A DNA stretch of 47,329 nucleotides. Origin: Candidatus Woesebacteria bacterium. Lineage in GTDB: Bacteria; Patescibacteriota; Microgenomatia; UBA8517. The DNA lies in NCBI GenBank assembly GCA_963784785.1, contig CAWASW010000015.1, positions 68,149 to 115,477 of the forward strand. Reading direction: 5' to 3'. Under the pieces are notes generated by a model. It was not told where the DNA came from. It did not search any database and was given only the letters and a program-made list of their open reading frames with translations. The position numbers were made by a program, and so were the translations under genes. This document shows, piece after piece, positions 1 through 47,329 of this stretch (position 1 is its first letter; every line of letters begins with the position of its first letter).

Positions 1-673
1 TTTCCGTAACGTATTGAGAGACTTGTTTAAAAAGTTCTAATATACTTTTGATTTTTTCTCTCAACTTAAATCCACGAAAATCTTCAGGATAATTATTTGG
101 ATCAATTTTTGACAGTTCTGTTTCTGCTTCAGAAATTTTTTGGGTTATTTCGTCAGTCTTAGGTAAAATCTCTGGAATTGAATTAACGACAAAATCAATT
201 CTTTCTTGAGCTGATTTTTCTGAAGTATCCTTAGAATCTTTAAATCCAAGTTCTGAAAGTAATGGATCTACAGTAACAAGAGTTATATCCCCTGCCTCTA
301 TAACTTTTGAGGATGCAGTTAACCCATAACCCAAGTCAGATACATAAGTACCAATCCACGGTAAGGCCTTCATCCAAGAAATTAATTTATACGAATTATT
401 CAAATCGGTTACAGAATCTTTTGCAATGACTAGATCAGATTTAATCTTATTTACATCTCCAAAATCTGATGAGGTAACAATTGGTTTTAGCTTTGCATAC
501 GATCCTCTAGCTTGGTTTATAAAAAGTAAGGACGGAATTGCAATTGAAATTGTAATTAGCAGTAAAAACAAGGAAACAAACAAATAAACAGGTTTTATTT
601 TAGACTTCTTTTTAAAAGTTACTGTTTCTTCAGGGGTAATTTTTGGAATCAAGATGGCAGGCTCGTTATTCAT
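1..673 (-). CDS. Membrane-anchored protein, DUF4012-like (runs off the window edge)
   Basis: Not in the ORF track. ATG at 673 reads MNNEPAILIPK...YLFVSLFLLLITISIAIPSLLF (TM helix), then helical ...ISWMKALPWIGTYVSD; translated by hand for about the first 120 codons. Position next to a sugar transferase is typical. Confidence 0.6.
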   Translation of the reverse strand, partial: MNNEPAILIPKITPEETVTFKKKSKIKPVYLFVSLFLLLITISIAIPSLLFINQARGSYAKLKPIVTSSDFGDVNKIKSDLVIAKDSVTDLNNSYKLISWMKALPWIGTYVSDLGYGLTASSKVIEAGDITLVTVDPLLSELGFKDSKDTSEKSAQERIDFVVNSIPEILPKTDEITQKISEAETELSKIDPNNYPEDFRGFKLREKIKSILELFKQVSQYVTE

Positions 674-682
674 ACAAAATAA

Positions 683-1333
683 TTATACAGCGCCTCTGCC
701 GCTAATCATAGCCCATGGAGTCTTTAAAATAATTAAAACATCAAATAGAAGTGATCTTTTTCTGGCATAGTATGCATCCATCTCAACACGCTTATCAAAA
801 TTGACATTACTTCTTCCTTCAACTTGCCAATATCCAGTTATTCCAGGTTTAATCTTAAGCATTTCCTTTATATATTTTTCGCATTGTGGAAACTTCTTTT
901 TTTGTTCTTCCAACTCTTCCACAAAACAAGGTCTAGGACCAACCAAACTCATTTCACCCTTTAGAACATTAACAAATTGAGGTGTCTCATCAATTGAATA
1001 TTTTCGGATAAACTTTCCAACTTTTGTGACTCTAGGATCCTTGTGAAGTTTAAAATTTGAGTTTTTATATTCTTCATATAGTTTCTTAAATTTTGGATCT
1101 GTCTTAATTACGTTATAGCCCTGTGGAATCATTGATCTAAATTTGTAATGATAGAAAATCCTTCCATTTTTACCAACTCTTTGAGCAGTTTTATTATCTT
1201 TTTCAACCAAAATTGTTCCAGGGGAAGTTATTTTAATTGCAATCGCGGTAGCAATCATTATCGGAGAAAAAATAATTAAAAGTATTATTGAGGCAGTAAT
1301 GTCTATTGTCCTTTTTATTAATTCAAAAAGCAT
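683..1333 (-). CDS. Polyprenyl-phosphate phosphoglycosyl transferase (Bac_transf; WbaP/WcaJ/PglC catalytic domain)
   Basis: KRTIDI, KFRSM, DPRVTKVGKFIRKYSIDE, GEMSLVGPRP and KPGITG motifs. Confidence 0.95.
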   Translation of the reverse strand: MLFELIKRTIDITASIILLIIFSPIMIATAIAIKITSPGTILVEKDNKTAQRVGKNGRIFYHYKFRSMIPQGYNVIKTDPKFKKLYEEYKNSNFKLHKDPRVTKVGKFIRKYSIDETPQFVNVLKGEMSLVGPRPCFVEELEEQKKKFPQCEKYIKEMLKIKPGITGYWQVEGRSNVNFDKRVEMDAYYARKRSLLFDVLIILKTPWAMISGRGAV

Positions 1334-1344
1334 ATGGATTTTTT

Positions 1345-2403
1345 TTAAGTTAGGGATAATTTTCGATTCTTCACCTCTTTAAGAGCGTCCCCAACTTGAC
1401 CGCTCTGACTTTTGTCACAAATTAGTAATGCATCACCAGTATCAACTATTATCAAATTTTTGACTCCTACTAACGCAACAACTTTATTTGAATCATCAAA
1501 TTTAACAAAATTATCTTGACTAGAGATCTCTACTACATTTTGAGATTGGTTATACATATTTTTTTCTGACAGATATTTACTTAGCGATTCAAAAGTTCCG
1601 ATATCAGTCCATTTGAATGGCAACTCTACAACCAAGGATTCTCCTGCCTCGTGTACTTTTTGGGTAACATCTTCCAATGGACCAACAGGCATTTTTACAA
1701 ATTCAGTTTTAATATCAGCCCCATTAACGATATTCATAAGAGGTTCATGCCATTCAGGTTTATACTTTTCTAACATCTTCAGCATGTTGCGCGGAGTCAT
1801 ACACGTATGATTAGTATGTGCTAAAGCCTTATCTTGTTTTATCAATTCCTCAGTTTGCTCTTTTGTACTACGCCATATAAATTTATCAATCTTATACGCG
1901 CCAATCTCATCCTCTGGAGTCACTCGCTCACCTTTTACTAAATAATCTATACCCATGATAGAGTAACTTGGTTTAAAGCCTCCTGTAATGTATCGAGGAT
2001 CGTTTCTAGCTAATTTATCACAGACATCCATCATTTTGATAAATTCTTCTGATGGTTCACGCAAGTCATCAGCTTGGACAACCATAAACGGTTCGTCAGG
2101 AAGTCCTTTCTTATATAAAAATGCAGCTATCAAACCTGTGGCTGGTCCCTGATTACGCATTTCTGGTTCAACGATATAATTTGAGACAGGAATTTCCGGT
2201 GCTTGTTCCTGAGCCATAGAAATTTGATCTTCATTTGTAGAAACATAGATTTCTTCAGGTTTGAATTTAGTCCTCAAAGATTCGTAATTCAACAGAAATA
2301 ATGATTTACCATCTATTAGCGGCAAAAAATGCTTAGGTTTCTGTTGACGACTAATAGGCCACAATTTTGTGCCAAAACCTCCACAGATAATTACAGGTAT
2401 CAT
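1345..2403 (-). CDS. manC: Mannose-1-phosphate guanylyltransferase (no PMI cupin domain)
   Basis: GGFGTKLWPISR..PKHF, EPEMRN, WTDIGT, and C-terminal VALVGVKNLIIVDTGDALLI. Confidence 0.88.
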   Translation of the reverse strand: MIPVIICGGFGTKLWPISRQQKPKHFLPLIDGKSLFLLNYESLRTKFKPEEIYVSTNEDQISMAQEQAPEIPVSNYIVEPEMRNQGPATGLIAAFLYKKGLPDEPFMVVQADDLREPSEEFIKMMDVCDKLARNDPRYITGGFKPSYSIMGIDYLVKGERVTPEDEIGAYKIDKFIWRSTKEQTEELIKQDKALAHTNHTCMTPRNMLKMLEKYKPEWHEPLMNIVNGADIKTEFVKMPVGPLEDVTQKVHEAGESLVVELPFKWTDIGTFESLSKYLSEKNMYNQSQNVVEISSQDNFVKFDDSNKVVALVGVKNLIIVDTGDALLICDKSQSGQVGDALKEVKNRKLSLT

Positions 2404-2404
2404 A

Positions 2405-3517
2405 TTATGATTTTATATATTTAGATATTGCAGTAATAAATTCCTTTTTGAAAATTTCTTTTGAAAATCGTTTTGCATTTTTTATTAGATTCTCTCTATT
2501 AAAACTCATTGTATCAAATTTTGCAATTGCATGTTTTAAACTCTCTATGGTTTGTTCTTTAAAGAACACCCCTGTAATTTCATCTATAACAGTATCAAGT
2601 GCACCACCTCGATTATAGGCAATAACTGGCACACCAAAACTTTGTGTTTCAACAGCAGTGATTCCAAAGTCTTCGTCTTGTGGCATCAAGAATGCTTTTG
2701 CATTGGAATATAGCTCCACGAGTTTCTCATCTGAAACTTGTCCTAAAAATTTTATATTACTTTTTGCTTTATGCTTTAAATTAAATTCTTCAGCACCAGT
2801 TCCAACAATTACCAAAGGAATATTCAATTCATTAAAAGCATCAATCAACAAATCAACTTTTTTATATCTCACCAACCGCCCAACATATAGATAATAATTT
2901 CCAATTTCCAATTTCCAATTTCCATTCAATTTCCAATTTCCAATTTCCATTGGGGGAAAGATAACTTCGCTCTCGCGATCGTAATATTTTTTAATTCTTC
3001 TTTGTACCTCAGATGATATTGCAATATATTTATCAGGTCTTTGAGACGCTGTTTTATCCCACCATCTTAAATAATTGATAACAGGTTTTGTAAGACCTTT
3101 AAAGGTCAAACCTTTGAAGTATATATCGTAACCACTCCACAGGTATCTAGTAGGAGTAAGGCAATAACAAACATGCAACGTTTTTGTACCCGTAATAATT
3201 CCTTTTGCTGCTTCAGATGTCACAGAGATAACCAAATCATATTCCGTAAAAGAGAATTGCTCAAAAGCAATTGGCATTAGCCATCCTAATAACTCATGGT
3301 GATTTTTTAATATTGGAATATTTTGCAAAAAAGAGGTATACACCTGTGGAAAAACTTTAGACCAAGAGGCTTTTTTCGAATCGTAAAGTGCCGTATAAAG
3401 TGGTGCATCTGGAAACATCTCATGAAGCGTTAATAGTACTCTTTCCGCCCCACCAAATTTATTTACGCGATCGTATACAATCGCAATTTTTAGTTTATTT
3501 AAATTTGTTTTATTCAT
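2405..3517 (-). CDS. GT4 glycosyltransferase
   Basis: GGAERV, GRLVRYK, EDFGITAVE (EX7E-type motif). Confidence 0.93.
   Translation of the reverse strand: MNKTNLNKLKIAIVYDRVNKFGGAERVLLTLHEMFPDAPLYTALYDSKKASWSKVFPQVYTSFLQNIPILKNHHELLGWLMPIAFEQFSFTEYDLVISVTSEAAKGIITGTKTLHVCYCLTPTRYLWSGYDIYFKGLTFKGLTKPVINYLRWWDKTASQRPDKYIAISSEVQRRIKKYYDRESEVIFPPMEIGNWKLNGNWKLEIGNYYLYVGRLVRYKKVDLLIDAFNELNIPLVIVGTGAEEFNLKHKAKSNIKFLGQVSDEKLVELYSNAKAFLMPQDEDFGITAVETQSFGVPVIAYNRGGALDTVIDEITGVFFKEQTIESLKHAIAKFDTMSFNRENLIKNAKRFSKEIFKKEFITAISKYIKS
2896..2948. repeat. Heptamer array (AATTTCC)4-ATTC-(AATTTCC)3 in the GT4 interdomain linker
   Basis: Read directly; encodes EIGNWKLNGNWKLEIGN. Confidence 0.95.
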
Positions 3518-3537
3518 TTGACAATTTATGATATAAT
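3518..3537 (+). promoter_or_regulatory. Extended -10 (TGATATAAT) with TTGACA 8 nt upstream, antisense to the operon
   Basis: ttgaca 3518-3523, tataat 3532-3537. Confidence 0.55.
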
Positions 3538-3543
3538 TTAACT

Positions 3544-3631
3544 ATTAACAAGCTCCCAAGGACAAAGGCCCGTGTGGCCGAGCTTTAAAAAGCTACTTGG
3601 AAAGTTGACCCCGCTTTATTGCGGGGTTTTT
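3544..3631 (+). ncRNA. Candidate structured small RNA convergent with DUF3800 gene
   Basis: Promoter upstream; stems AAGCUC/GAGCUU and GGCC-CGUGU-GGCC; possible pseudoknot CCAAG/CUUGG; terminator at the 3' end. Confidence 0.5.
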
Positions 3632-4192
3632 AATATTTTGAAATTTATATTCAATAAAAAGTTTATTTCGCTTTTTTAATCTTTTAATCAAAATTGAGGC
3701 ATCAGTACTATTTAAATTATCAACGCTGTATCTAGTTAAACCTGCTATAGAATCTGCTAATTGAATGCCTCCATACGAATCCTCTTTTCGAACTGATTTT
3801 AGTTTAGAAATTTTGATATCTTTATCTCTAAGTATCATCTTTAGTTTTCGTTCATATGACTTACTTTTTTTACCATCAATATAAATTATCTTTATGTTGT
3901 GCTCTGTAATAAGCTGCTGAAATACTAAGTCATACATATTATTTATGTTTATTGGATTCTCAAATAATGCAACTTTATATATAAAATCTAAATCTAATAT
4001 TTTATTAATATACTTTTGTCTAACTTTCCATCCATGCTCCGCCCAATGAAAACTGTTAAGCTTTAGATCATTTAGTATTTTTTTATAGCCAGTGTCAAAT
4101 TTTTCTTGATTGGATACTTCAAGATATACAACTGCTATAGTTGCATGACCTATCTTTGACCCAGTTCCCGATTCATCGATAAAAATGTGCAT
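3593..4192 (-). CDS. DUF3800 family protein (RNase H-like fold)
   Basis: MHIFIDESG N-terminus, YIDG, QLADSIAG. Start 4192 is preferred over 4228 because it avoids overlap with the NUDIX gene. Confidence 0.8.
   Translation of the reverse strand: MHIFIDESGTGSKIGHATIAVVYLEVSNQEKFDTGYKKILNDLKLNSFHWAEHGWKVRQKYINKILDLDFIYKVALFENPININNMYDLVFQQLITEHNIKIIYIDGKKSKSYERKLKMILRDKDIKISKLKSVRKEDSYGGIQLADSIAGLTRYSVDNLNSTDASILIKRLKKRNKLFIEYKFQNIKNPAIKRGQLSK
3608..3631 (+). terminator. Intrinsic terminator
   Basis: ACCCCGC-tttatt-GCGGGGT followed by a T run. Confidence 0.7.
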
Positions 4193-4196
4193 GGGT

Positions 4197-4751
4197 TTAT
4201 TTAAATATTTCAGGATGGTGAATTTCAACTAATTTAATTAATGCTAGAGTATCAGAAGCTTCTATCTCGCCTTTTTTTATTTTTTGGTTAATTTGTTCTA
4301 AAGGTACCAAAACCACTTCTATCTCTTCATTTTCATCAAAACATTGACCATTTACGAATTCAATATCATTTGAATAAAAACAATTAACTTGAACATTACT
4401 TTTTGATGGTTCTGTAATTATTTTTGATATAAATTCCAGGTTATTCAATCTATAACCTGTCTCTTCTAAAAATTCACGTATTGCTTCAGATATTACATCT
4501 GCTTTTTCATCAATTCTACCGGCAGGTAATTCTAATACTACTTTACCTATCCCATGTTTATATTGCTGAACAAAAACTACTTCGTTTTTATTGTTAACTG
4601 AAAATATCATAACGACATCACCCAATTGTTGAGAAAAATACTCAATAATTTTTCCACTCGGTAGTTCGACAGTATCCTTAACAAGCTTGAACCACTTACT
4701 TGGTGAAATATCTTCTTGTTTTAATATTTTCCAATTAGTTAATTGACTCAT
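4197..4751 (-). CDS. NUDIX hydrolase (ADP-ribose/NDP-sugar pyrophosphatase-like)
   Basis: LELPAG followed by Nudix box GRIDEKADVISEAIREFLEETGY. Confidence 0.9.
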   Translation of the reverse strand: MSQLTNWKILKQEDISPSKWFKLVKDTVELPSGKIIEYFSQQLGDVVMIFSVNNKNEVVFVQQYKHGIGKVVLELPAGRIDEKADVISEAIREFLEETGYRLNNLEFISKIITEPSKSNVQVNCFYSNDIEFVNGQCFDENEEIEVVLVPLEQINQKIKKGEIEASDTLALIKLVEIHHPEIFK

Positions 4752-5262
4752 ATATTTTTAAAGTTTCTTTTGCCATTTTAGACCAAGAATATTTTTTAAT
4801 ATATGCTTGAGCATATTTTATTTTGGAATCCCTTACAGACTTTGGCGTTTCTATAACTTTTGTAATTGCTTCAGCAATTGATTTGGTGTCCATCGGATCA
4901 AAATACAAAACAGAATCCTTATAAACTTCTTTTAATACTGGGATATCAGAGATAATTGCTAAAGTTCCTGCTTCAATTGCTTCCTTTGGAGGAAGACCAA
5001 AACCTTCAGAAAGCGTAGGAAATATGAAAGCAACCGCACCTCGATACAACTTTTTTAGTTCTTGGTCAGGAACAAAGCCCAATATCTCAACATATTTTGT
5101 AGCTTTTTTTAATCTAATTTCTTTTTGTAATCTTTCTATAAAAATGTTTCTGCCTGACACTATTTTCAATTTTGTTTTTATCGACAACATAGCGTCAATC
5201 AGTCTACTTAGATTTTTATGGGGATAGGCATTTCCAGTATAAATTAAATAATCACCCTTCAT
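4735..5262 (-). CDS. GT4 C-terminal (donor-binding) domain, split gene part 2
   Basis: YTGNAYPHKN, EGFGLPPKEA. Confidence 0.85.
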   Translation of the reverse strand: MKGDYLIYTGNAYPHKNLSRLIDAMLSIKTKLKIVSGRNIFIERLQKEIRLKKATKYVEILGFVPDQELKKLYRGAVAFIFPTLSEGFGLPPKEAIEAGTLAIISDIPVLKEVYKDSVLYFDPMDTKSIAEAITKVIETPKSVRDSKIKYAQAYIKKYSWSKMAKETLKIYESIN

Positions 5263-5776
5263 ATGTTACCTCCACTTTATTCGGATTAATTTTATAATAA
5301 TTTATTAATTCTTCTTTGACCGCATTACTTGGTACAATAATTTTAATTGAGCCGTGTACGGCTTTAGCAAAGACTAAATAATAACCAAGTCTCCAGATTT
5401 GGTAAATTGGAAAATTTCGAGTTGTTGCAGCGCCACTTTTAAATTTATGCATGATCAGATCATGAATTGTTACTATATATTTTCCAAAATAAAAAAGGGG
5501 GACATTAAAATGTGGAAAATGAACTAAATCAGGCTTTAATTTATACAACAAAAAAGGCAACTTAAATTGTTCTTCAAACGAATAATGTTTAAAATCCGCC
5601 AATATTTTTTCAAAATTGTTTGGCAATTTCAAATCACTTATATTTTCTTTTCTTAATAATATTTGATATTGATTTCTTGAATCAATTTTGGCTAAATTAT
5701 CAATCAAATTCTGAGTATATCTACCGTTACCAGTATTTTTAGGACCATAAAGTCTAGCGTCAATTATAATTTTCAT
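5252..5776 (-). CDS. GT4 N-terminal (acceptor) domain, split gene part 1
   Basis: MKIIIDAR..TGNGRY, VTIHDL, IVPSNAVK; ends VTYEG. Confidence 0.85.
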   Translation of the reverse strand: MKIIIDARLYGPKNTGNGRYTQNLIDNLAKIDSRNQYQILLRKENISDLKLPNNFEKILADFKHYSFEEQFKLPFLLYKLKPDLVHFPHFNVPLFYFGKYIVTIHDLIMHKFKSGAATTRNFPIYQIWRLGYYLVFAKAVHGSIKIIVPSNAVKEELINYYKINPNKVEVTYEG

Positions 5777-6966
5777 AGTTGATTCTCATATATTTTATTC
5801 AACTTATCCACTATAGATTTCCAATCAAAATTTTCTTTGACAAACTTTTTTCCGTTATTACTTAAGTTTTCGGAAATTTTTTTATTCTTTAATACTTTTA
5901 TCGTCATTTTGGCAAGTTCATTCACGTCAGACGAAACCAAAGCATGTGTTCCTGAAACTATATCTAAACCAGCAACTCCCACAGGAGTTGAAACTACAGG
6001 AAGACCTGCAGCCATGGATTCCAACACTTTTAATCTAGTTCCCCCAGGGCTCATTATTGGAACCACCAAGACTGAAGCAGCCTTAAAAACATCTCTGTTA
6101 TCTTTAATTGATTCGCTTATCTCTATATCCTTATCGTTTTTCGTTAGTTCAATTATTTTCTCTGGTATAGACCTGCCAGAAATCCATAACTTGGCGTCTT
6201 TTACATCTTTTTTAATTATTGGCCATATATCTTTTATTAAAATATTTACAGCCTCTACATTCTGCATCCATTTATAATCACCGTGATACAAAATTCTCTG
6301 GGGAACTTTTTTTATTACTTTCTTTTCATCAAAATAACTAACATCAACTCCATTTGGGATAATCCCAACATCAATTCCAGGCATCTCTTTTTCCATTATC
6401 TCTTTATCCTCTTCAGATACTGCAAAAAGCTTACTTGCGCGTTTCCAATAGTACTTTTCCCAAAACTTTAACTTAATAACATCAAACATGTAAATCGGCT
6501 TTACAAACCAAGGAACTTCATTATCTGCATAATGACCATAAACAGAAAATTCTATAGTAGGTTCAACCAATATTATTGGGACTTTGGTTTCTGGTATGTG
6601 AGGCATAACATAGAAAGTTTCAGCATGAATTACATCGTATTTATTGTTTTCTAACTCTTTTTTAATTGCGGCCCTTTCTTCCATTGAAAAATTTCTAATA
6701 ACAACAAGGGGATTAAATGTGACTAACGTTAAAAAAAGATTTCTTAAAGTCCAAGGAGATTTAGGTCTGTCAAAAACTAAAATTTTTTCACAATATTTTT
6801 CGATTTCAGGCAAATGAGCGAGTTCTTTTTCTCGATCTCCACGTATCAAAGACATCACCGTAATCTTATGTTTCTTAGATAAAAACTTGATCAAATGATA
6901 CCAACGCGTCTGCCCCCCAGACATCTGGTCAATAGGTAAAAACGGCAAGAGCATGAGAATCTTCAT
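5773..6966 (-). CDS. GT4 glycosyltransferase
   Basis: SGGQTR, IIPNGVD, GGTRLKVLESMAAGLPVVST. Confidence 0.92.
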   Translation of the reverse strand: MKILMLLPFLPIDQMSGGQTRWYHLIKFLSKKHKITVMSLIRGDREKELAHLPEIEKYCEKILVFDRPKSPWTLRNLFLTLVTFNPLVVIRNFSMEERAAIKKELENNKYDVIHAETFYVMPHIPETKVPIILVEPTIEFSVYGHYADNEVPWFVKPIYMFDVIKLKFWEKYYWKRASKLFAVSEEDKEIMEKEMPGIDVGIIPNGVDVSYFDEKKVIKKVPQRILYHGDYKWMQNVEAVNILIKDIWPIIKKDVKDAKLWISGRSIPEKIIELTKNDKDIEISESIKDNRDVFKAASVLVVPIMSPGGTRLKVLESMAAGLPVVSTPVGVAGLDIVSGTHALVSSDVNELAKMTIKVLKNKKISENLSNNGKKFVKENFDWKSIVDKLNKIYENQL

Positions 6967-6967
6967 A

Positions 6968-8365
6968 TTATTTTTTTGATATTTCTTTGTGTAAGTCTAG
7001 GATTATGTATTGATTGGTTTTGGCAATAGTTTCAAAACGTTTGGAGAAATTTACAGTATCTGTACTACCTAAATCAATAGACACATAATAATCAGCACCA
7101 CGTTTAATAATATTATCTATCGAGTTATCAACTGCAGGCCATCCTTTTCTATTTGTTTGATAAAGAAACGCCGTATCCCCATTATAAGGAATCACGATTT
7201 TTGCATCCTTTGGAAGAGTCTCATCAACAATCTTTCCTACTTCCATTAATTCTGGATGATTAACTTGGTAAAAAGGTTTAATTCTATCCCAGCTAATTAA
7301 AAACATGGTTAATAAACTTAAGACCAAAATAATTTTTGAGTGTTTCCACAAATAAGCAGTTCCTAACGCCAAAGTTAGTGCAATTGATGGAATAATCATT
7401 ATTTGATAATAGTCATGTCTAACATTAGCTGTGGCAACGATCACTAAATAGGCAAGCATAGATAAAGCAAAATATAAACTGAATTTGTTTTTTAGCTTAC
7501 GAATTAATCCATACCCAAAAGGAACTAGACCCCAAGTACCCAAGATTAATATTCCAATTCTTTCTCCAAATAACCATCTAAAAAATGAAGGATGAAATCT
7601 AATGCGGTCTCCATTAAAGGCCCATTTATAAAAAGGTATTCCCTCAGGATGCATTCCTGTCCAGTATCTCCAAAGTAAAAGAGGGGTAAATGCTAACAGC
7701 AAAAAAGTAAGATTACGTTTCCAGTTCCTTCTGTTTAAGAATTCTGGAATTAAAGGTAAAAGATATACACCAAAGTACGGCTTCTGTAAAAATGCTAAGG
7801 CAAACAAAATAGCAGAAACCATGTTATTAATGCCGTAGAAATATAAAGCAGAAACAGCAAATAAAACACCCAGAGGGTCAGGCAAAACAACCCTACTAAA
7901 ATAAACATTAAAAGGCAAAAAAGTAAAAAAGAAAGCAGCCAATAATCCTATTTTAGTTGAATAATGTTTCTTACCTAATAAATATAAAAATATTGCAGTG
8001 AGCAAAGAAGCAATTGAAGTTAAAATTCGTCCCCACTTTTCTAAGGTGAATGTCCCAAATGTTTGAAACAAGGTAGCATGAATAGCATTGTATATTGGAA
8101 ATTCAACCATCCTTATTCCTTCTGGATTATCCTTTCCACTCTGAATACTACTCACATCATCATATGTCGGTAAAAACATATTTATTCCACTTTTTACAAA
8201 GTTTCTGGTTACTGCTGCAGTATCTGCTTGTCTCCAAGAATGCCAATCAGCAATTGGATTATCAACTTTGTACATTCTTACGACAAAACCTAACAATAAA
8301 ATTATCGAGAGTAAAAAATACTCATTTTTCACAACTACTTTCACGTGTTCAATTATTTTGTTCAT
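6968..8365 (-). CDS. GT-C membrane glycosyltransferase (PMT_2/ArnT-like)
   Basis: Multi-TM; WRQADT acidic first loop; EFPIY; periplasmic C-terminal domain. Confidence 0.8.
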   Translation of the reverse strand: MNKIIEHVKVVVKNEYFLLSIILLLGFVVRMYKVDNPIADWHSWRQADTAAVTRNFVKSGINMFLPTYDDVSSIQSGKDNPEGIRMVEFPIYNAIHATLFQTFGTFTLEKWGRILTSIASLLTAIFLYLLGKKHYSTKIGLLAAFFFTFLPFNVYFSRVVLPDPLGVLFAVSALYFYGINNMVSAILFALAFLQKPYFGVYLLPLIPEFLNRRNWKRNLTFLLLAFTPLLLWRYWTGMHPEGIPFYKWAFNGDRIRFHPSFFRWLFGERIGILILGTWGLVPFGYGLIRKLKNKFSLYFALSMLAYLVIVATANVRHDYYQIMIIPSIALTLALGTAYLWKHSKIILVLSLLTMFLISWDRIKPFYQVNHPELMEVGKIVDETLPKDAKIVIPYNGDTAFLYQTNRKGWPAVDNSIDNIIKRGADYYVSIDLGSTDTVNFSKRFETIAKTNQYIILDLHKEISKK

Positions 8366-9629
8366 ATTTGTTTATTGTGCCTATTACCAAACCTGCAAAC
8401 AACCAGTACATTGTAGCAAATTTTGATGCCTCAAAGATATCTATAAATAATGCTGTAACGAGTATTCCAACAGTTGAACCAATAAAACTAGCAACAAATA
8501 GCGATTCAACACTATTGGTAAAGATAAATTTTTTGAACTTTAGAAATAAGGAAACAAATATTAATGAAAAAGAGGTTAATCCAAGGATACCTGTTTCTCC
8601 AAGTGCTCGTAGATAATCGTTATCTGTCGCCAAGGTGATTGACGAATAACCTGTGCCCAGCAGCGGATTTTTGGAAAAAGCTCGAATTGCTCTAGGCCAC
8701 TCAACATTTAATCGAATTGACGTTGATCTATCTTCATTCACATTACCATCCTCTTGTGCATATACTACGACAATTGAGGATATTCTTTGCTTCAAAACAT
8801 CAATTATTCGACCGTACCGTGTTCGTAAATCTGCAGAAAAACCAAAAATAACTATGCTAATGACAGCTATAGCCAAGATCTCTTTGTATTTTTTGAGTAC
8901 AAAGAGTGAAATTGAGGTGGCCAAAATAAAAGCTACAATTGAAATTCTAGATACTGCGACACTCAACAGCCAGAAACCAGAAACAATCGATAAGCCCAAT
9001 ATGATTTTTGAAATCCTGTCTTTATATATAAAGAAACTAGATATTAATATTGGAAGTGTGAGCACTATATAGGAAGCCAAATCATAGTGTCCTGCAAAAG
9101 TAGAATTTATATGCGATCCAGATATCCAGCGAAGAGCTACACCTTTTGAATATTCCTCATTTTGAGTCGATATAACTGGAAAATTGAGAAATCTCTGTCC
9201 CAAGGCATAAATCAAAACTAAAAAATTGACTATTAGCAATACTTTAATGATATAGCTAAAAATATCTGCTTTCTGGTTATTAATTACATATAAATACCCA
9301 ACGAAAAATAGAGATAAATATTCTATTCTTCTAAACAAATGTAAAATCGCAATATTAGGAGACACTGTCTTGGTTAAATAAATTCCAGACACCACAGATA
9401 TTGCTCCAATAATTAAGAAGAGTGCAATTGATCGAGAAACATTTTCAGAAAGTATTCGTTTTATATTTTTAAATAAAGGCAATGCAAAAATAATTATTGC
9501 AAGTAAAATCAGAAAATCTTCTAATCTCACTGCTACATAAATTCCAGGTATCTTTATGGCAGGAAATTTTGAATACAAAGGTATAACTATTAGCAATGAT
9601 GTAAGAATGAATTTAAATATTTTTTGCAT
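8349..9629 (-). CDS. O-antigen ligase/Wzy-like membrane protein
   Basis: Many TM segments; SR motif, R..W..AI..F..NPLLGTG, DNDYLRALGETGILG. Confidence 0.85.
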   Translation of the reverse strand: MQKIFKFILTSLLIVIPLYSKFPAIKIPGIYVAVRLEDFLILLAIIIFALPLFKNIKRILSENVSRSIALFLIIGAISVVSGIYLTKTVSPNIAILHLFRRIEYLSLFFVGYLYVINNQKADIFSYIIKVLLIVNFLVLIYALGQRFLNFPVISTQNEEYSKGVALRWISGSHINSTFAGHYDLASYIVLTLPILISSFFIYKDRISKIILGLSIVSGFWLLSVAVSRISIVAFILATSISLFVLKKYKEILAIAVISIVIFGFSADLRTRYGRIIDVLKQRISSIVVVYAQEDGNVNEDRSTSIRLNVEWPRAIRAFSKNPLLGTGYSSITLATDNDYLRALGETGILGLTSFSLIFVSLFLKFKKFIFTNSVESLFVASFIGSTVGILVTALFIDIFEASKFATMYWLFAGLVIGTINKYEQNN

Positions 9630-10128
9630 ATTTTATTTCTCTAATTAACAACAATGTTGAAACAAACGACAAGACTAGCACGATCTCTCTGATCCAAATC
9701 AGGCTTGGAATATATTTTACAATAACTTTATGCCTCCATCTCACACCATCTATTACAGGTACGTACTCTTCAGTTTTTGGTTCAAAACCATTAATATACA
9801 GACTTTCTCTCAGATGATGTACTATTTCTTCCAAAAAAGTACTTTTCGTTTGATCTCTGATAATTGCTTGGGCTTCTTCAGGTGGATAATTTAGTCTCGG
9901 AGTAAAGATACCAAAACCTTTATTAAATTCTTTTTCGTAATGGGTAATCACTTCTGCCCTACTTAAATTTGTGTAATAACCTCTTCTGAAAGTACTTTCT
10001 ACGTCTGCCGGTTCAAAAGATTGAACAAACCCAGCAGGTGGCTTTGGAAATTCAGGACTTGGCAGCGAAACATAATAAAAAAGTGGCATAAACAGAATTA
10101 ATATCAGAACATTTAGGAATTTGTACAT
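9613..10128 (-). CDS. Hypothetical membrane protein (N- and C-terminal TM)
   Basis: ORF tightly coupled to both neighbours; two hydrophobic segments. Confidence 0.7.
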   Translation of the reverse strand: MYKFLNVLILILFMPLFYYVSLPSPEFPKPPAGFVQSFEPADVESTFRRGYYTNLSRAEVITHYEKEFNKGFGIFTPRLNYPPEEAQAIIRDQTKSTFLEEIVHHLRESLYINGFEPKTEEYVPVIDGVRWRHKVIVKYIPSLIWIREIVLVLSFVSTLLLIREIKYAKNI

Positions 10129-10731
10129 CTATTGAAACAGCCTGGCCCTCCCAAGTTTGTAATTAGGATTTTTGTTTTTTCTTTCACCGATTAATTTAGC
10201 AGGGACACCGCCAACAATTGTAAACGGTTCGACATCTTTAGTAACTACTGCTCCACCGGCAACCACTGCACCTTTTCCAATTTTAACCCCAGGCATTATT
10301 GTGACTCTAGGACCTATAAAAACATAGTCTCCAATTTCAACTGGAGCAACAATAGCTGAGAAGTCTTCTTTTGACAAGTCATGTTCTGAATTATAAATTA
10401 AAACTTGAGAAGCAATATCTGTATGACTCCCAATTTTTATTTTGTCTCTACCATCTAAAAATGCGTGGTCTCCAATGATTGTATCTTCTCCAATTTCAAT
10501 ATTTCTCGGATCGAAAAAATTTGCCCACATATGAAAGGTTGAACCCTTTCCGATTTTAATGCCAAAAAATCTGTACTTTATATTTCTGACTGTATGAGAT
10601 GGAAAGTGACCTATCCATCTTAAAAGCATTAACTCGAAGTCTAACCAATAATTAGATATTCTATTACTAATTTTTGGCAAGGTCTCTTTTAAACTTAATT
10701 TTTTACCGTTTTTGTCTTGTAGCATTTTCAA
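10129..10731 (-). CDS. Hexapeptide-repeat sugar O-acetyltransferase
   Basis: LbH repeats IGEDTIIG, IGDYVFIG; VGGVPAK. Start could be 10725. Confidence 0.92.
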   Translation of the reverse strand: MKMLQDKNGKKLSLKETLPKISNRISNYWLDFELMLLRWIGHFPSHTVRNIKYRFFGIKIGKGSTFHMWANFFDPRNIEIGEDTIIGDHAFLDGRDKIKIGSHTDIASQVLIYNSEHDLSKEDFSAIVAPVEIGDYVFIGPRVTIMPGVKIGKGAVVAGGAVVTKDVEPFTIVGGVPAKLIGERKNKNPNYKLGRARLFQ

Positions 10732-11851
10732 TTACTTCTAAAGTTTTCTCTGCACATTTTTCCCAACTAAATTTTTTCAATTGTTCAGTTCCTAAGTCTA
10801 CTTGTTTATTATATTCTTTATCTGTCATTTTTAAAACTTTTTCAATACCATCAGCAATACTTTCAATGTTATTTGGATCGACATAAATTCCAGCATCTCC
10901 TGCAACTTCAGGGATTGATCCAACTCTAGAAACAATAGCAGGAACTCCACAACCAAAGGCGGACAAAATATCTAACCCAAAGCCCTCCCAAAAAGATGGC
11001 ATAACAAATATTTTGGCTCCCTTAATTAGTGCAGGTTTTTCTTCATCAGTTATAAAATCTGTAAATATAATTTTGTCTTCAAGTTTTAAATCTTTAACTT
11101 TTTTCTCTAAGTTTTCGTACATCCAACCTTTTTTACCTGCTATAACAAGTTGTGGCAAATCAGAAAGGCCACGAGACTTCCTAAGTACTGCATATGAAGA
11201 AATCAAACCGCCGACGTTCTTAGAGGGTTTCAGAGTGCTTAGAAACAAAATGTAGTCCGAAACTATAGAATACTTATTTTTGACCTGTCGTACAAGCTTT
11301 TCTGAAATGTTCAAATTATATTTTTCTTTATCGTAGCCAAGATGCGTAACAGTAGTTTTTTTCGAGGCTTGGGGATAATGTCGTACAATGTCTTTTTTGG
11401 TGGCTTCTGATATAGTTAGTACCTGTTTGGAGACAAAAATAGATATAGCAGTCCAGTATTTCAACTGCCAAAACACTTTTTTTTCAAATTGCCCCGAGAA
11501 TTCGAGGTAACCTAGGTCCATTATTGAACATACTCGGGGTATTGTCAAGAATAGCGCTGTGTAGTGACTTGGAGAAAATAAAATTTCAACTTTTTCTGGG
11601 TTTTTCAAAAGGTGTGGAGCAAGTTTTGTAAGTATCCAAAGACCTCCTCCACTTATGACTTTATACTTAAAATTTTTTGTTTCCTTTGGAAGGTCTCCAA
11701 GTGGTTCATTTTTGAGATAAACTATGAGATCATGTTTTTCTGGCCTCAATTCAATAAGTTTTTGTAAACCCCACAACATCTCAAAGGCATATTTATTTAC
11801 ACCTACTCTATTTTTAACATTTGCTTCATTCCCATCAATACCAATTATCAT
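10703..11851 (-). CDS. GT4 glycosyltransferase (mannosyltransferase-like)
   Basis: IGIDG..VGV..Y, TLKPSKN, EGFGLDIL. Confidence 0.92.
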   Translation of the reverse strand: MIIGIDGNEANVKNRVGVNKYAFEMLWGLQKLIELRPEKHDLIVYLKNEPLGDLPKETKNFKYKVISGGGLWILTKLAPHLLKNPEKVEILFSPSHYTALFLTIPRVCSIMDLGYLEFSGQFEKKVFWQLKYWTAISIFVSKQVLTISEATKKDIVRHYPQASKKTTVTHLGYDKEKYNLNISEKLVRQVKNKYSIVSDYILFLSTLKPSKNVGGLISSYAVLRKSRGLSDLPQLVIAGKKGWMYENLEKKVKDLKLEDKIIFTDFITDEEKPALIKGAKIFVMPSFWEGFGLDILSAFGCGVPAIVSRVGSIPEVAGDAGIYVDPNNIESIADGIEKVLKMTDKEYNKQVDLGTEQLKKFSWEKCAEKTLEVIENATRQKR

Positions 11852-11857
11852 AATTAT

Positions 11858-13024
11858 TTAAATTGTAGCATTTCGTTTTGATCTTAATAAACTAAATCCA
11901 AGTAAAGCAATTAGCACAATCCCTAGATAAAAAGATACTGTTTTTGCAGATATAGAATCTGATATTCCCCCGATAAAATAAGCAGCCAACACATACGGAA
12001 TATTTTTGATCATATTAAAAGTCGAAAGTGTGGTCGTTCGAAATCTAGATTCTGTATTGTTGTTAATTTCGATCGATGACAAATTCCCAAAAACACTTTG
12101 CAGAGATGATCTGAATATCAAAGATAATCCTCCAACAACTAAGCCAACGTATGGTGAGACCAAATAAGAAACTGCGGTTAAAGCTCCCACAAATACAATT
12201 GATTTGTTGACACCGAACGTCTTTTTAATAAAGCTTGTTGACTGAGATGCAAAAGCTGAAAATATGAATATCACTGACCACAGTATTCCCATCTGTTTAT
12301 CAGTAAAGCCAAATTCAAAGCTTAAAAAGCTGTCGACCATTTCACTAGATATCACTGCAATGAATCCAAAAGACAGCAAAATTATTGTTTGTCTTTTGAC
12401 ATCAATATTTTTAAATAACTGGAAAAGACCTTCTTTCGTTTGTTTTAAATAGTTTGCAAAAGAAAATTTGACAGTATCCACATCAGGCTCGACTAAGAAA
12501 AATGAAGCAGCTAAACCTATTGTGTAACCAAAGGCATTCAAGATAAACGGCAATCTTGGATCAAAACCGTAAACAAACCCACCAATAACACTACACACAG
12601 CAGGAGCAAAAAGTGAAATAGAACTAATGTTTGATATTACCTTGTCAAATTTTCCCTCTTCTTTGTCCTGTTTTAGAGAGTCGAATACTAATGCTTCAAG
12701 TGTGCCTGAATAAAACGCGCCTCCTACACACATCACAAAAACAGAAATCAAAATCACGTTAAAACTAGGAGCAAAAGCCATCATATAAGCACCAATCGCT
12801 TCAAGCAAAAAGGCTAGTATCAACGTTTTCTTTTTTCCAAAAAGATCAGCTACTGCACCGGTTGGAATTTCAGCCAACGTCATAGTTACAATGAGAACAG
12901 TTTCAATTATTCCAATACCTGCATAATTTGTGAAGCTTAAGTAATAAAAGATCCAGATTCCAAGCCAGAACCAAGTGTTTTTAGCAAAAGTCAGGATATA
13001 GGCAATTGTGATATTATTTTTCAC
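11858..13024 (-). CDS. MFS transporter
   Basis: About 12 TM; EIPTGAVADLFGKK motif A; SGTLEALVFDS. Confidence 0.9.
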   Translation of the reverse strand: MKNNITIAYILTFAKNTWFWLGIWIFYYLSFTNYAGIGIIETVLIVTMTLAEIPTGAVADLFGKKKTLILAFLLEAIGAYMMAFAPSFNVILISVFVMCVGGAFYSGTLEALVFDSLKQDKEEGKFDKVISNISSISLFAPAVCSVIGGFVYGFDPRLPFILNAFGYTIGLAASFFLVEPDVDTVKFSFANYLKQTKEGLFQLFKNIDVKRQTIILLSFGFIAVISSEMVDSFLSFEFGFTDKQMGILWSVIFIFSAFASQSTSFIKKTFGVNKSIVFVGALTAVSYLVSPYVGLVVGGLSLIFRSSLQSVFGNLSSIEINNNTESRFRTTTLSTFNMIKNIPYVLAAYFIGGISDSISAKTVSFYLGIVLIALLGFSLLRSKRNATI

Positions 13025-14093
13025 TTGCCTCCTTGTAAACTTTTAGTGTTTCTTCTGCAGTCTTTGTCCAAGAGAAGTCTGCCACGCGTTTTAGACCTTT
13101 TGCAATTAAAGTCTTAGGCTTTGAAAGGGCTTCTTCTATGCCATCTGCAATCGAATTAACATCATAAGGATCAACCAAAACTGCAGCTCCTCCTGCAACT
13201 TCTGGCATGCTAGAAATATTTGATGTAACAACAGGAACTTCACAGTTAAATGCATCAAGAACTGGAATACCTAAACCTTCATAAAGAGATGGAAAAACTA
13301 AAGCGCTTGAACCAGTCAATAAGGCAGAAAGTTCATCATCAGGCAAATGTCCAAGAAATCTAACACCTCTTTCATCCTCAAGTTTGGTATTTATCTTCTC
13401 CCCAACAATAATTAATTTTAAATTCTTACCATATTTAGACAAATGATAAGCATCAATTATACTTTGAGTATTCTTTCTGGGGTTGGCTCCTATCGCAATT
13501 ATGTAATCTTCGCGAATTGCATATTTCTTTTTGATTTCTTCGACCTCATTAGATTTGGATAAATTTGGAGCCTCATAAATAACTCTAATTTTATTTTCAT
13601 CAAACCCTAATTCAATCAAATCATTCTTGGTGGCAATACTTGGGACAATAATAATTTTTGATTCTTTATTAACCCACTTTAACCTTTCCTTGTGTGTTTC
13701 CACTACTAACCTTGGGGTAATCTTTGAAAACTTCAAGGCTACTAAATCGTGCACCGTTGTAACTTTATTCATTTTAGATGGTGGCTCTGCCCAATCTGAA
13801 GTATGAACAGCATCAACCTGCCCAATCAACTTTTCAATTGGTAATATATGCAATTTATTCCAAACAATGTCAGCAATTCTGGGTGGAATCGGAAAAGTTT
13901 TTACAGTAGTTCTTGGAGTCAATCCTAAATCATTAATCTTAAATCTTAAATCTTTAATCCTACGGAGTGATCCACCATACAAAACATATTCGTTTTCTGA
14001 ATCAATTTTAAGTAAATTACGAACCAGATTCTCACGATAATGAGAGACTCCTGTACCATAAATTATTTGAGATAAGTCAATTGCGTAGCGCAT
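13014..14093 (-). CDS. GT4 glycosyltransferase
   Basis: TGVSHY, TVHDL, PRKN, EGLGIPVLDA. Confidence 0.92.
   Translation of the reverse strand: MRYAIDLSQIIYGTGVSHYRENLVRNLLKIDSENEYVLYGGSLRRIKDLRFKINDLGLTPRTTVKTFPIPPRIADIVWNKLHILPIEKLIGQVDAVHTSDWAEPPSKMNKVTTVHDLVALKFSKITPRLVVETHKERLKWVNKESKIIIVPSIATKNDLIELGFDENKIRVIYEAPNLSKSNEVEEIKKKYAIREDYIIAIGANPRKNTQSIIDAYHLSKYGKNLKLIIVGEKINTKLEDERGVRFLGHLPDDELSALLTGSSALVFPSLYEGLGIPVLDAFNCEVPVVTSNISSMPEVAGGAAVLVDPYDVNSIADGIEEALSKPKTLIAKGLKRVADFSWTKTAEETLKVYKEASEK
13920..13961. repeat. Heptamer array caatcct aaatcat taatctt aaatctt aaatctt taatcct
   Basis: Six units; encodes RIKDLRFKINDLGL in GT4. Confidence 0.9.
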
Positions 14094-15369
14094 ATTTATA
14101 CAGAAGCACTCCGTTTAGATTAACTTCTGATACCTTATTATAACCTAAATCTTCTATGTATTTACGCGTAGAATCGCTTTTATCAAAAATCTCCCAGACG
14201 TATCTGGAGAGCCAGATAGTAGATTGGTCACTAGTCAATTGGTTCTTAGAAATAATATTCTCTCCTTTGTTGTAATACACCAAAGCTTCTTTTTGGGAAT
14301 TGGCAGGAAAAACAATTTTCTCATTACTAATTAGTTTTGCCACACCTCTCCAATCCTCACGCTGAAACTTTGGCATAAATAAATACCTCCCTGTAGCGAT
14401 CAGATTAATTATTAATATCACTACTACAAAAAATTTGCTGCTGCTCTCGGACAGTAGCAAGTAAAAAGCCGGCAGGATAAACAAGTATCTAAAATATGTA
14501 AGAGTTGGTATATACATCGACAACATGATCCCAAAAACCAGTGACATTCCAAACCAATACCACATCAATTTATTTTTGGCTTTTCCAATTACATACATAA
14601 ATATCATGGAAATAATTATTATGACGACGGCGTATATTAATTTATTATCAATATTTACTCTGCCGATCATAAATTTGGTTGGTATAAGTGCAACATTTTT
14701 AAGAGTAACTGGACCTAATATGTTCCACCAAGCAGAAGAACTAGCTTTTAATGCAAATCCTGCAGTCAACTGCTTAATCAAAAATGGCAGCCAAGCAGCA
14801 AAAATTATAAAAAAGGGGATACACGACTTAATAAATTTTTTAGTTTCGCTACGATTATTTAAAAAAGTAAAAATAAATAGTACTGGCAATATTAAAACTG
14901 AAACATAGTCAGTCAAAAATATTAAAGGCAAAAGAATAGAAAATTGAATCCATTTCTTTTGTATAAAAACCAAAACTAAGTAACAAACTAACCAAGTAAC
15001 CATTGCATACATCCTTGCTTCTTGTGAGTAATAGACATGAAGTCCTGAAGTAGCTAGAAATAAAGCAGGAACGATTGGCCATTTCAGTTTCAATTCTTTA
15101 GCAATCAAATATACTGTGTAAATTATTAATAAACCAAAAATAACTGAAGGAATACGCATAGATATTTCAGTGGTACCAAAAACTAATGACCAACATCTAA
15201 CAACTAGATAGTAAAGCGGAGGGTGAAAATCGGCAGGCATGAACTTACTAAAAAAATCTGCAATTGGCATTTTGGCAACAAGTGCAGTCGTGGCTTCGTC
15301 AAGCCATAGAGATTGGTTAAGTGAAATTAGTCGAAGCACCAATCCTAAAAGTAGAATTCCGTATATCAT
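14077..15369 (-). CDS. GT-C membrane glycosyltransferase (PMT_2-like)
   Basis: QSLWLDE, HPPLYY, YSQEARMY. Confidence 0.88.
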   Translation of the reverse strand: MIYGILLLGLVLRLISLNQSLWLDEATTALVAKMPIADFFSKFMPADFHPPLYYLVVRCWSLVFGTTEISMRIPSVIFGLLIIYTVYLIAKELKLKWPIVPALFLATSGLHVYYSQEARMYAMVTWLVCYLVLVFIQKKWIQFSILLPLIFLTDYVSVLILPVLFIFTFLNNRSETKKFIKSCIPFFIIFAAWLPFLIKQLTAGFALKASSSAWWNILGPVTLKNVALIPTKFMIGRVNIDNKLIYAVVIIIISMIFMYVIGKAKNKLMWYWFGMSLVFGIMLSMYIPTLTYFRYLFILPAFYLLLSESSSKFFVVVILIINLIATGRYLFMPKFQREDWRGVAKLISNEKIVFPANSQKEALVYYNKGENIISKNQLTSDQSTIWLSRYVWEIFDKSDSTRKYIEDLGYNKVSEVNLNGVLLYKYALRN

Positions 15370-16208
15370 TTTGATCCTTTTTTAGTAAACATGAAATCAA
15401 TTATACCGACGCAGATACCTGCGTCGAAAACTATTTTAAAAATTAAATAGGCAGGTAGCATATAGTACGTAGCACGTAGAATACCTAGGACAACAGATAC
15501 AGGTAGTGAACTTCTTACTAAGCCAACTAAGTAACCAAGTAACCCAAATTTATACTTTCTTTTTCCTACCCACTTTGCATGGTTATATATTTCCTTCAGA
15601 TTATCTGGATTTTTATGGAAAAATATTGCCTTCTCAGCAACTGTTGCATCGTAGCCTAATTTCTCAGACAAACTCCAATCGTCGTTGTAGCCGCCGGCAG
15701 TAAACCCGCCAACTTTATCAAATTCAGACTTTAAAATTGCTCTAAACACTTTTTGGGTATTAGGATAATTTTTTGGGTGTCTTCTTTTGTTTACCCAACC
15801 TTCGTTAACGTTATAGCATCTGGCAAAAACTTTGTCCCAGTTACTAACTATTTCATCTTTAGAAAATGTACCTTTTGATTTACCACTGATTATTGGTTTG
15901 ACCAACATTTTTAAAAAGTGTCTGTCAAAAGTCATGTCGCTATCAACAAAAACCAAAATATTGCCCTTAGCAATTTTTGCTCCTTCATTTCTTGCCCCTC
16001 CTGCTCCCAAGTGTTTTGTTTTTAATGTTCTGAATTGGAAACTGGAAATTGGAAATTGGAAATTCTGCAAAACTTCATAAGTTTTGTCAGATGATCCATC
16101 ATCTACTACTACTACCTCAAAATCATGAACACTCTGCTTAGCAAGAGAATTTAAGCAATCTAAAATTACATCTTCTTCGTTGTATGTTGGTATTATTACA
16201 GAAATCAT
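15366..16208 (-). CDS. GT2 glycosyltransferase
   Basis: SVIIPTYNE, VDDGS, FVDSD. Confidence 0.93.
   Translation of the reverse strand: MISVIIPTYNEEDVILDCLNSLAKQSVHDFEVVVVDDGSSDKTYEVLQNFQFPISSFQFRTLKTKHLGAGGARNEGAKIAKGNILVFVDSDMTFDRHFLKMLVKPIISGKSKGTFSKDEIVSNWDKVFARCYNVNEGWVNKRRHPKNYPNTQKVFRAILKSEFDKVGGFTAGGYNDDWSLSEKLGYDATVAEKAIFFHKNPDNLKEIYNHAKWVGKRKYKFGLLGYLVGLVRSSLPVSVVLGILRATYYMLPAYLIFKIVFDAGICVGIIDFMFTKKGSK
15454..15481. repeat. Degenerate heptamer array ggtagca tatagta cgtagca cgtagaa
   Basis: Four units; encodes LRATYYMLP. Confidence 0.65.
16032..16066. repeat. Heptamer array gaattgg aaactgg aaattgg aaattgg aaattct
   Basis: Five units; encodes NFQFPISSFQF; reverse complement of the 2896 unit. 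Confidence 0.9.
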
Positions 16209-17443
16209 TTTGTTAATTTAAATAAAACATATCCTTCTCCGATATCACTTAATCTTTCAATATTATACGGCTTAAAAACATTTAATTCCCAAGGATTATT
16301 ATTTCCAAAATCATAATTGTTAATAGCTAAAGCATATATTTTGTCAACAGACTGATATGTAACGTCATTCTGAGGTTTTTTGCCATACACATACTGAACA
16401 AAATAACGAAGGGTATAAGCACGTGTATCAAAATCATATAACGTTACTAAATTAAAATTATTATCAGCACTCTCAGAAATAATTCGCGAAGTATATTTAA
16501 GATCATTATATTTCAGTCCATTTTCCATACCTACTGGTCTGTAAAGATTTATTAACGAAGAATTAAGATTCACGAATAAGTACAGGCATCCAAACAAATA
16601 TGCTGCGAACTTATTCTTTTTGTAAATATTCCAAACAATAATTGATATTAGTATTAATACCACTGGCCAGAACTCCAAAAAATGATAATAGATAAATCCA
16701 GCATCTGATTTTCCTGAAAAAGTATCTAGTGCATATTGCCACAACGAATTTAAGTGATAAAAGTTATGTCTCAGATCAAACAGAACCTGTGTTATATCGC
16801 CGATTACGCCGCCCACAATAAAAAGTAAGGTGTTTAATAGTTTTTGCTTCGAAAATTTAACGATGAAAAACAAAACTACTAATATCGCGATTGCGTACAA
16901 ATATTCAAGCCCAAACCCAATCCCCGACAAAAGACCCAGCAGTACAATATCAAATGATTTGGCTCTTTGTTTCACAACCTTCCAAACTAAATAAAAACTT
17001 AAAATTCCCAAAAGTGGCAAGTAATTTAAAACCCAAATAAACATAGAATGGTAAATCATGTATGAATTAAATAAGAATAAAATCGAAGAAATAGTTGCAA
17101 TTTCTTTTCCAAACATCTTTTTACATAGAATATACAAAACCAATCCAGTAAATATATTAAAAAGACAAAAATAAATTGTTATTAAATACGGGTCATATTT
17201 AGTAGCAAGAAGCAAGGGAACAAGCGAATAGTTAAACAATGCAGAGGTATATAATTTGTGGCCTAAAGAATTTGCTCTAAAATATTCTTGACCCAATAAA
17301 GATGGTTTATCCTGTATGTAATTTGCTGAAACAATCAAACTTCTTGCCTGTTCTGGGCCAAATGTAACTCTATTTTCAAAATTATAAAACCTAACAAACA
17401 TGGCAAGAGTAAAGATACTAAAGAGTATTAAGTATTTCTTCAT
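16205..17443 (-). CDS. GT-C membrane glycosyltransferase
   Basis: Multi-TM; RFYN..TFGPEQARS loop. Start MKKYL at 17443 preferred over 17455. Confidence 0.75.
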   Translation of the reverse strand: MKKYLILFSIFTLAMFVRFYNFENRVTFGPEQARSLIVSANYIQDKPSLLGQEYFRANSLGHKLYTSALFNYSLVPLLLATKYDPYLITIYFCLFNIFTGLVLYILCKKMFGKEIATISSILFLFNSYMIYHSMFIWVLNYLPLLGILSFYLVWKVVKQRAKSFDIVLLGLLSGIGFGLEYLYAIAILVVLFFIVKFSKQKLLNTLLFIVGGVIGDITQVLFDLRHNFYHLNSLWQYALDTFSGKSDAGFIYYHFLEFWPVVLILISIIVWNIYKKNKFAAYLFGCLYLFVNLNSSLINLYRPVGMENGLKYNDLKYTSRIISESADNNFNLVTLYDFDTRAYTLRYFVQYVYGKKPQNDVTYQSVDKIYALAINNYDFGNNNPWELNVFKPYNIERLSDIGEGYVLFKLTK

Positions 17444-18332
17444 ATTGTTTAGCAATACTATCCCAACTAAATTTTTCTGCCTGCTTTCTAGGTTTGTATT
17501 TCCAATCAGTACTTAGTGCCTTTTCGATAGCATTTGCATACGCATCAATGTCGGTTGGATCGACAAATATTCCAGCATTACCTACAATCTCGCGTCGCAT
17601 AAGATCATCTGTCGCAACAACAGCAAGACAAGAAGCCATAGCTTCTATCAATACAATTCCAAATGATTCCCATGGAACTGTAGGAAAAACAAAAAGATCA
17701 GCCTTATTGTAAATTTCAGGCATCTTATCATTTGTCGTTTCCACCACTTCAAATCTATCTTTTCCCAAAGTCTTTAATCCCAAATTGATAATCTCCTGTT
17801 TTTTGTCTCCCCCTCCTCCAGCTATTATTAATTTTGCATCCTTTAATTTTGAAACCGCCTTAATAGTTAAATCGTGTCTTTTGTTTTCAGTAAATGCTCC
17901 AACTGCCAAAACTGTCTTTAGCTGTTGGCTTTTAGCTTTTGGTCTAACTACAAAACGACCCAGATCAACTCCATTTGGAATTTTGGCTACTTTTACAATC
18001 GGATTTATTTTTTTGGCCCAGTTTACTGCATAATCAGAAAGTCCTATAAAATAATCAGGAAAAGCATATAAATTTAACCTATCATCAAGCCCTATTCCAG
18101 ATTGACCGGAAACTATCATTTTAGAACCAGTTAACCATGTTAAAACTCGAACAACAAAAACTTGTAATCTTCCATTGGTGGGAATCACAACATCATATTT
18201 CTTAGATAAATTAATTTTTGTTGAAATATCAACTTCATGATTTTCAGAAAGTCTTTTGGCAAGTTCTGAAACAAAAGTTTCAGCACCTCTGTTTACCTTA
18301 AACTGATATTTGTTGATAATTGCAATTTTCAT
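17418..18332 (-). CDS. GT4 glycosyltransferase
   Basis: RGAETF, IPNGVD, ESFGIVLIEAMA. Confidence 0.92.
   Translation of the reverse strand: MKIAIINKYQFKVNRGAETFVSELAKRLSENHEVDISTKINLSKKYDVVIPTNGRLQVFVVRVLTWLTGSKMIVSGQSGIGLDDRLNLYAFPDYFIGLSDYAVNWAKKINPIVKVAKIPNGVDLGRFVVRPKAKSQQLKTVLAVGAFTENKRHDLTIKAVSKLKDAKLIIAGGGGDKKQEIINLGLKTLGKDRFEVVETTNDKMPEIYNKADLFVFPTVPWESFGIVLIEAMASCLAVVATDDLMRREIVGNAGIFVDPTDIDAYANAIEKALSTDWKYKPRKQAEKFSWDSIAKQYEEILNTL
17914..17941. repeat. Degenerate heptamer array gtcttta gctgttg gctttta gcttttg
   Basis: Four units in the GT4 linker, PKAKSQQLKT. Confidence 0.65.
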
Positions 18333-18350
18333 AAGTAAAATTCATAAATG

Positions 18351-19481
18351 TTACGATACCCAATACCCTCTAAAAAATAACGCTGATGCAAAAACTAGCA
18401 ATGCTATAGAAATTATATTATATATGACAAAACCAATGCCTTTTAATCGAGTAGCTAAATAAATATAAATTGGGAAAACTACTAAAATGTATCTTGGTAA
18501 AGATTGCAAAATTCCACCAGCCAAATAAAAGTATGCGTTCGTAACCATATAGAGCCAATATATAATTTTTACTTTTTTGTAAGAAGATAATATTATTGCA
18601 ATCAAAAATACTAAACTTCCAAATTCAAAAACTGATATCAAATAAACAAACGGGCTATCATAAAATGGTTGTGGACCAATTAGTAGATTATGGAAACCAC
18701 TTAAAAAGGCTTTTATTGGACCGAGCAATGAAAACGACTTACCCCACACTGGCCAACTGTGTAAATAAATCAAGGGATCTCCGATCGTAATATAATTATA
18801 TAAAGAGTATCCTATTAGGCCCAATGGAGAAAATGCAACGATCCAAGGTATTTTTTTGGTATCAATAAAATATTTAAATCCTTCAAATATCACAATTAAA
18901 GGCAAAACAATACCAACTATACGAGTGGCAGATGCTAAAAGCGCAAACAATGTCGCCATAAAGAAATTCTTTTTATTCAAGAACCAAAAAACAGACAGAG
19001 ATAAAAATAAATACAAAGATTCCGGATAATAACAAAACAAAAAGTATGAAGTTGGAAAAGTAAGCATTAAAATTACAGTTTTAAACGATGTAGTATCATC
19101 AAATTCTACTCTCACAATTTCAAATAATAGCCAAATCGAGCCAATAGAAAAAATAGCCGCCAAAAATAATCCGGAATACACAGCATTCATGTTTGTTAGC
19201 AAAGAAAAAGATTTTATTAACAATGGAAATAGTGGGAAAAAAGCTCTCAAATTATAGATACCTTTAATGAAATATCCATTTTGCACTATATCTAAATAGT
19301 TTCTCCCATCAGCATTTAATCTGGGTGACACTAAACTACGAGATGACAACTCTATATCAATAGGTAATTCATAGCTAGTTCTGTTATCTAAATAGTTAGA
19401 TGATACTTTCTGTATAGCGAAAGATAAAGCAAAAGAAAATAGAAACAAAAATAATATTTTTATATATATATTTTTAAACAT
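18351..19481 (-). CDS. PIG-V/Mannosyl_trans2-like GT-C mannosyltransferase
   Basis: DGRNYLDIVQNGY, AFFPLFP, YPESL, TRIVG, SLPRY. Confidence 0.85.
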   Translation of the reverse strand: MFKNIYIKILFLFLFSFALSFAIQKVSSNYLDNRTSYELPIDIELSSRSLVSPRLNADGRNYLDIVQNGYFIKGIYNLRAFFPLFPLLIKSFSLLTNMNAVYSGLFLAAIFSIGSIWLLFEIVRVEFDDTTSFKTVILMLTFPTSYFLFCYYPESLYLFLSLSVFWFLNKKNFFMATLFALLASATRIVGIVLPLIVIFEGFKYFIDTKKIPWIVAFSPLGLIGYSLYNYITIGDPLIYLHSWPVWGKSFSLLGPIKAFLSGFHNLLIGPQPFYDSPFVYLISVFEFGSLVFLIAIILSSYKKVKIIYWLYMVTNAYFYLAGGILQSLPRYILVVFPIYIYLATRLKGIGFVIYNIISIALLVFASALFFRGYWVS

Positions 19482-19482
19482 G

Positions 19483-20715
19483 TTAGTTCTTCCTACACAA
19501 TTCTACCTTCTTCTCAATGATCTTGCATTCATAAAACTTGTCTACAAAAAGATATAGCTCTGGAAAAATTTTATCCCTTTCCCCAATTACTACTGCCTCG
19601 GGCATTTTTGATTTTAAATCATTTAGTATTTTATCTTTGTTATTATCATAACCTAAATACCATGGAATGTATGGAATAAGCGGCTTTGTAGCAGGAAGTG
19701 TATTTGTTAAAGCGTATATATTGTCCCAATAGTTTATAACATAAATACTAGAATATTGATTAGAGATTATAGAATTTTGAACTTTCTGGACATCAGATTC
19801 AAAAAAGCGAGTTCCTCCCCCCAAGTTCCTCCAAATTCCTATAAATATAAACCCTGTAAATAATAACGAAGTAAATAATTTAAACAGTATATTTTTCTTT
19901 GAAAAAATAAATGTTGCAAATGCAATCGCCAAAAATGGTAATGCTGGTTGAAAATGAAACAGTTCCCATCTAGGACAAACTCCCATTGCACCAACAATGG
20001 CAAAAATAAGTACTGTGTACTCTGCACTAAGTACTGCAACAAAAAATGGAGCAGACGCGAACAATAATTGTTTTAAAGTAGGTAAAGATATCTGCCCTAC
20101 TGCATTTGGCAAATACAATATTCCAAATTTAATTGCCCAATTGTAGTAATCATCTAAAATACCAAGATAAGCAAAAAGTATCAAAGGTACCAAAAGTACC
20201 GATATCGATCCGATTACAAATTGTTTAGATCTTTGTACTATGTACTTTGTACTATGTACTATTGCAATTACTACGGGAATTGCAAAATAAATAAATGTTT
20301 GTTTAGTCAAAAATCCTAAAGCAAAAGTAACTCCAACCCAGACATATTTTCCCTCTCTTACAAAGAGATACAACAAGATTGCAAAAGGAGTAAGAGCCAA
20401 ATCAAACCATAGACCATTGCCCTCAAACACAAAGGATAAAAGAATGTAGGTTAAAGATGACAGATATGCATTTTTTTTGTTCCAAAACTTTTTAGCTACA
20501 AAATAAGTTAAATAAGTATTAGTGGCGATTAAAATCCAAGTATAAATTTTAAGCTGCAATATCCCCACACCGAAGAGTTTGTAAAAAATTGCCAAATCTA
20601 AAAGCATCAGAGGGTTATGAGCAATAGCGATATCACGATAAGGCAACCAACCTTGAAGCATTAAATACGGCCAAGCCAACATCTCCGGCCATGCAGTGAA
20701 TGTTAAATTAGTCAT
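19483..20715 (-). CDS. GT-C-like membrane protein
   Basis: GWLPYRD..HNP, LTKQ; multi-TM. Confidence 0.75.
   Translation of the reverse strand: MTNLTFTAWPEMLAWPYLMLQGWLPYRDIAIAHNPLMLLDLAIFYKLFGVGILQLKIYTWILIATNTYLTYFVAKKFWNKKNAYLSSLTYILLSFVFEGNGLWFDLALTPFAILLYLFVREGKYVWVGVTFALGFLTKQTFIYFAIPVVIAIVHSTKYIVQRSKQFVIGSISVLLVPLILFAYLGILDDYYNWAIKFGILYLPNAVGQISLPTLKQLLFASAPFFVAVLSAEYTVLIFAIVGAMGVCPRWELFHFQPALPFLAIAFATFIFSKKNILFKLFTSLLFTGFIFIGIWRNLGGGTRFFESDVQKVQNSIISNQYSSIYVINYWDNIYALTNTLPATKPLIPYIPWYLGYDNNKDKILNDLKSKMPEAVVIGERDKIFPELYLFVDKFYECKIIEKKVELCRKN
19746..19780. repeat. Degenerate heptamer array tactaga atattga ttagaga ttataga attttga
   Basis: Five units with GA every 7 nt; encodes NSIISNQYSS. 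Confidence 0.6.
20231..20265. repeat. Heptamer array ctttgta ctatgta ctttgta ctatgta ctattgc
   Basis: Five units; encodes IVHSTKYIVQR. Confidence 0.9.
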
Positions 20716-21865
20716 ATTTTCTTCTTGCTTCTAGAAATAAATCAGTTGTACCAGATCCTATCATAAGCTCAGCGTCTCGTTCTAATTTTATACCACTAAA
20801 ATCGTTACTACCACTTTCGACTCTATCCAACACTTTGTACATTGATACTTTCTGCCAATTAGGAAATTCTTGCCAAGCAATTTTAGGCAATATTGATCTT
20901 CCTCCAAATATGACAAAAACAATCAAATAAAGAATAAAAGTTTTAAAGCTTAATTTTGGTAGTAACATCCCAAGATAAATCATTAAATATAAAAATGGCA
21001 TATATAAATAATAAATTTCTCTTCTATTAACAAGCATCGCAGCAGGTGTCAAAGTGATAAAAACCGTTGCCAATAGCGGCAAATAAATATATTTTTTAAA
21101 ATACACAAGAAGTCCCACTAATAGGATTAATATTTTGTAATCAATAAAAAACAAGTATCCTCCAAACAAATCAATTATTCTTTCCGCTGGAGTGTAAACA
21201 AAATTATCTCCTAATATTTTTTTGGTGACAAAAAAATATCCTGCATATATCCCAAACACAGCTGACATTAATAATAGGTAAAATATTTTTTTGCGATCAA
21301 GTTTGTAGAATAAAGATATCGAAAACAAAACAAGAGGAACCGTAACGGCTGTTTCTTTTGAAAAAAGAGCAAAAGCAAACGAAATTACTGAGAGATACAA
21401 TTTCTTTGGATAATATAAAAAAAAGAAAATCGTTAAAATACAAAATGTAGCTAATAAATTTTCATGGATATTTGAGTAATAAAATAGATAATTCTTGTTA
21501 AATATTACACTGACAAAAAACGAGGCAAATTCATTTTTCGTTAATTTTCGAACAACAAAGAATAGTAGCATTAAATTAATTGTATTTGTTAAAAACATAG
21601 CGACATCAAAAGCAAAGTGATTAATTCCAAATGTTTTTTGCAAGAATGCAAAGGCGACAAAACCTACCACCCTAGTAAATTCATTCATATCACCATGAAT
21701 AATAAAATCAGGAACAAATTGAATTATTGAATGATTTCTAAAATAAGCAATTTCAAAGAAGTCATCAACTGAAAAATAAGCGTTTGTCCTGACCGCATAA
21801 ACAAGATGAAGGAAGCTAAGAAAAACTAAGCCAACAATATATGGTTTAATACCCCACTTTTTCAT
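20708..21865 (-). CDS. GT-C-like membrane protein
   Basis: FSVDDF loop, ALFSKE, multi-TM. Confidence 0.75.
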   Translation of the reverse strand: MKKWGIKPYIVGLVFLSFLHLVYAVRTNAYFSVDDFFEIAYFRNHSIIQFVPDFIIHGDMNEFTRVVGFVAFAFLQKTFGINHFAFDVAMFLTNTINLMLLFFVVRKLTKNEFASFFVSVIFNKNYLFYYSNIHENLLATFCILTIFFFLYYPKKLYLSVISFAFALFSKETAVTVPLVLFSISLFYKLDRKKIFYLLLMSAVFGIYAGYFFVTKKILGDNFVYTPAERIIDLFGGYLFFIDYKILILLVGLLVYFKKYIYLPLLATVFITLTPAAMLVNRREIYYLYMPFLYLMIYLGMLLPKLSFKTFILYLIVFVIFGGRSILPKIAWQEFPNWQKVSMYKVLDRVESGSNDFSGIKLERDAELMIGSGTTDLFLEARRKYD

Positions 21866-22703
21866 TTTTGAACAACCTCCTTAATTTTTTAAACGGAGTC
21901 ACAATCATTGACTGTAGTCTGTAGACTGTAGACATTACAGCCCATGGTGAAGGAACAATTTCTGGTCTCTCTTTAAAAAACACTTCTGGATAATAAAAAT
22001 CTAGAGAAAAACTTAAACCTAATTCATGCTTTATTTTTTTCTTTCGTTTTGGAACATTAACAACCGAAGCTTCATATGAAGTTCGAGACAAAAAAGTAGT
22101 GTGTAAATACGGAGCATCAACAAATTTAAAAGTATTTCTGTCTTGGATTTGTTTACCGTCTTTATCTGCCCAGCCCCACACTCCGTGCTGACCTTCTGAA
22201 TGCAAACCTTCAATACTTCTTTTTACTGCTCTTAAATTAAAATGCCCTAATTTGTCTCCAAATTTATATCTTCCTGCATTATCAGGCTGCTTATGAAAAA
22301 TATCGCCTATTACGTTGACCGTCGGAACCACAATACTTTCCGTAGGAGTTCTTGTATTACTTGTAATACTTTTTATACATGTAACTACTTGTGTTATGGA
22401 TTCCTTCCACCATATTTCATCATCGTCGACAACAATAAACCAATCGGCTTCCGTTACATCTAGCATTGCCTGCCTTGCTGCCGGAAATGTCTCTGAAGTA
22501 ACTGCCCCATATTGCCTTAAATCAATTTTGTCCCCATATTTTTCCTTAAGCAATTTTGCAATTTCCCATGATTTATCAGTTGATCCAGTATCCCAAAGCA
22601 AAATTTTATCAACGTGATCAATTACTGAAGTAACTGAAAACCACAGCCATTTTTCACTATTTTTAAACAATGTATGTGCCCAAACTGTAGATTTAAGATT
22701 CAT
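21846..22703 (-). CDS. GT2 glycosyltransferase
   Basis: DTGSTD, ARQ, WFIVVDDDE. Confidence 0.88.
   Translation of the reverse strand: MNLKSTVWAHTLFKNSEKWLWFSVTSVIDHVDKILLWDTGSTDKSWEIAKLLKEKYGDKIDLRQYGAVTSETFPAARQAMLDVTEADWFIVVDDDEIWWKESITQVVTCIKSITSNTRTPTESIVVPTVNVIGDIFHKQPDNAGRYKFGDKLGHFNLRAVKRSIEGLHSEGQHGVWGWADKDGKQIQDRNTFKFVDAPYLHTTFLSRTSYEASVVNVPKRKKKIKHELGLSFSLDFYYPEVFFKERPEIVPSPWAVMSTVYRLQSMIVTPFKKLRRLFKNEKVGY
21910..21937. repeat. Heptamer array gactgta gtctgta gactgta gacatta
   Basis: Four units; encodes MSTVYRLQS. Confidence 0.85.
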
Positions 22704-22716
22704 GTTTATGATTTAA
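22690..22716. repeat. Heptamer array gatttaa gattcat gtttat gatttaa at the 3' end of the four-helix-bundle gene (inverted-repeat arm)
   Basis: 22690-22704 is the reverse complement of 23077-23091 at 14 of 15 positions; one unit is 6 nt. Confidence 0.8.
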
Positions 22717-23079
22717 GAATTCTTTAGAACTTCGTATTAGACCCTGTAGCAATTTGTGACTGGTATCTGCCTGCAATTTAATTTTCAAATACTCTTCATT
22801 AGGTAAATATTCAACATCTAATGCAATAATTAATTGATTTTTTAATTCTGTCAATGATCCTTGAGCCAAATAATAAAATTGAATTTTCTCCTTATAGGAT
22901 TGTCTTCCAAATCCTTCTGCAATATTCGAGGTAATCGACACAGCTGCTCTATGCATTTGATCGACAAGGGAATACATCTCGTCCCTTGGAAAATACTTTG
23001 TGCATTTATATATCAAAAGTACAAGTTTATGACTCTCTTTCCATGTCGTTAAATCTGTAAAATCCTTTATTGCTGTCAT
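22693..23079 (-). CDS. Four helix bundle protein (23S rRNA IVP / bAvd-like, TIGR02436-type)
   Basis: F.DL..W, FP..E.Y.L..QM.RAAVSITSNIAEGFGR, A.GSL.E. Confidence 0.93.
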   Translation of the reverse strand: MTAIKDFTDLTTWKESHKLVLLIYKCTKYFPRDEMYSLVDQMHRAAVSITSNIAEGFGRQSYKEKIQFYYLAQGSLTELKNQLIIALDVEYLPNEEYLKIKLQADTSHKLLQGLIRSSKEFLNHKHES

Positions 23080-23107
23080 AAATCTTAAATCGTATATCCT
23101 AAATCAA
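23077..23107. repeat. Heptamer array aaatctt aaatcgt atatcct aaatcaa abutting the four-helix-bundle start codon
   Basis: Four units at 23080-23107, directly upstream of the ATG. Confidence 0.85.
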
Positions 23108-23178
23108 TAAACTACACCTACGATACTATCATTTTATCCTAAATGAATTAAAATAACATATTAGATAATATTGAATAT

Positions 23179-25005
23179 ATGTGTGGCATATCAGGCAAGA
23201 TAAACTTTAACAAGAGAGAAGTTACTAGATACCAACTTCAACAAATGACTTCCAAAATAGCGCACCGAGGTCCTGACGCAACTGGATATTTTATTTCACA
23301 AAAGAAAAACATCGGTTTTGGCCATAACAGACTTGCGATTATTGATTTGTCAAAAAAAGGTAACCAACCCATGAGTTACCTAGATAGATATACTATTGTT
23401 TTCAATGGAGAAATTTATAACTATAAAGAAGAAAAGGAAAAACTTACAAAACTTGGTTTCATTTTTAACTCGAATTCAGACACTGAGGTTATCTTAGTCC
23501 TTTACGCAAAATACAAAGAGAAATGCCTTGCTCACCTAAGAGGAATGTTCGCCTTTGCCATCTACGACACCCATGAAGAAACAATATTTATTGCAAGAGA
23601 TAGGATCGGTAAAAAACCATTAAAATATTTTGCAAATGAAAATTGTTTTATCTTTGCATCAGAACTTAAGGCAATACTCACTCAGCCAGAAGTTCCAGTA
23701 TCTCCCGATAGTCTTGCTATACAGAAATATTTTCTATATGGTTATGTACCAGCACCACTTACAGGTTTCATGGGGATTAAAAAACTTAAACCGGGGCATT
23801 ATATAAAAATTGATATCAAAAGAAAAATAATATCCAATAGAAAATACTGGGAACCAAGGTTTATAGACAAATTAAATTTAAGTGAAAAAGAGTGGTCAAA
23901 TAAAATACTAGACACCCTTGAAGAATCTACGAAATTAAGAATGATTTCAGATGTTCCAGTTGGAGCATTTTTATCAGGTGGAGTCGATTCTTCTGCAGTT
24001 GTAGCGATGATGGCTCTCTCCTCTTCGAGTCGCATAAAAACTTTTACTGTCAAATATAAAAATAAAAAATGGAGTGAAGAAAAATACGCCAAAATTATTG
24101 TCAAAAAATACAAAACTGATCATACAGAAATTTTGGCAAAACCCACAGATATTTATGATCTGCCAGAAATTGCATATCAATATGAAGAACCATTCGCAGA
24201 TAATAGTGCGCTAGTTTCTTGTATGGTCAGCAGAGAGGCAAAAAAATACGTAACTGTAGCATTAAATGGCGATGGAGGTGATGAAAATTTCGCAGGCTAT
24301 CCTAATAGATATATGAGACTTAAGAGGGATGTAGATTATGGGTATTGGATTTCAAAATTAAGACCTCTTTCTGCTTTGAAAATTAAAAAGGTTTCAAACT
24401 TTTTAGATAAGTCAAAGTTGCCACTCTATGAAAAATTTGTTTCGTATAATCAAATATTTCCAATAGATGAAATATTAAAATTTTCGAGTGGCGATCTCCA
24501 AAAAACACTAACTACAAATAACTTATATAAATACGTAAGAAAAACATTCAATAGCTTTACAGGAAAAGATATTAAAAATGCAGGACTTAAATTTGATCTT
24601 CAATATTTTCTACCAGACCAGCTATTAGCCAAAATGGATATAGCCAGTATGAGAAGTAGTCTTGAGTCAAGATCTCCACTTCTAGATCACAAAATGATCG
24701 AACTTGCCTGCAAAATTCCATTCAATCTAAAAGTTAAAAATGGTGAATCAAAATACATATTCAAAAAAGCATTAGAAAAAATTGTTCCAAAAGAAAATCT
24801 ATATAGACCAAAAATGGGATTTACAATAAGTCTTGAAGATTGGTTCAAAGGAGATTTAAATAAATATTTTAGAGAAAAAATAAATAACAAATCATTACTA
24901 AATAACTATATTGATTTTAATAACATCACCTTGGACAATTATCAAAAGAAATGGAGTCTTCTAATGCTTGAGCTTTGGCTAGAAAATTATTTTTCGAACC
25001 AATAA
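23179..25005 (+). CDS. asnB: Asparagine synthase (glutamine-hydrolysing) family amidotransferase
   Basis: MCGI Ntn N-terminus, HRGPD, FNGEIYN, LSGGVDS, GDGGDE, ESRSPLLD. Confidence 0.95.
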   Translation: MCGISGKINFNKREVTRYQLQQMTSKIAHRGPDATGYFISQKKNIGFGHNRLAIIDLSKKGNQPMSYLDRYTIVFNGEIYNYKEEKEKLTKLGFIFNSNSDTEVILVLYAKYKEKCLAHLRGMFAFAIYDTHEETIFIARDRIGKKPLKYFANENCFIFASELKAILTQPEVPVSPDSLAIQKYFLYGYVPAPLTGFMGIKKLKPGHYIKIDIKRKIISNRKYWEPRFIDKLNLSEKEWSNKILDTLEESTKLRMISDVPVGAFLSGGVDSSAVVAMMALSSSSRIKTFTVKYKNKKWSEEKYAKIIVKKYKTDHTEILAKPTDIYDLPEIAYQYEEPFADNSALVSCMVSREAKKYVTVALNGDGGDENFAGYPNRYMRLKRDVDYGYWISKLRPLSALKIKKVSNFLDKSKLPLYEKFVSYNQIFPIDEILKFSSGDLQKTLTTNNLYKYVRKTFNSFTGKDIKNAGLKFDLQYFLPDQLLAKMDIASMRSSLESRSPLLDHKMIELACKIPFNLKVKNGESKYIFKKALEKIVPKENLYRPKMGFTISLEDWFKGDLNKYFREKINNKSLLNNYIDFNNITLDNYQKKWSLLMLELWLENYFSNQ

Positions 25006-26276
25006 TATCTGATTACTATCACCCAAGTATAAATTACTAGAATAGAATTTGTAATACCATAAGTTAAAGTGGGACCAACTGCACCATATTTTGGAATGAA
25101 GTAGGAATTCAAAAGAAAAATTGCAGCTAACTGAAAAAATGAAAAGGCTCCAATATAGACGTTTTTCTTCATAGCATAGATAATTGCAGCCACAGATGGA
25201 GCAGTTAAAATAAATGGGATCATTGATAAAGTTAGAGCCTGAAAAACAGGAACAGAATCAATATAGTTAGGAAAAATAATCATCATGAATGGTTTTGCAA
25301 AAATTACCCAGAGAATGGTCAACAAAATTATTGGTATTAAAGCGAGTGATGCTTTTATTAGATATTCTCTTTCTCTGTTCTTATCCCCCATTGATGCCAA
25401 ACGCGGTGCAAGTACTGCAGAAAAACTAGCAGTAAGAATTACAATGAATGAAGACAGCCTTGAAGGAATTGAGTAAAGCGCAGTCACAGATGCCCCAGAA
25501 ATGCTTGCCAGCATTTGTATATCAAGGCGACCTGATATTGAGGAAATAATTCTATTAACCCCTATCCAACCACTAAATTTTAATAAATTTGAGTAAATTT
25601 CTTTGGAAGGTTTTGAAAATATAAATTTATATTTAAGAAAAGTTAAGCTAGCTAACAAACTTACGACAAACCCCAATATTGCAACTGAAAATGATGAGTA
25701 CAAGCTGACAGCTCCAAAATATATAAATCCAAGTAGACCGACTAATCTAAACAAATAATAGGTATTATCAACAATTACAGATTTTAAAAATTGTTTCTTA
25801 GCTTGTAGCACATAAGGAAAATACATTGGAACAAACAAAACAAAGGCGACAATTGCAGCCCAAATGGCAACCATTGGGTCTGCTGTTGCAAGCATAGATT
25901 TAGAGATAAAAGGTGCAAACATGATGACCAAGACTGATAAGGCAACAATTATAACAAGTCTAATAATTAAGCCTGCTTTTTGATATTCAAAAGATTTCTT
26001 TTCATCATTCTCTCCATCTGCCTCAGCGATAAAACTGACTAGCCCCGAGGTAATCCCAATATCAGAAAGTGAAGATATAATAACGACTAAATTCATAGCA
26101 GCAGAAAATATACCAAAGTCTTCTCTATTTAAAGCGCGTGCTACAAAGAAAGTAAAAAGAAATCCCAAAAATGCAGAGCCTAAATTACCGACAAACAAAA
26201 CATATGTATCCATCGCAGTAGAAGAAAAAACCAATGTCTTAGCTTTGTGTATAAATTTATTCACCGTAGTATCCAA
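24987..26276 (-). CDS. Wzx-type oligosaccharide flippase
   Basis: Many TM segments; ARAL..EDFG.F, SDIG, LIP.YGA.G-like C-terminal motif. Confidence 0.88.
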   Translation of the reverse strand: MDTTVNKFIHKAKTLVFSSTAMDTYVLFVGNLGSAFLGFLFTFFVARALNREDFGIFSAAMNLVVIISSLSDIGITSGLVSFIAEADGENDEKKSFEYQKAGLIIRLVIIVALSVLVIMFAPFISKSMLATADPMVAIWAAIVAFVLFVPMYFPYVLQAKKQFLKSVIVDNTYYLFRLVGLLGFIYFGAVSLYSSFSVAILGFVVSLLASLTFLKYKFIFSKPSKEIYSNLLKFSGWIGVNRIISSISGRLDIQMLASISGASVTALYSIPSRLSSFIVILTASFSAVLAPRLASMGDKNREREYLIKASLALIPIILLTILWVIFAKPFMMIIFPNYIDSVPVFQALTLSMIPFILTAPSVAAIIYAMKKNVYIGAFSFFQLAAIFLLNSYFIPKYGAVGPTLTYGITNSILVIYTWVIVIRYYWFEK

Positions 26277-27456
26277 TTATACATGACTTTACCCAGCCCT
26301 TGTTTTCTTCTAACCCATCAAGCTTCCCCACAGCCATATAGGTTGGCGACTCAGCAGAAGTTTTAAGCTCCAGCTTTACTTTGGACCAGTCCAAATGAAC
26401 TTGGTACGTCAAGAGTAAAACTAAAATAACAAAAACAAATCTAGAGATTCTTATTGATACAAATTTAGATAAAAGCTGAAATAGACCAGTAGAAAATATT
26501 ATTGTTGCCATAATTATCATATTATTTACGATAAACATCACCCTTTCAGGTGGTTCCCAGTTCATCGCCTGATAGGTAAGTCCAACAACTGCAACTGTGA
26601 TCCCAATCATAAATCCAACCGACAGCAACATTACCAATTTTGGTTTTTCAAAGTATTTTGCCTTTCGATTAAGAAACACAAAAGCACCTGCAATTATTGT
26701 CAGAATAGAAATAACAAATGTTTTAATGTAAAGAAGGTGAATTAAATACCATTTTGAATATATTAGTGTTTTTGTTATTAAATCAGCTAATCCTGAAGGG
26801 TGGGTAACTGTTGCACTCCTTACTGCATTACCGGGAGCCAAACTCATTAATCCCAAAGACAGCACAGTAGATAAAATACCAACGGCGATTAGTCTTTTGC
26901 TGCTAGCCCTTGGCAAAATAAGATACAAAAATATAAGGAATAACAAGTTGGCCACTCCAAAGGCTTCTGAAAACCCAGTGGCAATAAACAATAAAATAAA
27001 GCCTATCAGATATTGGTATTTGCTAAATGGTTTATACAGCAAAAACAAAAAGGCATTTAGCAATATAAACGGAGCAAAATAATTTAATGATCCAGTCATC
27101 CAATAAAACGTCTGAATAATGTTTGGAGAGTTAATTAGAAAAAATATTGAAAGTAAAGAAAAAGGTAATCCCGTAATCAATATCAGTACATATTGAATTA
27201 AGGGTAATATTTTTGCACCCGTTAGTCCAAATAATTCAAACAAATCCAAAAAGGCTATGTATGAATATCTTCCTGTCCATCCCTTCCACCAAATAATTTG
27301 AGATTGCCAATAGCCATTATTTCGCAATAATATTGATGAGCAAAAATCATCCGCCCAAAATTTAACGTAACTACTAGTTGTTACTACATAGTAAACAGAA
27401 ACCAAAAACAAAATAAGTATCGGACCGATCATGAACCAATTAGCACGTCTAATCAT
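26257..27456 (-). CDS. Membrane protein, DUF6056/GT-C-like
   Basis: WADDF, WTGRY, FYWMTGSLNY, GFSE, APGN.VR. Confidence 0.7.
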   Translation of the reverse strand: MIRRANWFMIGPILILFLVSVYYVVTTSSYVKFWADDFCSSILLRNNGYWQSQIIWWKGWTGRYSYIAFLDLFELFGLTGAKILPLIQYVLILITGLPFSLLSIFFLINSPNIIQTFYWMTGSLNYFAPFILLNAFLFLLYKPFSKYQYLIGFILLFIATGFSEAFGVANLLFLIFLYLILPRASSKRLIAVGILSTVLSLGLMSLAPGNAVRSATVTHPSGLADLITKTLIYSKWYLIHLLYIKTFVISILTIIAGAFVFLNRKAKYFEKPKLVMLLSVGFMIGITVAVVGLTYQAMNWEPPERVMFIVNNMIIMATIIFSTGLFQLLSKFVSIRISRFVFVILVLLLTYQVHLDWSKVKLELKTSAESPTYMAVGKLDGLEENKGWVKSCIIGYYGE

Positions 27457-28094
27457 TTAGGCAGTTTGGTTTTACCGTCGCCTATACAAACCTGATGATC
27501 ATAATTCCATAGTAACAAAGGCAATAATTCTTTTTCCTCTTGTGATGCATCACTCGTTGAGAATTTCAATATCTTATCTTTAAGCATTTCTTTCGATCGA
27601 TTAAATGCATCTTCAACTGTTCCACCCTTAATCAGAACAGTTGCAATTTTATTTGATGGATTCAAAAACAATCCCGCCGTCTTATCCATTAGTGGTCTTG
27701 TAAACATTCCATCTTCAACAACAAAAACAAAATCTTCATTATAACCAATATATGCTCTGCAACCTTTTCTAACACTTTCAACGCCCAGTTTCTTCGCTGA
27801 TTTACACGAACGGGCATAAACAATTGCATCAATCAAAATCTCAGAGTTTTTATTAGTTTCTACAAGAATTTCGTCATCATATCCACCAATTGAAGATTCG
27901 TTTCCGTGTCCATTCAATATTATTAATTTTGGCCCCACCTTCTTAACTATCGAATTAAATTCTGAATAATTTGCTCGTTTCATCTGTAAATCAATAACAT
28001 CTAATCTAGCTTTAATTGCAACTTCAATAATAAATTTACTCCAATAAAACAAATAATCTGTGGTTAAATCGTGGTTTGGCCTAGTTATTAACAT
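27453..28094 (-). CDS. Putative clan CD (caspase/gingipain/CHAT-like) cysteine protease
   Basis: LIILNGHG and IVYARSC His/Cys after hydrophobic strands; AYIGY. Confidence 0.6.
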   Translation of the reverse strand: MLITRPNHDLTTDYLFYWSKFIIEVAIKARLDVIDLQMKRANYSEFNSIVKKVGPKLIILNGHGNESSIGGYDDEILVETNKNSEILIDAIVYARSCKSAKKLGVESVRKGCRAYIGYNEDFVFVVEDGMFTRPLMDKTAGLFLNPSNKIATVLIKGGTVEDAFNRSKEMLKDKILKFSTSDASQEEKELLPLLLWNYDHQVCIGDGKTKLPK

Positions 28095-28327
28095 TACTTA
28101 GAAAACAAAACGCCACTTTTGAGTGACTGCAAATAATTTAGTTGCATCTGTATTATAGTGTTACCGATATCACTTCCATCTTTTACATTCTGAACAAGTT
28201 CATCCTTAGAAAAATCACCTTCAGATCCTATCGACATCCTTCTATTACCAGACATAGATTGTAATCTTGCTACGACAAGATCTTTAATTTCCTGATCACT
28301 AACCAATTTATTTTTCTTGCTTTTCAT
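28094..28327 (-). CDS. Small hypothetical protein (77 aa)
   Basis: TAATG and ATGA overlaps with both neighbours. Confidence 0.75.
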   Translation of the reverse strand: MKSKKNKLVSDQEIKDLVVARLQSMSGNRRMSIGSEGDFSKDELVQNVKDGSDIGNTIIQMQLNYLQSLKSGVLFSK

Positions 28328-28509
28328 ATAAAATTTAAATATTTAAGTTTTTCTAAAATTTCTATCGATAAATTTGTGTTATTGTCAGCCTCAAGTTTCG
28401 CGACCTTCCAAGAAATCGGCTCACCATTTAGGACCAAAACAACTTCTTCTCTAACGCCTAGGGGTAAATTATTATAAACGATATAAAACTTATCTTTTAC
28501 ATCTGCCAT
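28324..28509 (-). CDS. Small hypothetical protein (61 aa)
   Basis: Start MADVKDKF at 28509, 7 nt after TGCTACAAT. The upstream extension in the track is repeat-derived. Confidence 0.7.
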   Translation of the reverse strand: MADVKDKFYIVYNNLPLGVREEVVLVLNGEPISWKVAKLEADNNTNLSIEILEKLKYLNFI

Positions 28510-28516
28510 ATCCAAT

Positions 28517-28557
28517 ATTGTAGCACATCGCGCAATCCTCGCGCAGAACCTCGCGCA
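28517..28557 (-). promoter_or_regulatory. Extended -10 (TGCTACAAT) plus three TCGCGCA direct repeats
   Basis: -10 at 28517-28522; repeats start at 28528, 28539 and 28551. Confidence 0.6.
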
Positions 28558-28625
28558 ATAAACTGTTCCTTTTTGCAACAGTTGATCTGACAATTCCATT
28601 ATGCAAAATTTGCATATTGCACCAA

Positions 28626-28656
28626 TCCAACTGTTTCCAAATTAGAAACAGTTGGA
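28626..28656. promoter_or_regulatory. Perfect 12-7-12 inverted repeat TCCAACTGTTTC/GAAACAGTTGGA, operator-like
   Basis: Directly upstream of TATATT (28658-28663) and the NYN ATG. Confidence 0.7.
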
Positions 28657-28669
28657 GTATATTTAATAT

Positions 28670-29209
28670 ATGGCAAAAGCAATTAGAAAAAATATTGTAT
28701 ACGCTTTCATTGACAGCCAGAATCTTAATTTAGGTACCTCAAAAGATATATTTAAGAACAAAAAACTAATCTACAAAGGTTGGAGGTTGGATTTTAACAA
28801 ATTTCACAAATACTTGAAGAATAAATTTAAAGTTTCAAAAGCATTTCTGTTTATAGGATACATTAAACAAAACCAGAAATTATATAACGCACTTAAATCC
28901 TATGGTTATACATTAATTTTTAAACCCACCGTTATGGATAGTCACGGTATAGCAAAAGGAAATATTGATGCCGAAATAGTATTACATTCATCAGCCATAG
29001 AATTTAAAAATTATGACAAAGCTGTTATCGTCTCGGGGGATGGCGACTTTTATTGTCTTCATGAGTTTCTAGACAAAAACAAGAAGTTATTATCGATAAT
29101 TATTCCCAACAGAAAATCTGAGTCATCCCTGTTAAATAAATATCAAAACTACAAAACTTTTCTTGTTCGAGATAGAGAAAAAGTAGAATACTCAGGTTTG
29201 AGGAAATAA
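28670..29209 (+). CDS. NYN domain (LabA/DUF88, PIN-like) protein
   Basis: AFIDSQNL, KGNIDAE, VSGDGDF. Confidence 0.9.
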   Translation: MAKAIRKNIVYAFIDSQNLNLGTSKDIFKNKKLIYKGWRLDFNKFHKYLKNKFKVSKAFLFIGYIKQNQKLYNALKSYGYTLIFKPTVMDSHGIAKGNIDAEIVLHSSAIEFKNYDKAVIVSGDGDFYCLHEFLDKNKKLLSIIIPNRKSESSLLNKYQNYKTFLVRDREKVEYSGLRK

Positions 29210-29266
29210 AAATGGGAGGCGTAGCACATTGTCACATAGACAACGGGTCGTTTCTCCCTGATGATA
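29204..29266 (-). ncRNA. Candidate structured small RNA convergent with NYN gene
   Basis: GGGAG/CUCCC outer stem, CGUUGUC-UAUGU-GACAAUG hairpin, U-rich tail; promoter-like element upstream. Confidence 0.45.
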
Positions 29267-29272
29267 GTCCAT

Positions 29273-29292
29273 ATTATACACTATTTTGTCAA
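29273..29292 (-). promoter_or_regulatory. TTGACA-N8-TATAAT element
   Basis: tgtcaa 29287-29292 and attata 29273-29278 on +; overlaps the stop codon of the upstream GT-C gene. Confidence 0.5.
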
Positions 29293-30776
29293 TTTCTGAC
29301 AAGGAGTACAGCCCTGCCATTTTCTCTCTCATAATTATCCCCAGCCTTGAATTCATATTCACCCACAAATTTATAATTTGGTAGGATTTTCTGATTTTTT
29401 GGATTTTCAAAAATCTCCCTCCACTCTTCTCCCATATAGTAATTATCATCATCCATTTTGTAGGAAGTTAGATATATATAGTCAATTTTGGAGTCAGACC
29501 CCGAAAGATGATTCGGGGTTAATGGGAACCAAACAGTCTTCCTTTCTCCATACCAACTTCCCCAAGTATCAAGATTGGTAAGTATGACATCCTCTTTACC
29601 TGTAATTTCTTTTAATTTGTAGGACATTTCAGCATAAATTGGAGCCTTGCCAATATTATGCATTTTTCTCTCAAATCTAGAATCTAAAAATACTATTCCC
29701 AACGTCTGCCCTACTGCAAAAAATAAAACTAAAAATGTAGTTATCAATCCAACCATAACTTTTTTTGTTATTTTAAAATTGAATATTAAAAATTCATTGA
29801 AAATTGTAAATTGTAAATTGAAAATTTGTGTCAAAGTGGCTACTGCCACTATGTACACCAGTGGTACAACGGGATGAAGGTAACGGTAAAAGGGTATTGT
29901 TAAGGCCGTCACTAAAAATGTAAGCCCAGTCATGAATAGTACAGAAAAGTTAAATGGCGAATATTTTTTGCAAACTCCTATTACAAACAATACAAATAGA
30001 TATGGATTCATTATCTGAGGCATAGCTTTATAGAAGTTATATAAGTTATAAAAAACTTTTTTTATAAGTATTAGCAGATTAAAATCAACCGTAGAACCAC
30101 GTAGTGAATCAGAAACGGCCATGCCAGGTAAATTCTGTGTAACAGCAATCAGTCCTTGTTTTGAGAATAATGCGTAGAGTATTGTTCCAGCCAAGAAAGA
30201 TATAAATGTGTAGACCGAACCTTTCTTCCAACTGAAGTTATTTATAAAGTAATAAAGAATCAAACCAAAAATATAAATTATTGCTTGAGGACGAGTAAAG
30301 TACATCAAAACCATAAATACTAAGCCAAGTACATTCCCCCACCACTTTTTAATTGACAGGAAATATGTTCCAGCTAGTAGTTCAAAAATAAATGGTGATT
30401 CAGAGGCCCCACTTGTAGCATATTTAATTAGATCGTAATTAAAACCAACTGCAACAATAGATAAAACTGAAGTTAGTCTATCTTTGTAAATCTTCTGTGT
30501 TAAAAGAAAAACAAAAAGCAAAGTTAACAAAAAAAAGAAAAATGAAGTCGCAATAACTGCAAAATCACCTATACCAAAAATTTTAAAAAACAAAGATATT
30601 GAATATGGCATTACAGGAGATATCCAATCAGACATATCATACCCCCAGAAATTAAACATTGAATTAAATTCATTATTTAATATCAAATTTCTTCCAACAT
30701 CGGCATACTTAGCTGAATCTGAAAAAAATAAGTATAAATTATACATTTGTATAATAATTGTACTATTTAAAAGCAC
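29289..30776 (-). CDS. GT-C membrane glycosyltransferase (ArnT/PMT_2-like)
   Basis: FSDSAKY loop, SESPF, TRPQ, RY. Start may be 30746. Confidence 0.8.
   Translation of the reverse strand: MLLNSTIIIQMYNLYLFFSDSAKYADVGRNLILNNEFNSMFNFWGYDMSDWISPVMPYSISLFFKIFGIGDFAVIATSFFFFLLTLLFVFLLTQKIYKDRLTSVLSIVAVGFNYDLIKYATSGASESPFIFELLAGTYFLSIKKWWGNVLGLVFMVLMYFTRPQAIIYIFGLILYYFINNFSWKKGSVYTFISFLAGTILYALFSKQGLIAVTQNLPGMAVSDSLRGSTVDFNLLILIKKVFYNLYNFYKAMPQIMNPYLFVLFVIGVCKKYSPFNFSVLFMTGLTFLVTALTIPFYRYLHPVVPLVYIVAVATLTQIFNLQFTIFNEFLIFNFKITKKVMVGLITTFLVLFFAVGQTLGIVFLDSRFERKMHNIGKAPIYAEMSYKLKEITGKEDVILTNLDTWGSWYGERKTVWFPLTPNHLSGSDSKIDYIYLTSYKMDDDNYYMGEEWREIFENPKNQKILPNYKFVGEYEFKAGDNYERENGRAVLLVRN
29774..29826. 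repeat. Heptamer array: 3 units, CATT, 4 units (gaaaatt gtaaatt...)
   Basis: Encodes IFNLQFTIFNEFLIFNFK. Confidence 0.9.
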
Positions 30777-30831
30777 ATATTCAAAGTTATGTTCAAATTA
30801 ATAAAAAAATGTATAATCACACAATAAGCGT

Positions 30832-31533
30832 ATGAAAATTAAAAAGTTAACAATAATCATCCCCTGTTACAACGAAAAGTCTACAATTCTTAAAATAGTC
30901 AAAAAAGTACTTGGGGTTACCATTAAAAAGATAGAAAAAGAAATAATCATAATCAATGATGGTTCTACAGACGGAACAAAGAATGAGTTGGCTAAAATTA
31001 TTGGCAAAAAGAATATCAAAATTATTACAAAAAGAAAAAATGAAGGAAAAGGCGCTGCAATAAAATCAGCATTAAATATTTGTACAGGTGATGTAATCAT
31101 AATACAAGATGCTGATCTAGAATATAATCCTGATGAATATAAAAACTTAATAGCACCAATATTTAAAGGTGTGGCAGATGTGGTCTACGGATCCCGTTTT
31201 ATAGGTAGTGAAGCTCACAGAGTACATTTTTTCTGGCACATGCTTGGAAACAAACTACTTACTCTAATGTCAAACTCCATCACAAATCTTAATCTAACTG
31301 ATATGGAAACTTGTTATAAAGTATTCACTAAGCAAATTGCCCAAAAGTTAAATTTGGTAGAACCTAGATTTGGTTTTGAACCAGAATTTACTGTCAAAGT
31401 TGCCAAATTAAAAGCTAGAATATATGAAGTTGGTGTAGGTTACTCTGGAAGAAATTATTCAGAGGGAAAGAAAATAAATTGGAAAGATGGAATTGTAGCT
31501 ATATACTGTTTAATAAAATATAAATTAATTTAA
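30832..31533 (+). CDS. GT2, polyprenol-phosphate glycosyltransferase (DPM1-like)
   Basis: ATGAAAATT at 30832 is on the + strand (the track strand label is wrong); IPCYNE, DGSTD, QDADLEY, DMETCYK. Confidence 0.93.
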   Translation: MKIKKLTIIIPCYNEKSTILKIVKKVLGVTIKKIEKEIIIINDGSTDGTKNELAKIIGKKNIKIITKRKNEGKGAAIKSALNICTGDVIIIQDADLEYNPDEYKNLIAPIFKGVADVVYGSRFIGSEAHRVHFFWHMLGNKLLTLMSNSITNLNLTDMETCYKVFTKQIAQKLNLVEPRFGFEPEFTVKVAKLKARIYEVGVGYSGRNYSEGKKINWKDGIVAIYCLIKYKLI

Positions 31534-31534
31534 G

Positions 31535-32116
31535 ATGAGAAAATTATCACATTTTGAAGGAAAAGAACCACTCCTTGAATCACTTTTAAGAGATGTTCGT
31601 TTCTATATTGCTTCAAAGTATATTCCAAATAATTCTAATGTCGCAGACTTTGGATGTGGTTATAACGGTAAACTACTTAATAATATATCATCAAAAATTA
31701 AAAGTGGGGTAGGGTTTGACATATCTGTCAGTAAAAATCAAAATCAATCCAATATCAAACTGTACAAAGCAGATATAAACAAAAAAATTAACTTTAACAA
31801 TACCAAGTATGATTGCATAACTACTTTAGCTGTTTTAGAACATGTCAAAAGCCCGAATCAATATGTCAAAAACCTAGTTGCAAAACTTAAACCAAATGGT
31901 GTTTTGATTATTACGACACCGCACAAAAGATCCAGGTTAATACTTGAAACACTATCGTTTTGGTTTGGGTTAATTAGCAAAGATGAGATAATAGATCACA
32001 AAAATTATTTTACACAAAGCAAATTGGAAACAATCATGAAAGCAAACAGTCTTAAAATTATCAAGCTAAATACATTTGAATTTGGATGTAATTTGTTATG
32101 CGTGGTTAAAAAATAG
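31535..32116 (+). CDS. Class I SAM-dependent methyltransferase
   Basis: VADFGCG, AVLEHV, LKPNG..IITTP. Confidence 0.9.
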   Translation: MRKLSHFEGKEPLLESLLRDVRFYIASKYIPNNSNVADFGCGYNGKLLNNISSKIKSGVGFDISVSKNQNQSNIKLYKADINKKINFNNTKYDCITTLAVLEHVKSPNQYVKNLVAKLKPNGVLIITTPHKRSRLILETLSFWFGLISKDEIIDHKNYFTQSKLETIMKANSLKIIKLNTFEFGCNLLCVVKK

Positions 32117-32121
32117 AAATA

Positions 32122-33942
32122 TCAATCGATTTTAAATAACATACAGTTATCTTTTTGAAATTCTGGTTTTTTTTCAGATATTAATGAGCCTTCAATCTCA
32201 ATTCTTCCATCAATATCAATATCTCTATGAACTTTTTTTGTATTAACGAAAGAATTCTTATATTGACTATTTAAATACAAATACTCAATGTCAGAAAAAT
32301 CAACTTTTGATAAATCATTATCATTCTGGATAACAACAAAAGTTTTCTCAGAATCATAAAAGGAAGATGCGTAAGGATCCCAAAAATTAAGAGCTCTTGA
32401 TTTTTGATTCTCAAGATATTTATAAGTTTCATAAACACAACCGATATTTTTACTCTTCAGGTCGTCGTATCTAAATGTTAAAAACAATACAGTGTTACTA
32501 ATCCTAGAGTTCCAAGTACTCCATTGAATCGGATTCAATCTTATTCCAAACAGTGAAATTAACACAGCGATAATAGCGATGTTAGTGTTCTTGACTGCAA
32601 CACGAGCAAAAAGCAAATATACAAAGATACTAATAATTAAAACGAACCGACTTATTTGACTTCCAAAATAAAAATTAGCAAGATAGATCAAAAAGATACT
32701 AATTATTAAAAAAATATCATTTTTTGTAATCTTTATATATCTAAATGCCAATGAGCCTACAAAAAACGATATTGATATTATCATACCGATTTCATTAATA
32801 TAGTTAACATTAATTAAATTAATCAAATCTACAATTTTATGTCCAGATCTTAATTCATAGATAAGATTATCCATCAAAAGTGAGTAGGTACTATCAGACA
32901 TTCCCCGATGCCCCAAATATAAAGGGTATACCGGATTACTATATAAAATTAGGTTTTTTAAATACCAAAATCCTCCAGATACAATGAATATTGCAGTGCA
33001 TTTATAAACAAAACTAAATTTGTTACCTATCAATATCTGTAATTTTCTGTTTTTGACAAGTTTAACTAGAACGTAAACAAGTGCAGGTAAAAGGATAAAC
33101 AAAGAAGTATACTTTTGACCAACTGAGTATGATGCAAATATTACAAACAAATAAATGTATTTTGAATCTGTCTTAATCATTAAAGCTGAAAAATATGACA
33201 AAAATTGATAAATCAATAAATTAACATCAACCAATCCTGTTGTCAGTATCAAAGAAATTCCGTGATTAGTTGAAATTAATATTAATATAGCCAAATTTGC
33301 AACTTTATTAGAATAATATTCTAAATTTAAAAAAGTATTAATTATATACAAAAAAAAGATAAAATTAATAATATACATAACATTTACAGATGCAGTATTT
33401 TCTGACAAAGAGTAAAGTATTGAAGCGTAAGATTCAGATGAGTAAGGTAGGCTTCCAAAAAAATGTGAGAAGGGAGAAAAGAAATGCACATAGCTACTAT
33501 TCTGCAAAAGTGGAAAATTAATTTTTCCTAAAGACATCTCTTTAATTACAGGTAAATGATACGAAACAACGTCCCATTCAAACGGTACAATCAATGAATT
33601 AATAAAATAAAATGACAATATAGATACCAATATGATAAAAAACAATTTCTCAACCCTCGATTCACCTACAATATTATTGAACATGAAATGGACATGATTT
33701 TGAAAAAACAATACTATGCCCGCAAACAAGATTGGTAATATAATAATTAAATTAAAAGGTGAAACAAAGAATATTGATAACAAAAACCAAACAAGTGAAT
33801 AAGCTATCTCACCTATAAAAAAACACAAAACCATTCTAAATAAATTATTTGTAATTTTTATTTTAGGCAAAAAAAGCCAACCCAATCCTATTGAAGAGAT
33901 GACAAGCAATGAAACACTAAATAACAATTTTGCAACACTCAT
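32122..33942 (-). CDS. Large GT-C-like membrane protein
   Basis: WDVVSYHLP, KYT, WYLKN..YSNPVYP; multi-TM. Confidence 0.72.
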   Translation of the reverse strand: MSVAKLLFSVSLLVISSIGLGWLFLPKIKITNNLFRMVLCFFIGEIAYSLVWFLLSIFFVSPFNLIIILPILFAGIVLFFQNHVHFMFNNIVGESRVEKLFFIILVSILSFYFINSLIVPFEWDVVSYHLPVIKEMSLGKINFPLLQNSSYVHFFSPFSHFFGSLPYSSESYASILYSLSENTASVNVMYIINFIFFLYIINTFLNLEYYSNKVANLAILILISTNHGISLILTTGLVDVNLLIYQFLSYFSALMIKTDSKYIYLFVIFASYSVGQKYTSLFILLPALVYVLVKLVKNRKLQILIGNKFSFVYKCTAIFIVSGGFWYLKNLILYSNPVYPLYLGHRGMSDSTYSLLMDNLIYELRSGHKIVDLINLINVNYINEIGMIISISFFVGSLAFRYIKITKNDIFLIISIFLIYLANFYFGSQISRFVLIISIFVYLLFARVAVKNTNIAIIAVLISLFGIRLNPIQWSTWNSRISNTVLFLTFRYDDLKSKNIGCVYETYKYLENQKSRALNFWDPYASSFYDSEKTFVVIQNDNDLSKVDFSDIEYLYLNSQYKNSFVNTKKVHRDIDIDGRIEIEGSLISEKKPEFQKDNCMLFKID

Positions 33943-34694
33943 TTAGTCATTTTAAGCGCTACAGATCCACCTAGATATTTTAATAACGGAACATACGAAA
34001 ACATCGAAGTTAGTTTGTCAATAATTACGATAATCGACAAAGGAATTTTATTAACAGGATAAATAAATTCAGATGTTTTATAAGACACTTTAAATTTAGA
34101 AAAAACACTACCAATAGACAATGGATTAATTGCCCATTCGTCTGGCGAATCTCCAAAAATTCTTTTTAAAATTTTATTTGATTTTATTAAATAAACTAGG
34201 GGGTTAAGAATATTTGGTTCATAAAAAAAGTTAATTCCCCCTTTTTTTAAGATTCTAAAAGATTCTTTAGAAATTTTTTTAAGATCTACGTGATGTAAAA
34301 AATAAAAACCACAGACCAGATCAATTGAATTTGGCTTAATACTTGTATGATATGCAGATTTAGTCAAAAACTTAACATTTTTATTTCTTTTGCATTTTCT
34401 TTGAGCGACATTTAAGATATCTTCGGATATGTCAATTGCCAATATACTAGAGTTCGGATACATCTCGGCTATTAATTTTGTATACTCTCCTGTTCCGCAC
34501 CCCAATTCTACAATTTTAAAATTATCGCTATTAATATTATTATTAACAAAAGTTTTAAATTCTTGCATTTTCTTAGTAATTTTATATGCAGTGAATTTAT
34601 CCTCGTAACCATAGTTTTTATCATAAACTTTGGCCATCAAATTAAAATGTCTGATCTCGTTACTCTCCTTTTTTGTAAGCTTATTTTTTAGCAT
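33939..34694 (-). CDS. Class I SAM-dependent methyltransferase
   Basis: VELGCGTG, IDIS, LHHV, EPN. Confidence 0.9.
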   Translation of the reverse strand: MLKNKLTKKESNEIRHFNLMAKVYDKNYGYEDKFTAYKITKKMQEFKTFVNNNINSDNFKIVELGCGTGEYTKLIAEMYPNSSILAIDISEDILNVAQRKCKRNKNVKFLTKSAYHTSIKPNSIDLVCGFYFLHHVDLKKISKESFRILKKGGINFFYEPNILNPLVYLIKSNKILKRIFGDSPDEWAINPLSIGSVFSKFKVSYKTSEFIYPVNKIPLSIIVIIDKLTSMFSYVPLLKYLGGSVALKMTK

Positions 34695-36009
34695 CTTTAA
34701 TTATCTTAATTATTTTATCTAAGTGTATAGTTTCGCCTGATCTGAGATTATTTTCAAGTAGGTATTTTAAATTTGAGACTATTAAAAATATACTAAGTGG
34801 TATCAAGTAAGATGACGACCTCACAAGTGAGCCTGACATTTCTCTCCACCAATCAAACATGAACGAAATACCATATATTCCCCCAAAATACATTAATAGG
34901 CTAGTAGATATGACAAGTCGAATAAATATGTATTCAGTGGGTTCATTTTTATTTATCTTTATTAAAGAAATAACATAAACAATAAAAATTAATCCAAAAG
35001 ATTTGACGTAATAGACTAAGATATTCAAAAAAGATCCAGTAAATATTCCAACTAATGATTCAAAAACTATATCATTTGTCAGTTTAAATATTGTGGGACT
35101 ACTAGCAACGGTTTTTTGAAAATAACCCCAAGATAAATACTGAGAAAGAATAATTACAAGCCCAAAGACAAAAATATAAAACATTTTTTTAAATCGTTTA
35201 AGTAAAATGGCCGTCAAAACTAACGATATGAATACGCATAACCAAATTGGTTCCAAGAAACGAATCCAAGATGAAGATGCTATTAACAGAAAACCAATTA
35301 AATAAAAATAATTCTTGCTAGTTTTCAGACCTAGTAAGATAATCATGGTGCCTAAAACCAAAAAAACTGTAAATGGAAGATTTGTGTATTCAATAAGAGA
35401 TGTTGTAAAGATATCCTTATTAGAAATAGTAAACAATACAGTAGCCATTGATCCAGTAAGACCTACAAATTCGAATACTATAGAACCAAAAATCAATGCA
35501 AAAATTAACAAATCAATAGAATATATCAGCCCAACGGGAATATTGATATTAAGCGAGTACCATGATAAATGTGTAAGTGATGTGAAAGGTGGATACAGTA
35601 AGTAATAATATTTATTTTTATCATCGTATTTTGAAAGCTCATTCATATCAGAAAATTTATAACCAGATTGAAGTATTTTCGCTCGAGAGTCGTATAATGC
35701 AACAGCATCCCAATCAAGTGTTTTTTTGTTTAAATTAAAAATTGTAGAAATAGATATAATTAGAAATATAAAAAATACTAAAATAATATTTAGACGACTT
35801 AATAAATTTATTTTAATTTTTTCAGGATCTAATTTTTTGTCATTAATTCGAGTAATTATTATCAACACGACAGAAAGTATTAAAATAATAATATCTATTT
35901 TACCTAACAAACTAGTTAAAAAATTTGGTTCAATTATTGCAAATAATATTTTGATTGCAACATAACTCAATGATAAAATAGTAGTAGATAGAAATATTTT
36001 ATTTTTCAT
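34681..36009 (-). CDS. GT-C-like membrane protein
   Basis: WDAVALY, YPP; multi-TM. Confidence 0.7.
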   Translation of the reverse strand: MKNKIFLSTTILSLSYVAIKILFAIIEPNFLTSLLGKIDIIILILSVVLIIITRINDKKLDPEKIKINLLSRLNIILVFFIFLIISISTIFNLNKKTLDWDAVALYDSRAKILQSGYKFSDMNELSKYDDKNKYYYLLYPPFTSLTHLSWYSLNINIPVGLIYSIDLLIFALIFGSIVFEFVGLTGSMATVLFTISNKDIFTTSLIEYTNLPFTVFLVLGTMIILLGLKTSKNYFYLIGFLLIASSSWIRFLEPIWLCVFISLVLTAILLKRFKKMFYIFVFGLVIILSQYLSWGYFQKTVASSPTIFKLTNDIVFESLVGIFTGSFLNILVYYVKSFGLIFIVYVISLIKINKNEPTEYIFIRLVISTSLLMYFGGIYGISFMFDWWREMSGSLVRSSSYLIPLSIFLIVSNLKYLLENNLRSGETIHLDKIIKIIKDAKK

Positions 36010-36018
36010 AATACAAAT

Positions 36019-37017
36019 TTACATTACTAGCTTATAGACATGCTTATCTGAAAAGACACCCACGTCAACAATATCAACATATTTTATTACGTTTGATCCA
36101 TCAAACACAATTTGTTTATTCGTTCTATCTATCGTTGGCCATTCAGGCGAACTATTCGTAGGCGATACAATAACAAAATAGATATTATCAAAAGCAGAAA
36201 GAAATTCAGCATCCGACACTAATTTACCACTAATCAACGTTCTTGGAAAAAGAAAGTATCTATCAATTGGCTGATTTCCAAACAAAGGCCATTCATTACT
36301 TTGAGGTGGATGTATAATTGATGAATTATTTGGTGTCAAATTAACAAGTGCGTCAATATATAGATATTCTTTTCCAATTCTTTCGTAATACCCCTGCCTA
36401 GATTCATGTATAAACACTGGAATATTGACAATCGGATAAATAGACATCGAAATAATAATTACAAAAGAAAAAACATTAATAATTGTATATTTATTAAAAA
36501 CATTTAAGTTATAAAATTTATTTTTTTTACTACTATTTTTTTGTTGCTTTAATGTACTCTCATAAACAGAGACAAATAAAGCAATTATTATTGCTATAAA
36601 TATATAATTAATTGCTGATGTAGTTTTTAAAAAATCTGGTCTAATACCATAAGTCGAAAAGATATAATTTGAGTAATGTGACTGATCGATCAAAAGTATA
36701 ACTCTTATAACGATTTCATAAAGCACAGTTAGTAAGGAGATTACAAATAATATAATGTAATGTTTAACCTTTAGATAATCTTTCTTGATAATATTTTTGG
36801 ACCATACCAACATTATTAATAAATTCAGCAGTAAAAATATCCACAAATAAGCTTTTGTACCAATTTTTAGAAACATTTCAATGTGGCTGTTGCCCAAAAG
36901 TGACCAAAACTGGTATTTGTACCTAACCATCTCGACAACGGGACCTAAAACATAAAAAATCCAACCAATGAGTAACGTTTTTTCATCTCCCAGTATTTTA
37001 AATATACGATTTAACAT
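36019..37017 (-). CDS. Hypothetical membrane protein
   Basis: Several N-terminal TM segments; RYFLFPR motif in the soluble domain. Confidence 0.7.
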   Translation of the reverse strand: MLNRIFKILGDEKTLLIGWIFYVLGPVVEMVRYKYQFWSLLGNSHIEMFLKIGTKAYLWIFLLLNLLIMLVWSKNIIKKDYLKVKHYIILFVISLLTVLYEIVIRVILLIDQSHYSNYIFSTYGIRPDFLKTTSAINYIFIAIIIALFVSVYESTLKQQKNSSKKNKFYNLNVFNKYTIINVFSFVIIISMSIYPIVNIPVFIHESRQGYYERIGKEYLYIDALVNLTPNNSSIIHPPQSNEWPLFGNQPIDRYFLFPRTLISGKLVSDAEFLSAFDNIYFVIVSPTNSSPEWPTIDRTNKQIVFDGSNVIKYVDIVDVGVFSDKHVYKLVM

Positions 37018-37027
37018 TTATATTAAA

Positions 37028-38593
37028 CTAATCCTTGTAATAAACATTCCAGACATATTCATATTTCTGATTTGCAAATGGAGGATCCGTTAAAGTAGTT
37101 ATCGGACGATATCTAAATTTATCTCTGAATTTTAATGGATCTATCTGGGAAACACTATACGCTCCACGATTAAGTATTTTAAATTTATTATTTACTAATT
37201 CTTCTTCTGAAAAACTATTTAAGAAAGGTGATCTAACGAATACGTACCCTTTTTCAGGAATAGTATCAGCACGTATCACTTTTAGCACTCTATTGTGTAT
37301 ATGTTTAATATGAATTGGTATTTCATACAATACCTCCCAATTGTCTATCGATTCAATTGCATCTATGTATATCTCACTAGACCCCGTATTTACAATTACT
37401 GCAATCTGATCAGCTTCGAATCTTAAATATACAGAATACCAATCTCTATAGTTGATACTCTTAGCATAATCAGTTGGAAATTTCATGAAGACAATATTAA
37501 TCATTAAAATAGTAAGGATTAGATTTACGGAATAATATAGTACTTTTTTTACTTTATATTTGATTAAATAGTAGTTGATAAAAATCTGAATTTGTGTAGT
37601 TATCATTCCTATGACAATTGATAATGAAAACATAGATACCAATATGTATCGCTCTAATACATATTTCCAAGGTATCAAAATACCTGTAAAGAAAACAAAC
37701 ACCAATAACCAATATATTATTTCCTTTTTAATCAAAAATTTAATATTTTTATTGACGAAGACCATTATTGCTGTAGCCATGGTAAATATTTTAATAAATG
37801 GACTAGTCGAATTTAATATTAATTGAAAATATTGACTAAAATTTTTGAGAATTAGATCTATATCAAATTTAAAATTCTCTACATATGCTACAGAGGAATC
37901 TATCGGTTTAGCTACATATCTTGTTATTAAAAAAAATGTTATTCCCGCACCAAATAGATATATCGTTTTTTTATAATCTTTATCCTTAAAGTACCAAGAA
38001 ACCAAAACAAGCGGGAGCAGCGCGATTACTGATGTCTCTTTTATTAATAATGCAAAAAAATAAAATATTGTTATCAATATCCACTTTGAATTACTACTAA
38101 ATAGATAGAAGTACGACATCAAGGCGATAGATATCAACTGATAAGGTTCAACTGGTCCTAATCGAATTATATTTTCAGTAAAGGAATAAGATGTAAAAAA
38201 GAAAACAGTTGAAATTAAAACTGTTGTTATACTACCGCCAGTTTTAATTAATATAGCTCCAATGAGCAATACTATAATCAAACCAATTAGATAAATTCTT
38301 GATTCATGCAACAAAATTGGATTTAATCCTGCAAATTCATAAGTTATGAAATTAATAGTCCAATAAGCAGGTCTGAATCGTCCAAATTCTTTTTCTAATA
38401 ATACCCCATTTAAATTTGAGCAACCTTTGCCAATAAGGCAATCCTTAAAATAGCTATTGTTTAAGATGGTCTGGCCATCATCAATTAATGAAAAGCTATT
38501 ATATTTTTCTGGAGTTAAAACAAAATACGAGTAGCTTAGATATAATATACCTACAAATAATAACGTTAATACATTTTTTAACGATGTGGTCAT
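37028..38593 (-). CDS. GT-C-like membrane protein
   Basis: IDDG, GRFRP, LIKE, ERY; multi-TM. Confidence 0.72.
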   Translation of the reverse strand: MTTSLKNVLTLLFVGILYLSYSYFVLTPEKYNSFSLIDDGQTILNNSYFKDCLIGKGCSNLNGVLLEKEFGRFRPAYWTINFITYEFAGLNPILLHESRIYLIGLIIVLLIGAILIKTGGSITTVLISTVFFFTSYSFTENIIRLGPVEPYQLISIALMSYFYLFSSNSKWILITIFYFFALLIKETSVIALLPLVLVSWYFKDKDYKKTIYLFGAGITFFLITRYVAKPIDSSVAYVENFKFDIDLILKNFSQYFQLILNSTSPFIKIFTMATAIMVFVNKNIKFLIKKEIIYWLLVFVFFTGILIPWKYVLERYILVSMFSLSIVIGMITTQIQIFINYYLIKYKVKKVLYYSVNLILTILMINIVFMKFPTDYAKSINYRDWYSVYLRFEADQIAVIVNTGSSEIYIDAIESIDNWEVLYEIPIHIKHIHNRVLKVIRADTIPEKGYVFVRSPFLNSFSEEELVNNKFKILNRGAYSVSQIDPLKFRDKFRYRPITTLTDPPFANQKYEYVWNVYYKD

Positions 38594-39276
38594 TTTTTAA
38601 CGAATCTGAATCCATAATTAATCATCAAATTTCTTAATAAATCTACATTTTCAAATAAGTCAAAAAAATAATTTGGTGCAATAAAATTAAAATAACTCTC
38701 TTCATCTAATTTAAGCCCATTTTTCTTCATTATTTTCAGCATATCCCATGAATATATCCAATTTTCATTTCCGTGGTAAAGACGGATTCGAGTAAAGCTT
38801 AAAAAATCAAACAAAGGTTTGAACAATTTGTTTGGAGTAGTAATTACTAATATTCCTCCCTTTTTAACAACTCTAGCTAATTCTTTCAATGCATCTTTCT
38901 GATTATCAACGTGCTCTATAACTTCGGTCGATAAAACCACATCGAAGCTATTATCCTTAAAAGGTAACTTTGAAGCACTAGCTACTTTAAATGTGCACTT
39001 AGGTGTTAACTTTTTATTTATTTTTACCAAATTTGGACCTATATCAATACCTGTCACTTTTGCCCCTGATTTATAAGCAATATTTGAAAAATATCCCAAA
39101 CCACAACCAACTTCTAAAAACTTCTTTCCTTTCAAATCTTTTTTAGTAAGCAAATCGTTAAAGACAACTTTAATACGTTTATTGGTCTCGCTATTATTTA
39201 TTTTTGAAGCCCAAACATTAGAAATACTATCATAAAACAACTCTTTACTATTTAAAATAACTTTTTTATTTTTCAT
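38590..39276 (-). CDS. Class I SAM-dependent methyltransferase
   Basis: LEVGCGLG, LPFKDNSFD, EVIEHV. Confidence 0.92.
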   Translation of the reverse strand: MKNKKVILNSKELFYDSISNVWASKINNSETNKRIKVVFNDLLTKKDLKGKKFLEVGCGLGYFSNIAYKSGAKVTGIDIGPNLVKINKKLTPKCTFKVASASKLPFKDNSFDVVLSTEVIEHVDNQKDALKELARVVKKGGILVITTPNKLFKPLFDFLSFTRIRLYHGNENWIYSWDMLKIMKKNGLKLDEESYFNFIAPNYFFDLFENVDLLRNLMINYGFRFVKK

Positions 39277-39955
39277 TTAATGCTTTATGTAAATTTAATA
39301 TATCTTTTGGTGTATCTAAAAATCTATTTATAAACCTAGGTAACCTTACTTCCTCTAAGTATACAGGGAAGTCTGCAAATTTAAAGCCTAATTTTTGAGC
39401 CCTAATAACAAATTCTGTGTCAATTATCCCACCTACAGTTTTACACTTTTTAAGTACTGCATCAACTACGACTCTTTTCATAATCTTAATGCCATGTGTG
39501 TCACTACCCTTAAACCCAAACATAATTTTTAAATATATATTAAAAAGTGTCGAAACTACTCTTCTTGATAGTGGACGCTTATCTGTCGACCAATGAGCCA
39601 TTTTTGAACCGATTACAAAATCTTTGCCGTATAAATCAATGTCAATTAAATCAAGCATCTTAAGATCGTAAAAATCTACGTTAAATATTACTACGTACTC
39701 TCCAATTGATTTTTTTAGACCTTCCTTTAAAGCGTATCCATATCCAGCTTTTGATTTATGAATTTTCAATGATTTGTTTTTGATTTGAAATGATTTAATA
39801 ATCTCTTCTGTTTTGTCTTCACAGCCGTTCAAAATCAACAAAATTTCATACGCATATTTTTTATTTTTTAAATAGCCTAGAATATCTGATAATGTTTTTT
39901 TAATTATTTCTTCCTCGTTTCTTGCGGGTAATATAATTGAAAGTTTTGTTTTCAT
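39266..39955 (-). CDS. GT2, polyprenol-phosphate glycosyltransferase-like
   Basis: ILPARNEE, GYG.A, DT.G.K; atypical NGCED and NVD motifs. Confidence 0.85.
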   Translation of the reverse strand: MKTKLSIILPARNEEEIIKKTLSDILGYLKNKKYAYEILLILNGCEDKTEEIIKSFQIKNKSLKIHKSKAGYGYALKEGLKKSIGEYVVIFNVDFYDLKMLDLIDIDLYGKDFVIGSKMAHWSTDKRPLSRRVVSTLFNIYLKIMFGFKGSDTHGIKIMKRVVVDAVLKKCKTVGGIIDTEFVIRAQKLGFKFADFPVYLEEVRLPRFINRFLDTPKDILNLHKALNEK

Positions 39956-40755
39956 TTTAATTTCATTATTCCTTCTTTTAAACTAACAAACTTTTTAGCA
40001 TCAATCCCTATTTCTTTTAATGTTGTCGTATCTGCAATACTCTTACGTGGTTCAACTCTCTTATCTAAAAACTCAATATTTAATTTTTTATCATACAGCT
40101 TAGAAATTAATTTCGCCAATTCTATTACACTTATTCCTTGACCTAACCCGATGCTAACAGTTTTACCATATAAATTTTTATCAACAATTTTTTCAACAGT
40201 TGAAACAACATCGTCGACGTAAACAAAGTCTCTAACTTGTTTACCATCTCCATAAATTTTAATTGGTAAATTATTATTTACAGCGCTTATAAAACTATGT
40301 ATCACATATCCATATGATGATTTCTGACCATTTCCATAAATATTTTCTGGACGAACAACAGTTATATTTATTTGATCTTTATATAAACTTAACATTTCTT
40401 CAGACATTTTTTTTGATAACCCATATGGAGTCAGTGGTCTTGCTTTTACTGCAGCTGAAGAAAAATGAATCATATTTTTTACGCCTGCTTTAATTGCAGT
40501 TCTAACAACTGTTAATGCACCCACACTATTATTAATAAAATATTCATTTGGTTTATCCCATGATTCTGGAGCAGATATAAATGCAGCTAAATTTATTACA
40601 GTCTCAACACCTTTCATTTTTGAATATAACTTTTCTTCGTCTAAGATATTCAAACCATTTACTAAGTCATATTTAACAATTGAATGTTTTTCAGAAAGCA
40701 ACTTAACTAAATGCTTACCTACAAAACCTGATGATCCCGTAATTAAAATTTTCAT
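39952..40755 (-). CDS. NAD-dependent sugar epimerase/dehydratase
   Basis: TGSSGFVG, SSAAV, YGLSK, GDGKQVRDF. Confidence 0.92.
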   Translation of the reverse strand: MKILITGSSGFVGKHLVKLLSEKHSIVKYDLVNGLNILDEEKLYSKMKGVETVINLAAFISAPESWDKPNEYFINNSVGALTVVRTAIKAGVKNMIHFSSAAVKARPLTPYGLSKKMSEEMLSLYKDQINITVVRPENIYGNGQKSSYGYVIHSFISAVNNNLPIKIYGDGKQVRDFVYVDDVVSTVEKIVDKNLYGKTVSIGLGQGISVIELAKLISKLYDKKLNIEFLDKRVEPRKSIADTTTLKEIGIDAKKFVSLKEGIMKLK

Positions 40756-40759
40756 AAGT

Positions 40760-41542
40760 TTAAATAGTTTTAATGATTATATTCCTAAATTTATTATGCA
40801 AAAGGTGCAAAAATAAAATTAATTTATTCTTTGTATATTTTTTAACTATTTTTTCATCTTCCATTAAAAGCTTTGCAGAATTAGTTGAGGTTTTGGTATC
40901 TTTTTCCATTCTGAAGTGAGTTAAGACTTTATTTATTATTACTGGCATTTGGTCTTTTCCAATTTTTAGCCACATATCATATTCCATGACTGAGAATTTA
41001 GTTCCAGTAAACATTCCATACTTTTTGATTGCTTTTTTAGTTATAAAAACTGAGGGCTGCATGAGGTAATTAACGACTAAAAGTATGAAGTATGAATTAT
41101 GAATTAACAAATGAGACTTATAGAGAGTTGCGAATTTGGCGATTTCGATGTCGTTTTCATCGATTACTATTCCCTTTCCTGCAAACCACATTGCATCTGG
41201 GTTTTCTGTGAAGTGTCCTGCGACTGACTCAAAGGCACCTGTTGTGTAGACGTCATCAGCATTAATAAAAGTTACAATCTCCCCTTTGGCTTTTTTAAGA
41301 CCCTTATTTATGGCATCTAGTTGGCCACCGTCTTTTTTAGATTCGTACTGCACGAATGATGAATATTTCTTGGCATATTGTTTAATAATTTCCAAAGTTC
41401 CATCTGTTGAGCCTCCATCTTGAATAATAACTTCATAACTCTTGTAACTTTGGCCAACTATGGAGTCCAAAGTCTTTTTGATATATTTAACTTTATTGTA
41501 TGAAGGGATAATAATGGAAATTAGGGGTTGGTGCTTAGACAT
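40760..41542 (-). CDS. GT2 glycosyltransferase (WcaE-like, possibly fucosyltransferase)
   Basis: DGGSTDGT, DAINKG, INADD, QPS.F. Confidence 0.9.
   Translation of the reverse strand: MSKHQPLISIIIPSYNKVKYIKKTLDSIVGQSYKSYEVIIQDGGSTDGTLEIIKQYAKKYSSFVQYESKKDGGQLDAINKGLKKAKGEIVTFINADDVYTTGAFESVAGHFTENPDAMWFAGKGIVIDENDIEIAKFATLYKSHLLIHNSYFILLVVNYLMQPSVFITKKAIKKYGMFTGTKFSVMEYDMWLKIGKDQMPVIINKVLTHFRMEKDTKTSTNSAKLLMEDEKIVKKYTKNKLILFLHLLHNKFRNIIIKTI
41081..41108. repeat. Heptamer array aagtatg aagtatg aattatg aattaac
   Basis: Four units; encodes LIHNSYFIL. Confidence 0.85.
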
Positions 41543-41543
41543 T

Positions 41544-42836
41544 TTAATTGTGTTCTAATATATACTTCCAAGCAGGAACAATAATAATATCAATATTTTG
41601 AACTGAAATGTTTTTATCCTGTTCCATATTAATAATAAATCCTTTTTTTAGGCCAAACTTTTGACAAGTTTTAATTAGCCCATTAACCTCTCTTTCGTAG
41701 GTATCAGAATCATCTAGATCATAACATACTTGAACTGCACTTTCGATTTCTTCGTTACTAAGTACTAAGAAATCACATTCACTACCATTTTGAGAATAAT
41801 TAATACTTTTTCCTGATTTTATGAACTCCAAAGCTATCAAATTTTCAAGAATCCTACCTTTATCATGCGCAAATTTATAGTCAATTGACATGCCCATCCC
41901 ATGATCAATGACATAGCTTTTCTTTCGAGAACCTTCAGACTTTACAACCGAGTGAGAAAATTTTGAGACTAATCTACACATATAGATGGCCTCAACATAA
42001 TCCTGATAAAGATACAGACTATCCTTTCCCACTTGATAGCCTTGAGATTTTAAATCGTTATAAATTTTATTTACACTAAATTCATAAGAACTATTTGCAA
42101 TCAATCTTTTACAAAAATATTTTAATGTAGATATTTGAGAAACTTTAAACCTGTCTACAAGATCCCTGAACAACATTGTATTAAAATATTCTTGATGAAC
42201 TTTGCTCCTCAAATGTTTGTTCATCTTAATAGTTTCAGGAAATCCACCCTGTTTCATAAATTTTGAAAAATAACTAGTTACCTTAGATTTATCTTTACTT
42301 TTATTTAGATTGAATTTTGGGAACATAACGTTTAAGTATTCACTAAAAGAGAGTGGATAAACCTCATAAGTTAAAGTGCGACCTCGAAGTGTAGTTGCAA
42401 TTTCCTTAGATAACAATTTAGAATTTGAACCGGTTATAAAAACATTTTGTGAAATTGAGGAATATAAACGAGATACAAATTTTTCCCAGCCTTCCACCTC
42501 TTGAACTTCGTCAAACAAAAAATAACAATCTGATAAATTTGTTTCCGGAAAAAGCTCCGCGTATGATTGTAGTATCAAATCTAAGTCCTTTGAAGACAAC
42601 GTAAAACGTTCATCCTCAAAATTTAAATACAATATTCTAGATGGATCAATCCCAATATTTTTTAAATTTTTTATAACTCCAAACAAGTGATATGTTTTTC
42701 CACTTCTACGCACACCAGACAGCGTAATTATTTTCTTACTATCTATAGGAATTTTTAAATTTCTATCCCATACATCTGGATATATCCTTGACTGATTATC
42801 TAAAATAATTGTTTTTATTAATTCTTTTGTTATCAT
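41544..42836 (-). CDS. AAA+ ATPase (AAA_14 + DUF4143, C-terminal PD-(D/E)xK-like)
   Basis: GVRRSGKT, FLFDEVQ, TGSNS, GG FP-type motif, EN, ECDF...QVC. Confidence 0.9.
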   Translation of the reverse strand: MITKELIKTIILDNQSRIYPDVWDRNLKIPIDSKKIITLSGVRRSGKTYHLFGVIKNLKNIGIDPSRILYLNFEDERFTLSSKDLDLILQSYAELFPETNLSDCYFLFDEVQEVEGWEKFVSRLYSSISQNVFITGSNSKLLSKEIATTLRGRTLTYEVYPLSFSEYLNVMFPKFNLNKSKDKSKVTSYFSKFMKQGGFPETIKMNKHLRSKVHQEYFNTMLFRDLVDRFKVSQISTLKYFCKRLIANSSYEFSVNKIYNDLKSQGYQVGKDSLYLYQDYVEAIYMCRLVSKFSHSVVKSEGSRKKSYVIDHGMGMSIDYKFAHDKGRILENLIALEFIKSGKSINYSQNGSECDFLVLSNEEIESAVQVCYDLDDSDTYEREVNGLIKTCQKFGLKKGFIINMEQDKNISVQNIDIIIVPAWKYILEHN

Positions 42837-42862
42837 TTAAATTAGCCTCATTTCTATTGAAG

Positions 42863-42915
42863 TTTCCTTCTAATAAGGAAATATTACTACTAAAGTTTCC
42901 TTCTGTCAAGGAAAC
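42863..42915 (-). promoter_or_regulatory. Sigma70 promoter TTGACA-N17-TAATAT with two TTTCCTT-N5-AAGGAAA operators
   Basis: -35 at 42904-42909, -10 at 42881-42886; palindromes at 42863-42881 and 42895-42915; GAGG RBS at 42846-42849. Confidence 0.8.
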
Positions 42916-43032
42916 ATTCTGACTGATATTTTGAAAATTTAGTATCTAGATGTTGGTTTGGAGTTACCAAAAAATATTACTATTTGGTAAGTGGCGATAT
43001 CGTTTAGTATTAAATTGTGCCTGCTAATTAAT

Positions 43033-43359
43033 TTATTTATCTTTTAGGGCTAATTTGCGGACTAAGTCCTCAATTCTTTTTTCAAGCCTACTAACTCTGA
43101 CATAACTACTCGCGACCATGATAAAAATTACTATAAATGCTCCACCAATTAGTAAATCTAGAAGTCTTGAAATGGCAAAACTGGCTGCATAGACTCTAAC
43201 AATTTCAGGAAAAATAACAATTAAAATAACCCCTAACCAAATAGTGATCCAACTTGAAATTTCCATGCCATTAAGTTGCCCTTTTTTATAATGCAAAAGA
43301 GCAAAATAAATCATAAACAGTGAAAATAATATTCCTGTAATTTGTAAACCTAAAATCAT
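43033..43359 (-). CDS. DUF2304 family small membrane protein
   Basis: Three TM segments, W....W, FP, C-terminal LVRKLAL; follows a DPM-like GT2. Confidence 0.85.
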   Translation of the reverse strand: MILGLQITGILFSLFMIYFALLHYKKGQLNGMEISSWITIWLGVILIVIFPEIVRVYAASFAISRLLDLLIGGAFIVIFIMVASSYVRVSRLEKRIEDLVRKLALKDK

Positions 43360-43361
43360 AA

Positions 43362-44029
43362 TTATATTTTAAACTTCCAAGCAATCAAATTTCCCAAGAC
43401 TCCAAAAGAATCCAAGATACTTACTCCTTTATAGCCATCATAGTATATCGTCGCTACTGGTATTTCACAATAACTTAGCGATTCTTTTTTAATCCTAACC
43501 ACCATTTCTGTTTCTACTCCATAACCTACTGACTCCCATTTGATTTTATTGTATGCAGATTTTGTAATTGCACGAAAACCTGATATTAAATCCGAAACGT
43601 ATATTCCATACATCAAACTTACTATAACTGACGCTACTTTATTACCAATATATCTAACAAAGGGAACACCTAAATTTAGATTTCTTGACCCAAAAACAAC
43701 ATCATATTTACCTTCAATCAATTTCTCTTCAAACTTTGGTAAATCTGAAACAAGATGTTGTCCGTCAGAATCCATTAAAATTACAGCATCAGCTCCATGG
43801 GAAAAAGCATATTCACAGCCAGTCTTAAGTGCCGCACCCTTTCCTAAATTTATCTTATGTTCTAGTAGCGTCATATTCTTAAATCTTGAATCTTTAATCT
43901 TAAATCTCGAGCGATCCGTCGACCCATCATCCACCACCACAATATCAATTTTGTTTTAGATAAATCTTTTAAAACTTGAAGAACTCGGTCCTCTTCATTG
44001 TGTACAGGGAGAACTATTGTTGTGTTCAT
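43362..44029 (-). CDS. GT2 DPM1-like glycosyltransferase, frameshifted near 43950
   Basis: MNTTIVLPVHNEE in one frame continues as IDIVVVDDGSTD...GKGAAL..DSDGQH in another; the break is in A-runs. Confidence 0.85.
43874..43908. repeat. Heptamer array tattctt aaatctt gaatctt taatctt aaatctc
   Basis: Five units; encodes RFKIKDSRFKN. Confidence 0.9.
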
Positions 44030-44058
44030 TGAAAATTGTAAATTGTAAATTAAAAATT
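44027..44058. repeat. Heptamer array catt gaaaatt gtaaatt gtaaatt aaaaatt spanning the fcl stop and GT2 start
   Basis: 44025-44058 matches 29793-29826 at 33 of 34 nt. Confidence 0.9.
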
Positions 44059-44981
44059 GGCTACGTACCATTCAATCGTTTCTTTTAGGCCTTTTTCAAA
44101 ACTGGTTTTTGACTCAAATCCAAATTCTTTTTTGGCACACTAACATCTAACTTCCTTCGTGGTTGGCCATCTGGTTTTGTTTTATCCCAAATAAGTTTTC
44201 CTTCATATTCGGTTAACTTTTTAATTAATTCTGCCAAGTCTTTGATAGAAATTTCAAACCCTGCTCCTAAATTTACTGGATCTGATTTGTCATATTTCTC
44301 ACAAGCCATTAATATTCCCTCTGCAGCATCTTTAACATACAAAAACTCTCTTGTTGCTTTACCACTGCCCCAGACAACAACTTCTTTAGCGTTACTATTC
44401 TTGGCCTCTACAAATTTCTTAATTAAAGCAGGGATAACATGTGATGATTCTGGATTAAAGTTATCTCCTGGGCCATAAAGATTCACTGGTAACAAATAGA
44501 TTGCGTTAAAACCATACTGATCTCGGTAACTCTGGGCTTGGACTAACTGCATCTTTTTAGCTAAACCATAAGGTGCATTTGTTTCCTCTGGATAACCATT
44601 CCATAGATTTTCTTCCTTAAATGGTACTGGAGTGAACTTTGGATAGGCGCAAATTGTTCCAAGAGCCATATATTTTTTAACTTTATTAATTCTTGCGGCT
44701 TTCATCATAAAAGTGGACATCAAAATATTTGCTTCATATAAATCTGCAGGAAATTCTCTGTTGTAACCGATTCCACCAACTTTGGCAGCCAAATGGATAA
44801 CAAGATCAATACCTTTTGAAGCTCTTAAACAATCTTCATAATTTGTTAGATCAAATATGTCTCTGTCGGCAATCCTAATTAGCTTTGGCTTGAACTGTTT
44901 TAAATTAGTCACTAAATGATTTCCCAAAAAACCTTTGCCTCCTGTTATTAAAACTTTTTTGTCTGACCAGTAATTATTCAT
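44050..44981 (-). CDS. fcl: GDP-L-fucose synthase, 1-nt frameshift near 44139
   Basis: GGKGFLG, LAAKVGGI, YGLAK, NLYGPGDNF..SHVIPAL, PDGQPR. The shifted frame gives the expected AKKEFGF...GLKETIEWY then TAA at 44050. Confidence 0.92.
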
Positions 44982-44988
44982 ATATTAT

Positions 44989-45780
44989 TTATGATACAAA
45001 ATAGCCTCTAAAAAACATCATTTCTGCAATTAATCCAATTATAACCATTACTAAATATATTCCAAGCCTTAAATATAAGTTTGTTTTTTCTAATCTAACA
45101 GCTAAGTAAATAAAGGCCGGAAAAAGTACAATTACGTATCTAGGCAATGACGAAAAACTTCCTGTCAAAGTTGGTATTAAATAACCCAATAAAATGTAAA
45201 TCCAGTAATCCCATCTGATTTTTTTAAAGTAAAAATAATAATTGCTAAAAATAGTAATGCTACACCAAGCTCTAACAACGTTGTAAATACAATTGGAGGA
45301 TAGCTCCAAGTAAGATTAGGTATTATTTTTACAAAGTATCTATAAAACACCTGAGGCAACGAAATAAGATGATCAGATCGATGCTCTCCCACATTTGTCT
45401 GTAAAGAATAAAAGGCCAAGGCATCGCCTTTTGCATACCAACAATAAGACATATAAGATAACAGCCCCAAAGCTGATAGACCAACTAAATATATTTTTTG
45501 TTTAAATATCTGAAAGATGTCTGTTTTCCTAGCCAAGACGTCAACAAAAATCATAACAATTATGAATGATCCATATAGTCGAGTCATTGTTAATAAAATT
45601 CCTACTAATCCAACAAGTAAATATTTATTTTTACGATATAGATAATATGTTAATAATGACAAAAACAAAAAAAGTGACTCAGTATAAACTGCTCCAAAAT
45701 AAAAAGATGTTGGAAAAACCAAAAGCAAAATAACTCCAATCTTTGCATTTTTTTCTGAAAAATCTAGTTTGATTATTCTC
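44989..45780 (-). CDS. PIG-V-like GT-C mannosyltransferase, 3' part; frameshift near 45225 and 5' end lost at the chimeric junction
   Basis: FPTSFYFGAVYTESLF, TRLYG, SLPRY, RGYFVS; paralog of 18351..19481. Confidence 0.82.
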
Positions 45781-47329
45781 CAACCGCGCTGGCCCATTTC
45801 CTTGCCCCCGCAGGCTGCGACATCCTGCAAGCCGATCCCGGCCCACGCCCCCGACATCCAAATGCTGGACACCAACGAGGCACCACCATGGGCAGGTGCG
45901 GGTGCGCATTACGCCATGCCCGCGGTGTTGGCGCAGGTGCAGACGCATAACACCACCCTGATCTTTCACAACACTCGGGCGCAGGCAGAGCTGTTCTTCC
46001 ACGCCCTCTGGCTGCAAAATTCGAACAATTTGCCGATCGGGATCCACCACGGCTGCCTGTCGCGCGAACAACGCGAACGGGTCGAGGCCGCGATGGTCGC
46101 GGGCTGCCTGCGCGCCATTGTCTGCACCGGCAGCCTTGATCTGGGCATCGACTGGGGCGATGTCGATCTGGTCATCCAAATCGGCGCACCGAAAAATGTC
46201 AAACGGCTGGTGCAGCGCATCGGCCGCGCCAACCACCGCTATAACGCGCCCTCCAAGGCGCTGCTGGTGCCCGCCAACCGGATGGAGGTGGTCGAATGTG
46301 TCGCCGCATTGGAGGCGGTGCAGGCCAATGCGCTTGACGGCGAACCCCGTGCCCCCGGCCCGCTTGATGTGCTCTGCCGACATATGCTCGCCACCGCCGC
46401 CGCAGGCCCGTTGACGCGGAGGAGCTATACCAAGAGGTCACAACCGCAGGCCCCTACGCCAGCCTCGCTCGCGCCGATTTCGATGCCTGCCTCGATTTCG
46501 CGGCCACGGGGGGCTATGCGCTGCGGGCCTATGACAAATGGCAACGCCTGATGCTGCGCGGGGGCAAATGGACCCTGCGCTGACCCGCCGCGCCGCCCCA
46601 ACGATCCGTCAAAACCTTGGCACTATCATCGACATCGAAACCCTGAAAGTTCGGCTGAAAAACCGCATGGGCGGCACCCCTCTGGGCGAGGTGGAGGAAG
46701 TGCTTTGCCGCCACCCTCACCACAGGCGATACCTTCCTGATCGGCGGCCAGATCGTGCGCTATGAAGGCATCAAGGAACTGACGGTCGAAGTCACGCGCA
46801 CCCCCGGCCGCGACCCCAAAGTGGCCGTGTTCAACGGCACGAAATTCGCGACTCCACCCTGCTCGCCGACCGCGTCCTGCGCATTTTCCAGCAAGACACC
46901 TGGCCCGACCTGCCGGCGCACACCGCGCAATGGCTCGCCCTGCAACGCGAAAGTCACTCGCCTGCCCGAACCGGGCCGCCTGCTGTGCGAAACCTTTCCC
47001 CATGATGGGCGTGAACATCTGTGCATCTACGGCTTTGCAGGCCGCAACGCGCAACAAACCCTCGGCCTTCTGGTCACCAAACGGATGGAGGAGGAAGGCC
47101 TTGCCTCCGCTCGGTTTTGTCGCCACCGATTACGCGACAATGATCTGGGGGCTAGAACCGGTCTTGACCCCGCAAAGCCTGCTCAACCCAGATTAACCTG
47201 CGCGACGGGCTGGAAAGCTGGCTTGGCCGGGCAATGCGGTGACGAAACGCACCTTCCGCAATGCCGCGACCATCGCCGGGTTGATCGAGCGGCAAAACCA
47301 AGGCCGCCGCAAATCAGAGCAATACGTTC
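45781..47329 (+). CDS. Internal fragment of Lhr-like ligase-associated DEXH-box helicase; high GC, multiply frameshifted
   Basis: TLIFHNTRAQAE, IHHG.L..EQRERVE, CTGSLDLGIDWGDVD, QRIGRANHR; later frames give NLGTII and LGEVEE. Confidence 0.85.

Follow-up and report, generated by a model that had tools for sequence, protein, structure and literature searches.

Heptamer arrays in a glycosyltransferase locus

Why do short tandem arrays with a 7-nt period recur through a glycan locus that also encodes a small four-helix-bundle protein? The locus lies in a 47,329-nt stretch of a Candidatus Woesebacteria genome, which was analysed as a whole and is called the window here. A first-pass annotation of this DNA listed 14 period-7 sites, and 13 of them are matched by a TRF period-7 call (minimum score 30). 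At the remaining site, 19746–19780, TRF reports nothing, a GA register is all that can be seen by eye, and the repeat is not confirmed. A strict rule, a lag-7 match at 18 or more of 21 positions, is satisfied at eight of the 14 sites (2896, 13921, 16033, 20231, 29796, 41081, 43877 and 44028), while weaker arrays, scoring 30 to 41 in TRF, are found at 15454, 17914, 21910, 22690 and 23080.

A solo array of sense-strand GGAAATT units (2896–2951; TRF score 87–100) occupies the interdomain linker of a GT4 glycosyltransferase; this linker is hypervariable and free of repeats in five orthologues from the genus, and 7 of 37 metagenome orthologues hold other heptamer units at the same position. Two solo arrays belong to the AAATCTT (= GATTTAA) family, one within a GT4 gene (13921–13959) and one in a GT2 gene (43877–43907). 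Others are found in a GT2 gene at 16033–16064 (AAATTGG family, read antisense into the peptide NFQFPIS), in a PMT_2 membrane glycosyltransferase at 20231–20262 (CTWTGTA), and in a GT2 gene at 41081–41106 (GAAGTAT/GAATTAT). Weak arrays are present within a GT2 gene at 15451–15479 (TRF score 30, 72% matches) and in a GT4 gene at 17917–17940, where Pfam domain limits place the array at an interdomain junction (TRF score 34); a short GACTGTA array lies close to the 3' end of a GT2 gene (21910–21933; TRF score 41). An AAATTGW-family array with an in-frame ATG, within a 495-aa PMT_2 ORF (29796–29826), is nearly identical to the intergenic array at 44028–44059, which abuts the true ATG (44030) of a frameshifted GT2 gene. 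The position of that frameshift is outside any array.

The odd in-frame peptides reported earlier (EIGNWKL, NFQFPIS) are real, as is the placement of arrays on start and stop codons, and the array peptides are not conserved in orthologues. Among the glycosyltransferases, the GT4 linker at 2896 is variable, and the GT2 gene with the array at 21910 has the same length as its G003 orthologue and differs by substitutions only.

Period 7 and its genome-wide spread

The special status given to period 7 is borne out. Among the 55 TRF rows of the window, 19 have period 7, two period 6 and five period 8, and exact lag-match runs of 10 or more occur six times at lag 7 and not once at any other lag from 4 to 12. 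The whole genome (930 kb) contains 65 strict arrays at lag 7, against four at lag 6, seven at lag 8 and six at lag 9, and against 1.43±1.15 lag-7 arrays (maximum 4) in 30 codon shuffles that preserve protein sequence and codon usage; ORF calling was crude, and the thresholds were fixed after seeing the data and were the same for all lags. Genome-wide TRF analysis returns 280 arrays, of which 64 have period 7, 37 period 14, 14 period 8 and one period 6.

The arrays are not, as the first-pass annotation had it, written into the glycan locus. They occur genome-wide; nine of the 65 strict arrays fall in the window, which makes up 5.1% of the genome, so that it is enriched about 3-fold (Poisson P 0.007). 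Inside crude ORFs, several of which are real genes by Pfam, lie 45 of the 65, in both orientations and spread evenly along the genes. In-frame arrays are also found in ArgRS, CysRS, PheRS-beta, TsaD, UvrA, RecR, FolD and GatA, essential housekeeping genes included. The arrays are short (median 4.6 units) and made of imperfect units; a small set of unit families keeps recurring in any one genome, and units differ between genomes.

Contingency loci, in which copy-number slippage of a 7-nt unit would shift the reading frame and phase-vary the glycan genes, come to mind for a unit length that is not a multiple of three, in a glycosyltransferase window about 3-fold richer in arrays than the genome average and with one GT2 gene frameshifted, though outside an array. 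This explanation is hardly credible. Switching off the housekeeping genes listed above would be lethal or costly, and the tracts are short and imperfect. As to copy-number variation within populations, metagenome contigs yielded no strain-level relatives (top identity 70%). The confinement to dispensable surface or modification genes that marks contingency loci is absent, since arrays occur in aminoacyl-tRNA synthetases, UvrA, RecR, TsaD and FolD.

A role for the arrays as host cis-regulatory elements deserves more weight. Of the 65 arrays, 13 have a start codon within 60 nt, and nine of these are purine-rich on the sense strand with AGGA-like cores, and the array at 44028 abuts an ATG. A host factor, be it S1, Csp or some other binder, might act on such arrays to adjust translation or transcription, the coding copies being by-products. 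Other repeats point the same way: TAACTGA repeats just 5' of Beggiatoaceae start codons are so interpreted in the abstract of PMC4679880, and start-adjacent heptamer repeats of Nostoc 7120 alter reporter expression according to passages of bioRxiv 10.1101/2022.06.06.494920. Even so, cis-regulation is quite improbable as the primary explanation, given that 45 arrays lie within ORFs in either orientation and evenly along genes, and that it leaves unexplained the inverted brackets around IVP genes and the co-occurrence with them described below. It would be compatible with our main explanation if IVP were the binder.

An IVP cassette bracketed by inverted arrays

The four-helix-bundle gene of the window (22693–23079, minus strand) encodes a 128-aa IVP protein of family PF05635/TIGR02436, scoring 127 bits against Pfam (cut-off 33.8) and 117.8 bits against TIGR02436 (cut-off 24), and matching PDB 2gsc, a five-chain entry, at E 4.7e-19. 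It sits in an IVS-like cassette (22690–23120, minus strand) between a GT2 gene and an asnB-like gene, an insert of ~420–440 nt relative to congeners. The upstream arm (23079–23105, minus strand) is a GATTTAW-type heptamer array leading into the IVP ATG, and the downstream arm (22690–22715, minus strand) is a complementary array with the IVP stop codon; TRF assigns period 7 to both. The downstream arm also carries the start and first codons of the next GT2 gene, which has a rewritten N-terminus compared with G001 and G006. In these two genomes the GT2 and asnB-like neighbours are 47–52 nt apart, with neither cassette nor array, so that occupied and empty sites represent an insertion polymorphism. 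A 15-bp terminal stem is present in both the MFE and the centroid fold; the fold energy of the whole cassette is no better than that of shuffles (z 0.12), and the terminal stem alone stands out. No rRNA match was found in the window.

The same bracket surrounds IVP genes elsewhere. Eighty close-homologue loci, 253 kb in all, contain 86 lag-7 arrays, but between 0 and 2 at any other lag from 4 to 13; 26 of 37 upstream arrays end within 50 nt of the IVP start, and 19 of 35 downstream arrays begin within 41 nt of the IVP stop. Among close homologues, 55 of 76 pass a flank test (lag-7 score of at least 17/21), as do 11 of the 28 diverse relatives, 10 of the 16 further IVPs and 6 of the 8 IVP copies on cyanobacterial plasmids; the corresponding figures at lags 5, 6 and 9 are 0 to 1, and the figure for all genes of the own genome is 43/1013. 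The threshold is failed by 17 of the 28 diverse-relative loci, and within the own genome one IVP has period-8 arms and another a period-10 array. The arms are inverted and complementary, and hold ATG and TAA. Over 104 loci, 45-nt IVP flanks pair at a mean of -20.3 kcal/mol, compared with -12.0 for shuffled, -11.5 for direct-orientation and -15.5 kcal/mol for windows displaced by 300 nt. The anatomy extends to cyanobacteria, where eight plasmid IVP genes (26.7 kb) are accompanied by 17 lag-7 arrays and 0 at other lags from 4 to 12, on a background of 3 per 50 kb, the strongest stem reaching -58 kcal/mol.

Arrays and IVP genes co-occur across genomes

The first-pass annotation proposed that the arrays go with four-helix-bundle genes, and this association holds across genomes. 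Ten relatives without an IVP match have one array in 895 kb, whereas 14 IVP-bearing relatives have 81 in 1.34 Mb. Array and IVP occurrence are correlated (Spearman rho 0.81, n=25, same-genus and same-GC pairs included) in samples of ~100 kb per genome, related genomes not being independent. Counterexamples are G017, with five IVP matches and 0 arrays in 100 kb, and G025, with one array and no IVP match. At the level of the phylum, (GATTTAW)3 is present in 26 of 401 genomes, and a close IVP homologue is found in 15 of these 26 but in 39 of the remaining 375 genomes (odds ratio 11.7, Fisher P 3e-8); the 11 positive genomes without a close IVP were scored at E<=1e-28, which covers close homologues only.

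Position in the flanks and common repeat units also tie the arrays to PF05635 genes. An exact upstream 9-mer is common to 36% of IVP pairs with at least 65% identity, against 2% of pairs below 45%. In four of five genomes, 39–60% of solo arrays have 11-mers in common with IVP flanks from the same genome, against 4–8% in controls; G039 gives no such signal, and the lower figure, 39%, is all that the own genome reaches. The claim that the period, and not the sequence, is under selection is only half right: units vary between genomes, but any one genome draws on a small set of families that follows the IVP clade.

These data bear on a further explanation, that the arrays are generic heptamer microsatellites arising from a bias in replication slippage, as proposed for many bacteria, with IVP cassettes secondarily entering the same spacers or recruiting existing arrays as stems. 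Different units do occupy one permissive site in different lineages, both in the GT4 linker (7 of 37 orthologues) and at a CysRS site with different units in G000 and G007 and a weak array in the IVP-free G005. Periods 8, 9 and 14 are also somewhat raised, and at two of the three array sites compared with relatives the array overwrites sequence at unchanged length, which neither an insertion nor a scar model predicts. Several observations nevertheless make slippage unlikely as the origin. First, arrays are absent from the 100 kb sampled of each of G003 and G005, which are of the same genus and GC and likewise without MutS; the search for MutS came back negative in 39 of 41 relatives, array-bearing or not. 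Second, a few unit families recur within one genome, and units co-vary with the IVP clade in unrelated genomes. Third, the arms are inverted and complementary and carry start and stop codons, and empty sites lack an array.

A proposed selfish cassette with dispersed solo copies

The explanation that we favour, with some confidence, is that the window arrays are local members of a genome-wide heptamer class that belongs with IVP (IVP/S23p) cassettes, selfish elements resembling rRNA IVS, plus dispersed solo copies. Each cassette, of ~430 nt, is made up of three to five purine-rich heptamers running into the ATG, an ORF of ~125 aa, and a reverse-complement array from the stop codon, and its two arms can pair into a stem that encloses the ORF and may be processed at the RNA level. 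Solo arrays draw on the same unit families, at ~4.6 units and in both orientations, and probably survive only where tolerated, in intergenic spacers (often just before start codons) and in variable protein loops or linkers read in frame. An inverted partner accompanies 6 of the 65 solo arrays and a direct partner 8, and since most thus lack an inverted partner they are not miniature cassettes. They may derive from, or be maintained by, the cassettes, for example through ectopic conversion from the arms or an IVP-dependent process, with a pentameric IVP presumably recognising its cognate heptamer array. Any binding or propagation of the arrays by IVP is our inference, and causality could run through an unseen third factor.

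Comparison with known systems

IVS elements with an S23p/IVP ORF occur in helix 25 or 45 of 23S rRNA, in Leptospira, Coxiella and with a Xanthomonas-type protein, and 23S-rRNA IVS are cut out by RNase III. IVS and the present cassette are alike in their ORF family (PF05635/TIGR02436), in size class (~430 nt), in complementary terminal inverted repeats that form an ORF-enclosing stem (15 bp here; flank duplex -20.3 vs -12.0 kcal/mol), and in a sporadic, insertion-like distribution, the same site being empty in G001 and G006; the IVS described in part of PMC4990558 is 428–444 nt long with a 28-bp terminal stem around its ORF. Unlike IVS, the cassette lies between protein-coding genes and outside 23S rRNA helix 25/45, its arms are tandem heptamers with start and stop codons, and its repeat units are dispersed genome-wide as solo arrays.

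The proposed kinship with the DGR accessory protein Avd stands as a distant relation of four-helix-bundle fold (PF22296 bAvd, E 1e-6), but with 26.3 bits against Avd model NF033474 (cut-off 80) the gene does not qualify as a DGR Avd. PF00078 reverse transcriptase has 0 matches in G000 (92.8% complete), none was found in the array-carrying G001, G026, G028 and G033 either, and no DGR template/variable repeat pair was seen.

In REP/RAYT systems, a short repeat family has many copies scattered over the genome and brackets a single gene in inverted orientation; different gene clades go with different repeat families, and gene and repeats co-occur. By analogy, the IVP gene is flanked by inverted copies of a dispersed repeat with cognate families. 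RAYT is a tyrosine (Y1) transposase and IVP a small four-helix bundle, whose only Pfam matches are PF05635 and bAvd, with no Y1 transposase; to our knowledge, IVP has neither a known catalytic motif nor a known mobility mechanism. REP are palindromic 20–30-mers, while the repeats here are tandem heptamers, many inside genes.

The closest repeats are the dispersed tandem 7-nt units described in parts of PMC4692102, PMC4679880 and bioRxiv 10.1101/2022.06.06.494920: the STRR/heptanucleotide repeats of cyanobacteria, GGGAATC of Xanthomonas, and TAACTGA of Beggiatoaceae, Cyanobacteria and Bacteroidetes. According to these passages they share with our arrays a small number of copies at each site, the presence of several unit families in one genome and frequent start-adjacency, and the arrays here are likewise tandem 7-nt units, repeated three or more times at many scattered loci, period 7 being specifically in excess. 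They are described there as mainly intergenic, unlike the 45 of 65 inside ORFs here, and the present host has a 0.93-Mb Patescibacteria-type genome. No link to a four-helix-bundle gene appears in these passages on STRR-type repeats, PMC4679880 contains no instance of 'intervening sequence', 'four helix' or 'S23', and our literature search found no published link between heptamer repeats and IVP genes. The partner of the Nostoc 7120 repeats is called 'yet to be identified' in a passage of the bioRxiv study, and arrays on cyanobacterial plasmids bracket IVP genes as in this genome. We suggest, tentatively and with more doubt than conviction, that bacterial heptamer repeats have their missing partners in the IVP/S23p proteins: each clade would recognise a cognate 7-nt array, probably as a pentamer, the gene would travel bracketed by arrays, and the protein would help to write, homogenise or maintain the genomic copies, including those in essential genes. 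If true, this would be a protein-repeat selfish system, an analogue of REP/RAYT without a known transposase, and would explain both the STRR-type repeats of cyanobacteria and the Patescibacteria arrays. The tie between arrays and IVP genes connects two features of bacterial genomes that have long been without explanation.

Period-7 arrays across the genome

The first-pass annotation listed 14 heptamer arrays and regarded them as a system of the glycan locus. TRF reports period 7 at 13 of these 14 sites, all except 19746, and 19 of its 55 rows in the window have period 7, compared with 2 at period 6 and 5 at period 8. Under one rule fixed for the whole genome (G000; 930 kb, 21 contigs, ~34% GC, with the window at C15:68149–115477), in which at least 18 of 21 positions match at a given lag, 65 arrays are present at lag 7, against 4, 7, 6 and 15 at lags 6, 8, 9 and 14, respectively; thresholds were picked after first sight of the data and are the same for all lags. 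The median array is 32 nt long, or 4.6 units. The period-7 enrichment survives codon control, as 30 shuffles that preserve protein sequence and codon usage average 1.43±1.15 arrays and never exceed 4. Whole-genome TRF agrees with the lag rule on the period-7 excess: among its 280 arrays, periods 7, 14, 8 and 6 account for 64, 37, 14 and 1, respectively. Chance or composition as the source of the arrays is ruled out by the neighboring-lag and codon-shuffle controls. The window, 5.1% of the genome, holds 9 of the 65 arrays (Poisson P 0.007), and arrays occur genome-wide, including in aminoacyl-tRNA synthetase and repair genes outside it. From the TRF and lag-rule counts, the shuffles and the genome-wide distribution, therefore, the period-7 observation is real, far larger than the first-pass annotation could see, and not a property of a glycan locus.

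An array-bracketed insert in the window

The ORF at 22693–23079 (- strand) encodes a four-helix-bundle intervening-sequence protein (IVP; PF05635/TIGR02436) that matches PDB 2gsc (E 4.7e-19). GATTTAW-type arrays in inverted orientation flank the gene. Two relatives, G001 and G006, have the same GT2 and asnB-like neighbors 47–52 nt apart with neither cassette nor array; therefore, the window carries a ~420–440 nt insert, and its downstream arm has overwritten the GT2 gene's initial codons. A 15-bp stem between the two arms is present in both the MFE and centroid RNA structures, and the fold energy of the whole cassette is unremarkable (z 0.12). The genome contains seven PF05635 matches. Besides the window gene, two have inverted heptamer arrays, one has inverted period-8 arrays and one a period-10 array (the latter two at G000:C3:114211–114600 and C14:20194–20910), indicating that the bracket principle is not strictly bound to 7 nt. 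The protein is not a diversity-generating retroelement (DGR) Avd (26 bits against a cut-off of 80), and no reverse transcriptase (RT) was found in the genome. No RT was found in four other array-bearing relatives either, and DGR or RT involvement was rejected on the basis of these five genomes and the sub-threshold Avd score.

Bracket anatomy in other genomes

The same anatomy recurs elsewhere. First, in the 90 kb around 29 IVP genes of 40 relatives there are 17 arrays at lag 7, 2 at lag 6 and none at lags 5, 8, 9 or 10; most adjoin the ORF, and the arms are mutual reverse complements. Second, 80 loci of close homologues (56–70% identity, 253 kb), drawn from many Patescibacteria lineages and some otherwise-labeled MAGs, contain 86 lag-7 arrays versus 0–2 at other lags from 4 to 13. 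Of 37 upstream arrays, 26 stop no more than 50 nt short of the start codon; of 35 downstream arrays, 19 start no more than 41 nt past the stop codon. The arms almost always consist of GATTTAW units running into ATG and a complement that starts with TAA. Third, tblastn on plasmids identifies 30 records with an IVP, mostly from Nostoc, Calothrix and allies. Eight cyanobacterial plasmid loci (26.7 kb) have a lone IVP gene between rnr genes, cas10/cmr3, cas6/cas4 or in similar places, and contain 17 lag-7 arrays but none at the remaining lags between 4 and 12. Their arm duplexes are as stable as -58 kcal/mol, and background is 3 arrays in each of two 50-kb stretches of the same plasmids. In L262, L267 and L268 the IVP gene is a single insert that interrupts a conserved operon: among ribonucleotide reductase subunit genes, where it runs antisense, between cas10/cmr2 and cmr3, and between cas6 and cas4. 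Flanking arrays in Pseudanabaena reach ~100 nt and are direct, not inverted.

With one threshold for all groups, flanks are periodic at lag 7 in 55/76 close homologues, 11/28 IVPs of the relatives, 10/16 further IVPs and 6/8 cyanobacterial copies, and in 0 to 1 at lags 5, 6 and 9; the figure for all genes of the genome is 43/1013. Pairing of the 45-nt flanks, assessed over 104 loci, is stronger (-20.3 kcal/mol) than that of shuffled sequences (-12.0), of the direct-orientation test (-11.5) or of displaced windows (-15.5 kcal/mol). Close homologues of the window IVP (up to 69% identity) with GATTTAW arms are also found in MAGs labeled Bdellovibrionales or Gammaproteobacteria (L125, L137, L143 and others), reflecting either horizontal spread or automatic mislabeling of Patescibacteria bins.

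Co-occurrence and co-variation of arrays and IVP genes

An association of arrays with four-helix-bundle genes, proposed from the window alone, is borne out in samples of 30–100 kb from each of 24 relatives; the genomes are MAGs whose taxon labels were assigned automatically. The 10 relatives without a PF05635 match contain 1 lag-7 array in 895 kb, whereas the 14 with 1–10 matches contain 81 in 1.34 Mb, and array and IVP densities are correlated (Spearman rho 0.81, n=25 including G000). Within the genus, IVPs and arrays are both present in G000, G001 and G007 and both absent from G003, G005 and G006, at equal GC. Generic slippage, by which the arrays would arise as ordinary replication errors, fails chiefly on this same-genus contrast and on the clade specificity of the units. 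Exceptions to co-occurrence are G017 (5 IVPs, no arrays), G019 (1 IVP, no arrays) and G025 (no IVPs, 1 array). In a survey of 401 genomes from 320 genera of the phylum, (GATTTAW)3 with at most one mismatch is found in 26, a close homologue of the window IVP (E≤1e-28) in 54, and both in 15 (odds ratio 11.7); the Fisher P of 3e-8 overstates the case because related genomes are not independent. Loss of mismatch repair was also considered as a cause and rejected: 39 of 41 genomes from the order (G000–G040) gave no MutS (PF00488) match, irrespective of array status, and 11 of 14 control genomes did give one. Since MutS is missing from almost all of these genomes and RT from a number of array-rich ones, neither explains the pattern.

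Array sequence varies together with the protein. A 9-mer is shared upstream by 36% of IVP pairs with at least 65% identity, versus 2% of pairs below 45% identity. Exact 7-mer sharing between solo arrays (those without an IVP gene) and IVP flanks had too high a background, so the test was repeated with 9- to 11-mers. Exact 11-mers are shared with IVP flanks of the same genome by 39% of solo arrays in G000, 60% in G001, 58% in G033 and 44% in G040, compared with 4–8% for random same-genome segments; G039 has no such signal. From the co-variation, the co-occurrence and the oligomeric Avd-like fold, we infer that the IVP binds its cognate array. The protein would do so as a pentamer, judging from the five chains of 2gsc and the homopentamer of four-helix bundles described for a Xanthomonas protein in PMC4990558.

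Solo arrays in host genes

Arrays in G000 belong to few unit families: AAATTGG/AAATTGT, GATTTAA/GAATTAT/GAAGTAT, GTACTAW and GCGTATA. By crude ORF calls, 45 of the 65 arrays are fully contained in ORFs, 13 precede a start codon by no more than 60 nt and 7 are located elsewhere. The ORF-internal arrays are evenly distributed along genes, with a C-rich sense strand in 25 and a G-rich one in 18. Host cis-regulation, in which arrays would act on the genes they adjoin, is a rival explanation. Array-bearing genes include those for GT2, GT4 and PMT_2 proteins in the window and, outside it, ArgRS, PheRS-beta, TsaD, CysRS, RecR, FolD, UvrA, GatA, an AddA-like helicase-nuclease, a RadA-like protein, peptidases, PMT_2 proteins and a Wzy ligase. 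Phase variation, which would have the arrays switch genes on and off, fails because essential host genes carry them. The array-encoded peptides EIGNWKL, ISNFQFP and MNYELR are found again in unrelated proteins, as expected if the repeated entity is DNA rather than protein. Solo arrays were also considered as miniature cassettes, and this was rejected, as an inverted partner lies within 600 nt in just 6/65 versus a direct partner in 8/65.

Comparison with orthologues gives a mixed picture of how arrays arise. In the GT4 gene (2405–3517), an array fills a hypervariable interdomain linker, and the linkers of five genus orthologues (64–72% identity) are unrelated and non-repetitive. Metagenome scanning found no relative above 70% identity; heptamer arrays of other units occupy this linker in 7 of 37 metagenome orthologues, and these loci contain 13 arrays at lag 7, 3 at lag 8 and none at lag 6. 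The spacer adjoining the GT4 gene contains a DUF3800-II RNA (3545–3610, + strand; 62.4 bits versus a gathering score of 43.2), the sole Rfam family found in the window and unrelated to the arrays. The array at 21910, in contrast, differs from its G003 orthologue by substitutions alone, with length unchanged. In CysRS (G000:C7:81600–82850), the same 11 codons carry arrays in three congeners, with units that differ between G000 and G007 and a fainter repeat in G005 (L345, L346); length is unchanged, and the peptide, a two-unit heptad (xLKSxxx), is roughly conserved. This pattern suggests that an old array has evolved in concert or that the site has been overwritten repeatedly. The GT4 linker and an ArgRS loop vary in length, but simple insertion as a general origin of arrays is rejected by the 21910 and CysRS sites. 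Overwriting without length change at these two sites points to in-place homogenization or ectopic conversion, rather than insertion, as a possible origin of solo arrays.

Several loci in G000 have unusual arrangements. Two nearly identical ~32-nt arrays, at 29796–29826 and 44028–44059, lie 14 kb apart and both end in ATG; the latter is at a real gene start, and the former is in frame within a 495-aa PMT_2 ORF that may be a fusion of two genes via a stop-free array. The GT2 gene at 43362–44030 (- strand) is split by a frameshift close to 43950, within a run rich in A, so that its N-terminus, MNTTIVLPVHNEE..., and its DDGSTD core are read in different frames. Pseudogenization, recoding or an assembly error could explain the split. 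Pilin-like, HTH, unknown 249-aa and family-4 UDG-like genes (G000:C7:16364–16774, C3:45837–46166, C3:47748–48497 and C20:11490–12050) have heptamer arrays at both ends, mostly in the same sense, purine-rich and leading into the next ATG. There are consequences for annotation: the beginnings of genes are rewritten by arrays, as are loops of proteins, those of aminoacyl-tRNA synthetases among them. Arrays can also provide the codons at which translation starts or stops, and they can cause ORFs to be called as fused or split.

Relationship to known systems

Both an excess of heptamer repeats and IVS elements are already known. The former is described in PMC4692102, which cites Calothrix repeats and a 2007 survey, and TAACTGA repeats are treated in PMC4679880. 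No paper linking heptamer repeats to PF05635/S23p genes was found in a search outside of which lay subscription journals and supplements (e.g. repeat-adjacent gene tables of PMC4679880 and PMC4692102), and the terms 'intervening sequence', 'four helix' and 'S23' are absent from PMC4679880. Two puzzles converge here: heptanucleotide tandem repeats (STRR and similar), which are without an accepted function or binding partner, and the very widespread PF05635/TIGR02436 genes, known just as passengers of rRNA intervening sequences. The repeats are cassette termini, the two co-occur genome by genome and co-vary in sequence, and the anatomy is common to two distant phyla. The IVP is a concrete candidate for the partner of the Nostoc heptamers, described as 'yet to be identified' (bioRxiv preprint 10.1101/2022.06.06.494920), and is directly testable with purified 15-kDa protein and short oligonucleotides.

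The best-supported interpretation is an IVS-type selfish cassette. The Coxiella 23S rRNA intervening sequence, according to PMC4990558, is 428–444 nt long, encloses an S23p ORF in a 28-bp stem of inverted repeats and is cut by RNase III; the cassette resembles it in protein family, size and stem. It departs from the IVS in being located within protein-coding operons, in having arms of tandem heptamers from which its start codon and stop codon come, and in that its unit families are dispersed over the rest of the genome as well.

What the first reader, a model, noticed from the sequence alone, without database searches (positions are those of the whole stretch)
22690..23107. Four-helix-bundle gene is bracketed by inverted heptamer arrays, each holding a start codon
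Seen: GATTTAAGATTCATG (22690-22704) and CATAAATCTTAAATC (23077-23091) are reverse complements at 14/15. The upstream arm ends in the gene's own ATG; the downstream arm covers its stop and the ATG of the next GT2. Established: the family was first found in 23S rRNA intervening sequences, whose ends pair and are cut out by RNase III. Inference: the mRNA could fold a stem that loops out the gene and hides both start codons (an IVS-like mRNA element or translational switch), or the arms are ends of a small mobile cassette.
Basis: partly seen in the sequence, partly recalled or inferred. Interest (0 to 1): 0.82.

Follow-up and report, generated by a model that had tools for sequence, protein, structure and literature searches.

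The report
Inserted four-helix-bundle cassette with inverted arms
A small gene of the family first seen inside ribosomal-RNA intervening sequences sits here as an inserted cassette of about 440 bases whose two ends are mirror-image arrays of 7-base repeats, a layout that recurs around this gene family in many bacterial phyla and may explain where the puzzling 7-base repeat arrays of bacterial genomes come from.

Summary
The genes lie on the minus strand. A 128-aa PF05635/TIGR02436 four-helix-bundle (4HB) gene (22693-23079) is bracketed by a 14/15 inverted repeat that extends to imperfect arms of about 37 nt built of degenerate heptamers. One arm ends in the 4HB ATG. The other covers its stop and the ATG of the next glycosyltransferase.

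- Complementary arms: 113 homologous loci from the candidate phyla radiation (CPR), Bacteroidota, Chloroflexota, Cyanobacteria, Xanthomonadales and others carry inverted arrays of mostly 7-nt units. The unit differs from locus to locus.
- Empty sites: two same-genus genomes have the two flanking genes 46-51 nt apart with no 4HB gene. Two other cassettes of this genome are missing from congeners at stop/start junctions.

So this is a discrete cassette of the rRNA intervening-sequence (IVS) type, sitting at a gene junction rather than in rRNA.

An RNA stem is predicted in 95 of 111 cassettes, but nothing shows which strand, or whether RNA or DNA, is the working form.

Heptamer arrays also pervade this genome (115, against 1 in a shuffle). 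Their units match the resident cassette arms, and the arrays co-occur with 4HB genes across genomes. This resembles the REPIN-RAYT relation. My searches found no paper making this link.

The parts
22693..23079 (-). 4HB gene, 128 aa (PF05635 23S_rRNA_IVP; TIGR02436 'four helix bundle protein'). Its closest solved relative is XCC0516 (PDB 2GSC).
   Evidence: E 4.2e-37; TIGR02436 E 2.5e-34, above cut-off; 2GSC E 4.7e-19. Conserved Q41, R44, S48, N52, E55 and E78.
23080..23116 (-). Upstream (5') arm: a purine-rich degenerate heptamer array of GATTTAA type that abuts the 4HB ATG. Its inner 15-mer, with the ATG, is 23077-23091.
   Evidence: L003: arm at -37..-1 relative to the ATG.
22686..22721 (-). 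Downstream (3') arm, complementary to the 5' arm. It overlaps the last 9 codons and the stop of the 4HB gene and supplies the ATG and first codons of the GT2 gene. Its inner 15-mer is 22690-22704.
22683..23124 (-). The inserted cassette as delimited against the empty-site alleles (431-442 nt). The right edge is ambiguous between 22683 and 22694, the left edge between 23124 and 23127.
   Evidence: In G001:C6 and G006:C9 the GT2 and AsnB genes are 51 and 46 nt apart with no 4HB gene.
21846..22703 (-). GT2 glycosyltransferase downstream of the cassette. Its N-terminus begins MNLKSTV-W where the congeners begin MKI-W/F, so the start codon and about 6 codons come from the cassette arm.
   Evidence: (PF00535 E 4.5e-9).
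23125..23178 (.). Retained ancestral divergent intergenic region between AsnB and GT2. It aligns with the 46-51-nt spacer of the empty-site alleles. A weak promoter-like site on the minus strand lies at 23194->23165.
23179..25005 (+). Asparagine synthase (AsnB-type), the divergent neighbour. It is not part of the cassette and marks the other side of the insertion site.
   Evidence: (PF00733 E 7e-84).
13921..13959 (-). Solo array of the same GATTTAA-type unit, in frame inside a GT4 gene (13014..14093).
43877..43907 (-). Solo array of the same GATTTAA-type unit inside a GT2-like gene, just after its DDGSTD motif.

Best explanation
The 4HB gene and its two arms form one discrete unit of about 440 nt, a gene cassette of the same kind as the ORF-bearing intervening sequences (IVS) of 23S rRNA. 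Here it is lodged between a promoter region and the start of a glycosyltransferase gene instead of in an rRNA helix. The cassette brought its own arms. These are imperfect inverted arrays of 7-nt units, purine-rich on the 5' side and pyrimidine-rich on the 3' side. The arms fill the space up to the neighbouring genes, and at this locus the 3' arm supplies the neighbour's new start codon. I infer that the cassette is transcribed with the host operon. I also infer that the arms pair in the transcript into a long-range stem that loops out the 4HB ORF, as the arms of rRNA IVSs do before RNase III cuts them. Such a stem would limit damage to the host transcript and hold down translation of the 4HB gene, whose ribosome-binding region lies in the arm. 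Shown: the arms, their locus-specific complementarity across the family, presence/absence of the whole unit, junction placement and co-orientation. Inferred: pairing in vivo, RNase III processing, and how the cassette moves, since no transposase is present. The many solo arrays and ORF-less inverted pairs of the same units in the genome are most simply relics or derivatives of such cassettes.
For: Family: PF05635 and TIGR02436 matches above cut-off. Literature: the IVS of Coxiella is bordered by inverted repeats that form a 28-bp stem cut by RNase III, and it carries an S23p ORF. IVSs were proposed to be mobile (PMC4990558, passages read). In CPR bacteria, 23S_rRNA_IVP ORFs occur in insertions of both 16S and 23S rRNA genes (PMC11270868, passages).

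Arms are family-wide and locus-specific.
- Matched against mismatched arm scores.
- Of 113 loci, 78 have a tandem array on both sides, 29 on one side and 6 on neither. The period is 7 or 14 in 72 of 87 upstream arrays and 84 of 98 downstream arrays.
- The upstream unit is purine-rich in 76 of 87 and the downstream unit pyrimidine-rich in 71 of 98. Control windows: 45 of 226 have any array, 13 with period 7.

Insertion polymorphism.
- This cassette is absent at the orthologous GT2/AsnB junction of G001 and G006.
- The cassette at G000:C20:16596, 500 nt with its arms, is absent in 7 of 7 congeners. Their junction is a stop codon, a spacer of 1-30 nt and then the next gene (4-6 nt to its ATG in G005 and G007).
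- The cassette at C3:114211 is absent in the 6 congeners whose contigs cover both flanks.
- Empty sites carry no arrays, so the arms came with the cassette.

Other points.
- Homology breaks within about 10 nt of the outer ends of the arms.
- Cassette-only similarity (70-75% over 420-455 nt) links genomes whose flanks are unrelated.
- Placement, 116 loci: the upstream gene is on the same strand in 94, opposite in 11 and not found in 11. The downstream gene is on the same strand in 87, opposite in 23 and not found in 6. Median gaps are 34 and 33 nt.
- Predicted stem: present in the MFE and centroid folds here. At least 10 long-range pairs form in 95 of 111 cassettes against 75 of 207 control windows, with medians of 36 and 6.
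- An RNase III gene is present.
- Decay series in this genome: two 4HB remnants still sit between inverted arrays (C3:45389-45802, E 6.5e-4; C15:11556-11705, E 2.4e-3). Further inverted array pairs with spacers of only 12-60 nt hold no ORF.
Against: No copies above 90% identity were found in different contexts among 116 loci, so recent movement is not shown. Loss in relatives rather than gain here cannot be formally excluded without a rooted tree.

No transposase or other known mobility enzyme lies in the cassette, and no target-site duplication was seen.

Evidence for RNA as the working form is weak.
- The whole-cassette fold is no more stable than shuffles (z -0.14, with 46 of 100 shuffles as good).
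- The antisense strand forms the stem as often (96 of 111).
- In 24 loci, of 110 mismatched columns, 73 are transversions, 20 would be G-U on the sense strand and 17 on the antisense strand. Pairing is therefore about 85% and shows no sense-strand signature.

Relic decay alone fits poorly with Xanthomonas. Each of the two Xanthomonas genomes I searched has one PF05635 gene, while the paper counts 186 GGGAATC arrays in X. campestris (Xcc) (PMC4692102).

Many solo arrays replace sequence of equal length in orthologues (46 of 98 comparisons within 3 nt). Simple relics of insertions would not do that.
Confidence: 0.6

Rival explanations
1. A partnership like REPIN-RAYT. The 4HB protein is the trans-acting partner of the heptamer arrays. 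It would bind, maintain or spread arrays of 'its' unit across the genome, and the gene flanked by inverted arrays would be the autonomous form. Solo arrays and ORF-less inverted pairs would be its non-autonomous partners rather than mere relics.
For: Heptamer arrays (TRF score at least 36) number 115 in this 0.93-Mb genome against 1 in a Markov shuffle.

Array density per Mb:
- 4HB-positive genomes: 124, 95, 87.5, 105 and 5.
- 4HB-negative genomes: 7.5, 5.7, 50, 5 and 0.
These are 10 genomes in all, partial samples of 174-400 kb for nine of them.

In the order that holds Xanthomonas, 25 of 41 PF05635-positive genomes are rich in G3N4 heptamer arrays, against 5 of 60 PF05635-negative genomes. 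The odds ratio is 17 (Fisher p 1.7e-8, not corrected for kinship).

This genome's solo arrays match its own cassette arms better than arrays of four other genomes do: 59% score at least 14, against 11-24%.

The single PF05635 gene of Xanthomonas and Luteimonas lies between accB and accC and is bracketed by inverted arrays of the very GGGAATC-type unit that is dispersed in those genomes (PMC4692102). That paper reports 70 convergent pairs in Xcc.

At orthologous spots, array-rich congeners often carry arrays of a different unit and similar length. A period-7 array is present in G007 at 15 of 30 spots, in G001 at 6 of 22, in G005 at 4 of 10, in G003 at 0 of 22, in G006 at 1 of 11 and in G015 at 0 of 3.
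Against: No catalytic activity is known or predicted for the family, and nothing here shows binding. The exceptions are G017 (5 hits, 5 arrays per Mb in 200 kb) and G005 (no hit, 50 per Mb). In the other order, 16 positive genomes lack G-rich arrays and 5 negative genomes have them. Shared ancestry could produce much of the association. That units track protein relatedness is also expected from simple co-inheritance.
Confidence: 0.3
2. A cis-regulatory RNA stem only. The arms would be a translational switch for the 4HB and GT2 genes that evolved in place, with no cassette and no mobility.
For: At this locus both ATGs lie in the predicted 15-bp stem. In the best loci most upstream arms cover the -12..-6 region.
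Against: The whole unit is absent at orthologous junctions in congeners at three sites. Cassette-only similarity links unrelated contexts. Arm positions relative to the start codons vary. The same family with arms also sits in rRNA.
Confidence: 0.05
3. The gene landed in the loop of a pre-existing hairpin of heptamer arrays, so the arms are host sequence split by the insertion.
For: ORF-less inverted array pairs with short spacers exist in this genome. The G006 empty site for the C3 cassette has a 27-nt spacer that resembles the left arm.
Against: The empty sites for this cassette (G001, G006) and for the C20 cassette (7 of 7 congeners, among them the array-rich G001 and G007) show no arrays, only a stop codon, a short spacer and the next ATG.
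Confidence: 0.04
4. A chance match in an AT-rich genome.
For: The 9-mer is not enriched. The score of this locus alone is only at the 99th percentile.
Against: Family-wide recurrence in 113 loci from many phyla with controls.
Confidence: 0.01

Closest known systems
ORF-bearing intervening sequences (IVS) of 23S rRNA (Leptospira, Coxiella and Xanthomonas-type S23p ORFs)
   Same: Same protein family (PF05635). In both, an element of about 430-750 nt is bordered by inverted repeats that can form a long stem. In both, the element is sporadically present or absent among relatives (PMC4990558, passages; PMC11270868, passages).
   Different: This one is not in rRNA. It lies between protein-coding genes, at stop/start junctions. 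Its arms are degenerate tandem heptamers whose unit differs between copies. RNase III excision is untested here.
REPIN-RAYT systems (REP sequences and their associated tyrosine transposase).
   Same: A gene flanked by inverted copies of a short repeat that is also dispersed through the genome, often as inverted doublets. Repeat type is matched to the resident gene, and repeats are lacking where the gene is lacking.
   Different: The protein is a small helical bundle with no HUH/Y1 motifs. The repeats are tandem heptamers rather than palindromic REPs. Many arrays lie in frame inside genes and replace sequence of equal length.
Dispersed heptamer repeats of bacteria: GGGAATC in Xanthomonas and GGGGA(C/T)T in Nostoc (PMC4692102). 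The STRR repeats of cyanobacteria are recalled, not read.
   Same: Tandem 7-nt units, hundreds per genome, mostly intergenic, often in convergent pairs, of unknown origin. The PF05635 genes of Xanthomonas, Luteimonas and Moorena are bracketed by such arrays.
   Different: That paper treats them as G-quadruplex motifs. Its main text does not mention S23, 23S or four-helix proteins (0 occurrences each). Here the units are AT-rich and tied to a gene cassette.
Avd, the accessory protein of diversity-generating retroelements
   Same: Distant homology: PF22296 bAvd E 9.8e-7 and NF033474 E 7e-6. Avd is a pentameric four-helix-bundle family according to the literature (PMC10053308).
   Different: Both matches are below their curated cut-offs (29.7 against 40 bits; 26.3 against 80 bits). 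No reverse transcriptase was found in this 93%-complete genome.

Membership tests
PF05635 / TIGR02436 four-helix-bundle protein | Profile match above the curated cut-off over the whole domain | tested here: met
   PF05635 127.1 bits against a cut-off of 33.8, residues 9-112. TIGR02436 117.8 bits against 24.
PF05635 / TIGR02436 four-helix-bundle protein | Conserved R..S...N..E motif (GxxRxxxSxxxNxxE as given in PMC3936711) | tested here: met
   R44, S48, N52 and E55 are invariant or nearly so in an 11-sequence alignment.
PF05635 / TIGR02436 four-helix-bundle protein | Homopentamer of four-helix bundles | not tested
   Only sequence homology to 2GSC (E 4.7e-19). No structure or complex was predicted.
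23S rRNA intervening sequence (IVS) | Lies within a 23S rRNA helix | tested here: not met
   No rRNA match in the window. The flanks are GT2 and AsnB genes.
23S rRNA intervening sequence (IVS) | Terminal inverted repeats able to form a stem that loops out the ORF | tested here: met
23S rRNA intervening sequence (IVS) | Excised from the transcript by RNase III | not testable with these tools
   An RNase III gene is present. No RNA runs were listed.
DGR accessory protein Avd | Match to the Avd equivalog model, with a neighbouring reverse transcriptase and template/variable repeats | tested here: not met
   NF033474 26.3 bits against a cut-off of 80. No PF00078 match in the genome.
Transposon or MITE with terminal inverted repeats | Inverted-repeat sequence conserved among copies, target-site duplication, transposase in cis or trans | tested here: not met
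   Arms differ between all copies. No duplication at three junctions. The only multi-copy transposase seen, IS200-like, has its own unrelated ends.
REPIN-RAYT-like repeat/gene partnership | Gene flanked by inverted copies of a repeat that is dispersed in the same genome and absent where the gene is absent | tested here: met
   with exceptions (G005, G017; 16+5 of 101 genomes).
REPIN-RAYT-like repeat/gene partnership | HUH/Y1 transposase as the gene | tested here: not met
   The protein matches only PF05635 and bAvd.
Phase-variable simple-sequence contingency locus | Near-perfect repeats whose copy number shifts the frame or the promoter spacing | tested here: inconclusive
   The arrays are imperfect (75-92% matches). 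In-gene arrays are in frame. Length differences from orthologues are multiples of 3 in 82 of 98 comparisons. No population data.

The most novel reading that the evidence does not exclude
PF05635 four-helix-bundle proteins and dispersed heptamer arrays are two halves of one widespread genetic system, analogous to RAYT and REPINs. The protein, encoded between inverted arrays of its own unit, would recognise and maintain or spread arrays of that unit, in intergenic junctions, in rRNA (as IVSs) and even in frame in variable loops of proteins. This would give a common origin to rRNA IVSs, the cyanobacterial STRR-type repeats and the GGGAATC repeats of Xanthomonas. It would also give a first function to a very common 'hypothetical' family.
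Probability: 0.33. Interest if true: 0.92.

Novelty: new variant of a known kind. Interest (0 to 1): 0.8.

Why it matters
PF05635/TIGR02436 proteins are very common in bacteria, often in several copies per genome (up to 11 in the relatives searched here). Their function is still unknown, decades after they were found in rRNA intervening sequences.

This work shows that copies outside rRNA are the same kind of element. Each is a discrete cassette with its own pairing arms, slipped between the stop and start codons of operon genes, and sometimes donating a start codon to its neighbour.

That makes the old question 'what is an IVS and how does it move?' testable in ordinary operons of tractable bacteria.

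It also ties the family to tandem heptamer arrays. Such arrays have been described in Xanthomonas and Nostoc, and earlier in cyanobacteria, without any explanation. Here they also rewrite loops of glycosyltransferases in a CPR genome.

If the link is causal, it reveals a new class of repeat/gene partnership that shapes intergenic regions and protein loops across phyla.

Tried and rejected
- G-U wobble test for an RNA-strand signature: no bias (20 sense, 17 antisense, 73 transversions).
- Whole-cassette fold energy against shuffles: not significant (z -0.14).
- Sense against antisense long-range stems: no difference (95 and 96 of 111).
- DGR reading: rejected. Avd models are below cut-off and no RT was found.
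- Defence-system reading: no PADLOC match.
- Pre-existing hairpin target: rejected from the empty sites.
- A link between the IS200-like multi-copy element and the arrays: its ends are unrelated.
- Recent transposition: no copies above 90% identity in different contexts.
- Public runs: none was listed and no RNA holder was listed.
- Literature: searches found no paper that links PF05635 genes outside rRNA to flanking inverted heptamer arrays or to dispersed heptamer repeats. Subscription papers are not covered, among them Ralph & McClelland 1993, Lin et al. 2006 and the original STRR papers.
- Slip of my own: one query protein (q4) was cut one base out of frame. The ORF bounds of locus L007 are therefore slightly off. 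This was corrected from then on, and it does not change the counts materially.
- The backwards-read control carries no information, because the pattern reads the same backwards. Poly-G runs inflate some counts there, so I required matches on both strands.
Full report
1. WHAT IS AT THE LOCUS

The window is AT-rich. It lies in a 0.93-Mb genome of 21 contigs, 34% G+C and 93% complete, typical of candidate-phyla-radiation (CPR) bacteria. The closest named relatives of the cassette are mostly Patescibacteria.

The genes of the finding are on the minus strand:
- a 128-aa ORF at 22693..23079, a clear member of PF05635 (23S_rRNA_IVP, E 4.2e-37) and TIGR02436 ('four helix bundle protein'), whose nearest solved relative is XCC0516 of Xanthomonas, PDB 2GSC (E 4.7e-19);
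- a GT2 glycosyltransferase at 21846..22703 that overlaps it by 11 nt;
- upstream and divergent, an asparagine synthase at 23179..25005.

On the gene's strand the 5' arm ends in the 4HB ATG. The 3' arm holds the 4HB stop and the GT2 ATG. Its one mismatch is a U-G pair. With gaps allowed, the arms run about 37 nt (23080-23116 against 22686-22721). Both are weak period-7 arrays.

2. IS IT MORE THAN CHANCE?

Within this genome I scored start-flank against stop-flank complementarity for 959 ORFs. The two best are 4HB genes. This gene and a fourth 4HB gene score 12, the 99th percentile. The other ORFs at that level are mostly 18 copies of an IS200-like element.

The genome has seven PF05635 genes. 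Most are flanked by inverted repeats of quite different sequence.

PF05635 is present in 31 of 41 related genomes, with up to 11 hits per genome.

| Sample | Loci tested | Matched median | Mismatched median | Above mismatched 95th percentile | Above 99th percentile |
|---|---|---|---|---|---|
| This genome and relatives | 36 | 28 | 15 | 24 | 16 |
| Scan of species-representative genomes | 77 of 80 (3 too near a contig end) | 33 | 16 | 42 | 17 |

- The score is a local alignment of the upstream flank against the reverse complement of the same locus's downstream flank. The control pairs each upstream flank with another locus's downstream flank.
- In the first sample the mismatched 95th percentile is 22 and the 99th is 28.4.
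- The second sample covers many Patescibacteria classes, Bacteroides, Prevotellaceae, Dysgonomonas, Chloroflexota, Caldiserica, Nitrospirae, Verrucomicrobia, Elusimicrobiota and Desulfosarcina.
- In the second sample the mismatched 95th percentile is 31. That control is inflated, because many loci share similar units.

Across the 113 loci:
- A tandem array is detected on both sides in 78, on one side in 29 and on neither in 6.
- The period is 7 or 14 in 72 of 87 upstream arrays and 84 of 98 downstream arrays, and 8 or 16 in most of the rest.
- The upstream unit is purine-rich in 76 of 87. The downstream unit is pyrimidine-rich in 71 of 98.
- This polarity relative to the ORF is kept although the unit sequences have turned over completely.

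This cassette:
- A DNA search of the seven same-genus genomes found the GT2 and AsnB genes adjacent in G001 and G006, 51 and 46 nt apart, with no 4HB gene.
- The three-way alignment puts the extra segment at window 22694 (or 22683) to 23124, which is 431-442 nt. Both edges lie within about 10 nt of the outer ends of the 37-nt arms.
- In the congeners the GT2 protein begins MKI-W/F. Here it begins MNLKSTV-W. The old start codon is gone, and the arm supplies the new one.
- The 46-51-nt ancestral spacer survives at 23125-23178, upstream of the cassette. It holds a weak promoter-like site pointing into the cassette. The cassette therefore sits in what was the 5' leader of the GT2 gene.

Two other cassettes of this genome behave alike:
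- The cassette at C20:16596, 500 nt with its arms, is missing from 7 of 7 congeners. There the upstream gene's stop codon is followed by a spacer of only 1-30 nt before the next gene. In G005 and G007 the next gene's ATG lies 4-6 nt after the stop.
- The cassette at C3:114211 is missing from the 6 congeners whose contigs cover both flanks. In two of them stop and start overlap. G006 has a 27-nt spacer that resembles the left arm. G001 has an unrelated 885-nt insert at the same junction.

None of the empty sites carries arrays, including those in the array-rich G001 and G007. So the arms belong to the cassette and are not a split host hairpin.

5. PLACEMENT AND SPREAD

In 116 loci:

| Neighbour | Same strand | Opposite strand | Not found | Median gap |
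|---|---|---|---|---|
| Upstream gene | 94 | 11 | 11 | 34 nt |
| Downstream gene | 87 | 23 | 6 | 33 nt |

The arms thus fill the whole intergenic space.

Cassette-only similarity (70-75% over 420-455 nt) links genomes whose flanks are unrelated. Some cassettes are instead conserved together with their flanks among related genomes. No copies above 90% identity in different contexts were seen. The cassettes are therefore old, mostly vertically kept, and occasionally gained.

6. RNA OR DNA?

- The 15-bp stem is present in both the MFE and the centroid fold of the 466-nt cassette RNA. The overall energy is no better than shuffles (z -0.14).
- Across loci, the first and last 95 nt form at least 10 pairs with each other in the MFE fold of 95 of 111 cassettes (median 36 pairs). 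The same holds for 75 of 207 same-length control windows nearby (median 6). The antisense strand does as well (96 of 111).
- In 24 loci, of 110 mismatched columns in the arms, 73 are transversions, 20 would be G-U on the sense strand and 17 on the antisense strand.
- The arms are thus about 85% complementary. Tandem units can pair in several registers. Nothing identifies the working strand or molecule.
- The conserved purine/pyrimidine polarity and the 90% co-orientation with the upstream gene point, weakly, to the transcript.
- RNase III is encoded. No public RNA run was listed.
- By analogy with the rRNA IVS, I take an RNase III-accessible stem in the operon transcript as the most likely working form. 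In that IVS the arms form a 28-bp stem cut by RNase III (PMC4990558, passages). This step is inferred.

7. THE WIDER SURPRISE: HEPTAMER ARRAYS EVERYWHERE

Abundance. Period 7 is by far the commonest tandem-repeat period in this genome: 200 of 856 rows at score 30, and 115 arrays at score 36 against 1 in a second-order Markov shuffle. A few unit families recur.

Arrays inside genes. Many arrays lie in frame inside genes. In the window they lie in two GT4 and two GT2 genes (2896-2949, 13921-13959, 16033-16064, 43877-43907). There they encode variable loops, which in orthologues are non-repeat sequence of similar length.

Inverted pairs elsewhere. Several further pairs of inverted arrays have spacers of only 12-60 nt and no ORF. 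Two pairs still enclose recognisable 4HB remnants (C3:45389-45802 and C15:11556-11705). This gives a decay series from cassette to bare hairpin.

Match to the resident cassettes. Solo arrays of this genome match the arms of its own cassettes better than arrays of four other genomes do: 59% against 11-24% at score 14 or more.

Orthologous spots. For 59 arrays and 98 comparisons with fetched parts of relatives, 46 comparisons differ in length by 3 nt or less. A period-7 array, often of a different unit, is present in G007 at 15 of 30 spots, in G001 at 6 of 22, in G005 at 4 of 10, in G003 at 0 of 22, in G006 at 1 of 11 and in G015 at 0 of 3.

Array density against 4HB presence (partial samples for all but G000):

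| 4HB status | Genome | Arrays per Mb |
|---|---|---|
| positive | G000 | 124 |
| positive | G007 | 95 |
| positive | G001 | 87.5 |
| positive | G026 | 105 |
| positive | G017 | 5 |
| negative | G003 | 7.5 |
| negative | G006 | 5.7 |
| negative | G005 | 50 |
| negative | G015 | 5 |
| negative | G024 | 0 |

8. AN INDEPENDENT PHYLUM

Rehm et al. 2015 (PMC4692102; passages read) described 186 GGGAATC heptamer arrays in Xanthomonas campestris, 70 of them in convergent pairs. They described similar arrays in Nostoc. They gave no origin for them, and the main text has no mention of S23, 23S or four-helix proteins.

What I found:
- Each of the two Xanthomonas genomes and the one Luteimonas genome searched has a single PF05635 gene. 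It lies between accB and accC and is bracketed by inverted arrays of that same unit type.
- The seven copies in Moorena are bracketed by inverted heptamer arrays of other units.
- In 101 genomes of the order that holds Xanthomonas, 41 have PF05635. I called a genome array-rich if it had at least 20 window matches, with at least 5 on each strand. By that rule 25 of the 41 are rich in G3N4 arrays, against 5 of the other 60. The odds ratio is 17 (Fisher p 1.7e-8).
- This test is not corrected for kinship, and the pattern misses units that are not G-rich.

9. READING

Settled:
- The gene plus its arms is one cassette.
- The arms are a family-wide, locus-specific feature across phyla.
- The cassette sits at gene junctions and is present or absent as a whole.

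Likely but inferred:
- The arms pair in the operon transcript, as in rRNA IVSs. This would buffer the host operon and gate 4HB translation.

Open:
- How the cassette moves. There is no transposase, no target duplication and no conserved tips.
- Why the arms are heptamer arrays.
- Whether the dispersed arrays are relics or partners of the protein.

The one-gene, many-arrays situation in Xanthomonas, the genome-specific units and the length-neutral replacement at orthologous spots all fit a REPIN-RAYT-like partnership better than passive decay. I give this reading about one chance in three.

10. LIMITS

- ORF calling in my scripts was crude: longest ORFs of at least 80-90 aa.
- One query was out of frame, which affects only L007.
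- Supplements of papers were closed.
- Several key older papers are not in the library.

Noticed in passing
window 2896-2949, 13921-13959, 16033-16064, 43877-43907: Heptamer arrays lie in frame inside four glycosyltransferase genes and encode short odd peptides in variable loops. Orthologues in array-poor congeners have non-repeat sequence of similar length at the same spot. How a tandem array comes to replace coding sequence without changing its length is unexplained.
   Followed up: partly
window 44028-44059 and 29796-29826: Arrays of the ATTGAAA/AATTTAC type, the unit of the arms of another 4HB cassette of this genome (C20:16596). The first abuts the ATG of a GT2-like gene.
   Followed up: partly
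window 23095-23111 and 23135-23151: A 17-nt direct repeat (88% identity). The first copy is in the cassette's 5' arm. The second lies outside the insert, in the ancestral spacer, where the empty-site alleles read differently at a few positions. This could be target-site similarity, or the unit spreading into the flank.
   Followed up: no
G000 contigs, e.g. C1:67192-67626 and C5:36163-36597 (outside the window): At least 18 copies of a 144-aa ORF with an HUH motif typical of an IS200/IS605-type TnpA. The two copies read (C1, C5) are identical, and all listed copies share the same 12-nt inverted pair at the ORF ends. That is a large burst for a 0.93-Mb genome.
   Followed up: partly
window 3545-3610 (+): Rfam DUF3800-II RNA (62.4 bits against a gathering score of 43.2), overlapping the 5' end of an ORF on the other strand (3593..4228), whose family I did not check.
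   Followed up: no
G000:C14:20194-20917 (L004): A 240-aa protein with a PF05635 domain and a C-terminal extension. It is not bracketed by arms. Instead an inverted pair of about 10-nt units lies wholly upstream of its ATG. It lies 1.8 kb from another 4HB cassette.
   Followed up: no
G001:C5:31114-31998 (L057): At the very junction where this genome carries the C3:114211 cassette, G001 carries an unrelated 885-nt insert. The stop/start junction looks like a hot spot for insertions.
   Followed up: no
G000:C17:13004-13858 and C15:11086-11555: The ribosomal protein S13 gene and a pilin-like gene are each flanked by inverted arrays in the opposite polarity (pyrimidine-type upstream, purine-type downstream). 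This is as expected if the arrays are arms of neighbouring decayed cassettes. For the pilin gene the upstream array is the 3' arm of a 4HB remnant.
   Followed up: partly
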